A stretch of 64,000 nucleotides of DNA from Lepidodermella squamata (lineage: Eukaryota > Animalia > Gastrotricha): NCBI GenBank assembly GCA_047495785.1, contig JBLDXI010000009.1, positions 4,774,001 through 4,838,000 on the forward strand. Direction: 5' to 3'. The notes beneath the pieces were generated by a model. The model worked only from the letters and a program-made list of their open reading frames with translations, was not told the origin of the DNA and made no database searches. Positions 1 through 64,000 of this stretch are shown piece after piece. How positions within the stretch are numbered: position 1 is the stretch's first letter; each line of letters starts with the position of its first letter. Position numbers and translations under genes: made by a program.

Positions 1-198
1 GACCTGAAGGTCGCGTGCCATCTGCACGTGTCTGCTTTTTCTGCGAAAAATACAGAAGAATGAGCTGGCATTATAAATACGACACTCAGTTTTATTTTGT
101 CATTGGAAAATTTCGGAAAATAAAGAAAAATCGAGGAAAAATTCACAGAATCATTAAATAATCAAATGAGAATTACGTCTAGTTTTTGCATTTTTAGC

Positions 199-1814
199 TT
201 ATGCTAAGATAGAAGTGAGAAATGCTGCTGCAACCAGACTTGCAGTCAGAATTGTGCAGGCTCGCTCCTGTTGAGCTCCACTTTTCTTTCGACTCGGGCG
301 ACCTGTGTTTAGGAAATCTGCGATTGTAAGCTCAGCTGCGCTATCGCCCAGTGAAGCTTTCATATTTTTAACTGCCTGATTTGCAGCAGCCTCCAAATCC
401 GTCGTTGACAGATCAGCGCCGTTTGTTGAAGCGACTTTCGCTTCGAAACTAGCCTTGAATTTGTTATTTGCCGAACTATGAAAGAAAATATTGTAGAGAT
501 TTTCCAGTTCCTGAATCATTCAAATTACTCGTAAGCCAAGCCAGAGACAGAGACCGAACTGGCGCCATTGAGATTTTTCTTCATATCACTTGCCAATAAA
601 TCTCGAGCCATTTGGCTAGTGTCCGCATCGCTCAGAGCCGTTGGAGGAATAGCCGTTCCATTCGGATACAAAAGTTGGTTAGGATTGATTGAAAACGCTG
701 TCGCCGTCATGAACTTCAAATTGAGACAAAACAGGCCATTCGGCTTTATTAAACTTACTCATTCTGTACAGTGCGTCATCGGGTGGCGAAGTTTGCTGAA
801 CAACGGCTGGGACTTGGGCTGTCGTAGTTGGGGCTGCAAATTGCGTAGTGGGGGCTGCGGATGTCGGAGGGTTCGTTTTGATCGCTGCTGTTGAAACCGC
901 CACGGCAGCAACTTCATCTGGATCTTCTTCCTGTTCAATTTGTGTTGTTAAAGCTTGACTTGCCTTCGAGCTAGTTGTATCAGCCGCGGTCGTTGGCGCT
1001 TTGTATGTTGTAGTTGTCAATTCTTAAGAAACAAAAATTAATATCGCGAAGCAGGTAGACTTTACAAATCACCACCTGATAAGCTGTAAGTAAGGCATGC
1101 CTGCTTTAAAGCGTTGTAATTGCTTTTATCAAGCCTCTTGTAAATCGTGAAAGTTGTCATCGAATCGACTGTACGAAATGTATCGTTTTCCGATGTAAAT
1201 CCGATAGACATTCTTGCTATATCCCAGGTGTAAAGGTTCGTGAGTGAAACCACTTTAGGAGTGCTCTCCGAGTCGAGTGTAGCACTAAGCTTATCACCTC
1301 TAAATTCCAGTCGCACGAAGTTCCAAAATCCAGCTTGGAGTTCTAGCAAGCTTTCGACTGACTGAGTCCCTGATGAATCTTTACTCCATCTCAATTTAAG
1401 AGACTTTTGGGAAATCAACAGTTCAAGTCGAGAGACGTCATTCAATCCTAGAAACGCGAATATTCCACCCGCGCCCTGGCTATTCGAAGGGATAGCGTAG
1501 TATAGCGAGATGACCCACCCGCCATCAAACAGAGACTTAGCGTCCTGTAAATCGAATGTGGCAACCTTTTGATTTACGCCGAAACACGTTCCAGGTACTT
1601 TTGAGGGACCCGGGCAGTTCTCAGGCCATCTGAGGTACATTTGGGTAGCTGGGATCGACCTGAAGACTTCGTTGCTACGCGACTGATTGTCTAGTGGGAA
1701 AACGGCATACAAGTCGTCTGGCTGCGGTAGAACGTTCAGCAAAGGATGCTTCTGCTGAGTGGAATATTGAGGCAAAATCTGAATATTAAGCAATGCGATA
1801 AGAATCCAGTGCAT
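199..1814 (-). CDS. Surface glycoprotein A1: signal peptide + LamG/ConA-like domain + Thr/Ala-rich stalk + SEA-like domain + GPI-type C-terminus (4 exons)
   Basis: Exons 1814-1076, 1022-759, 697-529, 475-199 join in frame across GT-AG introns of 53-61 bp (phases 1,1,2). Hydrophobic N-terminus; LYAVFPLD..GP..GTCF..W.FVR motifs; hydrophobic C-terminal tail with no cytoplasmic segment. The same exon structure recurs in A2-A4. Confidence 0.85.
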
Positions 1815-2322
1815 TGTCGATCAGCTAAATTGAGATGGAAAATATTCGAGGCTCTCGATCGGTATGAAGACTTTGCCAATGTTTTGTATCTCCGAACCAT
1901 GGTCGTTTTAATTTCCGCTAAAGCATCAATGTTTACACTGGCGATCGCTGCATTTCAAAACATTGCGATAATTGAAAAACTTGAAATTAAACGAATATGG
2001 TTTTATCAAGCGTTCTAAGTTTTATTAAGAGGACTGATTCCTATGGCATAAGCAGCATATGAATCGCAGATTTTTGAAGAAGAATAAGAAGATAATTAGA
2101 TCCGTTGAAAATATACATCTTAACACTTGATAGTTAGGTTCACGCCGTATGATCTAGGAATAAGGAAAATTGAAGTTGAAGTAAGACAAAGATAGATTAG
2201 AGATAATTGATCCATCCATATTCCATCCTATAGATTCAAACTCGGCTATAAAAGATACATCTGCATTTTCGGAATTATCAGGTAGGCTAACAAGTTTTCG
2301 CTTATCATCTTTTTCCGTAGCA

Positions 2323-2985
2323 TCAGCGCATTGCCAGGACGATTCCACAGAGAACGTAATAGATGCTCGAGCAGCTGCAAAATAATTTCCCCACTCCATT
2401 CTTCAAATTTGTTGCAGGAGTAGATCCCGTTGTAGATCGCGGAGTGTAAAGGAATTCTTGAACGGTCAAAGATGAAGCGGCATCCCCGAATGAGGATTTC
2501 ATACTAACGACGGCTTTGTTCGCCGCTGATGTTAGGTCCGCCCCGGACGTATTGCTCACAGCGGGAACATTGAATGCCACTCGGAATGTCTTGTTCCCTG
2601 AACTAAAAAATTGAATGATTGACTATTCATAAATTCATGAAATCCACGATTTCAAATACGTACTCATAGGAGATAGCCACTACCATGCCGAGAATTGATC
2701 CATTAGAGCTGTTCTTCAGATCGTTGGCCACAAAGTCTCGAAGCGCTTTGGCAGTGGTTGTATCGTTGAGGACGGAAGTTGTAACCATTGTACCATTCGG
2801 GAAAAGGAGCTTGCTTGATCTTACGGTAAAACCTGAATTAAAATGTGCAGAATTGCTAATTTAATGCTGGTAAAACATTTCGAACTGTAGGATCCCATTC
2901 CGCCATCAGGTGACTGGGGTGCTTGTGAGACTGTAAAACGGAATCCTATCACAGCTAAGATAAATATTACCCGTAGTATACTCAT
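2323..2985 (-). CDS. Short paralogue B1: signal peptide + SEA-like domain + GPI-type tail (3 exons, no LamG domain, no long stalk)
   Basis: MSILRVIFILAVIG exon, phase-1 intron, then FTVRSSKLLFPNGT..ANDLKN..ISYD exon homologous to A1 exon 3, phase-2 intron, then terminal exon homologous to A1 exon 4. Confidence 0.8.
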
Positions 2986-3069
2986 ATTTCTCAATAGGAG
3001 AAATGGCAGGTCAAAATTTTCTCTATGTCTAACACTGTACACTTCGAACTCAGAATAACAGATCCTCTG

Positions 3070-3410
3070 TTCATGTTTAAGCATTCAACCAGGAGGTTAA
3101 TAAATTTTTCATGACGTCTAGTTTTAGCGTTAATTTGTCTGAGCTTTTCCGCGTGACTGCAAAGCTTACGAAACGGGAATGACTGGATGGAGGGGAATGA
3201 CAATGGTATAGTGATGATTAGTGATCACTAAATTCTCCATGGGGATGATGGCCCCTGGAGATGCTTCAAAATCGAGTCACAATAAAGGACTCAAATAATC
3301 GCTCAGTTCATTTAAGCATTCAACGTGGTTCATGCTTTTTTCATGACTCCGAGTTCTAGTTCTGATATTTCTCTGACTGCTAAGTTTACGAGTATGACGA
3401 GGGATGAACA
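3070..3410. repeat. Two copies of a ~110 bp upstream block (3070-3190, 3309-3410), also present upstream of B2 (7537-7670)
   Basis: Shared words AAGCATTCAAC..GGTT.AT...TTTTTCATGAC and GACTGC.AAG.TTACGA in all three copies. Confidence 0.65.
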
Positions 3411-3800
3411 TAGCAGCGATGATTGATTCTCCATCGATAAGGTGGACCATGATTAGCCAGCTCGGCCAGGCCAGACAACAAAATATTGATTTATTCCACT
3501 GTTTCGTTAATTTTTTGAGGTTTGAGGTTAATTTTGAAGATTTTCCACTAAAACTCGCTCTAAATATTAACCAAAGCGATTCGTGACGACTTTTGGCCAA
3601 AGATCTCGTCATTCAACTGGGGCGTGTAGAAAGTAAAAAGACGTCCAAGGTACGGATACCGACGCCTGCGGTGAAAAATTCACAGGGGTGACCCTTACAC
3701 TTCGCCAAATTCTTCTCATTTTCCCAAATTGTAGGTCGTAGGTAGTAGGTACGGATGACCCGTGCCCAACCATAGCCTACTTTCTACACTGGCTTTCAGG

Positions 3801-4300
3801 TCATTTTTCAAATAAATCAGTGCTCCGCAAGCTCAGGTTTTTTTCGGCCGCGTGCAGGCTGGGCAGTTCAAGGCAGTTCAGGCAGTATTTTTTATTTTTT
3901 ATTTCCGCCAAAGTTCGGCTACAAAAAGCATCAACTTCTGTAATGCTGCTCGCTTGATTTTTTAAACATTGAGATAATTTAGAAATTATACCGTTTTCAC
4001 CTTCATAGAGAACGGAGTGCGTGAAAATCGAAAGATAATAAGCTGTCAACATTTTTATGGTGAACTTTTTGCTCGGTATTTGAAATTAATTTGTTGCCAT
4101 TACGAGAAAAGAAGTCTTTTTTCTGATCCCTACGTTCTCTATGGAGCATAGTGGAGTTCTGTAAATGCGAGCGAAGTCTATAAAAAACTTGAAACATTCT
4201 CCTCGAAGTGAATATAATGAATTTCCATGGTGTTCAAAGTTGTACCGGCTACCCTTGCAATTTGAGCACATGCCATTCGAAAACCACTCTATAGAAGGAC
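3801..4300 (-). mobile_element. Possible decayed DNA-transposase (hAT-like) fragment
   Basis: Overlapping broken ORFs in several frames; IISKLSQCLKNQ..ITEV weakly resembles the hAT LS..LQ segment. An 11-bp inverted repeat GTGTAGAAAGT/ACTTTCTACAC lies just upstream (~3626-3789). Confidence 0.25.
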
Positions 4301-4568
4301 GTGCATTTTTAGCTACGTCTTACCCTAAGCTGCGGTAGCATTACTGTTATCAAAACTGCGATCAACTCATGCAGAAATTTCTTTAATTAGTCAGAGGCTT
4401 TTAAACCAGAATACTGATATAATATTAAGAAAATATTGATAACATAGAAACATTCGTGGGGTTAACGCCTCTCAAAAAGGAATAATGAAAAGTGAAATGT
4501 AAGGCAAAGACAGATTACAGGTTATCGAGGTTCGATATTGTCGATTATCGATATTGATGATTTCACGA

Positions 4569-6241
4569 TCAATTTATCCAATTATATAACTGCTGAAGAC
4601 CCAGGCTAATCAGGCAAATGCCGATCGAGTTACTCCAGACGGATGAAGCAGCGCCGCTTTTTGCTCTACGGGGTCTCCCTGTGTTGAGAAAGTCTTGGAT
4701 CGTAAGGTTCGCAGCATCCGAGCCAAATGATGCATTCATATTCGCCACGGCGTTATTCGCGGCCTTTTGTAGATCTTTATCTGAAAGCTCCGCCCCATTA
4801 GTCGGTGCGACCTGTGCAGTGAAATTCACGTTGAACGCCTTGGTACTTTGGCTTGGAAATGCAAATCAAATTAAACCAAATTAAAATTATTTAGAGGTTA
4901 GAACTAACTCAACGGTGATGCTGTTGACCGTAACAGCTGTTGCTCCATTTAGATTGTTCTTCATGTCGGCAGCCAAAGCAGACGAAACAGTATTGAGTGT
5001 GGCAGGATCCGAGAGCGCTTCAGCTGGAACCGATGTCCCGTTAGGATATCGCAGTTGCCCAGGTTTGACGTTGAACGCTAATTAAAAATTGAATATTAAT
5101 CAGTTGGAGTTTTCAAAGCTTACTCAGGCCATAGAGTGAATCAGGGCTTGGACTTGTAGAGGCAGCTGGAGTAGGCGGAGGGTTAGTAGCAGGCGGGGCA
5201 GTTGTCATTGCGGGGGTTGACGAGAGAACAACTGAAGCTGGCTTCGCTGTCGAAGATTGGGTCGTAGTTGTTGTTGGTGGTAATTTTGATGTTAGCGTAG
5301 CAGCGACAATCTTCGTTGGATTGGCTGTAACATCTTTGACAGTTGGGCCTTTCGTGGGAGCCACAGATGTACTAGTAGTCCAAGCCTTTGTTGCGGTGGT
5401 TGGAGAAGCAGTAGTAGAAGTAGTAGACGTAGTATTACCTAAGGAAAAACGATTGTAAAATCCCCTTCGCTAGCTTTATATTGAAGTAACTAGTTCGAAA
5501 TTTACCTAAATACGACCGGCAGGCGTTTGATATAGCCTTCTCCTCAGCGTCGGTGATGGAGCTGGTTGTGTAGACTATGAGGCAAGCCATCGCGTCCCCT
5601 GCGCCAAATTTTGTCGCTGTGCTAAAGCCTATTCTGAAGCGATCGGCACTAGCAAGCGAAATCGAACCAACGTTTGCATTTTGGTTAGGTCCAACCCCAA
5701 ATTTAGCGATGGCGTGTGCTCCATCATATTTGATTCGAACATACGTCCACGTGCCTATTTTAAGATCTGCGAAAGTTGCGGAACCTCGACCATTCGCTGA
5801 TGCAGGATATTCGAACCTGAGCGTAGGTCCTGCGACCACCGCAGAAATAATGTCGTTGCTATCCTTGACAAATGAAAAAACGGCACCTCGTGATGTTGAA
5901 CTGTTGACCTTGTAGTAAAAGGACGCGTGAAATCTGTTGTCGATTTTCGGTAAATTATCAGGCGTAAAGCCATTCAGCTCCACTCTACTTTCATTCGTTG
6001 TGAAACACGAACCGGCGATGTTAGTCGGTCCAAAGCAGTAGTCCGGCCAACTTTTTGCTGGCTGTGTGCCCTCCAGCGGTCTCGGTGCAACAGCTCGGTC
6101 CCATGAAATGCTGTCGAGTGGGAATACACCGTACAAATCGGCCTGTCTTGGTAGCAAAGCAATCAGAGGGTGTTCAGCCGATACACGCCCCACTACAACT
6201 ATAATCGCAAGAAACACGTTCGAAAAGCGTTCTATAGCCAT
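4569..6241 (-). CDS. Surface glycoprotein A2 (LamG-like + mucin stalk + SEA-like + GPI-type tail; 4 exons)
   Basis: Exon 1 6241-5506 (HPLIALLP..LYGVFPLD..GPT..GSCF), exon 2 from 5438 Thr/Pro-rich, exon 3 FNVKPGQLRYPNGT, exon 4 ending 4569. Intron phases match A1. Confidence 0.85.
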
Positions 6242-6722
6242 ATTTCTTGAAAATTCCGATAAAATACCCCAAGCTCTAGTTCTTCTAGAAGCGATGTTAG
6301 AGTAAATAAGCAGGGTTCAACGGGAAATGATTATTGTGCGGATTGGATTTATTAAATTCACCAGGAGGCTTGTCATGTATGGCTGAAAGCCGCGCGTATT
6401 CAGCCGATTTCTTCATTTCCTTCAAAACTAACATTATTTGATCGTATCAGTTTTTTAGCTCGAATCATTTTCTGCAATAATACTTCGCCATAAAAAATCG
6501 GGGTTATCAGGTACTAAAGTTCTATTTGAAACTCAAAACTTGTCAATATTCAATATTCCGCCCAACTAAGATCTACAATGTGTTCTTGTAAAGTTGAAAA
6601 TGATCAAAGGCGAGGATTTGGTTCTCTAAACATTACAATGGAATAAACAAATCCTTATGATCATTGTTTATCATCAGGTTATTTTGGTAGGCTACAGATT
6701 TTTCTTCCAAGAGAATCAGTGA

Positions 6723-7435
6723 TCAGCGCATAACTAGGATGATTCCACAGAAAACACAAGCGATAGTCGAGCAGCTGCAAACTAATTTCGTCACGCCACT
6801 CTTCAAAGTTGTTGCAAGAACAGAGCTCATTGTGGACGTCATTAGCATTGGAGGCTGCGACATTAATCGCTGCGTGTAAAGGAATTCTTGTACGGTCAGC
6901 GCTGAAGCCGCATCTCCAAATGATGACTTCATGTTAAGGACAGCCTTGCTCGCCGCTGATTTCAGATCTGCCTCGGACGTATTCCCCATAGCAGGGGCAT
7001 TCAAGGCCACTCGGAATGTTTTGTTCCCGGATCTGCATATTGAAAGATCATTTTACATAGATTTAAAAATCCACGATGTCAAATTCATACTCGTAGGAAA
7101 TATCCATTACCATGGCGAAAATCGAGCCATTAGAGCTGTTTCTCATATCGTTGGCCACAAAGTCACGAAGCGCCCTGGCAGCGGTTGTATCGTTGAGGAC
7201 GGATGTAGTAACCTCCGTACCATTCGGAAATAGCAGCTTGCTCGGCCTTACGGTGAAACCTTTAATAAAACGCGCGGAATTACAATGAACTAATGTTGGT
7301 TATACATTTCGAACTGTAAGATGACATTTGTTGTTGAGGTGGCCCCATTCCGCCATCAGGTGACTGGGGTGCTTGCGAGGCAATCTGATGGGATCCTATC
7401 ACAGCTAAGATCGAGATTATCCGCAGCAGACTCAT
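6723..7435 (-). CDS. Short paralogue B2 (signal peptide + SEA-like + GPI-type tail)
   Basis: Close copy of B1 (SQAPQSPDGGMG; MKSSFGDAAS.LTVQEFLYT) with the same two introns. Confidence 0.8.
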
Positions 7436-8481
7436 ATTTGTTAATGTTGTAAATGGCAGGGTCAAAAATATGTCTATTTTTCCTCTCTCTCACACCCCTC
7501 ACTCTACTAGGAGCTCAATTCCCCAGCGTAATGTTTCATGTTAACGCATTCAACGAGGAGGTTCATACATTTTTCACGACTCTGTAGTGTGTAGTGCTGA
7601 AACGTCTGTGACTGTTTCGCGATGAACGCACGGCTGCATAGCTTACGAATACGGGATACGTGGGATGACGATCCCTGGTAATTCAGATGCTGGCATTAAA
7701 TTGGTTTTTGTTTGTAAAATCGATTCACAAAACAGGACTGGCCGTGGGATCTGGGGGATCTAATCAATTAATGGTCAAGAAACTACTGCGGACACATCGG
7801 CTAACCGCAGAAGCTGACGACCTTTCTGCTAAAGGAAGTATGAGCACTAGCTATCGTAAACTAGTTGTCGTAAACCGATTTAACAAAGAGTTGCGAATGG
7901 ATTTGGCTTGAATAGATTCCGTAAATTCCGAAATATGAACTGGGCTGCTTGTTGGCAAAGCTTGGGTAGAATACTTGCGGGGCTTAGATCATTCGGGCAA
8001 ATAAATTAACGGAACACACGAGAATGCAATGTGGAGCATCTTCTCCGCTGCAATTTTCATTCTTCCCTTTCAGATAAATCGACTAGTTCATTCGACATTG
8101 TTATATTTTCATTGATTATTTTGCTTGACGCCGCTGGAATAGGAAGTTCGATCATAATGGCATTCGATTCTTAGAAACTATTTGCTTCATAACACTCTTT
8201 TATGACGCTTTTACACGATATTATACATTGTTTATTTATTCGAAAATGTGTGATTTTTCAGGGCCACAAGAAAATTCGAACATTTGAAAATCAGGCTGAG
8301 AATAAAAAAAAGATGTATGGAAAGCGCATTTTCCAAGCAAACAGCAGAGATCAAAGATGAGAGAAGTCTGAGCTTAACACGGCCTCATTCACTCAATAAG
8401 AGGTTTTAAATAGGTAATCAGCGTTTAGGAAATTCGTCAAAAGAAAGCAAATGTCAAAAAGGGGTGATGGGGGTAAAACTG

Positions 8482-10257
8482 TCAAATGCTGATAATTGTG
8501 ACCACCAGGCTACCAAATAAAGCCATAAGAGTGGCACTTCCTCGCAGGATCGTCGCAGCATTCTTCTTCCTCGATGGCCTGCCAGTATTCAGGAAATCTT
8601 GGATAGTCAAATTAGCGGCTGCATCTCCAAATGAAGTTGTCATTTTTGTAACGGCACTCCCTGCAACTTTTTGAAGGTCGCTTTCAGACAACTCAGCTGC
8701 ACTGGTGGAGGCGACTTGCGCAGTGAAATTCACCTTGAACGTATTTGTCGACGCACTGTGATTGTTGGAGAAAAAATGTTTGAATTATCCTGACATTCGA
8801 CTAATATCCTCTCACTCATAATTGATGCTGCTGACCGCGACTGAAGCAGCTCCATTCAGATTTGTCTTCATATCGTTCGCTAGTGAAGAACGGATAAGAG
8901 CGGCAGTTGCTGGATCAGATAAAGCCGCCGCGGTAACGATAGTTCCGTCAGACAGTCGGAGCTCTCCAGGTTTGACGTTGAATGCTAGAAAAAAGATGAT
9001 TGAATATTATCAAACATTCAGGAATGACAGATTGAAAAACGCGCACATCATTTTAAAATTATGTAGCCCCAGTTAAGTAGAAAAAAGCGAAGAAATTGGA
9101 ATATTAGAACGACTTTGTTTTTGCACGCTTTTTCAGCAGGCAAAAATAAGACTTTTATGTGACTTTCCCGCTCAAAAATGGATCGAGATTTTACTTACTC
9201 AATGCATAGAGAGAATCCGCAGCAGGTGTTGTAGGTGCACTGCTTGAGCTAGGTAGAATTGTTGGTTGTGTTGCAGGGGCGTCTGATTTAGCAGAAATCT
9301 GAGTCGTTCCAGTGATTACTACTGGGTTATCAACTGATTGCGGTTTCGCTGTGCTTGTACTCGACTGGGTTATTGAAGCTGCATTAACGGCTTGGGCAGA
9401 CGTAGGTGCTGTTTTTAAAGTCACGGCTGAAGGGCTCATTGTCGAGAACGATGTGCTAGAGCTTGACTGCGTCATAGTTTTGGCTATATCTTAAAAAAAG
9501 TAATGAATTCTGGATTCATGCGCGTTATAAAACGTTACTCATATAGGCTTGACATGCCGCTGTTACGGATTTACTTTCTTCTAAGCTGATACTTGATTTG
9601 TAAATGACTACGCAAGCCAGGGCATCACCAGGCATGAAATGAGTTGAGCTGGAGAAGCCAAGGCGGAAACGATTTGAGTTGCGTAGATCCATGCTATTAA
9701 CGTCAAAACCATTACTGTAAGAAGTCCCCAATCCAATTATCAGCTGTGAAATTTCGTCGTATCGTATCTTAACGGGTGTCCATTTGTCAACCCAAATAGG
9801 CCCGTAACGATAAATTGACTTTTTTGTCGAGATTGACGCTTGATGAGTTAACTTCAACAGTGAGAACGTCGGCTCCATCATTGCTGAGCGAAAACACCGC
9901 GCCCAGAGTATTATTACTTTTCAGCTTGTAAAAAAATGTAACGTGAAAATTGGTGCTTAAATCAGGAAAATTGCTAGCCGAATATTCACTCATTCGTTCA
10001 GCTTTTTCGGTAGTGAAACACGAGCTGGCTGCATTAGTCGGGCCGACGCAATCTGACCAGTCACTTCTCACAGTTGCGCCGGTCAAATGATTTGGACCGA
10101 CGTCTCTATCCATCGAAATGCTGTCGAGAGGAAAAACAGCAAATAGCTTATCCTTTTGAGGCAGCAGCGACATCAGCGGATGTTCCTCGGGAGTAGCCGC
10201 GTATGCTTCCAACGTGATGGCTACAGCTAGCGTCAAAAAAACCTTGCAAATCGACAT
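8482..10257 (-). CDS. Surface glycoprotein A3; exon 1 carries a single frameshift near 9820-9835 (pseudogene or assembly error)
   Basis: ORFs 9787-10257 and 9525-9881 are the two halves of one LamG-like exon by comparison with A4. The downstream exons and splice sites are intact. Confidence 0.75.
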
Positions 10258-10576
10258 GATGGAAAAAAATTATCAGTCAAAGATGAGCTGAAGGTTTGAC
10301 TGCCTGGTGTTACCTAGGGTTGTTGATTTGATCGGAAACCACGCATCGACACACCAATAACATTTTGCAATCAAACGACTTAACGAGATTTCAAGGGTTT
10401 AATCTATCACGATGTGCCGCATTTCCTTTCTAACATTTCATGGCATGGCTTTATTCAACGAATTTTTCAATTAATTATTCGAAGAGCCCTAATATATTTT
10501 TAGGCCAGCAAACAAGAGCCATTCGAAAGCAAACAAAAAATATGTTGAACATGACCCAATTTCTGAACGAAATTTC

Positions 10577-11029
10577 CACTAGAAAAAAATCTGGTTTATT
10601 AGCACAAAACTCTCAAAATGCTCTTGCTAATAAACCCTTTGGCGAAGGGTTTATTATTTACTTTTAGATATTTAAGAAGCTAAAAAGACAAAATTTGATT
10701 ACGGAACAATGAAAAACTAGCTATTTAAGTATCAGAGTAGATAATAAAAGTAGAATCTCTGGAATTCAATACCTACTGATTATATTAATAATTCTCATAA
10801 TAACTTTAAAAACTATGTTAAACAGCTCGACCTTAATAACTATTTGACGTCAGTAGTGAGGCGCCATGACATTTTGTACCTATGACCATTTCGCCACTGT
10901 TGTTCGCGAACAAGAAGAAGAATAAAGAATAAAGAATAAAGATAATAAAACCGTCGCCAGAGGGTTCATGTTTATTAGCAAGAGCACTTTGAGGGTTTTG
11001 AGCTAATAAACCAGATTTTTTTTCTAGTG
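10577..11029. mobile_element. Non-autonomous CACTA/CMC-type element (~450 bp)
   Basis: Ends CACTAGAAAAAAA..TCTGGTTTATTAGC and its reverse complement ..TTTTTCTAGTG; imperfect TIR of about 80 bp; 2-bp target duplication TC/TC. Confidence 0.85.
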
Positions 11030-11746
11030 TCTACGTAGTTTATACTGAAAGAAATCAGAGAACAAGAGAATACTAATTTTTTTTGAATCCGTAAAGACTG
11101 GACTGGTAGTAGGCCATGATGCTAAAAATAAAATATCAAATCGCGACTGACTTTAACATATTATGTATACCATTTGTCAGGTTAATGAGGTAAGGATATT
11201 ATATTTTTAACGCTATAATAATAATAATAATTTCTTTTTCAAAGCGAACTTTGAGAACTAGAAGGGCATGCCACTTACTCTAACCCTAGGTCTTAAAGTG
11301 AGTGAGTGAGATGAACATCTTAAGACGGAGTTCGACTGGTGCAGTCTAGCTGACACTCCCAGCATCCCAATTTTCTATTTTGTAACGCGAAGGATTGGTA
11401 AAACCACCGCGAGGCCAAGGGAGGACTCGATCGTGGTTCCGTCGTCACTAGGACTTGAACCCAGTCCCGAGCGATATCCCCTCAGATACACAGTACACAG
11501 TAGCTCAACCACACACAGAGCCACCGTGCCTAAATTATCTTGAAGAACTATGGCTTCGAAAAAGCATTCGACATGAAAAGAATGTCGACCTAGGGAGAAA
11601 GAGAGAGAAATTAAGCAAGGTTCCTCGACATTGAGATTGAAATGAGTCTGTTTTTTCACCTTGTATTACGTTCGAGTATCCATTTCACAACACAAATCAA
11701 GCTTTTAAATCAAGTCATGTGTCGTTTACAGGAATGTTATTATTCC

Positions 11747-12230
11747 CAGGGCCAGATTAACGCATGGGCTTGGAGGGCTGGAGCCCAGGGGCCGCCAGTC
11801 AAAACGGGCCGCCAATTTTCTATTTTTACATACTCATACAATTCGAGACGCCCATGATATATCGAGGTTTATAATAGCTTTGGCCATTGGATAATTTTAG
11901 CCCTTGGAGAAGCTAAATAATAAAACAATTTGCTCGCTTCGCTCGCCCTACTTCTTCATTATTCGATAACTTTTAGGAACCTAATTCACCAAATCTGTGG
12001 CATTTCTGACAAATCAAAAGTTATGCCCCTCATTTTTTGACTTTTATAGTATGTAAAATCCGAGATCTCTACAGCTTCCACGTTTATAAGCATATACTAT
12101 TTGGTATAGTTTGAGTAGTTCACGGGCGCAAAAAAATGGAAAATTATGTTTCAAAGTTCCATTTTAAACCGTTTCTACCTCAAAATCAGAACAAATATCG
12201 TCAGCTAAAGCTCGCTTCGCTCGCGGTAAA
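11747..12230. mobile_element. Probable non-autonomous DNA transposon fragment
   Basis: Begins CAGGGCCAGATTAA..GGGCTGGAGCCCAGGGGCC and carries GCTCGCTTCGCTCGC twice (11932, 12210); a related motif occurs at ~59150. No matching right end found. Confidence 0.4.
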
Positions 12231-12577
12231 AAATTAACTATAAATAGTCACATGAAAATTCGCCGAAACGAGATGCGCGGTTTGCCATTGAATAGCTTTC
12301 CATGACACATGTTGGTTGTGCGATCCATGAAATGTTTTGCAACAAGTGTTTTTTAGCTGCAGTAAATTGCTACGATTATTATGGGGTGTTTTGGAAACGG
12401 TGCAGAGAGTGTGGCAAGGTCATTTTTTGCATTAAAATTAAATTAAAAATGCAAGGTCATTTTTATTAGTGGATTGCACGACTGAATTGTTTCATCCCGG
12501 AGTCATAGCTCAACAATAAATTGACCAATCAGCGCGCGGGTCAAAGTGCTACTTACTACTTGAAACACAATGGTTTC

Positions 12578-13310
12578 ATAATTCAGCCTGGCAAATTAAC
12601 ACTACCACTGCATAGATGGCGTAGGTCAATCCAACAGTGATTCTGCTAGAGCTGCTCTTCTGCGCATCTGGCTGCGAGCCGGCAGTTTTAACTGTAGTGC
12701 TATTCTTCACCTTTGGTGCTGATGTATTCGCTGATGTTGCGACGCAGAAGAACCTTCAATGGTAGATTAAATGATTCCCTGTTTCGACGTAGTCCCCGTG
12801 GTAGTCGTAGGTTTTGTCGTTTATGTGGTCGATATCGGAGGTTTTTTCTAGGTTGTCGGGGTAGTAGTTGACGTTGCTGCTGGTGTCGGAGTGGCAGTGA
12901 ATACTCGTTGTAGTAGTGGTAGTGGTTGTTGTTGTTGTGGCTGTGAAATGGGCATGGGTGAATTGGCCGCCCGTACCAACAATTTTCAGTATTCCGTAAG
13001 ATGAAATATGTTAATGAGCACTTTTCATTGTTCAGTGCGTGAAATCACAATGAAAAGTGCTCATTAGCATATTTCATCCTACGTAATACTGAAAATTGTT
13101 GGTACGGGCGCCGATTTCCAACCTCGCGATCTCATAAAAATTTGGCATAATATATTTCGCTTGGAGCTTGGAACTTTTGCACTGGTGACCACTACGGGTA
13201 TACAGCGAACGTTACATTTTACATTAAAATTGCGCCACATTCCTTCGTAGCCGATGCGGAGCATGTATCTCAACGTCGAGGTGTCGGCCTACTTTTAGCG
13301 TGAGGTTGAG
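12578..13310 (-). pseudogene. Decayed copy of the C-type gene (LamG-like + Thr-rich stalk + GPI tail)
   Basis: 12580-12950 aligns to the terminal exon of 19274-19650, and 13110-13300 aligns to 19975-20220, with deletions, frameshifts and a MITE insertion. The 5' part is missing. Confidence 0.8.
12970..13108. mobile_element. 139-bp foldback MITE (CCCG..CGGG ends, 2-bp TSD CG)
   Basis: Near-perfect inverted arms of about 60 bp (CCCGTACCAACAATTTTCAGTATT.. / ..AATACTGAAAATTGTTGGTACGGG). The empty site GGCCGCCGATTTCC is present in the paralogue at ~19972. Confidence 0.9.
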
Positions 13311-13915
13311 CGTTTCTGCTGCATATACCCCTAGGCCAAGTATATTTTAGGGCTATACTATGTAAATATGTGTATATATTGGACATAGAGGAGGAAATAT
13401 GTTGAAAAACCGAACATATAATGGCCGAGCCGCAGGCGAGGACGTTTTATGTGAGGTTATAATTGAGATAATAAAATATTATAATAAAAGAATAAAAGAA
13501 ATGAATCCTCGAATGGGATCGATAGCATGAATTGATTTAAAAATGGCGAAAAGCTCATTTTTTGATGAAAAATAGAGATGAAGCATGAAGCCAATGGCAG
13601 GTTGACATATTTCGTTTGAATACACTGTAGCTAGACTTTCATTTCGAGTTTTTTTGTTTTTATTTCGACGTCCAAGACTGTGATGTCCGATTGAAAAATT
13701 GTCAAATCACCGGGTATTTTGAGAGAGATTGAGTTCAAATAAAAGCTTTTTACTGCAGTCTAAAAGATAGTATATAACCGTGCCACTTCAGAAACGAAAA
13801 CGCGAGATACAAGATGTATTCAAGATGGGAAAAAGAACCATTGACTCTATAAACTCACAGGTCACAACTCAACCGAGAACATCAGCAATATTTATTTTAG
13901 CGCTTAGTTCACAGC

Positions 13916-15107
13916 TTAAGATAATGATAAGTAACAATACATTACTGAACATGCCAAAAGCATGGAAACCATCAAATAACCAGCACTTTTAGTGGTAATT
14001 GATCCGTTATTTTTGCTGGCGGATGGCGATTCAGCTGACTTGGAACTCGTAATTGTGACTGACGCGGATGATGATACGACGGTCCCACCTGCAGTGGATG
14101 TTGATGATGCAACAGCGGGAGAGCTGTTTGATTTTGTGCTAATGCTTGTCTAAAAAAATAATGAAAGTTACCCAAATGGGAAATTCAAGGCTTGCTTCCA
14201 TTACCTCGGCTTTATTTTGCGAAGTAGTTGTACTTGTTGTTGTAGCTGTTGTTGTTGTGGTTGATGTAGTAGTGGTGGTTGTAGTTGTAGTTGTTGCTGA
14301 AATTTGAAGCAAAATATCTACATGTTAGAATTTCCTGGAAAATTTACGTGGAGCTTTGTAATCCCTGCATGCCACCATCAGTGCATCGTAATTGCTCGTA
14401 TCAAGCTTGGTGTAGATCGAAAACGTGGTAATTGCGTCAGTAGAGCCACGAAATTTACTTCCTATTTCCAGTTTCTTGGCGAAATCCCAGTAGGGTAATC
14501 CTTTCAGATTGAGCACCTTAACCGTGCGCCAGGGCTCGTACGCATTCATTGTTACTTTGAAATTTGCGGATACTGAGTTATCCTGGGCAGTTGGTTGGTA
14601 AGCGATGCGTAAAAATATCCACGATTTCGGCCAGAAATTCCCGATGTCGAATGTGTATCCTTCTCCTCCCCACGAATCACTGTAGTAACTTAAGGTAAGA
14701 CCGTAACCCATGATACTCAGTTGCAGGCATGGGCGGTCGTTGTAACACAAAACAGAGAAAATATTTCCTCCGTAATTCAAGTCGCTGATATAATAGTAGA
14801 AAGATATTACAAAGCCGTTTCGGATGAAATAAAGATCGGGCAATTCAGCAAGAACAATGCTACTTTCGTTCGTGAAGCATGTACCGGGCGTTGACGAAGG
14901 CCCAGCGCAGCTCGTTGACCAGGTCGAGAAGTTCTTGGAAATTGAAACCCCGCCTTTGTAAACTTCCGTGGCGTTTGCTTCGTTATCCAGTGGGAACAAC
15001 GCATAGAGGTCTTGCTTTTGCGGCATCAGATCAGCGAGTGGATGAGCTGCGAGATTGCCATCTGGTAAGCTCAAGATCGCAAAGATGAGGATGATTTGAC
15101 GAAGCAT
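13916..15107 (-). CDS. Surface glycoprotein D1: signal peptide + LamG-like + Thr/Ser stalk + GPI-type tail, no SEA-like domain (3 exons)
   Basis: MLRQIILIFAIL.. exon to ~14348; poly-Thr exon ~14297-14205; last exon TSISTKS..GYLMVSMLLACSVMYCYLSLS stop at 13916. Confidence 0.85.
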
Positions 15108-15954
15108 TTTCCGGATATAATCTTGGGCTAAAATACTATCTAATTGTAATTTCAAGGTCTCAGCAATTCGTCAAATGCATTCGGGATGTATTGTCGATTT
15201 TCGCCATAATTTAGGAAGGGTTAACGATTTTAGGCCAGGCCGAGGCATGCTTAATAAAGCGTAGAGGATGCTAAGGTGAGTACGACAGATATCCTTTTAG
15301 CAATTTATTATGTGGTTACGGGTTAAATATGTTGACTATTTTTATAATATTTTTATAATATTTTTTCGAACGTGGGCGAATCCGTTAACAGCTACAACAG
15401 TTACTACTTGGTTACTACTAAATATTAATGTTAAATCAAAGTTGCGTCGCAAACATCTAAAAGCATGCAAGAATTATACCTCGCTCGTGCTTGCGTGAGA
15501 TGATCGATATAATCGAGTGCTGGCCTTTGTTTCATTAGCTTCTACCATAGTTTATCGTAAATGAGAAAGCTGCGTTGGCGAGTGAACAAAATTGGAAACT
15601 GCAAATTCCTATGAGACATCAGGAGGCAGCGGCTTCGAAGCTCCTGTTATCTATTATAAATATGATTCGAAAAAAACTAAGTTACGTACGGGACTTCAAT
15701 CGAATGCACATAAAAACCTATTATGATTGCCTTGTGGTGATAATCGACAAACGCCTCTCCTCCGCTGTTTCCATAACCGCGCCTAGTTCATTCCTAGGTA
15801 TAGGATATGAAATCAACTTTTTCAGTCATCGCTATTTTTCATTGCTTTTCATTACGCGGCTGGAATATAAATATGAAGTTCGATCCAAGTGACATTCATC
15901 TCCTGGAGACCGATTGTTGCTTTAGAAGTTTGTTTTTACTTCATGTAAATTTGG

Positions 15955-16165
15955 TATAAAGTGTGCGCAAACTTTTTTCGCGTCGCATTTTTTTTAATAA
16001 TTTGTTCAACCGTACGTGATGCGAAACGCGGATTCCCTAAGATTTTGTTTCAAATCACCATTCTAACGATGACTAGATCTATCGAATGGCGAGAACCGCA
16101 TTGAACTCGTAGTTTTAAAGTTATTCAAAAAAAACGAGGCAAAAAAAGTTTGCGCACATTTTACA
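15955..16165. mobile_element. MITE-like element (~210 bp)
   Basis: Imperfect TIR of about 45 bp: AAAGTGTGCGCAAACTTTTTT.. / ..AAAAAAAGTTTGCGCACATTTT. Confidence 0.7.
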
Positions 16166-16387
16166 TTCAATCTTTCGTGGGTTTTAGGTAAACGGAAATC
16201 AGGCTGATATCAATAAAATAAGAATAAATGAATATGCAGGTTTTTTCAAGCAAAGGGAAAATACGAGAGCATCAAAAATCCAAGCCCCACTCATTTTTAA
16301 ATTCAGCGTTCCATCAAAAGAATAACAGATTCGAAATGAATTTAAGGCAATGTAATAAATCATAAGGAAAAAATGGTGATAGAAAAG

Positions 16388-18196
16388 TCAAATGCGGATA
16401 ATTGCGGCCACCAAGCTGCCAAATAAAGCCATAAGAGCGGCACTTCCTCGCAGGATTGTCGCAGCACTCTTCTTCCTCGATGGCCTGCCAGTATTCAGGA
16501 AATCTTGGATAGTCAAATTAGCGGCTGTATCTCCAAACGAAGTTGTCATTTTTGTAACGGCACTCCCTGCAACTTTTTGAAGGTCGCTTTCAGACAACAC
16601 AGCGCCACTGGCGGAGGCGACTAATGCTGTGAAATTTACTTTGAACGCATTCGTGGATGTACTGCGATCGTTTGGGAAAAAAACGTTTAATATCAAAAAG
16701 GCATTCGATTAAAATCCCCACTCGTATGTGATGTTGCTGACTGCGACTGAATCAGCTCCATTCAGATTTTTCTTCATATCGTTTGCCAGTGAAGATCGGA
16801 TAAGAGCGGCAGTTGCTGGATCAGATAAAGCCGCCGCGGTTACGACAGTTCCATCAGACAGCCGGAGCTCTCCAGGTTTGACGTTGAATGCTGGATAGAA
16901 AATAGTCATCAAATTAAAAAATTCAAGAAATTGAAGATTTTAGCTGTTAAAACAATAAATCATGGCCATCTTTTCCAGTGAAATCATTGGAATTTTCACT
17001 CAATTTCAAAACATGCACGCGGTAAGAATCGTCTCGATGGAAAGGCAGAAAACCCCCTGAAAACTAATTAAACTAATCGAACCCGATATTACGGATATAG
17101 AAAAAAATTGGTAAGGTGTTTAATACTCATTGCATAAAGAGAATCTGCAGCAGGCGCCGTAGGAACATTGCTCGAGCTGGGGGCCATAGTGGGCTGACTT
17201 GTCAAGGCTCCTGATTTAGTAACAGTCGTCGTAGATGCAGAAACAAAAGGAGTTGTCGTTTGCTGAGCCGCACCTGCGCTAACAACGGATTGAGGTTTTG
17301 CCGTGCTTGCACTCGTCTGGGTTATTGAAGCTTGCTCAGTTGATGTCGGTTGGTTCATTTTCGAGGTCGAAGTTGCGGAAAAAGTGGGCTGGGCAGTAGT
17401 TTTGATATCATCTGAAAAAAGCGTCTCAAACCTAGCACTATTTTAGATGTTAGAAAAAATGAATATTACCCAAGTAGGTTTGACAGGCCCTTGTTACGGC
17501 TTCACTATCACGCGGGTCGATGTTTTCCGTTTTGTAGATAACCAAGCATGCCAGAGCGTCATCAGGCATGAACTGCGCCGTGCCTGAAAAACCCAGGTAG
17601 AAGCGATTGCTGGCGCCAAGATTGATATTTTTGACATTTTTGAATTCCTCGTAATCGTTTCCAATTCTAAGAAGGAGATTTGAACCGTCGTATCTAATTT
17701 TAGCTACATTCCATTCTCCTGGTTGGAAAGATGCCATTTCGTAATTATTGGATGGCGGCGACCGCACTATGAGATTTGTTGAGTTTACTTCAACAGCAAA
17801 AACATCGGATCCGTTGTTGAACGAGAATATTGACCCCTGCGTGTCAGCTTTGTTCAACTTGAAGAAGAAAGTGACGTGAAATTTGTTGTTTATAACTGGG
17901 AATTGCTGTGTCAGGTAAACGTTGATCAGTCTGGCACTCTTTCCAGGGAAAGTGTAACACGAGCTCACAGGAGCCTTGGTTGGGCCGTCGCAATTCCACC
18001 AACTAGCAGTTGGAATTAGTGGTTTCACTCTGTTTGGCCCAACATCTTTATCCCAGGAGATGGAGTCAAGGGGAAAGACTGCAAACAAGTCATTCGCTTT
18101 TGGCAGCAGTGGTATCAGAGGATGATCATTTTGAGCCATACATGTTTCGAGCGTGAAGGCCACAGCTACAATCAAACAGATCTCCTTGGTCGGCAT
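16388..18196 (-). CDS. Surface glycoprotein A4 (LamG-like + mucin stalk + SEA-like + GPI-type tail; 4 exons)
   Basis: ORF pieces 17450-18196, 17089-17358, 16709-16912 and 16388-16696 join in frame at phase 1,1,2 introns; closest to A3. Confidence 0.87.
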
Positions 18197-18868
18197 GATG
18201 AAATAAAATTCTCTGCAGCAAAATGAAATATGTGAATAACAGTGGCTTCGGGATTTTTATTTGATCGGAAACCACGCTCTAGCTCTCTGACGCAACAATG
18301 TTCAATAAAAACCGCTTTATGAGATTTGTATCCTTGCCATTTCGCGAGAACAGAGAACAGGATGTATATATATTTTCAGACACTATTGTAGAGTTTTATT
18401 TTTCATATCGCAAAAATGTTTAAGGCTGTAAACTCGGTAAAACGGGTTTAACTTTGACTATAATTTCTATGAATGAATATTCTAACTGCTCCTTGAATCT
18501 GTATTGTCAAACAGTTCCCGTGCGATGTTCCTTTGAAGTTGCTTAAACCCGACCGGTCTAAACCGGACGATTTCGGGTGGCTCGATCCGAAAGTGTGGAC
18601 TTTACATTGTCATTTTATTGTCTTAACCGGACTGGTGGTATAAACCGGGACGGAAAGGGGGATCACCCCCTCTCCAATCCTTCCAGCTCGGGCCAAGCAA
18701 CATAATCAGCAGAATTTATCCCATTTTTAATCGAAGTGACTAAGCATCTTGGCAAATACAGCAAAAGCAAAAAATTCCATCCCTGGTTCTTTGGGGATCG
18801 CACCCTGCTGTAGAATATCGCAATAACCAGAATCTCAGCGAATGTTCTACATGGCAAACTTGAAAATA

Positions 18869-19032
18869 CAGTGGAACCCCGATTTCGCGTCTTCTGCAGT
18901 TCCACGAAAATCCTGACAGGAAATATAGTATTTTTGCGTGTAATTGCCCTACTCGAAGTCGCTCCTAAATATTTACATGTAGCGTTTACCTTCATACGGA
19001 AAATCTGGTGACGGGAAATTGGGGTTCCACTG
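18869..19032. mobile_element. Tc1/mariner-pogo type MITE (164 bp)
   Basis: TA|CAGTGGAACCCCGATTTC .. GAAATTGGGGTTCCACTG|TA; TA target duplication. Confidence 0.85.
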
Positions 19033-19273
19033 TATTCTTAATTGAAGATGACAATTACTACACTAAAAACTATACCTCGTAGGGCTATGGTTCCAAACAA
19101 GGCTTCGACATTTAAAATGAAAAGAGTTTCGACAAGAAGAGAGTTCCTCAACAAATGATTGAGAAGGGAAAGGTTCTTTATTTCGTCTGGGAAAGCTATT
19201 CGGGTATCCATTTCGCCAACGCAAAAAAACAGTTCTGGAAAAGTTATTTGTTTCTGTTTTAAATTTCATAATT

Positions 19274-20608
19274 TTATTCTGCCTGGCAAATGAACACAAT
19301 GACAGCATAGATGGCGTAGATAAATCCAACCGTGATTCTGCTAGAACTGCTCTTCTGCGCATCTGGCTGTGAATCAGCAGTTTTAACTGTAGTGCTATTC
19401 CCGGCTTTTGTTCCTGATGAAGCTGATGTTGCGGCAGCAGAAGCGCCTGTCGTAGATGTAATGATCGCCGGTTTCGACGTTGGCCCCAAGGTGGTCGTCG
19501 GCGTGGTCGCTTGCGTGGTACTTTTAGTCGATGTCGAAGGTTCTGTTGTGGTTGTGGTCGTAGTGGAAGTTGTGGTTGTTGACGTTGTTGTTGTTGTTGT
19601 TGTTGCCGGCGTAGTCGTACTCGTTATTGTTGTAGTAGTGGTGGCTGTGAAATAGGCAAAAGTACATCCCTTTTTAGTGCTCTTGCTGAGACTTTCGAAA
19701 ATTGACTTCTTGAATACTCAGATAGAAATCTGTGATCATTGAGAATTAGCCTTTCGGTGTCTCGATATATCTCAGTTTTGGTTCCATCGATAGTTAAGTT
19801 TTTAGAGTAGGCAGTAGGTAATGAGGCAGGAATATCTGTTTTAGAAGATGTAACGCAGCTTACGCGGGGCATTATAGTCTCTGCATGCATACATCAGCGC
19901 GTTGTAATTGCTCGGATCCAGCCAAGTGTATAGAGGAACAGTAGTCAAGGCATCTTGCGCACAAAAATTCGGGCCGCCGATTTCCAACCTCGTTATATAG
20001 TAAAAATTCGGCATATATTTTGCTTGGAACTTTGAAACAGTTGCCCACGATTGGTATTCATTGATTGTTACATTAAAAGTGCGCCACGTTCCGTCGTAGC
20101 CGATGCGGACAAAGTTCCATGAATTCCATTGCAAATCGCCGAGTTTGAACTTCTCCCCCTCTACGCCAAATCTATCGGAGATGTAGCTCAACGTCAGCGG
20201 GCTGTCTCTATTTTTATCGCGAGGCGAGGAGATTCAGAATCGTTTGAGTCAAACAACGCAATGATTCCGCCTGACATTGGGCTCCAATTACCGACGTAAT
20301 AATAGAAGGCGATTGAGCAGAAATTGTTGACTCGGTGCTTGCACCACTGTTATTCCCGTTTCGCCAGTGAAGCATGTCCCTGGCGTTCCCGATGGGCCTT
20401 TGCAACCGAGCTGCCAGCTACTGTGCTTCTTTTCTAGCGAAAGGCTGCCTGTGTTCACCTCATTGCTCAACGCCGTGTTATCCAGAGGGAAAAGAAGCTT
20501 GAGGTAACTTCTTTGAGGCAATACCGCCAGCGAAGGATGCTGCGCATTGCCGTGGAACGGCATATTTAGCAACATTTAACTCGCTATTGATAGTACTCTT
20601 CCTAACAT
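19274..20608 (-). pseudogene. C-type gene (LamG-like + long Thr stalk + GPI tail), disabled
   Basis: In-frame TAA in the signal peptide (MLGRVLSIAS*MLLN) and two frameshifts (~20312, ~20205). The pieces IAFYYYVG..GGII and LTLSYISD align to D1/D2. Confidence 0.8.
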
Positions 20609-21119
20609 TTTATGGTTGAACAATTCGGGTTAAGAATGTGGACAGGTACGACAGCTTATATAGAGTCGTGCCCCCGCTCCAAGGCCATCGCTCAAGGTGG
20701 CTAATGCGGGGTAATTCGATTAATTATTTCTCAATGCCTGCATGAGGCCTGAATAATTTAACGCCCACAGCCGCATCAGAAGTGGTATAAGAAGTACCTA
20801 CGTTTGAAAGGTTGCAAATTTTGTTCCAGGCGTATTTATTCAACACTTTCTTTATGTCAGAAACTTATTTGCCCACGCAATAAGTATCGAGCTGTCGAAA
20901 TAATTGAATGAAGAATGAATATTGCAACTGCTCCTCGAATCGTTTTCTGCCGGATAGTTTCCGCCTGACTCTGATACACTGGTATCGCAATTCCTGAAAT
21001 GGACATATATTACTCTCAATAATTAACGTCAATTAAAATGAAGCATCGTATCGGAAAAGAACAAGGCAAAAGCTAGCCCTATCAATCGCGTTTGAACCTA
21101 AAAAACCTTTGCGGGACGC

Positions 21120-21570
21120 GGCGAATGAAGGTGATAAACAGATAAGGTGGACAGAAGACGGACGAAAGGTTGAATGCGTTCAATAACGTAAAGGAAGCGT
21201 TTCTGAAAAGCTCCAGTTCTGAGCGTTCCAGATCTTAACAAACCGTTTGTCGTTTACACGGACGCTTCGAACATCGCCTCGGCGCTCTATTATGTCAGGA
21301 GCAGGAGGGAAAGCTAAGGTTGATCTCGTCGGCGAGTCGGTTTCTCGACAAGATCCAACGCCGCTATTCGACGATTCATCGCATTGGCCATCTATTGGGC
21401 GGTCACGAAAAGATTCAAGGTCAATTTGCATGATCGTCTCGAACTGCGAACGGATCATCGGCCGGTAACCTGGCTAATGTCGTTCAAGGGCCCTCCCGCT
21501 TTAAATTCGACGCAATCTACGACCTTGAACGAAGCAATATGCCGATGCCCTCACGAGATGCTTCCCGGAA
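21120..21570 (+). mobile_element. Ty3/Gypsy LTR retrotransposon pol relic (RT connection + RNase H)
   Basis: Frameshifted motifs in canonical order: AFNNVKEAFL..APVLSVPDLNKPFVVYTDAS, LGALLCQ..ISSASRFL..RYST, AIYWAV..F..TDHRPVTWL, ADALTR. Confidence 0.88.
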
Positions 21571-21947
21571 AAACTTGAAGAAGAAAGCGGCGGTTGTTGC
21601 AATATGACTTCCAAGGAGTGGCGGTGTAATCTTCGATATGTCCCCAATCCCAATGCTAGAGATGGAGCAGCCAATAGCAGGTTGGCATAATACATCATTA
21701 AAATTTGAATACCCTGTAGCTTTCATTTCGAATGCTTTTTTATTTCGCCGTGAAAAATGTCAAATCATCGGGTATCTTGAGAGAGATTGAGTTCAAATAA
21801 AAGCTTTTACTGTAGTCCAAAAGATCGCATATAATCTTGCCACTTCAGAAATGTAAACGCGAGAAATCAAAGATGGGAAAGAGAAATAATCAGTCACAAC
21901 TAAACCGAGAACATCAGCAATATTGATTTTAGCGCTTAGTTCACAGC

Positions 21948-23157
21948 TTAAGATAATGATAAGTAACAATACATTACTGAACATGCCAAAAGCATCGAAA
22001 CCATAAAATAACCAATATTCTTAGTGGCAATTGATCCGTTATTTTTGCTGGCGGATGGCGATTCAGCTGACTTGGAACTCGTAATTGTGACTGACGCGGA
22101 TGATGATACGACGGTCCCACCTGCAGTGGATGTTGATGATGCAACAGCAGGAGAATTGGTTGACTTTGTGCTAACGCTTGTCTAAGGCACCAATGCAAGT
22201 TACCGATACGGGAAATTCAAAGTTTGCTTTCATTACCTCAGCTTTATTTTGCTGGGTAGAAGTAGTAGTTGATTTAGTAGTTGTTGCAGGCGTTGTTGTC
22301 GTAGTTGTGGTGGTGGTGGTGGTGGTTGAAGTTGTAGTAGTTGCTGAAATTTGAAGCAAAATATCTATATTTTACAATTCGCTAGAAAAATTACGTGGAG
22401 CTTTGTAGTCTCTGCATGCCACCATAAGAGGATCGTAATTGCTTGTATCAAGCTTGGTGTATATCGAAAACGTGGTAATCGCGTCAGTAGAGCCACGAAA
22501 ATTACTTCCAATTTGCAGTTTCTTAGCGAAAACCCAGTAGGGCGAACCTCTCAGATTGACTACCGTAACGCTGTGCCTGGGCTCGTACTCATTCATTGTT
22601 ATTTTGAAATTTCCTTGTACTGAATTATCTTGTGATGTTGGCTGGTAATAGATGCGTAAAAATAACCATGATTCCGGCCAAAAATCTCCAATTTTGTACG
22701 CGTATGAGTCATCCCCCCACGAATCGCTGTAGTAACTTAAGGTAAGACCGTAACCCATGATACTCAGTTGCAGGCAGGGGAAGTCATTGTAACATAAAAC
22801 AGAGAAAATATTGCCTCCATACGTATTATATGCGCTGACATAATAGTAGAATGATATTACAAAGCCGTTTCGGATGAAATTAATATCAGGCAATTCAGCA
22901 AGAACAATGCTGCTTCCGTTCGTGAAGCATGTACCGCGCGTTGACGAAGGCCCAGCGCAGCTCGTCGACCAGGTCGAGAAGTTCTTGGAAGTTGAAACCC
23001 CGCCTTTGTAGACTTCGGAGGCGTCTGCTTCGTTATCCAGAGGGAACAACGCATAGAGGTCTTGCTTTTGCGGCATCAGATCAACGAGTGGATGAGCTGC
23101 GACATTGCCTTCTGGTAAGCTCACGAACACGGCGACGAGGATGATTTGACGAAGCAT
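21948..23157 (-). CDS. Surface glycoprotein D2 (recent duplicate of D1)
   Basis: Same 3-exon structure as D1; last exon and 3' flank nearly identical; stop at 21948. Confidence 0.85.
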
Positions 23158-23270
23158 TTTCCGGATTATAATCTTGGGCTGAAAAAATTATCTAATATCT
23201 AATTGAAATTTCAAGGTCTTAGCAAGTCGCCAAATGCAATCTGGAAATATTATAGATTTTCGCTTTAGGA

Positions 23271-23880
23271 GCTTTAGATCGCTTCTTTGAGGCAGCACTG
23301 CCAGCAATGGATGTTGCACATTGCCATTGAATGCATTTTATGCCGAGTGTGCTGAAAATTTCAGACTTAAGAAACAGGAAAGTTGCGGTTGCTTATAAAG
23401 ACACCTGCCCCCGCTCCCAAGGCCATCGCTTAAGGTGAGTAATGCGGGGTTATTCGATGAATTATTTCTCATCGCATGCATACGGCTTGAATAATTTATC
23501 GTCCACAGCCGCATCAGAAGTGGTATAAGAAGTACCTGCGTTTGAAAGGTTGCACATTTTTTCCAGGCGTTTTGACGTATTTATTCAACACTTTCTTTAC
23601 GTTAGAACGTATTTAAAGCTAGCCCACGCAAGTATCGAGCCGTCGAAATAATTGAATGAAGAATGAATAATACAACTGCTCTTCGAATCGTTCTTTGCCG
23701 GACATTTTCCGCCTGACCTTGCAGCCTGCAGCAAGATACACTGGTCGCAATTCAGGAATGAATATAATATATTGCTTTGCAAAATAATATCGTGATGCTG
23801 AGACTATCAGCGAAAGTTAGGTATATAAAATGAAGCGTCGTATGGGAAAAGAACAAAGCAAAAACTAGCCATATCAACGG
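23271..23880 (-). pseudogene. 5' relic of a third C-type gene plus duplicated upstream region
   Basis: 23271-23345 matches 20505-20575 (QHPLLAVLPQR); 23390-23880 matches 20655-21090. Confidence 0.7.
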
Positions 23881-23919
23881 CGCTATTCTGAATCCCCGTT
23901 TTAAAGCCAGAAGCCAGAA

Positions 23920-24056
23920 CCCTGCACCAGAATAAAATAACCCTAATTCATCTACAAAAAGGCAGTTATTTACCTACTGAAAGCATGAATTCAGATACCG
24001 AAACTAAATTAATGCTTTCGGTAAATGAATTAGGGTGCTATATTTTTTGGTGTGGG
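23920..24056. mobile_element. Degenerate foldback MITE (CCC..GGG ends, possible 2-bp TSD AA)
   Basis: CCCTGCACCAGAATAAAATAACCCTAATTCAT pairs with ATGAATTAGGGTGCTATATTTTTTGGTGTGGG. Confidence 0.6.
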
Positions 24057-24295
24057 AAAACATGAGAAAAGACAATTCGAGAGGGTAATTGTTGGCCTTA
24101 ACTTCAAACCGAATTACCCCAAATGAAGGCTTGGCCAGCCGATGACAGGCAGGAAACGCCATTCCAACTACAATGAGGAGTTGAGACTTGTTAAATTGTT
24201 TACTAACTCAAAATTAGCAACTGAGATTATTTCATAGACAAAATGTAATAGGAGATCCACAGGTTTTCACTGCTATCAAAATTAGATATCGAATG

Positions 24296-24971
24296 TCAAT
24301 GACAAGTAAGGAGTAGCAACAGCAAGCATGGAACCCCGATTCGACTACTGCCGTTACGAACCGCTTCGGCTGAGAGTCGCCTTGTGTAGTTGAAGTCAAC
24401 TAGTGCCAAGGAAATAGCGTTGTTGCCTAACGATTGCCGCATATTCGCTACAGCTCGATTTGCCGCATTTCTAAGGTCACTTTCTGATAGCTCATTCTCA
24501 CCAGTTGAGGCGACAGCGGCCCCGAACGTCACTCTGAAGGTTCTCGACATTTGACTAGAAGTGTAAAATAATACATTTTAATAAGTTTTGCTGAGCGTTA
24601 TTTAGGGAAACTAACTCGTAAGTGAATTCATTCACCGTCACCGATTTGGCGCCAATCAAATTCCTCCCGAATTCGCCTGCCATGTATTGGCGGAAGTACA
24701 AGTTAGTTGATAGATCGCTGATTTCTGCTGGCGATGCCTGGCGGCCATTGGGATAGAATAATTGCTGAGGCAGTATAGTGAATGCTGGAAATTCCGCAAT
24801 CTAAGTAATTGCTAGCTTAGGGCGAAGATTCAAACCTATCTGCTGCGACGCTTCATCCGTTGAACTTGACTCGCCCATTTGACTAGAAACGGGTACGACA
24901 GCTAACAGAAGCGCTATAACCAAGACTTTCAATGCTTCTTCAGAGACCATAACTCTCCCTTGAAGGGACAT
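24296..24971 (-). CDS. Divergent short paralogue B3 (signal peptide + SEA-like + GPI-type tail; 3 exons)
   Basis: MSLQGRVMVSEEALKVLVIALLLAVVPVSS exon; phase-1 intron; AFTILPQQLFYPNG..SVTVNEFTYD exon; phase-2 intron; terminal exon 24296-24554 ending in CLLLLLLTCH. Confidence 0.8.
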
Positions 24972-25162
24972 TGCCTAATACAGAAACGAATTGATAATTC
25001 CATGAATAGGAGCAATAATTTCGGGCTATGGTTGAACATGCTGTAACTGATATTTCAAACAGTGTTTCTAAATCCTATGCTTTCGAATGCTTTCAGATTA
25101 AAAAGCTAGGAACTTAACATGGGGGATATGCTTTGAAGATACACTAAACATCAGCCTTTGGT

Positions 25163-25166
<4 letters not shown>

Positions 25167-25200
<34 letters not shown>
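25167..25200. repeat. (AT)17 microsatellite
   Basis: Perfect dinucleotide run. Confidence 0.95.
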
Positions 25201-25202
<2 letters not shown>

Positions 25203-26273
25203 TCAGCAAACAACGAGCTCTAATTCGATTGCATGCATATAGAAGATATCTTATGACTTTGAAACTGTTTCTGCTATGAATTGCATTAACCCAGCACTTA
25301 AGCTCTGAAGATTTCAACTTCTGGATAACAAAAACAGATTATACCTACCTGTTGTTTGCATAAAAAGCATTATAGCGGCGCACAATAGCAACTGCATTTT
25401 TTTCTTTATTGCTTAGCAGCTCACACCGCTGGTGTAAAAACCGCTGTTTACTCTCACTTTTATAAGACGGGGAAAACAAAAGACGGGGCTGTGAAATAGT
25501 CATGTGCATCGCCCCTCCCTTTCAGTTTCTGCTTACTGTCGCATGGTTTGGAATTCGGGAGTGTTACATTGCCCTCCTAGTTCCGCTTTCATTATTTCGC
25601 TTAACAATTGTTTGTGGCAGGCATCAGATATATTGAGCATTTGGTTTTGATCGTTTATTAACTACGAAAAGTACCAAGAAACGGTTATTTTATCCTGAAA
25701 TATTATTGAACTCTAAGATCGATGCAACCTCGTGAATCCGGCATGAGAATTTGTTATTTCTCCCATTCGTAGAGCTCAATAAGGTGTGTCGCATTTGATT
25801 CTAATTAACATTCATTGTCAAAGCTGAAACCACAAATCTTGAAACAGCCTTTTCGGCGGGCGCCTCACTACTAAGTAGGAGCCTCCTGGAGCTCAACTCA
25901 ACAAGTAAATCGCAAGTAAATTCATCTGTTTCCTTTAACCACTTCCATGTTCCACGTCCTATCATATACTTGGAGAAAATGGCAGCCCAGCGAAGTAAAA
26001 ACATCATGTTTTATTAGATAGAAGCTCGATTTTGATAATAAAATGAGAACAGGTTTTTACAAAATTTCCTAAAATTCACTCGAAAATCAACAGTATTGTC
26101 AGCTATAAATTCAGAAAGTAAACCGGCCGGGTAAATTGATATAAAATAATTTGATTGCAACACTCGTTTAACCGGGTCGAATGTTACCTCTTCACAAACC
26201 AAAAAAATCAGCAGGTTGAAGTAGAGGAAAAATTGATTCAGGGAAAAGACTTGACTAATGTTACAGTCATTTT

Positions 26274-28253
26274 TCAGTAAAGAAGAGTTTGAGCCCGAGC
26301 TGACACTGCGCTGCCTCGCGGCGAAGATCCAATCGGTGGCTTGCCATGACCAGCTGGTACAACATTTTCATTACCAACCCTACTCGTCTGAGAACCACCG
26401 TACGCTGACTTTGGTTGCGACTTGTTAGCAGCATCGGTTCCAGGGAGAGGGCTAACGACTACCTCCCTCGGTCTTTGGTAACCCTTCCCTTTCATACTGG
26501 CACTGACGATCCGTTCATTTTTCTGCTTCTCAACAATGTAGAGAGCGATGAAAACAGCAGCGATGATCATTACGATGAAGATGAGGATGATGAGTAGGAT
26601 ATCCCACCATGGAACTTGGTAAGAATCCTTACCACCATCCTTTGTTGTATCAGCTTTCGAAGTTGTGGATGAGCTGTCATCTCTTCTCGGACTTGCTAGT
26701 TGCTTCTGGGGGCTTATAACGACGTCAGAGTCATTCGAAGGCTTCGTAGAGCTGCTTGAATTGGTCGAGTCAACAGGCTTAGCTGAAGGGACTGACTTAA
26801 CAACAGCAGGACCTGAGTTCCCAGTCTGCCGACCTGGGGTGACTCCTGAACTTGAAGGGGTAATCTCACTGCCATCTTCGTCAGTATTCATCCCGCCAAA
26901 TACGAAAACAGGCGTTGTCTCAGCTTTCGGGTCAGTAACCTCGGTGTTAGAGCTAGGATCAGGATTATTGCTATTAGGATTGCTAGAATCCCGCCCGATA
27001 AGGTCTTTCGAGCACACGAATCTCAACTCAGTATCTCCGCCGTTCAGATCAAGCTCACACGGTCGACTCTTCCACCCAGCTGAGTTAGCCGACTTGACAA
27101 CCAGCTCAACGCAGATGAAATCGTCATCTCCATAACTTTTGTCGAGAGCTGTCGGAAGCCAACCGTTGAAATCTGGCTTGTTGTTAGCATTTGGAGGTTC
27201 TAAATCGCCAAAGATCCAGTCTTGATTAGTCGCACCGATCCAGAAACCGGTCCCCTCAAGACCTGGGTCGAGTAGCATCGCATTGACAACAGCTTGTCGC
27301 TCTATATTGCCCAAAGCCGCTAATCTTCCTTGCCTGGCCAAACAATACCTGTCCGCCTCATACCACGCCAAACTAACGTTGCCAAATAGGTAGAAGCAGA
27401 CTCCGTCATTGCAGGTCCTACGGGTGAAGCCACTTGGTAAGGTATTCCCGACGGAAAACTGACATAGGAATGGTAACTTGGACTTGCAACTCATGTCAAC
27501 CCATCGATTTTCAGCGCCATCAACCTGAAGCATTGCACAGTTACCGCCCTGTCTTGGGTAGCCCAACTTCCAGTTATCGTAGCCTGGGTCGATATTCGAG
27601 AAAACGTAACTAGCTGTAAAGCTTCCACAGATTTGGCTTGAATCTCCCGAGCACGGGTAGTTGCAGGCACTGGATGAAGTTGGCCAGATGAAGTCATTTG
27701 AACAGTGGCATAAGGTCCCGGCTGATAGGCTGAAGTATTGCTTCGAAGTTGCCTGGCAGAACTCTTGACACTTTTCGTATGTCATTTCGCGGTTGAAGAA
27801 GTTCGAAACGACGCCTTTCCCGGTATTCATCGGTGTTTTCTTGCAGCCATGGCCTCGTAACGGTTCCATATCAAAAGCCCACCTCCATGCTGCGTTGGAT
27901 CGCCTGAGGCCAACCATGGCACTTGTCCATTTTAGCTCAGACATCAAACGGGCGACATCAGCTAGTTCGTCAGGAGTGTAGATTGTACCGAGCTGGAACT
28001 TGCTGTTGTAGGCGCGGCAGTATGCGTCTGCATCTTCGTAGGAAAGGACAGGATAGCCGGTTCTTGAGCTTTTCACGCCGCTGAATAGTGTGAAGCAAGA
28101 GGTTGGGTTTGATCGGTAGGATTTCGCGTTTCTTTCGCTGAGCATTGCCGATGTGCATGATGTTTTCGGGCTGTTTTGAGATGAAACGGATTGAGCAATG
28201 ACGAGGACAAGAGCTATAGTGCCGAAAGGCACAGTTCTCATTCTTGATAACAT
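26274..28253 (-). CDS. Type I membrane protein: C-type lectin domain with inserted WSC domain + second C-type lectin domain + Ser/Thr stalk + TM + cytoplasmic tail (659 aa)
   Basis: Uninterrupted ORF. SYEDADAYC..VGL..WRW / NW..GYP..NCA..WVDMSC..PFLC; WSC pattern GC..MT.EKC..FC..YF.L..G..C.C..C..PC.G..CG; WYEADRYC..GRLA..FWIG; TM WWDILLIILIFIVMIIAAVFIALYIV. Confidence 0.9.
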   Translation of the reverse strand: MLSRMRTVPFGTIALVLVIAQSVSSQNSPKTSCTSAMLSERNAKSYRSNPTSCFTLFSGVKSSRTGYPVLSYEDADAYCRAYNSKFQLGTIYTPDELADVARLMSELKWTSAMVGLRRSNAAWRWAFDMEPLRGHGCKKTPMNTGKGVVSNFFNREMTYEKCQEFCQATSKQYFSLSAGTLCHCSNDFIWPTSSSACNYPCSGDSSQICGSFTASYVFSNIDPGYDNWKLGYPRQGGNCAMLQVDGAENRWVDMSCKSKLPFLCQFSVGNTLPSGFTRRTCNDGVCFYLFGNVSLAWYEADRYCLARQGRLAALGNIERQAVVNAMLLDPGLEGTGFWIGATNQDWIFGDLEPPNANNKPDFNGWLPTALDKSYGDDDFICVELVVKSANSAGWKSRPCELDLNGGDTELRFVCSKDLIGRDSSNPNSNNPDPSSNTEVTDPKAETTPVFVFGGMNTDEDGSEITPSSSGVTPGRQTGNSGPAVVKSVPSAKPVDSTNSSSSTKPSNDSDVVISPQKQLASPRRDDSSSTTSKADTTKDGGKDSYQVPWWDILLIILIFIVMIIAAVFIALYIVEKQKNERIVSASMKGKGYQRPREVVVSPLPGTDAANKSQPKSAYGGSQTSRVGNENVVPAGHGKPPIGSSPRGSAVSARAQTLLY

Positions 28254-29830
28254 CTATGAAGACATTATAATCAAAGGAGGAGTAATATGGACATATTTAA
28301 GTTACAGACGAATCACAACAAATTTTCTTGCGTGAGGCACTGGGACAATGAATTTGTAACATGAGCAATTCTAGAAATAGGAATAAATTCGGGAATAGGA
28401 AAAATAACTAAGGATTACTTACAGGCGAAAGGAATATTATCTAAGAAATCGGATAGTCCTACCAAAAACAATAAAACACTAAACAGGTGGAAATCCAAAT
28501 TCGATGATTCAAGACATTTTCTGAGTGCTGTATAATCTCACTTAAGGAATGTCAACGAGAGGGATGTGATCGCAGGTAAAGCCTTTTTGCGCATCTTAAT
28601 TTTCCTTAATTCAAACAATGGAGACCCGACAGGAACAGTCAGAAGGTACGAAATATAGTGGGAAGCCTGATGAGTAGCTGTTTCTTCAGATTAGGAATGG
28701 GAGGTGAGAAATAGTTGAATTCTGGCAAATTTGTATGAAAGCTTCACACTTTACATCGCATTAAGCAGACAAATTGTGCGAATTGTTATTTTCTTAGCTG
28801 ATGTAAAATAGTGTCTATTCAAGACCAAGCAAAGCTCAGTGCAAGTTGTCATGGCTGGGTCCAACCGCAGCATAGCCTGCCTAATGTGACATCAAAAGGT
28901 GATATCAGCTGGCTAAAATGCTAGCCTACGGTAATTGCTGGGAAACTGTTTTCACACAGTGCGTAAGAGGCAACGTTTTATTATGACAAAACCTGCGATG
29001 CTACGATGATGAGATCGATGCCCCATGGCGACCCGTTAGGGCGTTGTCGTTATGAGGCTGCTACGCACCACCGCTGCCACAACGCAAGCCCGTATCTCTC
29101 TTACACCGCGATCGATGTTCAGTGCGTTCGATTTTTTCCTTACAACTCAGTTCATAACTAAGGACAGAGCATGTCTGAGCCTAAGGCATAACTAATGGCA
29201 ATATATTAGCAATAAAGCAATAAAACTATAAGACAATGCGGGGAATAGCTGATTCATTCATATTGGATACATGCCCCTTGTTTATTGATTCATATGTGAT
29301 CCTATGTGATCACGTGGAAAATCGCGAAGTATCATATCAAAATAATCACTAATTTAGCGTATGATGTCTAAGCGATCCTAGAAAATTGGATTCATCAATA
29401 AAGCTTGTCTTAAAAGGAATTGCCCCAGCCTTTTTTGAAGGCACTTTTTAGTGAAAAATGTCTTTTAAAACAGCAAATGAAAAAAGCTTATAAAATTTGA
29501 AAATCTCCATCATTTTCCACCTTCGGCTGAAAAACGAACAGTACTTATACAAGAAATGTGGTGAAATAAGAAAAATATTTCAACTTCATATGACTGGGGA
29601 GCACCACAGGATAGGACTCGGATGATATATAGGAAATGTTTATGATATAAACATTTTTTAATTTTAAACTTTATAATCAGCTCTCATGCATCAAACCCTC
29701 AATACGCTATTAGCGAAAATCCTTTTTTATTTCAGCGTTAAATAGTTAGCTCAGCAGATCAAGTATTCGAAACCAGGCGAGATAAAGTAAAACGTATAAT
29801 TATATATGAAAAAATAATTATATCACGACA

Positions 29831-30993
29831 TTAAACGTTTTGCGATTGAATTTCTTCAACTCGGTTGTGATCGACCACCGGCTCGGGCGTGAAATGGCGA
29901 GAATTGCCGTGGCTCAGCCTGGCTCCACCAGCATAGCCCGACGATTTGTCCTCATGCGATCCAGCTGCAGACTGTCCAACACGGCTTAACATTTTCTTTC
30001 TGTACAAGTTAAAATAGCATGCATTATAGAAAGTTCAGTATAAGAAGGCTGTCGAGTTTGATTTGCCCTTATTCGGTTGCGTCTCAGCAACTTCACGGCT
30101 CATCTTCGAAAAGCGGGAACTGAATGCAAAAAGAGATGAAACAGAAATGACAAGAAGCAAAACTTAAGCATCAAAGTAACGGGGAATAAAGGTAAATAAG
30201 CTTACTCGGCCAATTTGATCAAAAACCCAGCGAGAGTTCCGAGTAGAATGAATCCAACAACTGCAGAAAAGAAAATGTAATTCTTCATTTCTCGATTGAG
30301 GTCATGTGACTTACCAGTTATGATCAGAATCGCGTACCACGGCAGCAAAAGGCCGTTGCTATATGTGCCATCTGAATTTGAAGATTTAACAGCGGCCATA
30401 GTAACATCCCATTTCGATGTTGCCGTTGTTGAAGCACTCCTAGATGTCGTAGTCGGCGGTGTAGTAGTGGTGGTTGTAGTCGTAGGCATCAGCACAGGCA
30501 TATCCTCACAACCCGTATACTCAAACGAGCCGATAACCTCTGTTACAGTGGTGTAAGTTCTGTTCACAGGCGGCGTCACATTCTTCGCCGAAATCGATGG
30601 ACTTATCCCTGTCACAATCGTTGTAATAATGTTCGTTGATATCGTAATCACAGTCGTATTCGAGGTTGTGTCAAACGTGGTTTTCGTCACTGTTGTAGAA
30701 GTCACTTGCTGGACGTTGCAGGTTGTTACATTACGCTCGGCTGATATTTTCGTCCCATTCGGGAACACATAGAAAGTTCCCTCGATTCTACAGATTTTCG
30801 TCACATTCACGCATGGTCGCGTTTTCACGGTTGTGGGTATTTGGGTTGTTGTGTTCACTGCGGTCGAGGATGTGTCTGCTGAAGTATTTTGGGGCGGCTC
30901 GTCGTAGAATATAGCTTCTGCCAAACCATAATCCGTATCGGCTTTCGCAAAAGCGGTGATCGCAGCAATCAAAATAAGTTTTGTAATAGCCAT
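29831..30993 (-). CDS. Thr-rich (mucin-like) type I membrane protein; last exon uncertain
   Basis: Signal peptide, Thr/Val-rich region with 4 Cys, TM split by a short intron (PWYAILIIT|VVGFILLGTLAGFLI). Phase-2 donor at 30205 is compatible with acceptors at 30120 and 30000. Confidence 0.75.
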
Positions 30994-32100
30994 AGCTTGC
31001 GGTTATTTTCCACTATAGGTAAGACAATCGTTTTTTATTAATGCTAGGGATGGTATAGAAATAGTGTGGCTATAAGGCAGTGGAGGCTAAGGGATGCCAT
31101 AAACATGGTACGCTGCTATGGCGCCAGGAATGACGGCATGTAGATGTGGGTGCCTTATATATGATAATGGCGGCATCACAAATTGTATCAGTCGATAGAA
31201 AGCTTTGTTTTGCGGCAACGAGATTCAGCTTATCAACTGAAAACACCTCATTATATAATATGTGGAGTTTCTCACCTCCGCAAATTATGCTTGATCCATT
31301 CATTTTTTAAGAAGAAATCACGTGTGATTTCTACGTAAAATATTGAAATAAGCTCTTTGAAATTAACCTTAATTGCTCCAATGAAATTTATCCCTCCGCA
31401 GAGGCCGCAATTGTACTACAATTCCTAATCGTTTCTTTCAGTTCGGTTTAATCCTGCGTTATCACTTGATAGGATTTGCGTGCGTGATCTTTAGGGAAAT
31501 GATCGATGCGATGGGCATCGATTTGTAGCGGATGTGCAGCGTCGCGATGGCGTTGCTAGGTAGCACATGGTTGCGCTGTGCGTCACAATCCCTTCACGAC
31601 GTTTCAGTTCATTATTTTCGAGGTTGAGTTGGTTGGATGGCATCGGGCCAGTGATTCCGCCCTTCCCGTCGATTAACATCTCAATTGGACGAGCTATAAA
31701 TCTACCAAAAGTGAGACCTGAAATATCTGCAAATAACACCACCAGAGACTTGAGGATAAAAATGAATCTGAAATATAAGTGGTCACGAGACGTTGATTCA
31801 CCGGAATTTTCTAATAATAGACTCATCCAATTAGTACTGCTAAACGGACCGATTTGTTCGTTCTCATTCCTCAGTATCGCAAAATCGGAATTGCAGAGGC
31901 AACATCTCCTTGGCAATTATTAGGTGAGATCTCACGGATGCCAGGTTCTACTTTTATTTCGCTTGGAACAACATACCACGGGCGATAAGCCGCTTTGTAA
32001 ACACAAAAATCTCAGTGTTTTAGAATTTAGCTATTGATACCGGATTTATACGTTCGGTTCACTTATAGGCATTTCTAGCTATTCCTTATTCAGCTATTCC

Positions 32101-32751
32101 TTAGCCTGATTCCGTGCTGTTGTTCGTTGCGTTGAAAGATGTGTTGTTAAAGCTGTCATTGACAAATTTGCAGTCGAAAAAGGACGCAGCTTTGTTGCCG
32201 GACTTCAACATTTTATTCATCGCCAGAAAATCATCCCCTCCAAGGTGCGATAGGAGAGCTTGGCCTAAATCTGCCCCGAAATTCGGAACGGATAGCGTCA
32301 ACGCATCTCTCACAGCTCGAGTTATGACAGCCCTGAATTCGTCAAGTTGGACCAGTTGTTCCGCCAAATCTTTCGCAGAACAGCCATTGATACCTCGCGA
32401 CAGGTCGACGACAGGCATCGAAGGCTTGGTTGAAGCCAATGATGGCAAAGCCTGAGGCATGTTGCTTGGCAGCCATGAAATTCCTGCGAAGTTAAATGTT
32501 GGCATAGCGGAGACGGGAGGTCCGGCCATCCATGTCCATGACGAACCGGACCAAGTCCAAGCGCCATTCAAAGGCGTGAAACCAGGAGCTGCGATTCCGG
32601 CGATTGGCCTTTCAACAGGTGGAGGTGCCGTGGGTGGGTTATTCCCAGCTTTGGCAGCAGTCCAGCTTGAGAAGCCTGACCACGATGTTGGGAAAAACTG
32701 GCCTGAACAAGGTTCAGAGCTCAGCAAGACAAGAAACAGTAGCGGCCTCAT
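32101..32751 (-). CDS. Secreted orphan protein with Trp/Ser/Gly/Pro-rich N-terminal half and 2-Cys C-terminal domain (216 aa)
   Basis: Clear signal peptide, single ORF, cluster of N-x-S/T sequons at the C-terminus. Confidence 0.75.
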   Translation of the reverse strand: MRPLLFLVLLSSEPCSGQFFPTSWSGFSSWTAAKAGNNPPTAPPPVERPIAGIAAPGFTPLNGAWTWSGSSWTWMAGPPVSAMPTFNFAGISWLPSNMPQALPSLASTKPSMPVVDLSRGINGCSAKDLAEQLVQLDEFRAVITRAVRDALTLSVPNFGADLGQALLSHLGGDDFLAMNKMLKSGNKAASFFDCKFVNDSFNNTSFNATNNSTESG

Positions 32752-33753
32752 TACTGGATTTTTTACGAGGAGTCAATTGCGCGGTTAAAATATTGGACAG
32801 TGGTCATTGACCCTCCATGAATGGGCTTAATGTCTTCTCAATGCATCCAAGGCGACTAAAGGAAGCTTTGTCTTGACGCGCCGAAATTCTCTTCGACCTT
32901 TGGATCTGAGGACTTCGCAAGTCTGAATCATCAATATAAGAAAGTTAATCGAGTCTTCAGAATTTGCAGTTATATGGGTCGATTGCAGAGCAATTAGACA
33001 ATTAATAGGTCATGACGCTTGCTGCGCTAAAATTCTCCAATAGTGTTAATTTGGAAATGAATTTTCAATCTTTTCAATAAGGATTAAATGCATCGAGCCC
33101 TTGCGCATTCATCTTTTGCACTAATTTGCGTGAAGAAAATTTTATTATTTTTTTCGCTTGGTTTGGAATATATCGAACTATGGAATATCGAATATAAAAT
33201 GTGATTTGATTCCACTCGAATTCTTATCATTTGTTTCCGACTTGTCCGAGTCATCACAATATTTTGCCGTTATTTGTGATTTTCACGCTGCACATAGCGC
33301 TTTTAGTGCTCTTTTCTTATTCGTGCCATGCACATAGGACTTATCCGACTTATTAAAAGATTCTGGAATCGAAATCAAATAAAATATAAAATCCGCGAAG
33401 GTGGAGATATGACTTTTGATCTCTTGCCAATTTTGAGATGCGATTTTCAGATTATTGACGACCAGCGTGAATAACTGGAGTAGAAACCTGTAAAGATCTC
33501 AATTTCGATTTTGGATGGATATAGGAGTTAAGTGGCACGCACCATTTATGTTTAATGCTCTCCAGGCAACAAAATCGCGTAGGCTCTCTCGCTGAGCTTA
33601 AGTCGCAATCAAGCCTCAATCTAAAGGCATTAGCATTCAAAGATAAAAGCAATATCGATCATACCGCGAGTCATTATATCCTGGTTTTCGCATGAAAGTA
33701 ACTGCTCGTTGTATTATTCGTATTTGAATTTCATCGATTCTGCAAGCTTAACA

Positions 33754-33993
33754 ATGGTTCAGGCGATTTATTTCTTGCTTTTTGCATTGCTGCTCTCGTC
33801 AACGGTTTCAGCGAATTGGTCGAAATTTCGCGGTTCAGGAGATCTGCTTGACGAGTCGGATAAGCCAAGCAAGCAGAGAGCTGTCGGGGCGAAAGATAAA
33901 ACTAACGGTGACTGGTACGAACAGTTTGTCAACAATCTTCGCCAATACCGCCAGCAATCGCGATCAAAGTTCACGGCTGATGCTCGAGTTTAA
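33754..33993 (+). CDS. Small secreted peptide precursor (79 aa)
   Basis: MVQAIYFLLFALLLSSTVSA signal peptide; AATAAA at ~34086. Confidence 0.7.
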   Translation: MVQAIYFLLFALLLSSTVSANWSKFRGSGDLLDESDKPSKQRAVGAKDKTNGDWYEQFVNNLRQYRQQSRSKFTADARV

Positions 33994-34343
33994 AATTCAC
34001 GGATTCATGCAGAGTACTCAGCTCGGACTTCTCAACTACTAATGATTATTTGATTTAACAATGTGTTTATTTTACTTTTTGAAAGAATAAACTGATAGAC
34101 GTTTAGGCTTCGTTGAATGTTCCGCATTCCTTACGTACATTCTCTAACTTTGTTTGTTACAATCACTTCCACAAATTCCTCTCAACGGAAGTCTTATCTT
34201 TGTCGCATACAAAGTTAATAGAGTTATGAGCTATTTATCTGTCCAGTAAAGCTGCCATTTTTTAGGAGATAAGGGCCGGCTTCTTGGAGTTTGAAGCGAT
34301 AAAAGACAAACGCGACATTGAACACTTTCTCAGAAACTGAAAT

Positions 34344-35126
34344 ATGGCAGATTTAGTTCCTGTGGTTTACTATGCAGCTATTTTAGCAATCTACAGCTAC
34401 ACCCTATATTATACAGTAGCTTACATTCCAACTCAAAGACTGATACCCGGCTTTGGCCGGCAAGTTGCTAAATTTTCGTATTTGACAAACTGGGATTTGG
34501 TTAGTTTGAAATAGGTCAAAAGAGTATTTTTGAACATTTGAACTCTGCTTTTCCTCAGGTGCTTCAAGTAATATATGCAGCCTTCGCTTTCACCGAATTT
34601 CTGAAAAAAGGAGTAAGAGCTCGTTACCCTAGTCCCTCTCGTAAATTCTTCGCCCGGTCTTTGGCTGGTCCGGTTGGCGCGTTCGTTACTGTAACCTTCT
34701 GGGCGCTATGGGCTGTTGATAGAGAACTAGTTATGCCTAGGGCTTGGTCTGGAATTCCAGACTGGTGGAACCATACGGCGCATACGTTACCCATGGTGAC
34801 AGCTTTCATTGATTTATACATTTCCCACCAAGTTTTCAACACGAAAAAATCGCGACGAAACGCTTTATTGGCAATGATCCTCTTCGGGCTAGTTTACTTG
34901 TCGTGGTTAGTATTTTTCGAAGTATTTTTAAATTGTTTTCATAATTCTTTTGTGGCACAGGATATTGTTTATAGGCTATCAGCGTGATTTTTGGGTCTAC
35001 CCAGTTCTCCAAGTTTTGGACACATCTGGCCGAGCTGGGTTCATCACAGGTTGCCTCGGACTGTTTACTTTGTGCTTCTACATCTGTGATTACGCTTCAA
35101 ACAAGTTGTGGGCAAACAGAGTTTGA
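34344..35126 (+). CDS. AIG1/ADTRP (FAR-17a) family membrane hydrolase, copy 1 (3 exons)
   Basis: KFSYLTNW, LAGPVGAFVTVTFWALWAVDRELVMP, WWNHTAHTLP and FWVYPVL motifs; two short GT-AG introns. Confidence 0.9.
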
Positions 35127-35219
35127 AAAACTCACCTCAACAGCTATTTGATTTTATGATTAAAATAAATAATAAAGAAACGCGGCTTAATGCTTAATCA
35201 TGCTGTTTTGTTTTTTAGA

Positions 35220-36015
35220 ATGGCAGATTTGTTCCCGACCTTATTTTATTCAGTTACCCTAATTTTGTACTCAATTTCACTTCTCTACACGCTGTTCGTA
35301 ATACCGATTCATCGACCCATCCCAAATTTTAGCCGTTTCCTCACGAAATTCTGTTTCCTAACTAACTGGGACAACGTAAGGAATTTTCCCCACTTTTTTA
35401 ATTTATTTATTATTTTTCTGGATTTAGGTAGTTCAAATCGTTTATGCAGCTTTATCGCTTCATGAATTCGTAACTTGCCCAACTACAGCCCGTTATCCCA
35501 ACACAAATCGCCGTTATGTTGCCAGAGCTCTAGCCGGACCAGTTGGAATGTTTGTCAGTTTCCTATTCTGGGGACTCTACGTCTATGATAGAGATATGGT
35601 GGTCCCAAAAACCTGGACAGACATCCCTCTGTGGTACAACCACTGTGTTCATACACTACCTCTTATCGGCGCTATTATGGACCGCATCCTTTGCGATCAA
35701 CGGTGTCATTCGAAGAGGAGCCGTCAGGAAGCTTTGATCACAATGCTCATTTTCGCACTAAGTTATCTTTGCTGGTAAGGCTTTGAAATTACTAGGAACC
35801 TTGATAAATTTTGCCGTTTTTTTAGGATGCTCTATCTTGGCCATTTTGTTGGTTTTTGGGTCTACCCGATTTTTCTAGTTCTCGGAATTTTCGGAAAGAT
35901 GTTCTTCATAGCAGCTTGTTTGCTGTTGTTTAGTCTCTGTTTTCATATCAATGATTGGATTTCTAATCAATGTTGGGGCGGTGATGTTAAATCGCCGGTA
36001 GCTTACTCTTTGTGA
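35220..36015 (+). CDS. AIG1/ADTRP family, copy 2 (3 exons)
   Basis: FLTNW, FWGLYVYDRDMVVP, WYNHCVHTLP, FWVYPIF; same intron positions as copy 1. Confidence 0.9.
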
Positions 36016-36201
36016 GATAATGATTTTTGAGACTGCTCATATTTATAATAAATCAGAGAAAACTATCTGCAATCTGCATGGGAACGGCTAATGCGTTTTA
36101 TTAATTGATAACGAGGTCATCAATGTGAAAAGCAGTTTCTAGAGTTGATAAGGAAGAGAACCGAGTGGTCAAAACTGTCATACTTCAGATTCATCAGAGA
36201 A

Positions 36202-36959
36202 ATGCTGTTTTACAGTCCTTTGCTGATTTACGGCGGGGCAACTTTGGCTTACTCTTATGCATTGATTTATTCAATTGCCCACATCCCTATGCCAAGGCCT
36301 ATCCCTGGTTTTGGTCGAGTAGCAGGTAATCTTTCATTCCTAACTGCATGGAATCTGGTAAAGCCTTGTACAACTATTCGATGTTGGAATCTTTCAACCA
36401 GATCTTTAGGTTATCCAAATAATCTACAACGGAATTTCCCTTGCGGGGTTGTTCGGTTTAAAACCAAATGAATCCTCTGCCTTCAGCAACGCATTCGCTC
36501 TGGCTGTTTCCGGCCCGCTTGGATTATTCGTGGTCATCTCTTTCTGGACCCTGTATTCAATTGATAGGGAACTAGTCTCTCCGAAAGGCTGGCCTGGAAT
36601 TCCAGTTTGGTGGGATCCTGTAGCCCATTCCTTACCCTTAGCAACAATAATTATGGATCATTTCGTCACAAATCATCAATCCGATGAAAGCTACGTCAGA
36701 TATACAATCCTTTTCGGCGTTGTTTACATGCTTTGGTAAATAACGATTCATACTCTTAAATTTGACAATTTTTATCACTAAATTGCTTAGGTTTAATTAT
36801 CTCGGCTGGAAGAAGGATTATTGGCTGTACCCAGTCTTCACTCGCTTAAGTGGAGGTGACAAAACTTTGTTCACTATAGGCAGCATCACATTCTTCATTT
36901 TTTGCTATCATGTCAATGTACTTATTTCTGCGTTATTTTGGCAAAATATCAAAACTTGA
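36202..36959 (+). CDS. AIG1/ADTRP family, copy 3 (3 exons)
   Basis: FLTAWN, FWTLYSIDRELVSP, WWDPVAHSLP, YWLYPVF; same intron positions. Confidence 0.88.
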
Positions 36960-37266
36960 ATGGCTTTCATCTTCGTGATAATTAAAAGAAATCGCTTAAA
37001 TTTGAGGCTTGGCTCGCTTTCAGGGATTTCGGCCTGAAAAGGGACTATTAGCATTTTGGAAATGGCGGAAACACGTTCGCAATTTACTAGACATTTGTTA
37101 GTTATAGTAATAGTTAAGGCGCGAAAAAGTGGGGGATATAAAAGAACGATTTTCAGAATTTTCCGGCGCAATTGCGCTGTTTACAACACCCACTTCCTGA
37201 TCAGTTTTCAGTTCGCCTACATAAAAGCTACTTCTTTGCAATCAGCACATTCTCATTTCTGGAAAA

Positions 37267-37677
37267 ATGATGTACTCAACTTCAATTATTTGCTTCGGCG
37301 TCATTTGCGCCGCACTCAACTTCCAACAATCGCACTGCTACGGCTACGTTTATGGAAAGCTTCATCACAGACAAGTCACCTCAACAAAAGCTCCGGAGCA
37401 GCAAGCCCCGTTAATTTTACTGCGATCAGGAGGCCAGCTGCCTTCAAAACCATTCGTTTTCTCACCAAGTCGTAGGGTTTTCGAAGAAACTAAGAAGTTG
37501 GACGATAAGACTGTCGAGCTGTGCTTCCGATGCTTCGAAGTCGAACCTATCGAAGTAATTGGATATCCTGCTCAGCCAATGGACCTTCAAACTTACAAGG
37601 CCATGAAATGCATTCAGAAGCCGATAAAGGAGCGACTTATGTTTCTCAAAGGCTCCGGGTGCTTGAAGAGAGAGTGA
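37267..37677 (+). CDS. Small secreted protein, 4-Cys subfamily, member 1
   Basis: Signal peptide; CxxC ... C-x16-C; AATAAA at ~37709. Confidence 0.8.
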   Translation: MMYSTSIICFGVICAALNFQQSHCYGYVYGKLHHRQVTSTKAPEQQAPLILLRSGGQLPSKPFVFSPSRRVFEETKKLDDKTVELCFRCFEVEPIEVIGYPAQPMDLQTYKAMKCIQKPIKERLMFLKGSGCLKRE

Positions 37678-38546
37678 CATTATTAGGTATCGGTTAATAC
37701 ATGTCTCAAATAAAGCGGAAATAAAAGCATGATGCAGATGCCGCTGCCTAACTTTGTGTTCGCTTAATGGCAGTTTGCAGTTTACTGAGTTTTTCAAAAT
37801 TAGGAAAATAAGTCATCTGCTAGTGTTCATGGGCTACATATAAGGAATACTCCTCTGCTGAGAGAGTCGTTTGTAAACTTCTTGAACTGCTTTGCCATCG
37901 TCTTACAGTGGGTCCATGAACCCCTACGGAGTTTGATTCATGATTCACGATTGTTCTATCTTACTCAACTCTTCCTGTATCGGTGAATAATGTTTCTTAC
38001 GGCCACCTGACACCTTTTCATTCCCGTCTAATTTTCGGCGCAACAATAGTGTTACCAGTGCATCATTGAACCGATTGAAAGTCCATTTCTATAGCGCACG
38101 CTGATTGTTCAAGCATAGATGTTGTTATGACTCCCGCATGAAACAATGTGGTGACCTGATTTTTAAACCTTGAAAAAACTGAACGTCTACGACGGTCGAC
38201 AAGCGAGTCGTATTGTGCCCGGAAAGATATTCGAGGGGCTATTCTGTTGACCAATTACTCAGCCAATCGGACATGTCATCGACAATAAATCAAATGCCGA
38301 AGCGTCCCAATTCGTCCCCACAGATTAATGATAAGTTCCAAGAAGTTGGGCTAATCACTTGAAACAAACCATCGTGATAAGAAACAAGGTGCAAACCGCT
38401 AGCCTTATTTCTCATTATCTATTTGTGGTTAATTAGATCAATTATTACATTTGTTCTGCCCTTTAACTTACGAAGTAATTAGTAAATGACCTTTATTTTC
38501 TAATAAGCTTAATTCAGCATTAAGTAGTTGCCTCATTTGTTGAAAA

Positions 38547-38933
38547 ATGCTTATGAACGCCTTTCTACATTTTGCCGTGTTGCTCATCCTCGCATCCTCG
38601 AATTGCCTCACGGCAGTGGAGCAGCCGAAATCTTCGAAGATCATTCCAATCTCCCTTAAGAACGACAATCGCCCGCTGGGGAATCCAATATATCCTGGTA
38701 AGCAGTTTTGGCGGTCTTTTCTCACGTGGATAGATAAGCAGACCCGTCGGAGGTGTGGCGAATGCTATGGCGTTGACAGTATTCCATCGCAGCATTTCGC
38801 TGAGATCTATCGAAAGTTTTACTTCTTCAAAGCACTTCACGTCGAATCGATGCTCGCGTTTGATTGTGCGAATCTTCCTCTCATCAAAAGGGTATCCATG
38901 CTGAAAAGCTTGAACTGTCAGCTGTTATATTGA
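38547..38933 (+). CDS. Small secreted protein, 4-Cys subfamily, member 2
   Basis: Signal peptide; CGECYGVDSIP ... CANLPLIKRVSMLKSLNC. Confidence 0.85.
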   Translation: MLMNAFLHFAVLLILASSNCLTAVEQPKSSKIIPISLKNDNRPLGNPIYPGKQFWRSFLTWIDKQTRRRCGECYGVDSIPSQHFAEIYRKFYFFKALHVESMLAFDCANLPLIKRVSMLKSLNCQLLY

Positions 38934-40562
38934 GCTATTCATTTATTTATTCATGAGCTATACATCCAGGTGATAAAATCGTTGGAAAGCTCAGCTGAAT
39001 GTTCAGTTATGTATTGGAAATAAATTCAACCGTTAACCCTTTCATGGCGGAATTATTAAATTGCGGGAGAAAATATTTGACCGCAGTTAGGGGTTTCAAA
39101 GGCCCTGATCTCGATTTTGAAATCCGTTTGTCTCTATCTATCACCGTTATGGCTGTACAAAAACTGGCTGAAGTCGTCCTATCCGCCCAGCTGATTGCAG
39201 GCGATTTTTCGAACATCCTAAGTTTGTGTCAGGTGCCTTCAGCTTTGGAATTTTAAATTCTAAATTTCTCCCATGAATGTCCCTAAGATTCTCCCTCACT
39301 AATAGGTATCACTGAAAAATTTAGTTTAAAAGCGGCTCAGCATTCAGGTCAGAATTCAGTTTTTCCAGTTTTTTTGTTGTATCAAAAATGATCAGAAATT
39401 CCAAGCTAAAAAAAGGAAATTTCAATGTCAGGTTGACTATTTTAAAATTGCTAGTGTGCCCTGACCGTGCAAGATAACGGTTTCCTGGTCTTAAAACCTT
39501 GTAGCCAATATTGAAAAGCAATATTCCTCACAAGGGCGATCAAGAATTCATCAAATTCAATTTTCTGCAGATTTTCAAAGTCGAAACTCCGAAATCGATC
39601 GAGATGATTCATCAAAAGTTCTCGCTATCTTGGTCGCCTGACCACACGGTCAAACGCATCCGACAAGTGATTCAGAGGGCTTCTCTACTTCAACCCAATT
39701 TATCTCAAATGACCTGCCCCTTAATTTCGACGGGGAAAATGGGGCATTTTCTTCCCCATCTTAGCGCTCATCCGACCGCAATTTTCTGACCGGTGAATTG
39801 TTTTCGGTAGATAAAATCGGAAAGAGACACCTTTTGAACAGTGATCCTTGCTGCTTTCTGAGGTTTGAGAAATTCCAGAGAAATAACTCGAAGAACGCCG
39901 GGCTGGAGGTTGCCCAATTAGAAATACTACCGTGCCAGATCTATCTTTTTTATCTATCCTTCGATATTCCTCGACTCCTTCTTCATTGCCGCTGGAGGCA
40001 ACATGTGTTCCACCTCCTGACACATCCTTGGGGTGAACTTGATAATTGAACAGGGCAATGCTTCGGCAATGTTTCAAAGGTTCGCTGCAGTCTATGTCTA
40101 AGTAAACCATTTCTCATTCGATTTCATGCTTTTAAGCTATTTTCATAGCAATGGAGTTCTGATGATTCAACATTTTCAGAGTGAACTTTTGAGACACCGA
40201 CACTTCTCGTGATCGATTCGCAGTGGACTGTGCTAATTTTAGTAGCATCAATCGGTCGCCAGCTGTATACTAAAAAGGACATCCATTCCAAGCAATTTCA
40301 CTAGAGTGCTGCTCATCTTCCATGTTGCCATACTATACGTCACGCATTGCGTATCGTCGCAGCAGCTGAATTAATATGACAAGGGTAGACGGTGGACGCT
40401 TCCACGGTGTTAAATTTAGCACGCGGCACGTGGCGCTAAAAACAACGTGGAAAAAATGCGGCGTGACGTGGGCGCAAAAACCAATCTCCTTAATTTGATC
40501 ATGAAAAGATGCACGAAAATTCACCATCAGACAAACATATCGCAATATTTGATAAACCTGAA

Positions 40563-40922
40563 ATGGTCATCCTGCCCATCATGGCTATAACTCTACAAAT
40601 CCTCTTAATCCTAGCTTCAGTCACTCTTGCATATCCAAAACCGAAATTTGCAGTTATCGACAAACGCGAAGAAGTTATTGTACCGAGCCGGCAGAACCAG
40701 CTATTCCGCTTCTATTTCTCAAACCAAATTCAAGATATGACAAAAGACGCTTGCTTCAAATGCTTCACCAGGCAAGAAGACTATTCGGTTCAGCATAAAT
40801 ATTTCCGATTCGCAACAGCTGGCAATAATGTGAACGACAACTCGAAAGCTACAAGATGCTCACTACTGCCTGTCGCTAATCGTATGGCATTGCTTCAAAG
40901 CGCTAAGTGTCCGGTCTTTTGA
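40563..40922 (+). CDS. Small secreted protein, 4-Cys subfamily, member 3 (start 40563 or 40581)
   Basis: Signal peptide; CFKCF ... CSLLPVANRMALLQSAKC; AATAAA at ~40986. Confidence 0.8.
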   Translation: MVILPIMAITLQILLILASVTLAYPKPKFAVIDKREEVIVPSRQNQLFRFYFSNQIQDMTKDACFKCFTRQEDYSVQHKYFRFATAGNNVNDNSKATRCSLLPVANRMALLQSAKCPVF

Positions 40923-41057
40923 GACAATCATACCTCTGATAATGTAATTGAATGTGGCATATTTTTCTAACAAGATAGGATCGGAAATAAAAGACGCATA
41001 TGACACGCGAGTTTTTTGTACAAAATCCGGTGATTTTTATCAAAGTTCAAGTTAAAA

Positions 41058-41411
41058 ATGAACATATTCGCTACATCAGTTGTGATTTGCCTGTTATTGG
41101 CTCAGTGCTACTCGTTAAGCGAGGAGGACGTCGTTGATTCTGCCAAAAAACTGGACGAACTTACGCCTCAGCAGCCTGCTCGAAAACTACGAAGCTCCGT
41201 GCGGATTTGGCTGCAAAAGCAGACCAAGGAAGCTTGCGCCAAGTGCTACAACGTGGCAGCTATCCCTGGTAAAGACTACGCTGCCGTTTACGAGCAACTG
41301 CGCTTCTTTAAGGGGCTGCACGCCGACATGGCCAATGCGTGGCATTGCGCCAATCTACCGCTGTACGCTCGCATCAGATTTTTGAACCACGAAATGTGCC
41401 AGCTCACATGA
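41058..41411 (+). CDS. Small secreted protein, 4-Cys subfamily, member 4
   Basis: Signal peptide; CAKCYNVAAIP ... CANLPLYARIRFLNHEMC; closest to member 2. Confidence 0.85.
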   Translation: MNIFATSVVICLLLAQCYSLSEEDVVDSAKKLDELTPQQPARKLRSSVRIWLQKQTKEACAKCYNVAAIPGKDYAAVYEQLRFFKGLHADMANAWHCANLPLYARIRFLNHEMCQLT

Positions 41412-43144
41412 ATTGCGTTGGCTTTGTAACTATAACTCCGCTTTCAGAGAAAGCCGAAAATAAGCTGAAAATTTAAAAATTTCTTGTTTGCTGTTTTCGA
41501 TGGTTTCCTGAATCATAGGAGTAACCTTTATATCCTCTGTTTAGTTGGTTATACAATTTTCTTTTCTGAATAATAAAGACAATTTCAATAAGACAGTCAT
41601 TGTTTTCGAATCGATGGACTCTATGGAACGCTCTCCCCATTCCCGATTCAGTGTGCGAAGTAGGATTCTGAAGCTGAGGCGTTTTCAGATGCGCCCAGCC
41701 GAAAAAAGACAAAGAAGTTCGCAAGGTCAAGTTGGAAACGTCCAAATGGTCCCAGGGTGCCCTTTAGTCATAAAATTCGGGCCTGAAAATACCCTTAGTT
41801 CGAGGATCCAACTTCGCCACTGAATCGAAGGTTCCTGTGTTTTTTTCGCCATTCCTAAGGTTGGAATCTTGCAGGTAGGGTGTCGCGTCACCCCTGTACA
41901 CTTCGCCCATTCCATTTATCCGCATTAGATTCCCCTGTTTTTACCCAATATACCCTGCTTTCTCCCAAGATCCAGCAGTTTCCAACAGCAGCAATATCTC
42001 TTAGTACAGACTACGATGATCAAAATTGAAGGGTCAGTTTACCTATTTTGTTAAAATTTAATACGTTTTTGTCAGTTTATCTGAATCTTGGATCCCAACT
42101 TCTTGTGTACGCTAGAAATCTTCACAGAACAGCATTCAGAATCTCATAGAGATTGAGATCATTATTTCCTCCTCCCTTTCATATGGTCCACATTCTTTTG
42201 AAGGTTTTGCGATGCATATCGGACGCAGATAGTTTTGCAGCTGTCGCGTCTTAGATCTCAAATTACATTTCTGTACTCTGGCTGTTAAGCTAATTAATAC
42301 TGACCGGGTACAAAAAGGCCTTGAGACCTTATCCCGGAACGTGTCTTGGGTGGTGTAGCTTATATCAGGTTGTAATCAAGTTTACGTCGCTCCTAGAACG
42401 TCATGACACGCATGTTTTAGGAACAGACAGTCAAACTTCGTCACACTCAAAGCGATTGATTTTGCAAAGTTATGATATTTTTTGACATTTTCGAAGCCAT
42501 ATACTTAGTCCAGCGATGAAATTATGAAGGCGAAATAACTGAACCTACTGCGGAATATTCGCATGTTTTGAATGGACCATAAGCTGCTCCGAACAGGGGG
42601 GACCTTTTATAGTTAATGATAACCTTTCTCTTCTATTTTTTCTGCAATTTTCAAATTTCGAAAATGGAAATATGCAAGCTAGTCACCAGACCCTACAGTA
42701 TCAAAACATCGATATATTTCGTTCTCAATTGGACACCTACCTTTCGACTAGGGACTCGGCTATATTTCCTTGAATTGTGTTTATTTTTGATGGCATAAAT
42801 CATCGTTGATTGTTTTTGAAAGTTCGCGCCCATCTTTTTAACCAATTTCGGGAAAATTACCGAAGTGTTTCTCACAGCGTCTCCCGGCTGGAACAAATTA
42901 AATATAACTATCGCAGCTATTTTTACAAGAAAATTAGGCATCCTAATTTGATTTTCTAGCATGATTGACAGTCAGCCACGTGCTGAAAAGTTCAAAAGAC
43001 AATTGATAAATAAAGCAATTACGAGCTTCAAACAAACGCATGTTTTTATTCAAACTGTCAATAAATAAAAATGATCAAAACTTAAACTGCCAGTTAGTCG
43101 AGTTTTGAGAGTAGCGCCATTCGGAAATTTGAGCTTTCCGTTTA

Positions 43145-45958
43145 TCAATTTGGTCCCAAGTAAAATAGGAGAGGCTTCCGTTTGGGTTCCATCAAACCGT
43201 CGAGCCGAAATGACTTCCTGTATGAAATTGAAATTATTTCAACGATGTCTGAAACATAAATTTCAAGCGTACAAAATTGCCGTGTAGCGAGTTCGAATTT
43301 TCGAAGATGTGGCTGCAGTCAGAGCTTCGGAATGGATGGTCCTAGCTAGGCCGGCTAATTCGATAGACGAGTAGCCGGTGTGGTGAGCAGCCACGCGTGA
43401 CCATGCGCGGCCTGGCTGAGCGAGGAGTAGAGCCAAGCGGAGACAACCAGCGGCTAGTCTGCTCTCGAGTTCGGTACAAAATCGAGGGACCAGGAGACAA
43501 GATTCGAGGAAAAACCGGGAAAGGTAGAAAATTTCGACCGGAACTTGCAAACACTAAAAAATCAGAAAATAGGTTTCCAAAGTTGAGAAAATTTTCAAAA
43601 ATTTTCAAAAATAGATCTGAATAATTTTCTCATAAATATCAAAATTTTCAATTTTTTCAATTCGAGATCAAAATTTTTTCAATTTTATTACTTTACGAAT
43701 TTTGATGAAATATATTGGGGGAAATATCCCGTGAAAGTTGGAGCTTACATTGACATATCGGACAAGAAAGTTGAAGCTGAGCGGAAAAAATAGTTTGAAG
43801 TCATTTTTCCGCAGCAACTCGAGTTCCATTTCGAAAATTTCTTCAGGCAAATGAACGAAACCGTACTGGCTTTGGCCGAGTTCTAGTATCGACATTTTCA
43901 CGCTTGACCGGTTTTCGTAGAGCTTCAGACCGATGAGAAAGGCAGCGCATGCAGCTAGGCAATACAGGGATGGGTTCAGTCGCGAATTTGTTTTGGCTAC
44001 AGCACGATCGAGCAGTTTTACGGCAAAATAAAATACCTGAAAATGGTATATAATTATTGAAATTCATTAATTCAAAAAATTTAATAAATTCAAAATTTTG
44101 AAGCGAAATTTGCCGTTCATAAACATTGTTGAGTTTTCTTGAGACAAAATTTCTTCTCCGAAATGCCTTCACAAAAATCGATTTTGAAAATTTTCGATTT
44201 TTTATCGATTCAACGCCATCAAAATTTAAAATTCTCTTTGTGTAGCAACCTCATGGGGCGTCTCGTACTGAGCTCGCATAGCCGAAAGCCATTCAACAAC
44301 ACCAGCTCGCAGCGTTTCTGGCACATCGAAGTGGTGCCCGAGCAGCGGCGAATCGTCCAGTTTGAAGTCGGTCTCGCGTTGCCGAGACGTGGCGATTTGC
44401 AGAGCAGCGTAGCGAGGCATTTCAGCGTAGTCGTTCTTGCGAATGTTCTCCGCATCGAAATCGAACCAATCGGCGTCATTCTTCAAATCGCCAACCTGCT
44501 CGCCGCGAATACGATCGTCCTCGTCGAGAATTGCTTGGAAAATTGACTCTTGAATAACAGGCGGTAGATGGCCGAAATCACTGCGAAATGGAAATATACC
44601 ATGGAAATTTCATAAATAATAATTGAATTCTCAGGCCCTGAGCCGTAGGAACAGATGAAATCGGGTTAGGAATAGAAGCAGAAACAAGTGGTAATTCATA
44701 AAATCAGCATTCATCCATCAAGGTTGGGAAAATCTTACGCCGGTACCAAATTTCATTTAATTCAATACATAACCATTTTATTCGTTTTTTAACTGGTTAG
44801 GGCTAGGGTTAGGGTTAGGTTAGGGTTGAAGACTGGGTCTTCAAATTGGGGATTTGGAACTGTTTGGAATAATTTGGTACGGAATTCAATGATGTTTGGT
44901 ACTGAATTCAATAATTTGGTAATGATTTCACTATATCCCTCAAGGTCAGGTGACTTTCCAATTATTTTCGAATAAAATTACTTATAAATAATATCCAATG
45001 ATTTCGATTGATTTCCAGCTGAGGATAGAAAAATGTCTCCATCTTCCAAAATTATTCGAATTACTAAAATTGAAACATTTTTTTGAAAAATTCTCCCTTT
45101 TTCTAAACTTTCACTCAATTTTTCATGATTTTCCAATCAGCATATATATATATATCTCCTATAATTTCTCCCCTACAGGGTGTTCAAGAAATAATAGCTA
45201 GCTGTTTAGCAAAGCGCGTGCCAAAAGCAGCAATGCTATTTATAACTAGCTATTATTTCTTGAACACCCTGTACAATATGGCCATGTCTATTCCGATAAA
45301 TTTAAACAAATTTCTTAACTCGAATTCAAATTTTAGATTTCAAATTAAATATAAATTCGAGTCTTGCTTTTATTAGGACAAAATTATAGAAAATTGTGTA
45401 ACAAATTAATTCACTAGAAAAGCTTGTTCAATTTTTTGCTAGAAGATTGCTGATTCACCATTCGAAATGTGGATAAATTAGCATAAAAATCAGCATCGCT
45501 TATTGCTCCTACGATTTGGTTAAAAAAAATTGGAAAAATGAATGGTGGGCGTTTCGAGCTAAACTCTTGGAATTCGGTTATGTTAACAGCTACATAATAT
45601 TCAAAAATCTAAAATGGCAATAATTCTCAAGATATCAATTGGGAAAACTGAAAAATAATAACCAATGGTGAATTTTTAAAAATAAAACTAACCTGATTGT
45701 GATGGCAGGAATGATTTTAGATTTAGATTGTTGATTCTCCGGACCATCAGCGTCACTTCGGTCATAACGCAGGTGTTTTCCAGCGCCAGGATCGTAAGCT
45801 GAGTCATTGAGACTTTCATCCGAATTTTCGATCGCAATCAAATTTTCGTGCTCCTCGGCAATCACAGCCAAACCAGGCGGGCGACAGGCAGGTGTGAATT
45901 TCGTGCTCGATTTCTTACTCGGAGCCAGCCGCTTATTTTTATTCGAAATCGATGCCAT
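43145..45958 (-). CDS. Divergent A/B-type cyclin (4-5 exons)
   Basis: Spliced reading gives LRAGVVEWL..E|VFYFAVKLLDR..AAFLIGLKLYE..IFEMELELL..F.L..PLSFNFL.RY (cyclin box) and RFFLE..SRLAAGCL.LA..W..HTGYS (C-terminal cyclin fold). The final exon 43218-43145 is tentative; without it the stop is at 43263. Confidence 0.8.
44795..44827 (+). repeat. Short degenerate (TTAGGG)n tract inside a small intronic element
   Basis: GGTTAGGGCTAGGGTTAGGGTTAGGTTAGGGTT flanked by inverted GTACCAAATT/AATTTGGTAC words. Confidence 0.7.
45176..45271. mobile_element. 96-bp Tc1/mariner-type MITE in cyclin intron 1
   Basis: TA|CAGGGTGTTCAAGAAATAATAGCTAG .. CTAGCTATTATTTCTTGAACACCCTG|TA; perfect 26-bp TIR and TA TSD. 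Confidence 0.9.
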
Positions 45959-46713
45959 GTTGTTAAGAATTGTTGAAAAAAATCAGGTGTTAACCTTGGT
46001 CGGTTGTGATTTAAAATGTTTTCGAAAACGTTTGCGGAAGCCTTGTTTTAATAATGGCGAGATAATCGCATGAAAAGCTGCTGTCGTTTTAACGAGCCAC
46101 ATTTTTCTGGCGGCGCGTGCGTGACCCAGCACACGCGACCTGACTGGTCATAAAAATGAATGGGGCTAGTCATAAAAGCGAGAGAAGACAAAAACGGCTC
46201 ATCATTAAGCGCGCGCTACGTTAAAATAGGTCGGCCACTCATTAACAAATACAACAGCGATTCCGGTTTGCGCTGTGAGACAGGCCGGATGTTGAGGGCC
46301 ATAGAAGCCAGCCACAATTGACACAGAAAAACAGGAACTTGAAAACGTGCGGTTTGATTACTACCATAAAATGTCGCCACGATGAGACACATTTTCAAAA
46401 AAGGTGGAAAATGTTAGAATTTAGCAACAATTTGTTTCGAAAATTCCTCCTTAATTAAAACACATTATTTTCGTATTATTAATTATCAAAATAAATCGGA
46501 TTTACCTAAATTATTTTCACGAGGAGTGGCAATTTTTTTAGAATTATTTTATTTTATTTTTCTCGAGTACGAAATGCAGTTGGACGTGAATGAAGAATTG
46601 TGGGAGTAATTACTCATCACGTATCAGCCAGGTGTGACTTACACTTCACGCCTTCGTAGTACTTCGCCCTCATCAACTCGACAGGCAACAAAGATGAAAT
46701 AACTGCTAGTTGA

Positions 46714-49523
46714 ATGGCAGCGTTTAACACAATGCTGAACTCAAATTTGAACTATCATCTCAGCATTGCCAAGATTTTTCTATTCCTGTGTTTAACTGCT
46801 CCGAAATCAGCAAGTGTTATTGTTTCGAGAATCGGATCAAGTGAGTTGTGAATGTTATTCATTGCTTACCTAAAACTAAAAATTGGCTTTAAAAATTGAT
46901 GATTAATAATTTAAATTTGATTTGAATTTTTTGAATTGTTCTTTATTTTCTTACCATTTTTCAATTATTTATTAAAAAAATAGAATCGAATTTCAAATAA
47001 AATTTGACACGATTTTTTCAATTTTATGCATGAAATTATAATTTTTAGAAATCATTATTTTAAAATTTAAAATGAATAATTATACAATTTTTCAAATAAT
47101 TTTACATTTTTTGCTCTACAGACTGCTTTGCTGATCTTGAGTGTGGCCCAAATGAAGAGTGTAAGCGACTACCTGTGTGGCCACCCTGCCGATTCGGGAC
47201 ATGCCAATGCAAGCCCTGCTTCATGCCAATATCCCTCGCCGCTAATTTATCAGCGACCATCGACAAATCAGCCTATACATCGTTGATGACGCAACAAACT
47301 TGCCAACCAGTCAAAATGCGCCAATTATGTGTGAATCGGTCGACGTGGTCATGCGACAATTCGTGCACGGGTGAAGCGGGCGAGTTGTACCCGGAGAATA
47401 CGATGTGTGCGAAGGAGCCTGGCTCCGACGTTGGGACAGTACGATGCCTCAATGCAACGTGCTACCGGGCGAATTTGCGCGGCCGGTGTGAGCGGTTTTT
47501 GAATGTCCCACGCGGTCAAGCGTGTCGGGCTGATTGCGAATGTGCGGCTAATATGGCTTGTGTAGCAAAATGCCGATGCCGCCCCGGTCTCAGGTACAGT
47601 CTGTCATTTTGATAAGCTTGAAATGTATCCTAAATTCTAGCTATAAATTTCGTGTCATCAATTCGTACCCTATATTTTAGGGATTTCGTATCATGATTTT
47701 CGTTGAAAAAATCGAAATTTTCCGATAAAACTTGGTTCGTAGTTTTCGGTATTTTTTCGGGGTTTGGCAATTTCTTTCAATATTTTTTGATAAACAAGGT
47801 TAAATTGTTGACGATTTTTTGATAAAATTTGATGAGATTCAGACTGAAAAGATTGGAAATAAGTAATTCTAGAATTTTATAACCATCTCATTTGGAATTT
47901 ATTATTTTACCTCGAAGGTTTTTTTTATTGGCTTCGAGGTTATTTCGAAGCATTCGGGGATTTTCTGAAATTAAAGGGATCAGCATTGGAGGTTTTCAAT
48001 CGCTTGCAATTTTCAACTGACGGAAATTCCAATTTTCCCGACGGGAATTTATTCGGTAATTTTCTGGTATTTTTCCAGTTTCCGGATTCGTATGTATCAT
48101 TGTTGTAGCCAGATTTTATAATTTATTACTAAATTTATCGGCTTATTTGAAAATTTGCCCACATTTTCCAAAGATGGGACGGTCGCACGTGTCGTCGGCC
48201 ATTGATTGGCGACCTATGCTCCGCCCACTCTGACTGCGCTACAGCTGAACCCTACTCGCAAATGGTTTGCCAGTCGAACGGCCGTTGCGGCTGCGCAAAC
48301 GGTTACTTCCCGTCTCAGGTCGGCTACTACGACTCTGAACTCAACGCTATAACGTCCCGCAACATCTGCGTACCCGGCATGTCGATTATGAACGCAACGA
48401 AAGGCTGCGCCTGTACGAGAGGCCTGGTTTCACCTAATCGCTACAAACAAGCCAATGTTTCGTCGCTAAATGACTTGCCGAATGGGCCTGGTCCGGCTTT
48501 GATTTGTGGCGATGGGACTTTTTGCTACGCCTGTCCGGATGAAGAGAGCACGGTTGTGCCTGGGGGCGGTCGGCAATACCTACCCAGCTCAAGTGGGACG
48601 TGTCGCTTGCTGCGAGGCGAGATGAAGCATAACGATCGTAGGTTCCACGTTCAACCCGTTGTTCTTAGTACCTTCTATCAACTTCTTTATAGGTTGTCTT
48701 GCGAATGCAAACTCTCCAGCTAGCAACACTGGACCTCAGATTTCAAGACTCGGCGAATGTAAGTCACTTCGAAAATTCCTTTCTCTCTTAGGTTACAGGG
48801 TACTTGAAGCATTTCTTTTCTAATCTTTAATTTACTGCTTTTTCAGTGTGTACATGGAACTTTCAATGCGGTATGAACGAAGAATGTGACCGTCCACCAA
48901 TCGATCCCGCCTGTCGGTTCGGTCGATGCGTCTGCAGAAGCTGTTTTGGCGCCAACGCAGCAGGTCTGTGCTCTCCAGTTCGCGTTCTTGGCTTAGGCAC
49001 TCCGTGTTCTGGAGCTGGCAACGAATTGTACCCAAGTGGTGCATGGTGCGACGGATCTGTAGTTGTATGCGACCTGTACCACCGAGCTGATCGAGCTGGA
49101 GAGAATTGCATAAGGTCTGAGCTGTCATTTTCGACGTTCGGATCGACGTGTCGAGCAGATTCCGACTGTGGCGATGGTCTTTTTTGCGATGCAAGAAGCG
49201 AGAGTCAAGAATGCGACTGCCCGATCGATACTCAGATTTGGAACGATTCGTTAGCTCGTTGCGTCGAGCGAAAAATTGGCGATCCTTGCTCGAAAAATGA
49301 ACACTGCGCCGGCATTCAGATTGTTGGAGATTACCGGCTACAACCAGTCTGCTCGCGGCTTTTCAGAATTTGTACCTATGGTTTGGATATGAATCGGTCT
49401 GTGGACGCGATTGATCCCAATAAGTGTGTGAGGTGTCCTGAAGATGCAGCTGCTAGTTCGGGTCAATGTCGTGAGATCACTGGAAGCTTGTTGGAGGTGG
49501 ATGCTTACGATAGGTGTGTATAG
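46714..49523 (+). CDS. Secreted Cys-rich protein with EB-module-like repeats, internally duplicated (5 exons)
   Basis: Signal exon 46714/46732-46840; exons 47122-47593, ~48174-48637, 48692-48757 and 48847-49523 join in frame; G..C....C......C....C.C..G patterns. Confidence 0.78.
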
Positions 49524-50066
49524 AACTGAATTCCACTTTTCAAAACTTTATCGCATAAAATTTATACCAAGAATAAAAAGAAGCACAATGAACTCAGAAA
49601 GGATTCAGAGTTAATATTTGATTCAGGAGCGAAAACATCTCACGCTCATCAAATATTATTGTTCAACAGGAGGCAGATCATATTTTATTTCAATGAATCC
49701 ACGATATCTATAATTCATTTCGTTTTCAAATATATGCTGATTTGATTGAAAGTGATACGTGTTCCTTTTAGGACAAACACAGACTCGTCCGCCTGCAGTA
49801 CGACACTTTCCTACGGATTCTGATGACTTGTTGGCAACTGCGCATGTTTTTGAAGATTCTTGTTTCAATATTATTCTTTGATGGTGACGATATAAGATTT
49901 AATAACCGACGTGTAAAAAGCGGAGGCGAGGCTACGAAAAATACTATTCACCTCTAATTAGAGCAATTACCGTGTTCAAATTTTTGCGGTTCGCGAAAAA
50001 ATAGCTGCCCAAAAAAAATTGAGATGCAATTTCAACTTTCTCACTGAACGCCTGTTTTCTCGTAGC

Positions 50067-50348
50067 ATGCGCCTAATTTATACTACGCTGGTCGTCGTGT
50101 CGTTACTTGGTGGTTTTCAAGCCGGCTATACTCCTGATTTCTTAACGAAACTAAGGAAAGTCTCCGGTGGACACTGCGCATTTCTTTTCGGCCTTGACTA
50201 CATTCCAAAAAAGGCTGATGAGAGCACGAATAGATTTTTCGACAAGACTGCTTTGGTGGCGAAACTGGCGGAGCGATGTGCCGCGATGTCTCTGAAGAAA
50301 CGCCTTCGTTTTATAACCTTAGTTGGTAAAGCTTTGCAAGGCGGTTAA
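50067..50348 (+). CDS. Small secreted basic protein, 2-Cys subfamily, member 1
   Basis: Signal peptide; CAFLFGLDYIP ... LAERCAAMSLKKRLRFI; AATAAA at ~50367. Confidence 0.85.
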   Translation: MRLIYTTLVVVSLLGGFQAGYTPDFLTKLRKVSGGHCAFLFGLDYIPKKADESTNRFFDKTALVAKLAERCAAMSLKKRLRFITLVGKALQGG

Positions 50349-51716
50349 CTTTGTTGATATTTTTTCAATAAAATAAAATGAAATGCATTATATTTAGATT
50401 CTGAAAAATCTATCTCCATGCATCCTCCAATTATGCGCTGAACAGGGAAATAATTAAAAGATTTCTGGCCATGAGATGTGACTTTGTCTCGTTTTAGAGT
50501 TTTTGAACCTTTAGCCGTGTATTTTCTTTGATTGCATTACTCACAGGACATGCTGTATCTACGAATATACAGATTCGTCGTATTCAACGCCCTATCCGAT
50601 CTGTATCAAGTCCAGGCCCGAGTACAGTGCTCGCGATCGCCTAACAATAGCGCTGGTTCCCATTGTTCTCCACCGTGCTCGGGCCAACACCCAGAGCGGC
50701 CCGTGTGCGTTGAAGCGTGATTCTATCGAATTTGTTAAATTTACAGTAATCGTCGCATAAGGGCACGTTATAGACCGGCCCGAGCGCGGAGTGATAAAGT
50801 GCTGTTACCCTGTCGCATACGGGCCGGCCCGAACGCGAACGGGTCGAAATCGGGCTCGGGCCCCAACATAAGAGAAATGGAGCAAATAAAGGCCGGTAAG
50901 CGGTCAGAGCCAGCGGCAACCTGAATATCAAGAATCGTAATCGGTGTCATGACCATCATGTGATAAGCGCCTGTCATTCGCAGCTCTCGATTCTAATATC
51001 GAATCTAATCTCGACTTATTGAGCTTTCTGATTACGATCGCTGAAAAATAGATAAAGCTGCATTCCCTCTTCAACAGCATTTACATATATTGCCTTCTTC
51101 AAAGCGACCATTAAAACCCTTTGGGCTTAAACCTCTTTCAAACTGAAAGAAGAAAATGTACTATTTCCCGAGGCTAGGTGGCATCGTATGTCGTACGTAA
51201 CGTCCATAGTGAAGTGACATCTAAAGACATCAGACATCTAAGATTTCGCCTCGAATCTTTGAAAAGTTGCCAAATTCCTTCCGCGACGGATATGTCAACA
51301 GAGTAAACTCCACTTAAAAATGAATTTGTGACTCAGAACATACACGTGACAAGTGACATTAGCAACAATAAATAATGTCCAGGCAATGTAGATCCCAAAA
51401 CGAATGAATAATAAGAGAAAGTACAGCATTCTTCACTGGCAATTCATCGATAATGATTCGCATTCGGGGAAGAAAATGCCTAGCTAACACAAACTTCCAG
51501 ATGACGTTAGCAAGTCATCCCTTGCAGCGATGTAACCCGAGAAGGGATGGTAACTATGTACTGCAGTTTATAAAAAGTAGTCTATTGACGCAAGCTCAGA
51601 TTAGCCGATTTATTTACGCCTCGAATGCTGGATGGAAGCCCGTTATATATCAAGAATTTTAATCTAACATCCCACAAATTGAAAGTATCAGCCATCAAGG
51701 TTTCTCAATCTCAGTA

Positions 51717-52094
51717 ATGCAAACCTCACGCATAGTCATAGCAATTCTACTAATTGCTGGTATTCATTCTTCGATTGCCGGGAACTATATGGCCAAGCTG
51801 GAATTGTTATCCCGGGAGCAATGCGGCAAATATTTCGGATTGGACTTCATCCCAACAATAGAGCTGCTAAAAACTGCAGTCGACACGGGTATCTTGAACA
51901 AAAGCGCGATCACACTGCTCAGACTGGCTTACCGATGTGCTTCTCTCCCACTGAAGAAGCGGCTTGAATTTCTGAAATTGATTAGCAGATCGATCAAAAC
52001 TAAAACATCCCTGCCGCGTTACATTGATAAGCGCAACAAACCGCACTTTCAAGAATCATTGGCCAATTCCTTTCGCGTAATACCGTTATCATAA
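51717..52094 (+). CDS. Small secreted basic protein, 2-Cys subfamily, member 2
   Basis: Signal peptide; SREQCGKYFGLDFIPT ... LAYRCASLPLKKRLEFL. Confidence 0.88.
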   Translation: MQTSRIVIAILLIAGIHSSIAGNYMAKLELLSREQCGKYFGLDFIPTIELLKTAVDTGILNKSAITLLRLAYRCASLPLKKRLEFLKLISRSIKTKTSLPRYIDKRNKPHFQESLANSFRVIPLS

Positions 52095-53242
52095 TATGCA
52101 TATTGGTCATTTTAATGTGCTACACACAACTTGGCTGCTGGATGAGATGCAATTTTAATTGTCAAATGAATGTTTGAATTGTAATGAATTCATTTCACGC
52201 TGAATCTTCCGGACAGGAACGATTAGATTCAATTGCAGGCGCTGTTGCGTCGAATAAAATAAGATTCTCGCGCAGTCATTCGACTTTTACTTCGGTTGAA
52301 ATTCGGTTGATAGCACCTATTTGATTAGCTGAGATTTGATATGCAAGTAGTATGTCTTCAATGAAAAGGGATAACCACATAGAAGCAAAGTGACGCACTT
52401 CTGCTCGACAAATTGGACGTGAGTATTATCTGCAAGGCGTGGCTGATATAAATCACGGACCGGGATTGCGTGGTTCTTAACTTCGACCTAATTTCTACAC
52501 GCTTTGGTCGGAGTTAAAAACGGTGTTGATCTTTCCGTTGGCAAGATCAATAGCCCTCTTGAGCTTTGAGGCTCAGCTTTATCCCGTGTTTCTGTGGGGT
52601 GAGATCTTGACATTCAAAGGCCTCCCATTCAAAGTGAGGTGTATAAAGTGATGAAAAATCTCTCTCTATCAAGAAATAAAAACCGCTCAAGTCCGAGAAA
52701 TTAAATTTGTTTGTTGATTCTATTTTCCGGATAGAATTCGACGCATTTCCCTGAATCTTAAGCCGCTTCTGAGTTTACTTCAGCGGCGAATAACCTGAAC
52801 AGGGCTACAAAAAGTTTCGTATCTTCATTAGGAACGATTTGGGAATCGTTATCATGACAACTGCTTAGCAGTGGCAACTGCATCCATGTGAGCCATCAAT
52901 AGATTATCCGAGATTTCTGCAGAGTAGCCATAAGTTTCTGCTTACCAGACGAATCGTACTTGATCCATATTTTTCCCCTTTCTCCTTTACTTATCCTACT
53001 ATTTTAATCATCTTTTGACGTCCTCAGAGTGACCGGATGCTATCTGCTATCAGTTGACCGAGAGCAGAGACATACGGCGCAAATCTAATCTATTGAAAGC
53101 ATTCCGTAGGTCACAAGAATTCCTCTGCTAGAATTCAAATGATTGGAGGTCCGAGTGATATTTGACCTACCACGCTCAGTAGGATATAAGTCGCACCAAT
53201 CAGTCATCCATAGTAATGCAAAGGTTCAACTCCTAGTACATA

Positions 53243-53563
53243 ATGCAGGTATCACGCTTTCGCTTTGAAATGTTGGCGCTGTTATTGATAGCCTATAGCG
53301 TAACTTCTTCACACGCTGGTGGTTATGTAGATAAGCTGAAGATGTTATCACGACGGCAGTGCGCAGAATATTTCGGGCTAGATTTCGTCCCGACTAAAGG
53401 CCTTCTCAACGTTGCAGCGAAAACTGGACTTTTGAGCGGCAACGCTATCAAACTGCTTCGACTAGCACTGCGATGCGCGGCTCTTCCGTTGAAAAAGCGC
53501 CTGGAATTTCTGAAGCTGGCTAACAAACGTTTGAAACTAGAATTTCATCCACCTGCAAAGTGA
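53243..53563 (+). CDS. Small secreted basic protein, 2-Cys subfamily, member 3
   Basis: Signal peptide; SRRQCAEYFGLDFVPT ... LALRCAALPLKKRLEFL. Confidence 0.88.
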   Translation: MQVSRFRFEMLALLLIAYSVTSSHAGGYVDKLKMLSRRQCAEYFGLDFVPTKGLLNVAAKTGLLSGNAIKLLRLALRCAALPLKKRLEFLKLANKRLKLEFHPPAK

Positions 53564-55317
53564 CATATGGCACTCCTGATTCCTGCTATTTAAGCGTAGA
53601 TATGCAACTAGTTTTGTGTAACTGTTACCAGTTTATCTGGTTAAAATGTGAACTCGTAAAATAAAAAGCTTCGAATTCTCATAATACAGCGTCCAAATCA
53701 CGTTATGAAGTTTTACTCTAGTAGATTTATCGCAATTACCGATACTATTTAAGAATGTCACTTCCTTGGCGGAACCAGTGAATCGACCATGAAAGAGCAG
53801 TTCGGTTACAGAAACAGGAGCTTCATTAATTTTGTTAATTATCACTTGGGATTGTTTGCCAAGATGTTTTGTCAAGTTCTCAAAACGCTTCAGAGTTTAG
53901 CCACCGAATTTTCTTAATCGCTCTCCGATTTTGTTAGTGCGTCCGAGTGTATAACCATTAGCCAGTGAACGCAATTTTTAAGTTCATTTTGAAACATGTT
54001 TAGTAATTTCAGAACTGTTTTCTGCGGAGATACAGCTTTTCTAGAGTCAAACCTTCGATCTCATCATTTTCTTGGGTCAGATGGAAACGTTTAAAATGAT
54101 TAGGTGCCCTGCTAAAGATCTTTTGTTTATTTTGCAATATGTGATATCAGCAAAATCATTTATTCAAATGCATAGTACATAAATTCATGAGATTTTGTTT
54201 GCGGAGCTAAATCTATATACTGCAAGCAATTTACATGATGAGGCGTAGGCATCCAACACGTGCGTGAATGCTAACGTCTTTTCCTAACCTGCTAGAAAAC
54301 TGCATTCACATCTAACATCGGCTAAGATACCTAATTGATACATATAGTACTGATTAGCGCTAAAAGTAGAGTGGGGGAAATTATAGAACAATTTGGCTGA
54401 AAATTAAAATTGATTTAGACCGGCGTTTGCACTGCACGGCAGGCATTAAACGTCCGTAAAAGACTTAAAGAGTGGGAGAACGCCGAACACAGGGGTTGAA
54501 AATCTGTGCCGAACAAAAATGTGAAATCGAATTGTACTGACGTACTCGGCTGTTTTTATGCCAATTTGTTCGTCCTCGTTCGGAAATCTTAAATTCAAGG
54601 AAAATAATTTCAGCCGAAAATTGAACATTTGTGAAGGCTGCGGGAGTCGAACCATCGTTCCCACAGTCCTTACCCAGTCACTCTCACCACTAAGCCATCT
54701 ACTGAACAGAATCAGCTTTCGCAAAAAGCAAGCGTGAATCAGGTCTTGAATCCATTCTCCAGCTCCCCACTCCCAGCTCAGTAAATCTGGCTGGATACTC
54801 ATCTTTTTAGCCGTCTTTTGAGATCCCCTATCGACACATCTAGCATTTTTCATTTGAATCAACGGCGGGAATGAAACGTCCGTTAGAGAGTTGTAGATAA
54901 AAATATTCCCTTCCAGAGCAACTGTGTAGGTTTTTGTGATACTCTCAACTCGTGTATAAAACGAGTTAGAGATGGCTCTGCAACTTGAGATGGCTATGGC
55001 GATGTCTGTGAATAATTATCCTAAGAGTCACAAGGAGTCACCTGATGTAATAGATGCTGCGGCCTTTGAAAGTTACTTCAACAGTCATGGCTTAAATTAC
55101 TTATTATCCCAGTGGTTTTAGGCCAACATTGAAATTTTAACGATGCGTTACATGTTTACGTGTTCGTCGGACCTTTTCGTTGGATAATGAAATCGGCATA
55201 GCTAATTCCTAGTGTAATATGATTCTTATGCCGAACTTAATCGAGTCTAATTGCAATTACGCTGTGAGCGCATTTTCCAAATATTTCGCTTTTGATCGCC
55301 CATTTCACAAGTTTGCC

Positions 55318-55662
55318 ATGGCTAAATTATGCATTTTAGTAACGTTTTTTACAATTGCGCTCCTATACAACGCAGATTGTCAAGAATCTTTGAAAAGTGA
55401 GAATAGACAGTTTTCAAAAAGGCAGTGCGGAAAGATATTTGGCTTTGATGTCATGCCGACCAGTCGTTTACTTGATACTGCTGCGAAACCGTATATTTTA
55501 GGCATAGATAGTAATACGGATGCAGCTGTTCGTCTCGCTCGAAAATGCGCGGCCCTACCCGAGAAGAAGCGAATCGCTTTTATACGTCTGGTCAGCGAAG
55601 CGACAGATGATGGCCGAAATCCGATATCGATCAAGTCATTTATGAGACAATTGAAACTATAA
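55318..55662 (+). CDS. Small secreted basic protein, 2-Cys subfamily, member 4
   Basis: MAKLCILV signal peptide; SKRQCGKIFGFDVMPT ... LARKCAALPEKKRIAFI; AATAAA at ~55728. Confidence 0.85.
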   Translation: MAKLCILVTFFTIALLYNADCQESLKSENRQFSKRQCGKIFGFDVMPTSRLLDTAAKPYILGIDSNTDAAVRLARKCAALPEKKRIAFIRLVSEATDDGRNPISIKSFMRQLKL

Positions 55663-58083
55663 TCTTTTTGATTGTTAAAGCTATATGTAGTTTCAACAAC
55701 ATTAGGGTTGATAAGTATATTATTTCAAATAAATACGCTTTTCTTACTTATTAACGTCAGTTTTTAGAGCTTTGAAAGTTTCCTTGAGCCTTCAAGCATA
55801 GCTGAGAGTCATGCGAACTTAGCGAACTCAGGCCTTCAAATGAAACCGTAGAAAAGTGACGATATGATCGTTTCGTTTTACTACCTTCCATTTTTGAGGT
55901 TTTACCTTTGATCCTGTTTCTCAATAGGTTCCCAACTCCCGACATCAGACGACCTCCGAAATTGTCGATTGAGTATCGTTTTCGCGTTTTTCAATTTTCA
56001 TTCCATTCTCAATTTTAAAGCTGGGAACCAACTAAAAATTCGACCATCATCAAGGCCAGAAAGGAACCTAAACTGCTCAAAGGAACAATGGCAGAATATC
56101 GACAATTTTGACCACGGAAATAAAAACAACACATTTTTTACTCAATTTAATTGGTTACGATATAACGAAACCTCGAACAATTTAGTACGGGCGCGAAATC
56201 GCCTATAACAAAAATTCGCTACGAGAATAAAGTCGTATACATTAAGATAGTTCTGCTAAAGCTGAAAATAGTCTTATGATTTCCAGAAAAAAGCCTGCAA
56301 ATTTCCCCATTTTCATCGGGGTTGTAATTTTCCCAGAAATCGATCGTCGAGACGGACATGCCGAATGGCTCGTAGACAGTTATTCTGGAGCAAGGAGGCG
56401 GAGCTGATTCCTCGTAGCGACGCAAAAGAAGCAACAACGAAACTGTAACGGAACTGCTTCACCAGTACTCGAAAAGTGGGATTGAACTTAAACCTGGGCT
56501 GCCTTTCTGAGAATGCTTTAACCTATGAGCCACCAAGGCCGACACACACTCCATGTTCGCTTACGCGGTTGTAAGTGGACGAGGATGGGAGGTGGACTCG
56601 CTCCCTGTAGGAACAAGCTAGTGCCAGGTAAGCGATACGGCGCCATCGGAAAAACAGCCCTGACCGGCTAACAACCGAGCGGAACCATGAACAATTTCGT
56701 GCACAATGATTCACGGAAACAATTTAGCGCCCAGAACTTGCAAACAATTTAGCTTTAGCAAAAAGACTCCGATTTTTTTAGTTCGATCTCTGAAACCTCT
56801 GAAAAGAGTTCGCCTTTCTTGTTAGCTTAAGAATGCGCACCATCAAATCTTAGAATTTTTCTGCAAGGCGAGCAATGGCACAAAACAAGGTCAGCTTAAC
56901 AAGTACTCAGTGAACGATGTCAAATGTGACCGTGTCAAGGCGCTATCATGGTAAGGTGTCGGAAAGAATCTTCTAAGATAATTAGCAACGGAAATCGGAG
57001 CTTTTTGAACATTCCACATGCCTACGCATTACGCATCTTATCGATCTGAGTCATCTTGAAGCGGAATGGCGTCCTCCAGGCTATGCGTATAGCCTTACAT
57101 AGCTTGGTGTAATCCGCGAATAATTTATTGATCGACAGAGGAGTTTATATTGGAAGTAAGATCAAGAACGGTATAGTTCAGAAAAGAGCCTTGAGGCAAA
57201 ACTGACCAAACTGGAGATTGAACAGACGCTTTCGGTTTAACAATCTCGCGGAATTAACACTTTAACTGCCCAAAATAGACTGCGAGATCCGATATTTGGA
57301 TCCAAATCCTGGGTCTGTCGAAAAGTCCTTTTTCCGGTCAACGATGCGTCGTAGGGCAAAATGTAGGCCATGACCTGGCGTTTCTTTTGACACCGAAGAA
57401 ATAGCGTACGAAAGATATTATACAGAGCATAGCAACGTTATGGGCACCGTATTGAACCTTTCAACAAAATCTGAATGATTCTAATAAAGGAACATTTGCA
57501 GATCAAAGCAAGTCGATAAAGAACAGCCCACCTTTCACGTGATCTGCCAATGCCAGCCCCCTACTCGTAATATCCCCGCGAAGTTGCCGAACATCAGCTT
57601 ATTCAGAAAGGAATTATCGCGAAGTTTCTCTAATTCGTAGCGGCGTTTCATAGGCAGCTACAAAAGCACTAGAAAAACGTTCTTTTAGGTTACGGCATCT
57701 TTTAAGAAGATGGCACTGGAACCTACATATTCCAAGTCATGTAGCTGCAGCTGGGCATCGGAAAATATAGCGACGATATCGATATTTTAAGAAGCGAAGA
57801 AACTAATCCACCGAAGAAACACAAGATGCTATAATGTACATTATTGTAATTTGACATTATTTGAATTTCAATCGAAGCATTGATCGCTCATTATCCTTAT
57901 GTCGTAAGGTCAAACGTGTGCTTTTCAACGATACGTTCCATTATAACAGAACCTTTCATTGGATTTTGAAATCGGGATAGCTAATTTCAGTGTAATATGA
58001 TATTTATCCCGCACGCAATCGAGTCTAATTGCAACAACGCTATCAGCGCATTTCATGTTAATCGCTCATTCCGGACTTTTGCG

Positions 58084-58440
58084 ATGGTTAGATTATGCGT
58101 TTTTCTAACGCTAGTTTCACTGGCGCTTCTGCAAATCGCACGTTCCTACGACTATTTGACGAGTATGAACAGACAGTCGTCGTCAAAAAAGCAATGCGGA
58201 CTGATTTTCGGCTTCGATGTTATCCCGACCAGCCGCCTAGTCGATACGGCTGCGAAACCGTATATATTGGATATATTGGATATAGATAGAAACACGGAAG
58301 CAGCTCTTCGCCTTGCTCGAAAATGCGCATCTCTTCCACTGAAGAAACGAATCGCTTTTATTCGTCTGGTGACCGAAGCGACAGATGATGGCCGAATTCC
58401 GATTACGATCAAGTCATTCATGAGACGATTGACATTATAA
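58084..58440 (+). CDS. Small secreted basic protein, 2-Cys subfamily, member 5 (recent duplicate of member 4)
   Basis: Signal peptide; QCGLIFGFDVIPT ... LARKCASLPLKKRIAFI; upstream region also duplicated; AATAAA at ~58512. Confidence 0.85.
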   Translation: MVRLCVFLTLVSLALLQIARSYDYLTSMNRQSSSKKQCGLIFGFDVIPTSRLVDTAAKPYILDILDIDRNTEAALRLARKCASLPLKKRIAFIRLVTEATDDGRIPITIKSFMRRLTL

Positions 58441-59792
58441 TCGTCTCCATTTCATTGTCAAGCCAATTGATCAAATACAGATGTACCCATTGGCAATCCT
58501 TGATCCTGTACAATAAAAGCTTTCCGTGAAAACTCGCTGGTTTGCATTTTCATGGCTTATTAAAAACTCCAATCATAAGATAATTGTTAAATGCATTCTA
58601 ACTTCTAACTTGGTCATTGGAAACTGATCCTTGATCATTGATCCATTCCCTTTGTTCTATAAATCTACCCAGCTACTCCGACCGAACAGCATCATTTTAC
58701 TTCCTATCCCCATATTCCCTGATTTGCTAGATTTTTCACTTTTTTTGTGTCAAGTTTAACAAGCGGCTACCTCGCCGAGTGCTTACTCAACCCCAATTTA
58801 AAGACGTGAGATAAATCCTTGGCAGGGCTGTTCAAAGCTTGCGAGGTATATGCAACAAACAAATCATCAAAGGCGCCTGAAAATCAACGCTCAGAATACT
58901 AAGCGCTGCGAATAGGCCGTAAGTTGAAGCAGCCAGGTGGATATTTCGCAATCGAGGGTGAAGTGACAACATATGCAACAATGAGTGCAAATGCACCAAC
59001 AGCCAACATCTGTAGGTGCCAGGGCGTACAGAAAAGCATCCCCAGCTCGGCCAGGCGGGAGAAAAAAATGAACATTCAGCCTTTAGCCCCCTAAAACTTA
59101 ATTTTAAGAGGTTTTAGAGCGTTTCTATAGAAGAATCTCCGCAATTTACTCGCTTCGCTCGTTTTTTGGTTGAAATCATCGTTCATAATGGGAAATACAG
59201 CTGCTATAACATGTTCTGCTCCAAGAACCAAGATCGCAATGAGATTGCCACCTTGGTCGTACAGAAGGTACAGAAGCGGAGCCCAAATTCAACAAGACAA
59301 CTACTTTGCAGGTGTTTTTACGTCGAAAGGGACCACAATTGCTGCTATTTAGCCATTTAGCCTGGCGCAACAGTCTTCTAAAAACGTTTGCCTTTGTTTT
59401 TCACCCTGACTGGCGCTTCCTGCTTGCTGCGAACGACCAAATAAGCTCGCATGCCTTGGATAAACAACCAAATTCATACTTCTGTGCTCGGCTGGCGCAA
59501 TAAGTTGCCGCATAACAAAACGAACACGTTTTACTCACGATACAAATATGTTGGAGGGACATTAGACTTATAATTAATCAAACGAATGAAAATACCTAAA
59601 GTCCATGATGTCTGAGAGAATAACAACATGAATTCCAACCTACTCCTCAATTCTATCTCCATCTGTAATGTCTAAATGAGCTAAATCTGCAGGAAATCAG
59701 ACACCGCCAGCATTTCATTTTCAAATCTGTCTTGCCCAATGCCCGTAATAACCATAGACCTAAAATTGTAAACCAATAACAACTTACTAACG

Positions 59793-60110
59793 ATGACCTT
59801 CAAAATAGCCTTTGCCGTATCTCTGTTATTGAGTATAGCATGCTCAGATGAAGATCACGATTTCTACAATCAATCGGCACTGTCCCGCAGGGAATGCGCC
59901 AAGCTTTTTGGTTTGGGCTCGATACCGACAAGTAGGCTGTTGGATGCAAGGATGGAAAATGGAGGCGCAACCGCTGCCATGAGACTTGCGCGTAGATGTG
60001 CAGCTCTACCGCTGCAAAAACGCATCAGATTATTAAAACTATACGGCGATGCATCAAGAGCTAGCATCAAATATACTTTCATTAAATCTTTCCTGCGGCA
60101 ATTGAATTGA
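59793..60110 (+). CDS. Small secreted basic protein, 2-Cys subfamily, member 6
   Basis: Signal peptide; SRRECAKLFGLGSIPT ... LARRCAALPLQKRIRLL; IKSFLRQL tail shared with members 4 and 5. Confidence 0.85.
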   Translation: MTFKIAFAVSLLLSIACSDEDHDFYNQSALSRRECAKLFGLGSIPTSRLLDARMENGGATAAMRLARRCAALPLQKRIRLLKLYGDASRASIKYTFIKSFLRQLN

Positions 60111-61398
60111 TTGCGCTGTTGAAATTCATGATCCTTCAAGATTCTACGATTGGCTTTTGGTAAGTTTATAAGTAAGCTGCTCTCTCCTGGGCGATATAAT
60201 GCTATAAAATATTAATTTTATATATATGTTGTGTCACTGATGGGAAAATGATTTTTTGTTGACTTCTCCTACACGGGCTCTTGGCAGGTTACCACCGTGA
60301 CTTACTCGGCAGGGCGTGTACACCGGAGTGATTTATTTTCCTCAGCACGCCTGTTTGTTGTTTTCCCACTGTTTCTCCCTGTTTAATTTTTGACTAAGTT
60401 AATATCATAAGTGCTGTCAAATAAAGAGAATTTTCTTATATACCAAAAAAGTTGGCAATTCAAGTTGACTCTTTTAAATGCGCTCGCCTCGCTCTGTACT
60501 TATTTTAATCATTGTCGAAAACTTATCTGAATGGGTTGCTGAATCATCAAACGGGTGGGTACACATGGAGGTCGTAACTTTTCCCTCGGTTAGCGATTCA
60601 GAAAGGATTCAGAGACGTGATCTTAGTCCAGCTCAAACCCTCTCAAAGAAGAGACCAGACCCGCATGCTTCCAATAAATTATTAACGCATCTTTTCCTCC
60701 GTCATCTATAACTACTTTGAGCTAAATAATTATTGACCATTTCAGCTGCGTGGTGTATTTATAGGGAAACTTGAGTTTGAAACAATGAAATGATATACCT
60801 CTTCATTAAAAATAAGCTCAAACCGGCGCCAAGATAATCTTCCTGTCGGGGCCTTTGCTCTCCTACTAAATTTGCGCAGAGATTGAAACCTTCAGGGAGA
60901 AATTCAACTTAGCATCAGCTTAGACCTTATCAGCATCTGGCCTTGGAGACACGTCCGTTGAATAACATGAAAACTAAACTACTTCAACCTTCAACTCATG
61001 CGTTTAAATCATAAATGAGTGATCTCTACGTTTTAAATTAAGTGAGCTTAGATTTAGACTGAGCTGGCTGAGAACAAATGACACTTCGAACTCGAAATGT
61101 TCAAGCGTTGCTCAATCGTGGGTGGATCGTCGCGTCCAAGTGTGAAAGTCCAAGTTTCACCCACGTCAGGTGTAGCTAGAAATTTCAGGCAACATCCTGC
61201 AGGAATGTCATCATTGCGTCGCGAGCGTGGAGGTTTCCGATAGCCTACGCATACGAATCTTGACAATGCAACAGGAAAGTGTGAAATTTTATGCCTTATT
61301 GGAACCTCTAATTTTAACTACGCACCGCATTTAAGAGGGTCTTCAACAGCAGATACTTAACAGTGTACATTTGTAAAACAACTTGCCCGAGTATAATT

Positions 61399-61776
61399 AT
61401 GACTAATAGCCTTAGCAGTGCTGCAATCATTGTGCTTTTAATACTAATTACCGCTGATCTATCGAAAACGCATGACTTCTTGACACAGATGAAGCAAGTC
61501 TCGCGGAAGCAGTGCGCCAAACGTTTCGGGCTTGACTTCATACCATCAACCCGAATGGTGGAGGCTGCGATTGAGTCAAAATTTCTGGACCGGGTTACGA
61601 TAACAGCGCTTCGAATGGCTCGGCGATGTGCTAATCTTCCTCTCAAAAGACGGCTGAAGTTCTTGCGCCTTGCTGACAAATTGAGAATATCGCGAAACCG
61701 AACGCTGACAGTCGGAGAGAATGGCAAATCAGATTTCAAACTGCGATCGGACAATTCAACGCTGGGCGAAAATTAA
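61399..61776 (+). CDS. Small secreted basic protein, 2-Cys subfamily, member 7
   Basis: Signal peptide; SRKQCAKRFGLDFIPS ... MARRCANLPLKRRLKFL; AATAAA at ~61808. Confidence 0.87.
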   Translation: MTNSLSSAAIIVLLILITADLSKTHDFLTQMKQVSRKQCAKRFGLDFIPSTRMVEAAIESKFLDRVTITALRMARRCANLPLKRRLKFLRLADKLRISRNRTLTVGENGKSDFKLRSDNSTLGEN

Positions 61777-63010
61777 CTTTGTTGTGATGTCCTTTTCGTT
61801 ATATTCAAATAAAAAGGTTACCTCACTTTACGATTTGGTTTGAAGTTTATACTAAATTCATTTTTCGAGTATTTTGCCCTACTGGGCTGGAAAAGATGGA
61901 TTCGTAAGAAAAACCTAGACTTGCAGATGATCGAAGTTCTATCAAGCTGCAGCAGAAGTACCGTGGTAACCGTGGACATCTCAGTAGGCAAAGTCATGGT
62001 AAAAAACTAGAAAGCCACTTGGGGACCCTTTAGCCATAAAATTGGGTGAAAATACCATTTAATTCAGAGAGGGAAGTAGGGCAGCAGAACCGCTTAGGAT
62101 GAGGAGATTCGACGTGAGGGTCCCCCTTTGGTATTATTTGACTGAGGTCACTTTGCTGGCGGATTGAACTGGTAGGAATGATCCCTATCCTTACTACAGA
62201 TACAGCGCAAAACAGTTCTAGTTCGGGGATACCATCTTCGCCAAATTTTGCGTGTTGCTCTGATGGTCATAATGATGGCATCAATGGGATCCTTGGCAGC
62301 ACGCGATTCTATCAGTTGATTCATATAGTCTACAAAAAAACACATCCACCAACCCGACCAGCCCCACATTCGCGACCGACCCAGCAAAAAGTAGTTGGAC
62401 TTTGACACTGCATATCGAGACTAAGATGTCCGAGCATCGCGCACAGAGCTGCAGGTTTGTAAGAGAGCAACAAATTGAGAAATAGCGCACATCTTATTTT
62501 CAATTTTTGGGAATTATCTTAGTTTCCCAGTTAGCTATATTTCTATTTATCATATTATGAGTTGTGCAGTTCGTAACGGCTAAATGATTGTTTGCACTTT
62601 CAAGTTTGACGTTTGTCTGTTTGGTGAAACTGGACAACTTCACCGCTATTATACTTCGAATCAGGAAGCTAATCCAACTTTTTGCTTGTCACTCACTCAG
62701 CCATTTGCCATTTGATGAAAGTGGGCGTTAAGGCTTGTGCAACCATTGACCCAGAATAGTAACCCTCTTCGCTACTGAATGCAAAGAGCGTCTGCTCTCT
62801 AGAGCCTTCCTCCATGAGCAAATGACACAATTGTTGTAGCCGGAAGCACCATGTTGCTGCCTTGGGGAGTGTTTCGATGTTTTCGAGACTGGCGATCTTC
62901 CTGTGAATGAAACTGAACGCCTCTCGCATTACATAAAGTCTATTCTAAGCTTGTTATCGAGTTTACTCGAACGATCCACCCAGCCATTCAGAAATATTGT
63001 TGGGCTTTTC

Positions 63011-63343
63011 ATGGCTTGGCTATTAACAACAACTTTCTTGATCATCGTAGCTGTTCACATTCGCCATGTAACATGCAACGGCTATATTGACAAGTTGAAA
63101 CAAACATCTCGCCATCAGTGTGCAAAATATTTCGGATTAGACTTCGTACCAACTCGGCAATTCATCGAAAAGCTGTCTGAATCAGGCGTTGTTCAATCAA
63201 GCAAACATGTTGTCATCAGGGGACTGCAGCTAGCAAGGCAATGCGCCGCGCTACCACTCAAAAAACGGCTTCAATTTTTGCAGCTTGTAGGCAGTTCGAG
63301 CAAGGCGGATCGGCAAACTCTCCAGCTGAAAGCTGAGCGTTGA
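63011..63343 (+). CDS. Small secreted basic protein, 2-Cys subfamily, member 8
   Basis: MAWLLTTTFLIIVAV signal peptide; SRHQCAKYFGLDFVPT ... LARQCAALPLKKRLQFL; AATAAA at ~63449. Confidence 0.87.
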   Translation: MAWLLTTTFLIIVAVHIRHVTCNGYIDKLKQTSRHQCAKYFGLDFVPTRQFIEKLSESGVVQSSKHVVIRGLQLARQCAALPLKKRLQFLQLVGSSSKADRQTLQLKAER

Positions 63344-64000
63344 TCTATTATTACTTTACACTGAATGAAGAATCCTTGACCGATAATTCTTCGAAAATCA
63401 ATTGTTTCGCGATAAATCAATATTCAAAAGTGTCGTTTCATAACCTTAATAAATCAAAAATATTCCGCGTCTGTTGAGTTGCGAGAGTACTGTAATTCTC
63501 CAGCTGAAGATCTCATTAAATTTCAGCGCGGGGTACCTCTTCCACGAGAATTTCTTCCCGAGACCCGAGTTAAAATTTGATATGTGATATCTATCAATCT
63601 ATCGTGGCTCTTTTCTGCTTTCATTATTACAGATTACAGCTTGGAAATTTGGACCGCTAGCTCTCATGGGATGTGAAATCGCGGAGTTTAGACTTGATGA
63701 CGAATTTAATCATCTTTAAAGTCCCTTGACGGTTATTTATAGGCGCGCTGGTTTATTTTTTTCAAAACCAATCTATCATTATGAAAATTACCCTCTGCGC
63801 CATACCTTCAGGGATTCCATCAACGCATGCCAGATGTAAATTCTTGAACAATCCAAAAGGAATTTGCGCCAAGCTGATAAGTCCGAGAGTAACGTGACAC
63901 TAATGCACTGGGCTGTAATTGATATTAAATTTCTGTCTGCTTTGAAAATTTTTGCTTCATATTTATATAGCTCGTTTTGCATGGATTTTACAGTTTCCTA

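Follow-up and report, generated by a model that had tools for sequence, protein, structure and literature searches.

What kind of protein is encoded by a tandem cluster of paralogous genes with lectin-like heads in the gastrotrich Lepidodermella squamata, and how did its members come to differ in architecture? Gastrotrichs are a little-studied phylum, and to our knowledge the molecular make-up of their body surface and cuticle has not been described. We analyzed a window of 64,000 nucleotides (contig JBLDXI010000009.1, positions 4,774,001 to 4,838,000), the minus strand of which holds 11 paralogues in a tandem array between window positions 199 and 24971, as seen by tblastn of the window against itself and by reading of the exon junctions. 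We consider it probable that the array encodes secreted surface proteins with dense O-glycosylation and, most likely, a GPI anchor, and that the family is restricted to this lineage and recombined by cassettes. The locus would then supply a concrete candidate set of gastrotrich surface glycoproteins.

Layout of the array

Homology, open reading frames and GT-AG splice sites served as the basis of the gene models. A preliminary description of the locus had listed 11 same-strand copies in three architectures, and all of these were recovered on the minus strand. Four A-type genes (A1-A4) combine a head, a Thr/Ser stalk, a two-exon juxtamembrane module and a hydrophobic C-terminus; three B-type genes (B1-B3) consist of a signal peptide, the juxtamembrane module and a tail, without a head; two D-type genes (D1, D2) are intact and comprise head, stalk and tail; and both C-type copies (C1, C2) are pseudogenes. 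Self-comparison of the window by tblastn matched seven head exons (1062-1814, 5435-6241, 9525-10257, 14325-15155, 17450-18196, 19841-20614 and 22372-23157), with a truncated eighth head remnant at about 13080-13290. The same search returned seven copies each of module exons a and b, all on the minus strand, at E values of 1e-8 to 1e-50.

A1 (199-1814) is composed of a head exon (1814 to about 1077), a stalk exon (about 1021-752), module exon a (697-529) and module exon b with the hydrophobic tail (about 486-199). The same order of head, stalk, module exons a and b and C-terminus was found in A2 (4569-6241), A3 (8482-10257) and A4 (16388-18196), the last with an intact head. The head of A3 is broken by a 1-nt frameshift adjoining an A-run at about 9825, which is either a genuine lesion or an assembly error; an intron at this break was ruled out, as no GT-AG pair there keeps the conserved WxxVxIxY strand. 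B1 (2323-2985), B2 (6723-7435) and B3 (24296-24950) each open with a signal-peptide exon (ATG at 2985, 7435 and 24950, respectively) that finishes in phase 1 (donor T|GT in B1, G|GT in B3), followed by module exon a (2832-2664 in B1) and by exon b with the tail, which in B1 extends to 2323. B1 and B2 are 72% identical at the DNA level.

D1 (13919-15107) carries a head exon ending in phase 1 (C|GTAAAT), a poly-Thr stalk exon and a Ser-rich exon with the hydrophobic tail, and D2 (21951-23157) is an intact copy of it, with 82% amino acid identity and a dS of 0.28 in the head. In the pseudogene C1 (19277-20608), the head contains four in-frame stops, and stalk and tail occupy a single exon (19717-19277); an intact relative is located on contig C42 (L009). 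C2 (12579-13290) is truncated to a head remnant, a Thr stalk and a C-type tail. To the preliminary inventory these findings add the frameshift in A3 and the lesions of the two C pseudogenes, stops in one and truncation in the other. The interior of C2 also contains a 159-nt palindrome (12960-13118).

Head and juxtamembrane module

Signal peptide and head share one exon, and hydrophobic N-termini were seen. Matches of the array heads to the Laminin_G_3 family (PF13385) were weak (E about 0.006, 16.8-17.3 bits where the cut-off is 27.6). The heads do match paralogues in their own genome at E values of 4e-7 to 5e-4, and several of those paralogues clear the PF13385 threshold with 44-77 bits, so that family membership of the array heads rests on transitive homology. 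An AF2 model of the A4 head (pLDDT 87.9, pTM 0.85) was predicted as a two-sheet jelly-roll of the ConA-like type, and the closest ESM Atlas clusters were nearly all PF13385 (TM 0.67-0.73). The predicted fold and the transitive homology together support the original LamG-like label for the head.

By fold, the array heads would fall within the Laminin_G_3/ConA-like lectin-glucanase superfamily, albeit under the Pfam cut-off. Structural likeness extends to carbohydrate-binding domain 4 of the Geobacillus arabinanase AbnA and to the lectin-like N-terminal half of clostridial neurotoxin binding domains, at a sequence identity of only 8-16% to such ConA-like relatives. Unlike these, the array heads have conserved Cys pairs and an animal signal peptide, and they show no sign of toxicity or enzymatic activity. 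The head presumably binds a ligand, possibly a glycan, a ConA-like fold by itself being no proof of sugar binding.

Word-index protein searches returned nothing for the A2 head, nor for an open reading frame spanning head and stalk (L007) or its head region alone; the blank for the full frame is probably explained by low-complexity stalk words swamping the query. Scanning metagenome contigs with the head alignment brought up no confirmed relative. Against 1.84 billion protein representatives, a profile of module exon b yielded repeat artefacts only, the three matches at E about 1e-4 being tandem-repeat proteins that sum weak partial matches. In the literature, we found no described gastrotrich glycocalyx family and no family combining LamG_3, mucin, SEA and GPI elements. 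Judged by these searches, the array family appears to be lineage-restricted, with no detectable relatives in the databases covered, and it adds a compact juxtamembrane module that likewise lacks them.

This module, about 120 residues long and split by a conserved phase-2 intron, had been called SEA-like, a label for which we found no sequence support. Searched exon by exon, neither exon of nine copies matched PF01390 (SEA) at E values up to 10, neither gave a match in a PDB profile search, and Pfam as a whole returned noise only (for example SurA_N at E 0.01). Alignment of the module exons by hhalign with 12 true SEA domains encoded in this genome reached a probability of 0.3-0.4%. The autoproteolysis motif of the G|S-V-V-V type is absent: the residues at the junction are Y-(D/K)-S in each of the ten copies, whereas the genome's true SEA domains have FRKGS[IV]I.

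It is nevertheless conceivable, though on balance we doubt it, that the module is a genuine SEA domain that has diverged very far and, like those of membrane mucins, acts as a spacer giving mechanical protection or allowing cleavage. Its size would fit, as would its position between mucin stalk and membrane anchor, where true SEA domains lie in another of the genome's GPI-mucin families. The conserved pattern beta-alpha-beta | beta-alpha-beta places the intron at the beta2/beta3 turn, the place of SEA self-cleavage; a helix is predicted where alpha2 is expected, and hhalign gave short local matches at collinear SEA positions. That helix, however, comes from a half-domain AF2 model of exon b alone that is unreliable (pLDDT 58.9). 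In an ESM Atlas feature search with exon b, all scores (at most 0.83) were within the tool's stated noise level, including that of an SEA cluster at rank 5 (0.76).

MUC1-type SEA mucins and the genome's own sushi-lectin-mucin-SEA-GPI family share with the array the order of stalk, module of about 120 residues and anchor, and the latter family is also a tandemly expanded surface family. Its SEA domains match PF01390. In the array module, by contrast, neither Pfam nor PDB profiles nor hhalign picked up an SEA signal; the G|S[VI][VI] motif is missing, and the phase-2 intron interrupts every copy. Head and signal peptide also differ from those of the SEA mucin families. The array is a distinct family, and we prefer to treat its module as an orphan.

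Stalks, tails and membrane anchoring

The stalks consist to 59-87% of Thr, Ser, Pro and Ala, which supports their reading as mucin-like, and they are probably O-glycosylated. The tails are of three kinds: A- and B-type genes have it in the last part of module exon b, D-type genes devote a Ser-rich exon to it that is reached through a phase-0 junction, and in C-type copies it is joined to the stalk within one exon. The A/B, C and D tails could not be aligned with one another, and those of C and D are unrelated to that of A/B. The view that the copies combine the same modules was overstated with respect to the C and D tails.

All 15 C-termini end in 14-29 uncharged residues up to the stop codon, without a cytosolic tail. 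Just upstream of these hydrophobic stretches lie small-residue triplets (SGA, NAA, SAA, NG, SAG, SSS). The terminal stretch of A2 is weakly hydrophobic (mean hydropathy 0.62). An N-terminal signal peptide, a terminal hydrophobic stretch and small omega-type residues before it are the features of GPI-type proteins, in agreement, apart from the weak A2 tail, with the anchoring proposed at the outset. On these sequence features the proteins are most likely GPI-anchored and would reside at the cell surface or cuticle surface.

The hydrophobic stretch could instead be a transmembrane anchor, making these proteins single-pass, tail-less type I membrane proteins, or the products could be secreted matrix or cuticle components. 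We regard this as unlikely. The tails of D1, D2 and a copy at C9:2.369 Mb, with 20-24 uncharged residues, are long enough to span a membrane, but most stretches have 14-20 residues and are preceded by the small-residue triplets, and every one of the 15 C-termini stops within or directly after the stretch, none with a basic stop-transfer or cytosolic segment.

Two known systems offer comparison. Proteins of beta-neurexin type also carry a single LamG-fold head on a Ser/Thr-rich stalk above the membrane; their head is a Laminin_G_2 domain and they end in a transmembrane helix with a PDZ-binding tail, whereas the array proteins have a LamG_3-type head, a probable GPI anchor and the extra juxtamembrane module, and no homology was detected. 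The trans-sialidase-like and mucin families of Trypanosoma cruzi are likewise large, recombining groups of GPI surface proteins with a ConA-like lectin domain, Thr-rich regions and many pseudogenes. The organism is unrelated, the function there is parasite-host interaction and the array has no equivalent of the sialidase beta-propeller, so that the likeness is one of analogy only. Together with the genome's other SEA/GPI mucin families, the array suggests heavy investment in lipid-anchored, lectin-headed mucins. No general concept is altered, because LamG-fold head, mucin stalk, GPI signal and tandem expansion are all known.

Intron phases and cassette exchange

Read one by one, the head exons terminate in phase 1 (G|GTAA, A|GTAA or C|GTAA) and the A-type stalk exons are of phase 1-1. 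In each of the seven window copies, module exon a has a phase-1 acceptor (ag|NN) and a phase-2 donor (GA|gt). The phase-2 junction recurs in three further copies elsewhere in the genome, and none of the ten copies is intron-less or has a stop-free intron of 3n length; each has the intron, and each intron carries stops. The phases proposed earlier for the head and module boundaries, and the conserved intron within the module, were correct at every junction read. The accompanying claim that modules can be dropped in frame is in keeping with the symmetric 1-1 boundaries; the D-type stalk exon is of phase 1-0, and D is therefore no simple in-frame drop-out.

The modules also have separate histories. 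Between A3 and A4, both module exons show a dS of 0.22, against 1.17 for the stalk and 1.24-1.49 for the head. The module tracts of the two genes (8985-8473 in A3) share 87% identity, and the similarity has sharp edges, running from the acceptor of module exon a to the stop codon. Constraint on synonymous sites could in principle account for the low module dS; exchange is favored because identity in the module intron is intermediate, at 60-73%, and the flanks of the tract are unalignable. In the head tree (A1,(C42,(D1,D2))), with support of 95/93, the C/D heads are nested inside an A-type clade, and A1 joins a head that groups with the C/D heads to an A-like module. Cassettes have been exchanged between A3 and A4, and evolution of the array has been modular. 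Symmetric phase 1-1 boundaries and independent module histories are as expected of exon-shuffled extracellular proteins, and the dS contrast, the tract edges and the nested C/D heads lend real support to the earlier view of the array as exon-shuffled. The array thereby provides a clean, datable case of paralogue cassette exchange at phase-1 introns, the textbook exon-shuffling mechanism within one locus.

The A-type architecture is also present in E1, E2 and a distant copy at C9:2.37 Mb. In the history that we propose, the full form would be ancestral: signal peptide and Laminin_G_3/ConA-like jelly-roll head in one phase-1-ending exon, a Thr/Ser/Pro/Ala-rich stalk on a phase 1-1 exon, the orphan alpha/beta module of about 120 residues split by its phase-2 intron, and a GPI-type C-terminal signal last. 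Tandem duplication, acting on A+B and D+C pairs as units, would have enlarged the array, which would have diversified through gene conversion or recombination at the level of cassettes and through the 3' cassette being lost or replaced. The headless B forms and the module-less C and D forms, these with unrelated new tails, would be the outcome.

A combinatorial glycocalyx or recognition repertoire displayed at different heights is plausible from these architectures. Since all cassette boundaries in the array are of phase 1, read-through joins between neighbors (for example, A3 stalk to B2 module, or A2 to B1) are possible. That the module represents a previously unseen domain family and that such splicing yields a combinatorial surface repertoire from one locus seems to us a long shot.

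It is similarly improbable that the array is mostly decaying DNA, a dying paralogue cluster with few if any expressed genes: two of the 11 copies are clear pseudogenes and A3 is frameshifted, but in eight copies the reading frames are open, the splice sites canonical and the phases conserved. Heads, stalk and module are under purifying selection, at dN/dS values of 0.2-0.35 that also apply to the pairs of recent divergence (D1/D2, A3/A4).

Gene anatomy and intron phases

Self-tblastn of the window, combined with reading of every exon junction, resolved 11 minus-strand paralogues at 199-24950, which follow one another along the coding strand as B3, D2, C1, A4, D1, C2, A3, B2, A2, B1 and A1 and carry introns mostly of 44-61 nt, the longest reaching a few hundred nucleotides. 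A-type genes consist of four exons: a signal peptide with a head of about 245 amino acids (ending in phase 1), a Thr/Ser/Pro/Ala-rich stalk (phase 1-1), and the two exons of a juxtamembrane module, of which exon a (169 nt) runs from phase 1 to phase 2 and exon b includes the hydrophobic C-terminus. In B-type genes, a short signal-peptide exon ending in phase 1 takes the place of head and stalk. In D-type genes, a phase 1-0 exon of poly-Thr links the head to a Ser-rich exon with a terminal hydrophobic tail, and in C-type genes the head is followed by a single exon holding stalk and tail together. Both C-type copies in the window are pseudogenes, C1 with four in-frame stops and C2 as a truncated remnant; contig C42, outside the window, carries an intact gene of this type. 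The A3 head contains a frameshift at about 9825, adjoining an A-run.

All module copies carry an intron, with stops inside every such intron. Its phase-2 donor reads GA|gt in all seven window copies and in a distant copy at C9:2.369 Mb on the same contig, while two copies at C9:4.926-4.929 Mb share the identical phase-2 junction but have an AA|gt donor. The observations in the preliminary description, which had proposed an exon-shuffled array of GPI-type surface glycoproteins in three architectures, were confirmed, and its interpretation was supported in part: the 11 same-strand copies and their anatomy were borne out by self-tblastn and junction reading, and the intron phases were correct at all junctions read, including the module phase-2 intron in all seven window copies. 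That description needed correcting for the frameshift in the A3 head, for the weak hydrophobicity of the A2 terminal stretch, and for the tails: those of the A/B, C and D types are unrelated in sequence, so that neither D nor C results from simply dropping the module in frame.

Duplication and cassette exchange

Comparisons within the genome covered the 121.2-Mb, 151-contig assembly, in which the window corresponds to G000:C9:4774001-4838000. A tree of the heads comprised three clades, namely (A2,(A3,A4)), (A1,(C42,(D1,D2))) with support of 95/93, and (E1,E2), the latter being two A-type genes at C9:4.925-4.929 Mb. Since the A-type architecture was seen in all three clades and in a very distant gene at C9:2.369-2.371 Mb, it is ancestral; the C and D forms originated inside the A1 clade, where the module was lost and different tails were acquired. 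DNA self-comparison revealed duplicated units, with identities of 72% for B1 and B2, 83% for D1 and D2, and 73% for C1 and C2.

Between A3 and A4, dS was 1.2-1.5 for heads and stalks, but only 0.22 for both module exons. The corresponding high-identity tract (8985-8473 versus 16903-16373) extends from the acceptor of module exon a to the stop codon; the intron within it is 60-73% identical, and the flanks are unalignable. The low module dS and the tract edges directly support the previously proposed shuffling of modules, and we read the pattern as the signature of cassette exchange by gene conversion or unequal recombination. Across all modules, dN/dS was 0.2-0.35, which indicates purifying selection on the intact copies. 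The array represents a well-resolved case of cassette exchange, together with an orphan juxtamembrane module.

The 5' flanks of C1 and D2 (20630-21085 and 23367-23877) are 75% identical across about 500 nt and may reflect a shared promoter or a 5' flank carried along in the duplications. Within pseudogene C2 lies a 159-nt near-perfect palindrome (12960-13118; 86% self-complementary), possibly left by a rearrangement, or else a chimera produced by MDA or assembly.

The juxtamembrane module

The module, of about 120 amino acids, is conserved (mean column identity 50-60%), including the N-glycosylation sequons PNGT and NFT. Its position, size and apparent beta-alpha-beta | beta-alpha-beta pattern are compatible with a SEA-type sandwich, and its two halves align weakly with each other (hhalign E 0.02); these features are no more than suggestive. 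The label 'SEA-like' is nevertheless hypothetical, and sequence tests run exon by exon were negative: Pfam showed no SEA match for either exon even with E allowed up to 10, PDB profile searches with each exon found nothing, and profile-profile comparison of each exon with the true SEA domains of this genome gave a probability <1%. The exon junction reads Y-(D/K)-S, and the autoproteolysis motif is therefore absent. Exon b modelled alone gave a poor fold (pLDDT 58.9). True PF01390 domains occur elsewhere in the genome, with at least 37 matches that share the cleavage motif FRKGS[IV]I and lie in long open frames, mostly in tandem clusters, on contigs C30, C50, C60, C24, C42 and C85 of G000. The array is a family distinct from these SEA/GPI surface mucins and from a lectin-headed ion channel of this genome: the array head matched none of their loci at E <= 1e-3, and the module cannot be recognised as a SEA domain.

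Word-index protein searches for relatives came back blank, the libraries evidently lacking this species' annotated proteome, and an exon b profile run against 1.84 billion representative proteins returned nothing at E 1e-10 or below. Three marginal matches of this profile were rejected as tandem-repeat artefacts. A metagenome contig scan using the head alignment gave no confirmed relative, and no described family matching the array was found in the literature.

Heads, probable membrane attachment and neighbouring genes

Array heads showed sub-threshold Pfam matches to Laminin_G_3 or Laminin_G_2 (E about 0.006). The same array head also matched more distant own-genome paralogues, several of which exceed the PF13385 cut-off (44-77 bits), among them genes where the domain precedes the ligand-binding domain of a Cys-loop receptor. 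For the A4 head, an AF2 model based on a 17-sequence alignment of own-genome paralogues confidently predicted a ConA-like jelly roll (pLDDT 87.9, pTM 0.85). Foldseek matched it at E about 1e-7 to thrombospondin-1 N-terminal domains, NELL, a trans-sialidase lectin domain and the lectin-like half of clostridial neurotoxin binding domains, and almost all of the nearest ESM Atlas clusters carry PF13385; at 8-16% identity, these fold-level matches speak to the predicted fold, not to a ligand. Distant kin of the array heads include the Laminin_G_3 domains of three tandem genes (L016, L017 and L021; G000:C3:2824648-2841602, minus strand), each combined with the Cys-loop receptor ligand-binding domain PF02931 in one long open frame. 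At locus L022 (G000:C19:3113169-3113819, plus strand), a domain distantly related to the heads, matching Laminin_G_3 at just 16.7 bits, precedes a trypsin-like serine protease domain within a 496-aa open frame.

Thr, Ser, Pro and Ala make up 59-87% of the stalk, a composition like that of mucin-type O-glycosylated regions. All 15 C-termini examined, from the window and other loci, end in 14-29 uncharged residues up to the stop, without a cytosolic tail, closely preceded by small-residue triplets (for example SGA, NAA, SAA, NG, SAG or SSS); the A2 stretch is weakly hydrophobic. This arrangement is classic for a GPI attachment signal, and from it we infer GPI anchoring. Directly before the presumed omega-site, most A-type and the E-type copies carry a conserved polybasic NTGRP-x-RKK-(S/N) motif (289-330, 4650-4700, 8560-8600 and 16470-16510 in the window, minus strand; loci L037 and L038), which B-type copies and the distant one at C9:2.369 Mb lack and which may act as a dibasic site for processing or shedding.

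The proteins would enter ER secretion, receive O-glycans on the stalk and N-glycans on the module, and be transferred to a GPI anchor. The compact module would form the juxtamembrane base, and the LamG_3 head would be held above the membrane. B forms would display the module without a head; in C and D forms, the stalk would bear the head with the module missing. Adhesion, cuticle or glycocalyx structure, recognition and glycan binding by the head are candidate roles. Lectin-headed, mucin-stalked, lipid-anchored surface proteins are known in kind, and the array is a variant thereof.

Further along the window, at 38547-63343 (plus strand), small secreted Cys-containing ORFs of about 105-147 aa cluster; they have no Pfam match and share the motif 'RRCAALPLKKRL'. 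A 263-aa ORF at 30202-30993 (minus strand), likewise without a Pfam match, has a signal peptide, Thr-rich regions, many N-x-T sequons and a C-terminal TM-like stretch, and is possibly an additional surface glycoprotein gene of the array neighbourhood. Adjoining the array on its upstream side and in the same orientation, a single-exon gene at 26274-28253 (minus strand) encodes a predicted further surface lectin-mucin of 659 aa, comprising a signal peptide, a WSC domain (45 bits), a C-type lectin domain (58 bits), a Ser/Thr/Pro-rich stalk, a TM helix and a cytosolic tail.

Follow-up and report, generated by a model that had tools for sequence, protein, structure and literature searches.

The window, a 64,000-nucleotide stretch of the Lepidodermella squamata genome (contig JBLDXI010000009.1), contains between positions 37267 and 63343 exactly 12 intact, single-exon genes of one family, all on the plus strand and each with an ATG and its own stop codon. 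These are the same twelve intronless genes, at the same coordinates, that a preliminary sequence-only reading had reported, and profile scanning of the entire window in all six frames found no extra or relic family copy beyond them. That reading had also described one array, which proved to be two blocks: four genes at 37 to 41 kb whose products have four cysteines in the conserved domain (4-Cys) and eight at 50 to 63 kb whose products have two (2-Cys). Between the blocks lie a cyclin gene and a multi-exon, non-family gene for an EB-like Cys-rich protein (47076..49523, plus strand; weak Pfam EB match). Gene 12 ends 657 nt before the window end, and the array may therefore extend past it. The neighbours of the array are other secreted or surface gene families, among them seven genes of ConA/LamG-like type, a mucin-like protein, and a WSC plus C-type lectin membrane protein.

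Gene coordinates are given here from the preferred ATG to the end of the stop codon, and E values are from leave-one-out profiles searched against 1606 six-frame segments of the window. In the 4-Cys block, gene 1 (37267..37677; 136 amino acids [aa]; E = 2e-3) is the most divergent member. A long pro-region separates its signal-like segment from the domain, which has the CxxC, third, and C-terminal cysteines, and an AATAAA lies 32 nt past its stop. Gene 2 (38547..38933; 128 aa; E = 8e-19) is followed by gene 3 (40563..40922; 119 aa; E = 1.4e-4), also divergent, for which a further in-frame ATG is present upstream at 40509. Genes 1 and 3 are the two members that had been singled out as looser; the other ten members were recovered at E ≤ 6e-12. 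Gene 4 (41058..41411; 117 aa; E = 1.2e-16) begins 135 nt downstream of gene 3, and its partner in the tree is gene 2 (92% bootstrap).

The 2-Cys block, whose products are all basic, opens with gene 5 (50067..50348; 93 aa; E = 6e-12), which branches earliest within the 2-Cys clade. Gene 6 (51717..52094; 125 aa; E = 2.5e-25), with a long C-terminal tail, and gene 7 (53243..53563; 106 aa; E = 1.4e-26) are sisters (89% bootstrap; dN/dS 0.16). Gene 8 (55318..55662) encodes 114 aa from the ATG at 55318, with further in-frame ATGs at 55219 and 55228, and gene 9 (58084..58440) encodes 118 aa from the ATG at 58084, with another at 57997. These two genes are also sisters (100% bootstrap; dS 0.76; dN/dS 0.25), sharing 80 to 82% identity across the coding sequence and 85% over a 65-nt upstream stretch. 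Gene 10 (59793..60110; 105 aa; E = 2e-19) has the shortest spacer between the conserved blocks described below. Gene 11 (61399..61776; 125 aa; E = 1.5e-23) is the most basic member (pI 11.1, net charge +13), and gene 12 (63011..63343; 110 aa; E = 4.6e-23) completes the set.

All 12 products begin with a hydrophobic stretch (best 10-residue Kyte-Doolittle mean, 2.5 to 3.7) and are predicted to carry signal peptides. An in-frame stop lies 6 to 174 nt 5′ of the ATG in every family gene, and an AATAAA follows the stop codon at 19 to 161 nt in 11 of the 12 and at 310 nt in the remaining one, a placement that differs from that at random positions (P ~2e-8). A rival reading would be that these are open reading frames (ORFs) that arose by chance, or copies of a repeated element in decay, and it is true that public protein collections contain no family product. 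However, by arithmetic from composition, a random 110-codon frame at 41% GC stays open with a probability of ~0.001, and all 12 ORFs are intact although synonymous divergence is saturated, so they are not chance ORFs. Synonymous sites are saturated in most gene pairs and the duplicates are thus old; where it could be measured, dN/dS was 0.16 to 0.31, which indicates purifying selection. The poly(A)-signal placement, the restriction of similarity between copies to the coding sequence, and the occurrence of intact relatives of the same anatomy in another organism likewise speak against this reading, and the selection signal effectively refutes it. The family genes are kept by selection.

The family domain spans ~70 residues. 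Its members have the features by which the family is defined, namely, a signal-like N terminus, a Cys at the end of helix 1, an A-x-x-C at the end of helix 3, and an Arg 8 residues further on. All 16 members (12 in the window and 4 outside it) have the two Cys and the Arg without exception, and the Ala of A-x-x-C is present in at least 90%. The core pattern C-x(28-42)-A-x-x-C-x7-R matched 11 of the 12 family ORFs and none of 1583 other segments; the twelfth member, with a shorter spacer, misses it. The two shared motifs originally proposed hold as a consensus, but taken literally the first occurs in only 4 of the 12 genes and the second in only 5. The suggestion of a fixed scaffold with a variable insert withstood a comparison of substitution patterns: pN/pS was 0.30 to 0.34 in the two blocks versus 0.59 in the spacer, the mean share of the commonest residue was 0.76 to 0.77 versus 0.35, and the blocks evolve at about half the rate of the spacer, which also varies in length.

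AlphaFold2 predicted a compact four-helix domain for both forms (pLDDT 89.6 for the 2-Cys gene 7 and 93.3 for the 4-Cys gene 2), and the models, built from shallow alignments, were confident. In block 1, the FG-x-D-x-IP loop is combined with the end of helix 1; in block 2, the L-P-L turn and the invariant Arg with which helix 4 starts are combined with the end of helix 3. Helix 2 and its following loop make up the variable end. Since one Cys pair is invariant in all 16 members, while the other is either present in full (8 members) or absent in full (8 members) with no mixed cases, we infer that the invariant cysteines at the ends of helices 1 and 3 form a disulfide and that the 4-Cys form probably has a second one, between its CxxC Cys and its C-terminal Cys. 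The helix 1-helix 3 bond would join the two conserved blocks into a single conserved corner. Taken together, these features make it very probable that the region consists of tandemly duplicated, independent single-exon genes of a compact animal genome, each encoding a seemingly cleavable signal sequence followed by a ~70-residue four-helix domain.

A stapled bundle of this kind might enclose a hydrophobic ligand, with secretoglobins and plant lipid-transfer proteins as functional analogues. The compact secreted four-helix domain with its conserved (predicted) disulfide, the amphipathicity of helices 2 and 3 above shuffled controls, and the tandem amplification of the genes would suit such small lipid or ligand carriers. 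However, a 70-residue bundle has little space for a cavity, the extreme charge would go unexplained, and neither sequence nor fold matched uteroglobin/secretoglobin, lipid-transfer, or odorant/chemosensory proteins; we regard a carrier role as very improbable.

Comparison with known families points to a genuine orphan, unrecognized by protein-family and structure libraries, as the sequence-only reading had supposed. Searches with the 16 members gave no valid Pfam match at E ≤ 10, a PDB sequence search gave no match, and Foldseek against PDB and BFVD gave nothing better than E = 1.5; against PDB, its best match reached E = 3.6, none of the matches was a saposin, and the 4-Cys model had no match at all. 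Several families were considered individually. Secretoglobins are secreted proteins of ~70 mature residues with four helices and Cys near the helix ends, occur in large tandem arrays in some genomes, and pair through disulfides into dimers that enclose a ligand cavity; to our knowledge, they are restricted to mammals. Membership in the secretoglobin/uteroglobin family was rejected in the absence of a Pfam or Foldseek match. Insulin/relaxin-like peptides have a six-Cys A/B-chain pattern, from which the family differs in Cys number and spacing, and there was no Pfam match to them. Toddler/ELABELA (PF22050), small, basic, and secreted like the family, was the only Pfam model to score below E = 0.01. 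The match was confined to 1 of 16 members, gene 11, and scored 20.4 bits versus a 27-bit cutoff over residues 11 to 43, a region made up of the signal-like segment and the basic residues that precede the first Cys; we consider it compositional rather than homologous.

Two further families resemble the present one in general character. Saposin-like proteins are also small, secreted, cationic, all-helical, disulfide-bonded, and multigene, and have six conserved Cys in three disulfides (PMC6780910). With 2 or 4 Cys, no Pfam match, and no saposin fold in Foldseek, the family was excluded from this group. The Turandot proteins of Drosophila are secreted helical humoral proteins, with four of eight genes in one cluster, that bind anionic lipid via Arg/Lys (bioRxiv 10.1101/2023.07.24.550293), an indication that proteins of this kind can be protective rather than microbicidal. 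Membership was rejected here too (no Pfam match at E ≤ 10; different size and Cys content), leaving an analogy only.

When 1.84 billion representative proteins were searched exhaustively with HMMER, only four relatives emerged, P0001, P0003, P0004, and P0005, on animal contigs from three ENA metagenome assemblies (profile E = 4e-10 to 6e-4; 20 to 35% identity to window genes). None is annotated. The four match the window genes in Cys pattern, length, signal-like N terminus, single exon, and poly(A) signal; all are 4-Cys and none is of the highly basic 2-Cys type, although one is strongly basic (pI 10.4, net charge +10). Gene 2 is the window member nearest to them (tblastn from P0001, E = 5e-10). 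On one of the outside contigs, L004, two family genes in tandem have an EB-like gene no more than 400 nt away, and the EB-like gene of the window is collinear with positions 7153 to 8977 of that contig (tblastn E = 1e-12 and 3e-11). Judged by these matches, linkage of the family to the EB-like gene is conserved across two distant genomes.

This linkage, to a gene for a large secreted protein, could reflect functional pairing, which would fit a reading of the products as abundant gland or reproductive secretions, either coat components (egg envelope, cuticle, mucus, or adhesive) or gamete-interaction proteins, whose cationic domain would bind acidic glycoproteins. Positive charge suits sulfated or sialylated glycans, the products of neighbouring genes include lectin-like, mucin-like, and Cys-rich extracellular proteins, and tandem amplification fits high-output secretory products. 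However, the linkage may be mere retained ancestral gene order, and gamete recognition usually entails strong positive selection, of which none was seen here, in a test limited by saturation. We consider such a role unlikely.

The 2-Cys and 4-Cys forms are homologous (hhalign probability 97%, E = 8e-11, with reciprocal profile matches). The 2-Cys genes, which lack one Cys pair, form one clade (99% bootstrap), and the window 4-Cys genes never group as a clade of their own, branching instead among the outside relatives. The family had been described as mostly Lys/Arg-rich and as lineage-specific, and both descriptions apply to part of it. The eight 2-Cys genes are strongly basic (pI 10.0 to 11.1, net charge +8 to +13) and have extra C-terminal tails, whereas the four window 4-Cys genes are milder (pI 7.9 to 9.1, net charge +1 to +4); high charge is therefore not family-wide. 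Similarly, it is the eight basic 2-Cys genes alone that seem to be specific to this lineage, since the 4-Cys form is present in at least one other animal. It is well supported that this shared 4-Cys form is older than the split of the two organisms and that one lineage in this genome lost a Cys pair, acquired a high positive charge and basic C-terminal tails, and reached at least eight copies.

We also considered that the products might be secreted ligands with a signalling role, resembling cytokines or pheromones or acting as prohormones, with the conserved corner as a receptor-binding or processing site. In one variant, which concerns the eight basic genes, convertase cleavage at the Lys/Arg-Arg ahead of helix 4 would free the basic C-terminal helix with its tail. 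The Arg is invariant (16 of 16) and directly preceded by a basic residue in all eight 2-Cys genes, the products are small, secreted, helical, and by prediction disulfide-bonded, the high conservation of the blocks under purifying selection is as expected for a constant partner, and a cut in the 4-Cys form would leave two chains held by its putative second disulfide. However, a basic residue precedes the Arg in only one of eight 4-Cys members, and hence the dibasic site is not ancestral. Moreover, the site lies in the first turn of helix 4, packed in the domain (pLDDT > 90) rather than in an exposed linker, Pfam gave no hormone or cytokine match apart from the sub-cutoff Toddler match over one signal peptide, and it would be uncommon, though not unheard of, for one ligand to have twelve paralogues. 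A signalling role thus seems doubtful to us.

Our preferred reading, held tentatively and with the odds leaning against it, is that the secreted proteins bind anionic surfaces electrostatically and act as host-defence or surface-protective effectors. The class of cationic host-defence proteins is a functional one, not implying homology, and is recognized in part by secretion and net positive charge; all family products have signal-like N termini, and eight have the high positive charge given above. The charge of the 2-Cys genes, the secreted and surface gene neighbourhood, and the caenopore and Turandot analogies favour this reading. Caenopores, a cationic, disulfide-bonded helical antimicrobial multigene family with at least 23 genes in Caenorhabditis elegans (PMC6780910), are, with amoebapores and NK-lysin/granulysin (the SAPLIP proteins), the closest functional analogue for this reading. 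Against it, the window 4-Cys members are only mildly basic, and conserved blocks under purifying selection fit a specific partner, such as a receptor or processing enzyme, at least equally well. The antimicrobial, toxin, pheromone, or gamete-recognition roles that the sequence-only reading had put forward would likewise be suggested by charge, secretion, and tandem amplification. An arms-race effector is disfavoured insofar as no region had dN above dS, a weak test given that synonymous sites are saturated.

The amphipathic periodicity noted earlier, with the segment LKKRLEFLKL as its example, was confirmed for helices 2 and 3, which exceed shuffled controls, but not for helix 1 or for helix 4, the carrier of that segment. 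As helices 1 and 4 hold much of the charge and are no more amphipathic than shuffled controls, a classical membrane-lytic mechanism by amphipathic helices is not favoured. For the combined explanation, family anatomy together with a secreted, cationic, surface-binding role, we estimate a probability of roughly 0.4. Under this surface-binding explanation, the targets would be microbial envelopes or anionic lipids or glycans on the animal's own surfaces, the conserved corner would serve as the nucleus of the fold, and target preference among the paralogues would be tuned by the variable end together with the tails.

Six-frame profile scanning recovered the 12 plus-strand open reading frames (ORFs) that a sequence-only reading had listed between positions 37267 and 63343, and these were the only family copies in the window; neither relics nor minus-strand family copies were detected by the scan across the 64 kb. 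Since each member was itself contained in the profile, this first scan was circular, and it was repeated with each member left out. The leave-one-out profiles recovered 10 of the 12 genes at E ≤ 6e-12 among 1606 segments, while the two members that had been called looser, the genes at 40563 and 37267, gave the weakest values (1.4e-4 and 2e-3, respectively). Alignment of the 12 ORFs revealed an invariant Cys, an Ala-x-x-Cys, an Arg eight residues past the second Cys, and a nearly invariant Pro. The core pattern, C-x(28-42)-A-x-x-C-x7-R, occurs in 11 of the 12 family ORFs versus none of 1583 other six-frame segments. The two motifs originally proposed, one around FG-x-D-x-IP (block 1) and the other around A-x-x-C and L-P-L (block 2), hold as consensus sequences; read literally, the first matches just 4 of the 12 genes and the second 5.

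Two forms of the gene can be distinguished. The 4-Cys form (four genes, at 37267, 38547, 40563, and 41058) has a CxxC at the end of helix 1, a Cys at the end of helix 3, and a Cys near the C terminus; the 2-Cys form (eight genes, at 50067, 51717, 53243, 55318, 58084, 59793, 61399, and 63011) has the first and third domain Cys only. A profile of the eight 2-Cys genes matches two of the 4-Cys genes, the profile of the four 4-Cys genes matches all eight 2-Cys genes, and profile-profile comparison of the two forms gave 97% probability (E = 8e-11) over 63 columns.

All 12 genes begin with an ATG followed by a hydrophobic, signal-peptide-like stretch, and putative signal peptides can be assigned from these N termini. 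An in-frame stop lies 6 to 174 nt 5′ of every ATG, each gene is closed by its own stop codon, and AATAAA is found 19 to 161 nt 3′ of the stop in 11 genes (310 nt in the remaining one), a placement with P of ∼2e-8 when AATAAA lies within 161 nt at 16% of random positions. That the ORFs could be exons of one large gene was considered and rejected; an upstream stop, an ATG, a signal-like segment, a stop codon, and a poly(A) signal accompany every one of them, and they therefore constitute 12 independent single-exon transcription units. At the DNA level, the copies resemble each other in the coding sequence only, except for the youngest pair, in which a 65-nt upstream stretch is also similar. No 7- to 9-mers common to the regions upstream of the 12 genes rose above random-window controls.

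The 65-nt stretch (55211-55275 and 57989-58053) lies 43 to 107 nt 5′ of the preferred ATGs of the genes at 55318 and 58084, the eighth and ninth in order. It is 85% identical between the two, slightly above their coding sequence (80 to 82%), and contains in-frame upstream ATGs; it could be a conserved leader, a promoter element, or an N-terminal extension. Separately, minus-strand ORFs of 84 to 146 aa lie opposite four 2-Cys genes (55380-55634, 58152-58421, 59870-60139, and 61314-61754) and are probably a by-product of sense-strand codon content.

The window holds ∼30 genes. A multi-exon cyclin gene (∼43200-46000, minus strand; Cyclin_C, E = 2e-10) and a Cys-rich, multi-exon EB-like gene (47076-49523, plus strand) separate the family into two blocks. 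Just upstream of the array are two plus-strand FAR-17a/AIG1-like paralogues, at 34538-34987 and 36145-36739, the second of which is split over two overlapping frames, suggesting a short intron. On the minus strand lie a secreted-looking 216-aa protein (32101-32751) and a Thr-rich mucin-like membrane protein (30202-30993), both with no Pfam match, and a single-exon 659-aa membrane protein (26274-28253) whose WSC and C-type lectin domains precede a Ser/Thr/Pro-rich stalk and a transmembrane segment. The WSC and C-type lectin protein, the FAR-17a/AIG1 paralogues, the cyclin, and the EB-like gene identify the window as animal DNA. A second tandem family, with seven minus-strand copies of a secreted protein of ∼250 to 270 aa, spans 1062-23157 (1062-1814; 5435-6241; 9525-10257, split into two ORFs; 14325-15155; 17450-18196; 19841-20191, partial; and 22372-23157) and has sub-threshold ConA/Laminin-G-like Pfam matches only. 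No tRNA genes or Rfam families were found in the window, and no regions resembling virus, known toxin, or human DNA were seen in it. The last gene of the 12-member family ends 657 nt short of the window end, so the array may be longer.

Searches against known families bore out the claim that this family is unrecognized. Ten members had no Pfam match at E ≤ 1, and when all 16 members (the 12 genes and four outside relatives described below) were searched at E ≤ 10, the sole match below 0.01 was to "Toddler" in one member; this was rejected as compositional, since it covers the signal-like segment and reaches 20.4 bits, short of the 27-bit cut-off. PDB sequence profiles returned chance-level matches only, and no protein was retrieved by word-indexed searching with either the 12-member or the 16-member alignment. 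A word-indexed search from the FAR-17a/AIG1 exon and exact look-ups of three window proteins likewise gave no match.

AlphaFold2 models, built from only 12 or 16 sequences, reached pLDDT values of 89.6 for the 2-Cys domain and 93.3 for the 4-Cys domain. The predicted fold has four helices (approximately residues 2-16, 25-34, 39-53, and 56-70), with the FG-x-D-x-IP motif in an eight-residue loop after helix 1, a Pro-containing turn before helix 4, and the invariant Cys residues at the C-terminal ends of helices 1 and 3. This placement of loop, turn, and Cys would bring the two conserved blocks together in one corner and leave the variable part at the opposite end of the domain. In Foldseek searches of the PDB, the 2-Cys model gave a best E of 3.6 (TM ≤ 0.45) and the 4-Cys model gave zero matches; the best E against BFVD was 1.5. 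Provisionally, then, the modeled domain has no known fold among PDB and BFVD structures, in a comparison where small helical domains are hard for Foldseek. Hydrophobic moments were well above shuffled controls for helices 2 and 3 and not above them for helices 1 and 4; helix 4 carries the stretch that had been offered as the example of an amphipathic helix, which these values do not bear out.

Relatives outside the window are few. Exhaustive HMMER searching of 1.84 billion cluster representatives (∼15 billion proteins) yielded five proteins at E ≤ 1e-3. One of these (P0002, 709 aa, E = 2e-5) was discarded as an artifact of a 231-bp tandem repeat contributing ∼11 bits per unit over just 20 profile positions. 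Nor does its locus, at 10001-12130 of a 2.4-Mb metagenome contig (L006), yield the called 709-aa protein under either the standard or the bacterial code; the source organism of the contig may use another genetic code. The other four are unnamed proteins of 119 to 137 aa with a signal-like start, the same four-Cys pattern, and basic domains, and they derive only from ENA metagenome assemblies, three samples in all; literature searches for the sample accessions were blank. Their contigs are compact (38 to 40% GC) and animal-like, carrying Cys-loop receptor, ubiquitin E1, alkaline phosphatase, and EB-like genes. Scans of JGI metagenome contigs and viral contigs found no relatives.

On one of these contigs (L004), two relatives form a tandem pair (4265-4654 and 5164-5541) that adjoins a minus-strand EB-like Cys-rich multi-exon gene (5927-8977). 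This gene and the one at 47076-49523, which adjoins the family here, share collinear tblastn matches (E = 1e-12 and 3e-11), and the two genomes have thus kept the linkage, at only ∼30% identity between their family proteins. It may reflect retained gene order or functional pairing.

In the 16 members, the second and fourth Cys come and go together: eight proteins have both, and the other eight have neither. This is the pattern predicted by one disulfide between those two and another between the invariant Cys (first and third); we regard both disulfides as putative. The 2-Cys proteins are strongly basic (pI 10.0 to 11.1, net charge +8 to +13) and have C-terminal extensions of up to ∼40 residues; the 4-Cys proteins of the window have pI values of 7.9 to 9.1. 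In a neighbor-joining tree, the 2-Cys genes form one clade in 99% of 300 bootstraps, while the window 4-Cys genes never form a clade and are interspersed among the outside relatives. Neighbors in the array are often sister genes in the tree, as at 51717/53243 (89%) and 55318/58084 (100%). From this branching pattern we conclude that several 4-Cys lineages would already have existed when the two organisms diverged and that the 2-Cys clade would be a local expansion. With a tree that is in effect unrooted and a second genome sampled as fragments only, the 2-Cys genes might instead have been lost from, or gone unsampled in, that genome. Local expansion is the reading we prefer. The earlier description of the family as lineage specific consequently survives only in part: four 4-Cys relatives lie outside, and it is the 2-Cys clade that looks local.

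The observation that all ORFs are intact despite strong divergence was borne out. Synonymous sites are saturated in most pairs, and dN/dS is 0.16 to 0.31 across all measurable pairs (youngest pair, dS 0.76 and dN/dS 0.25; next pair, dS 1.7 and dN/dS 0.16). From composition, the chance of a 110-codon frame staying open at 41% GC is ∼1 in 1000, and 12 intact ORFs of such age therefore indicate that the genes are maintained. A fixed scaffold with a variable insert, also proposed from the sequence, is evident in the pooled 2-Cys genes, in which pN/pS is 0.30 and 0.34 in the blocks, against 0.59 in the spacer and 0.55 in the N-terminal helix. Spacer length is not constant either, with a Cys-to-Cys distance of 29 to 43 residues over the 12 genes (34 to 43 in the 11 with the core pattern and 29 in the gene at 37267). 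By region, pN/pS gave no clear sign of positive selection, in what is a weak test with much saturation.

Taken together, these data demonstrate a maintained, secreted-looking, four-helix, Cys-conserving family in which the 4-Cys form is old and the 2-Cys form is derived, amplified, and strongly cationic. Because of the charge, secretion, amplification, and surrounding secreted and lectin-like families, and by analogy with caenopores (PMC6780910) and with Turandots, which are anionic-lipid-binding proteins (bioRxiv 10.1101/2023.07.24.550293), the proteins may bind anionic surfaces extracellularly, in host defense or surface protection; we put the probability of this reading at about 0.35. Against it stand the strong conservation of the blocks, which suits a specific partner, the charged helices lacking amphipathicity, and the mild charge of the 4-Cys members. 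The two main rivals are less likely. One is a signaling ligand or prohormone, which would suit a basic pair whose second residue is the invariant Arg; every one of the eight 2-Cys genes has this pair, as does only one of eight 4-Cys genes, and it sits inside a modeled helix. The other, about as likely as the first, is a reproductive or matrix secretion, which would fit the kept linkage to the EB-like gene. Returning to anionic-surface binding, we tentatively picture an undescribed four-helix extracellular fold family, old in a poorly sampled animal lineage, one branch of which, in this genome, gave up a disulfide, gained extreme positive charge, and expanded into a new class of defense or surface-protective effectors, which perhaps act together with the EB-like protein.

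Invertebrate genomes commonly carry taxon-restricted arrays of secreted-protein genes. A tandem gene array coding for small secreted proteins is familiar in kind; the family itself is new, and it is real, well delimited, and orphan. The finding has no bearing on any long-standing open question. The 16-member profile offers a means of annotating the family as further genomes are assembled. If confirmed, the family would enlarge the known secreted effectors of animals by one new sequence family and possibly by a novel small helical fold, and it would show a clear evolutionary step in which one disulfide was lost with a gain of charge and gene amplification. Its near-absence from ∼15 billion proteins indicates that annotation has yet to reach much of the extracellular biology of small, under-sampled invertebrates.
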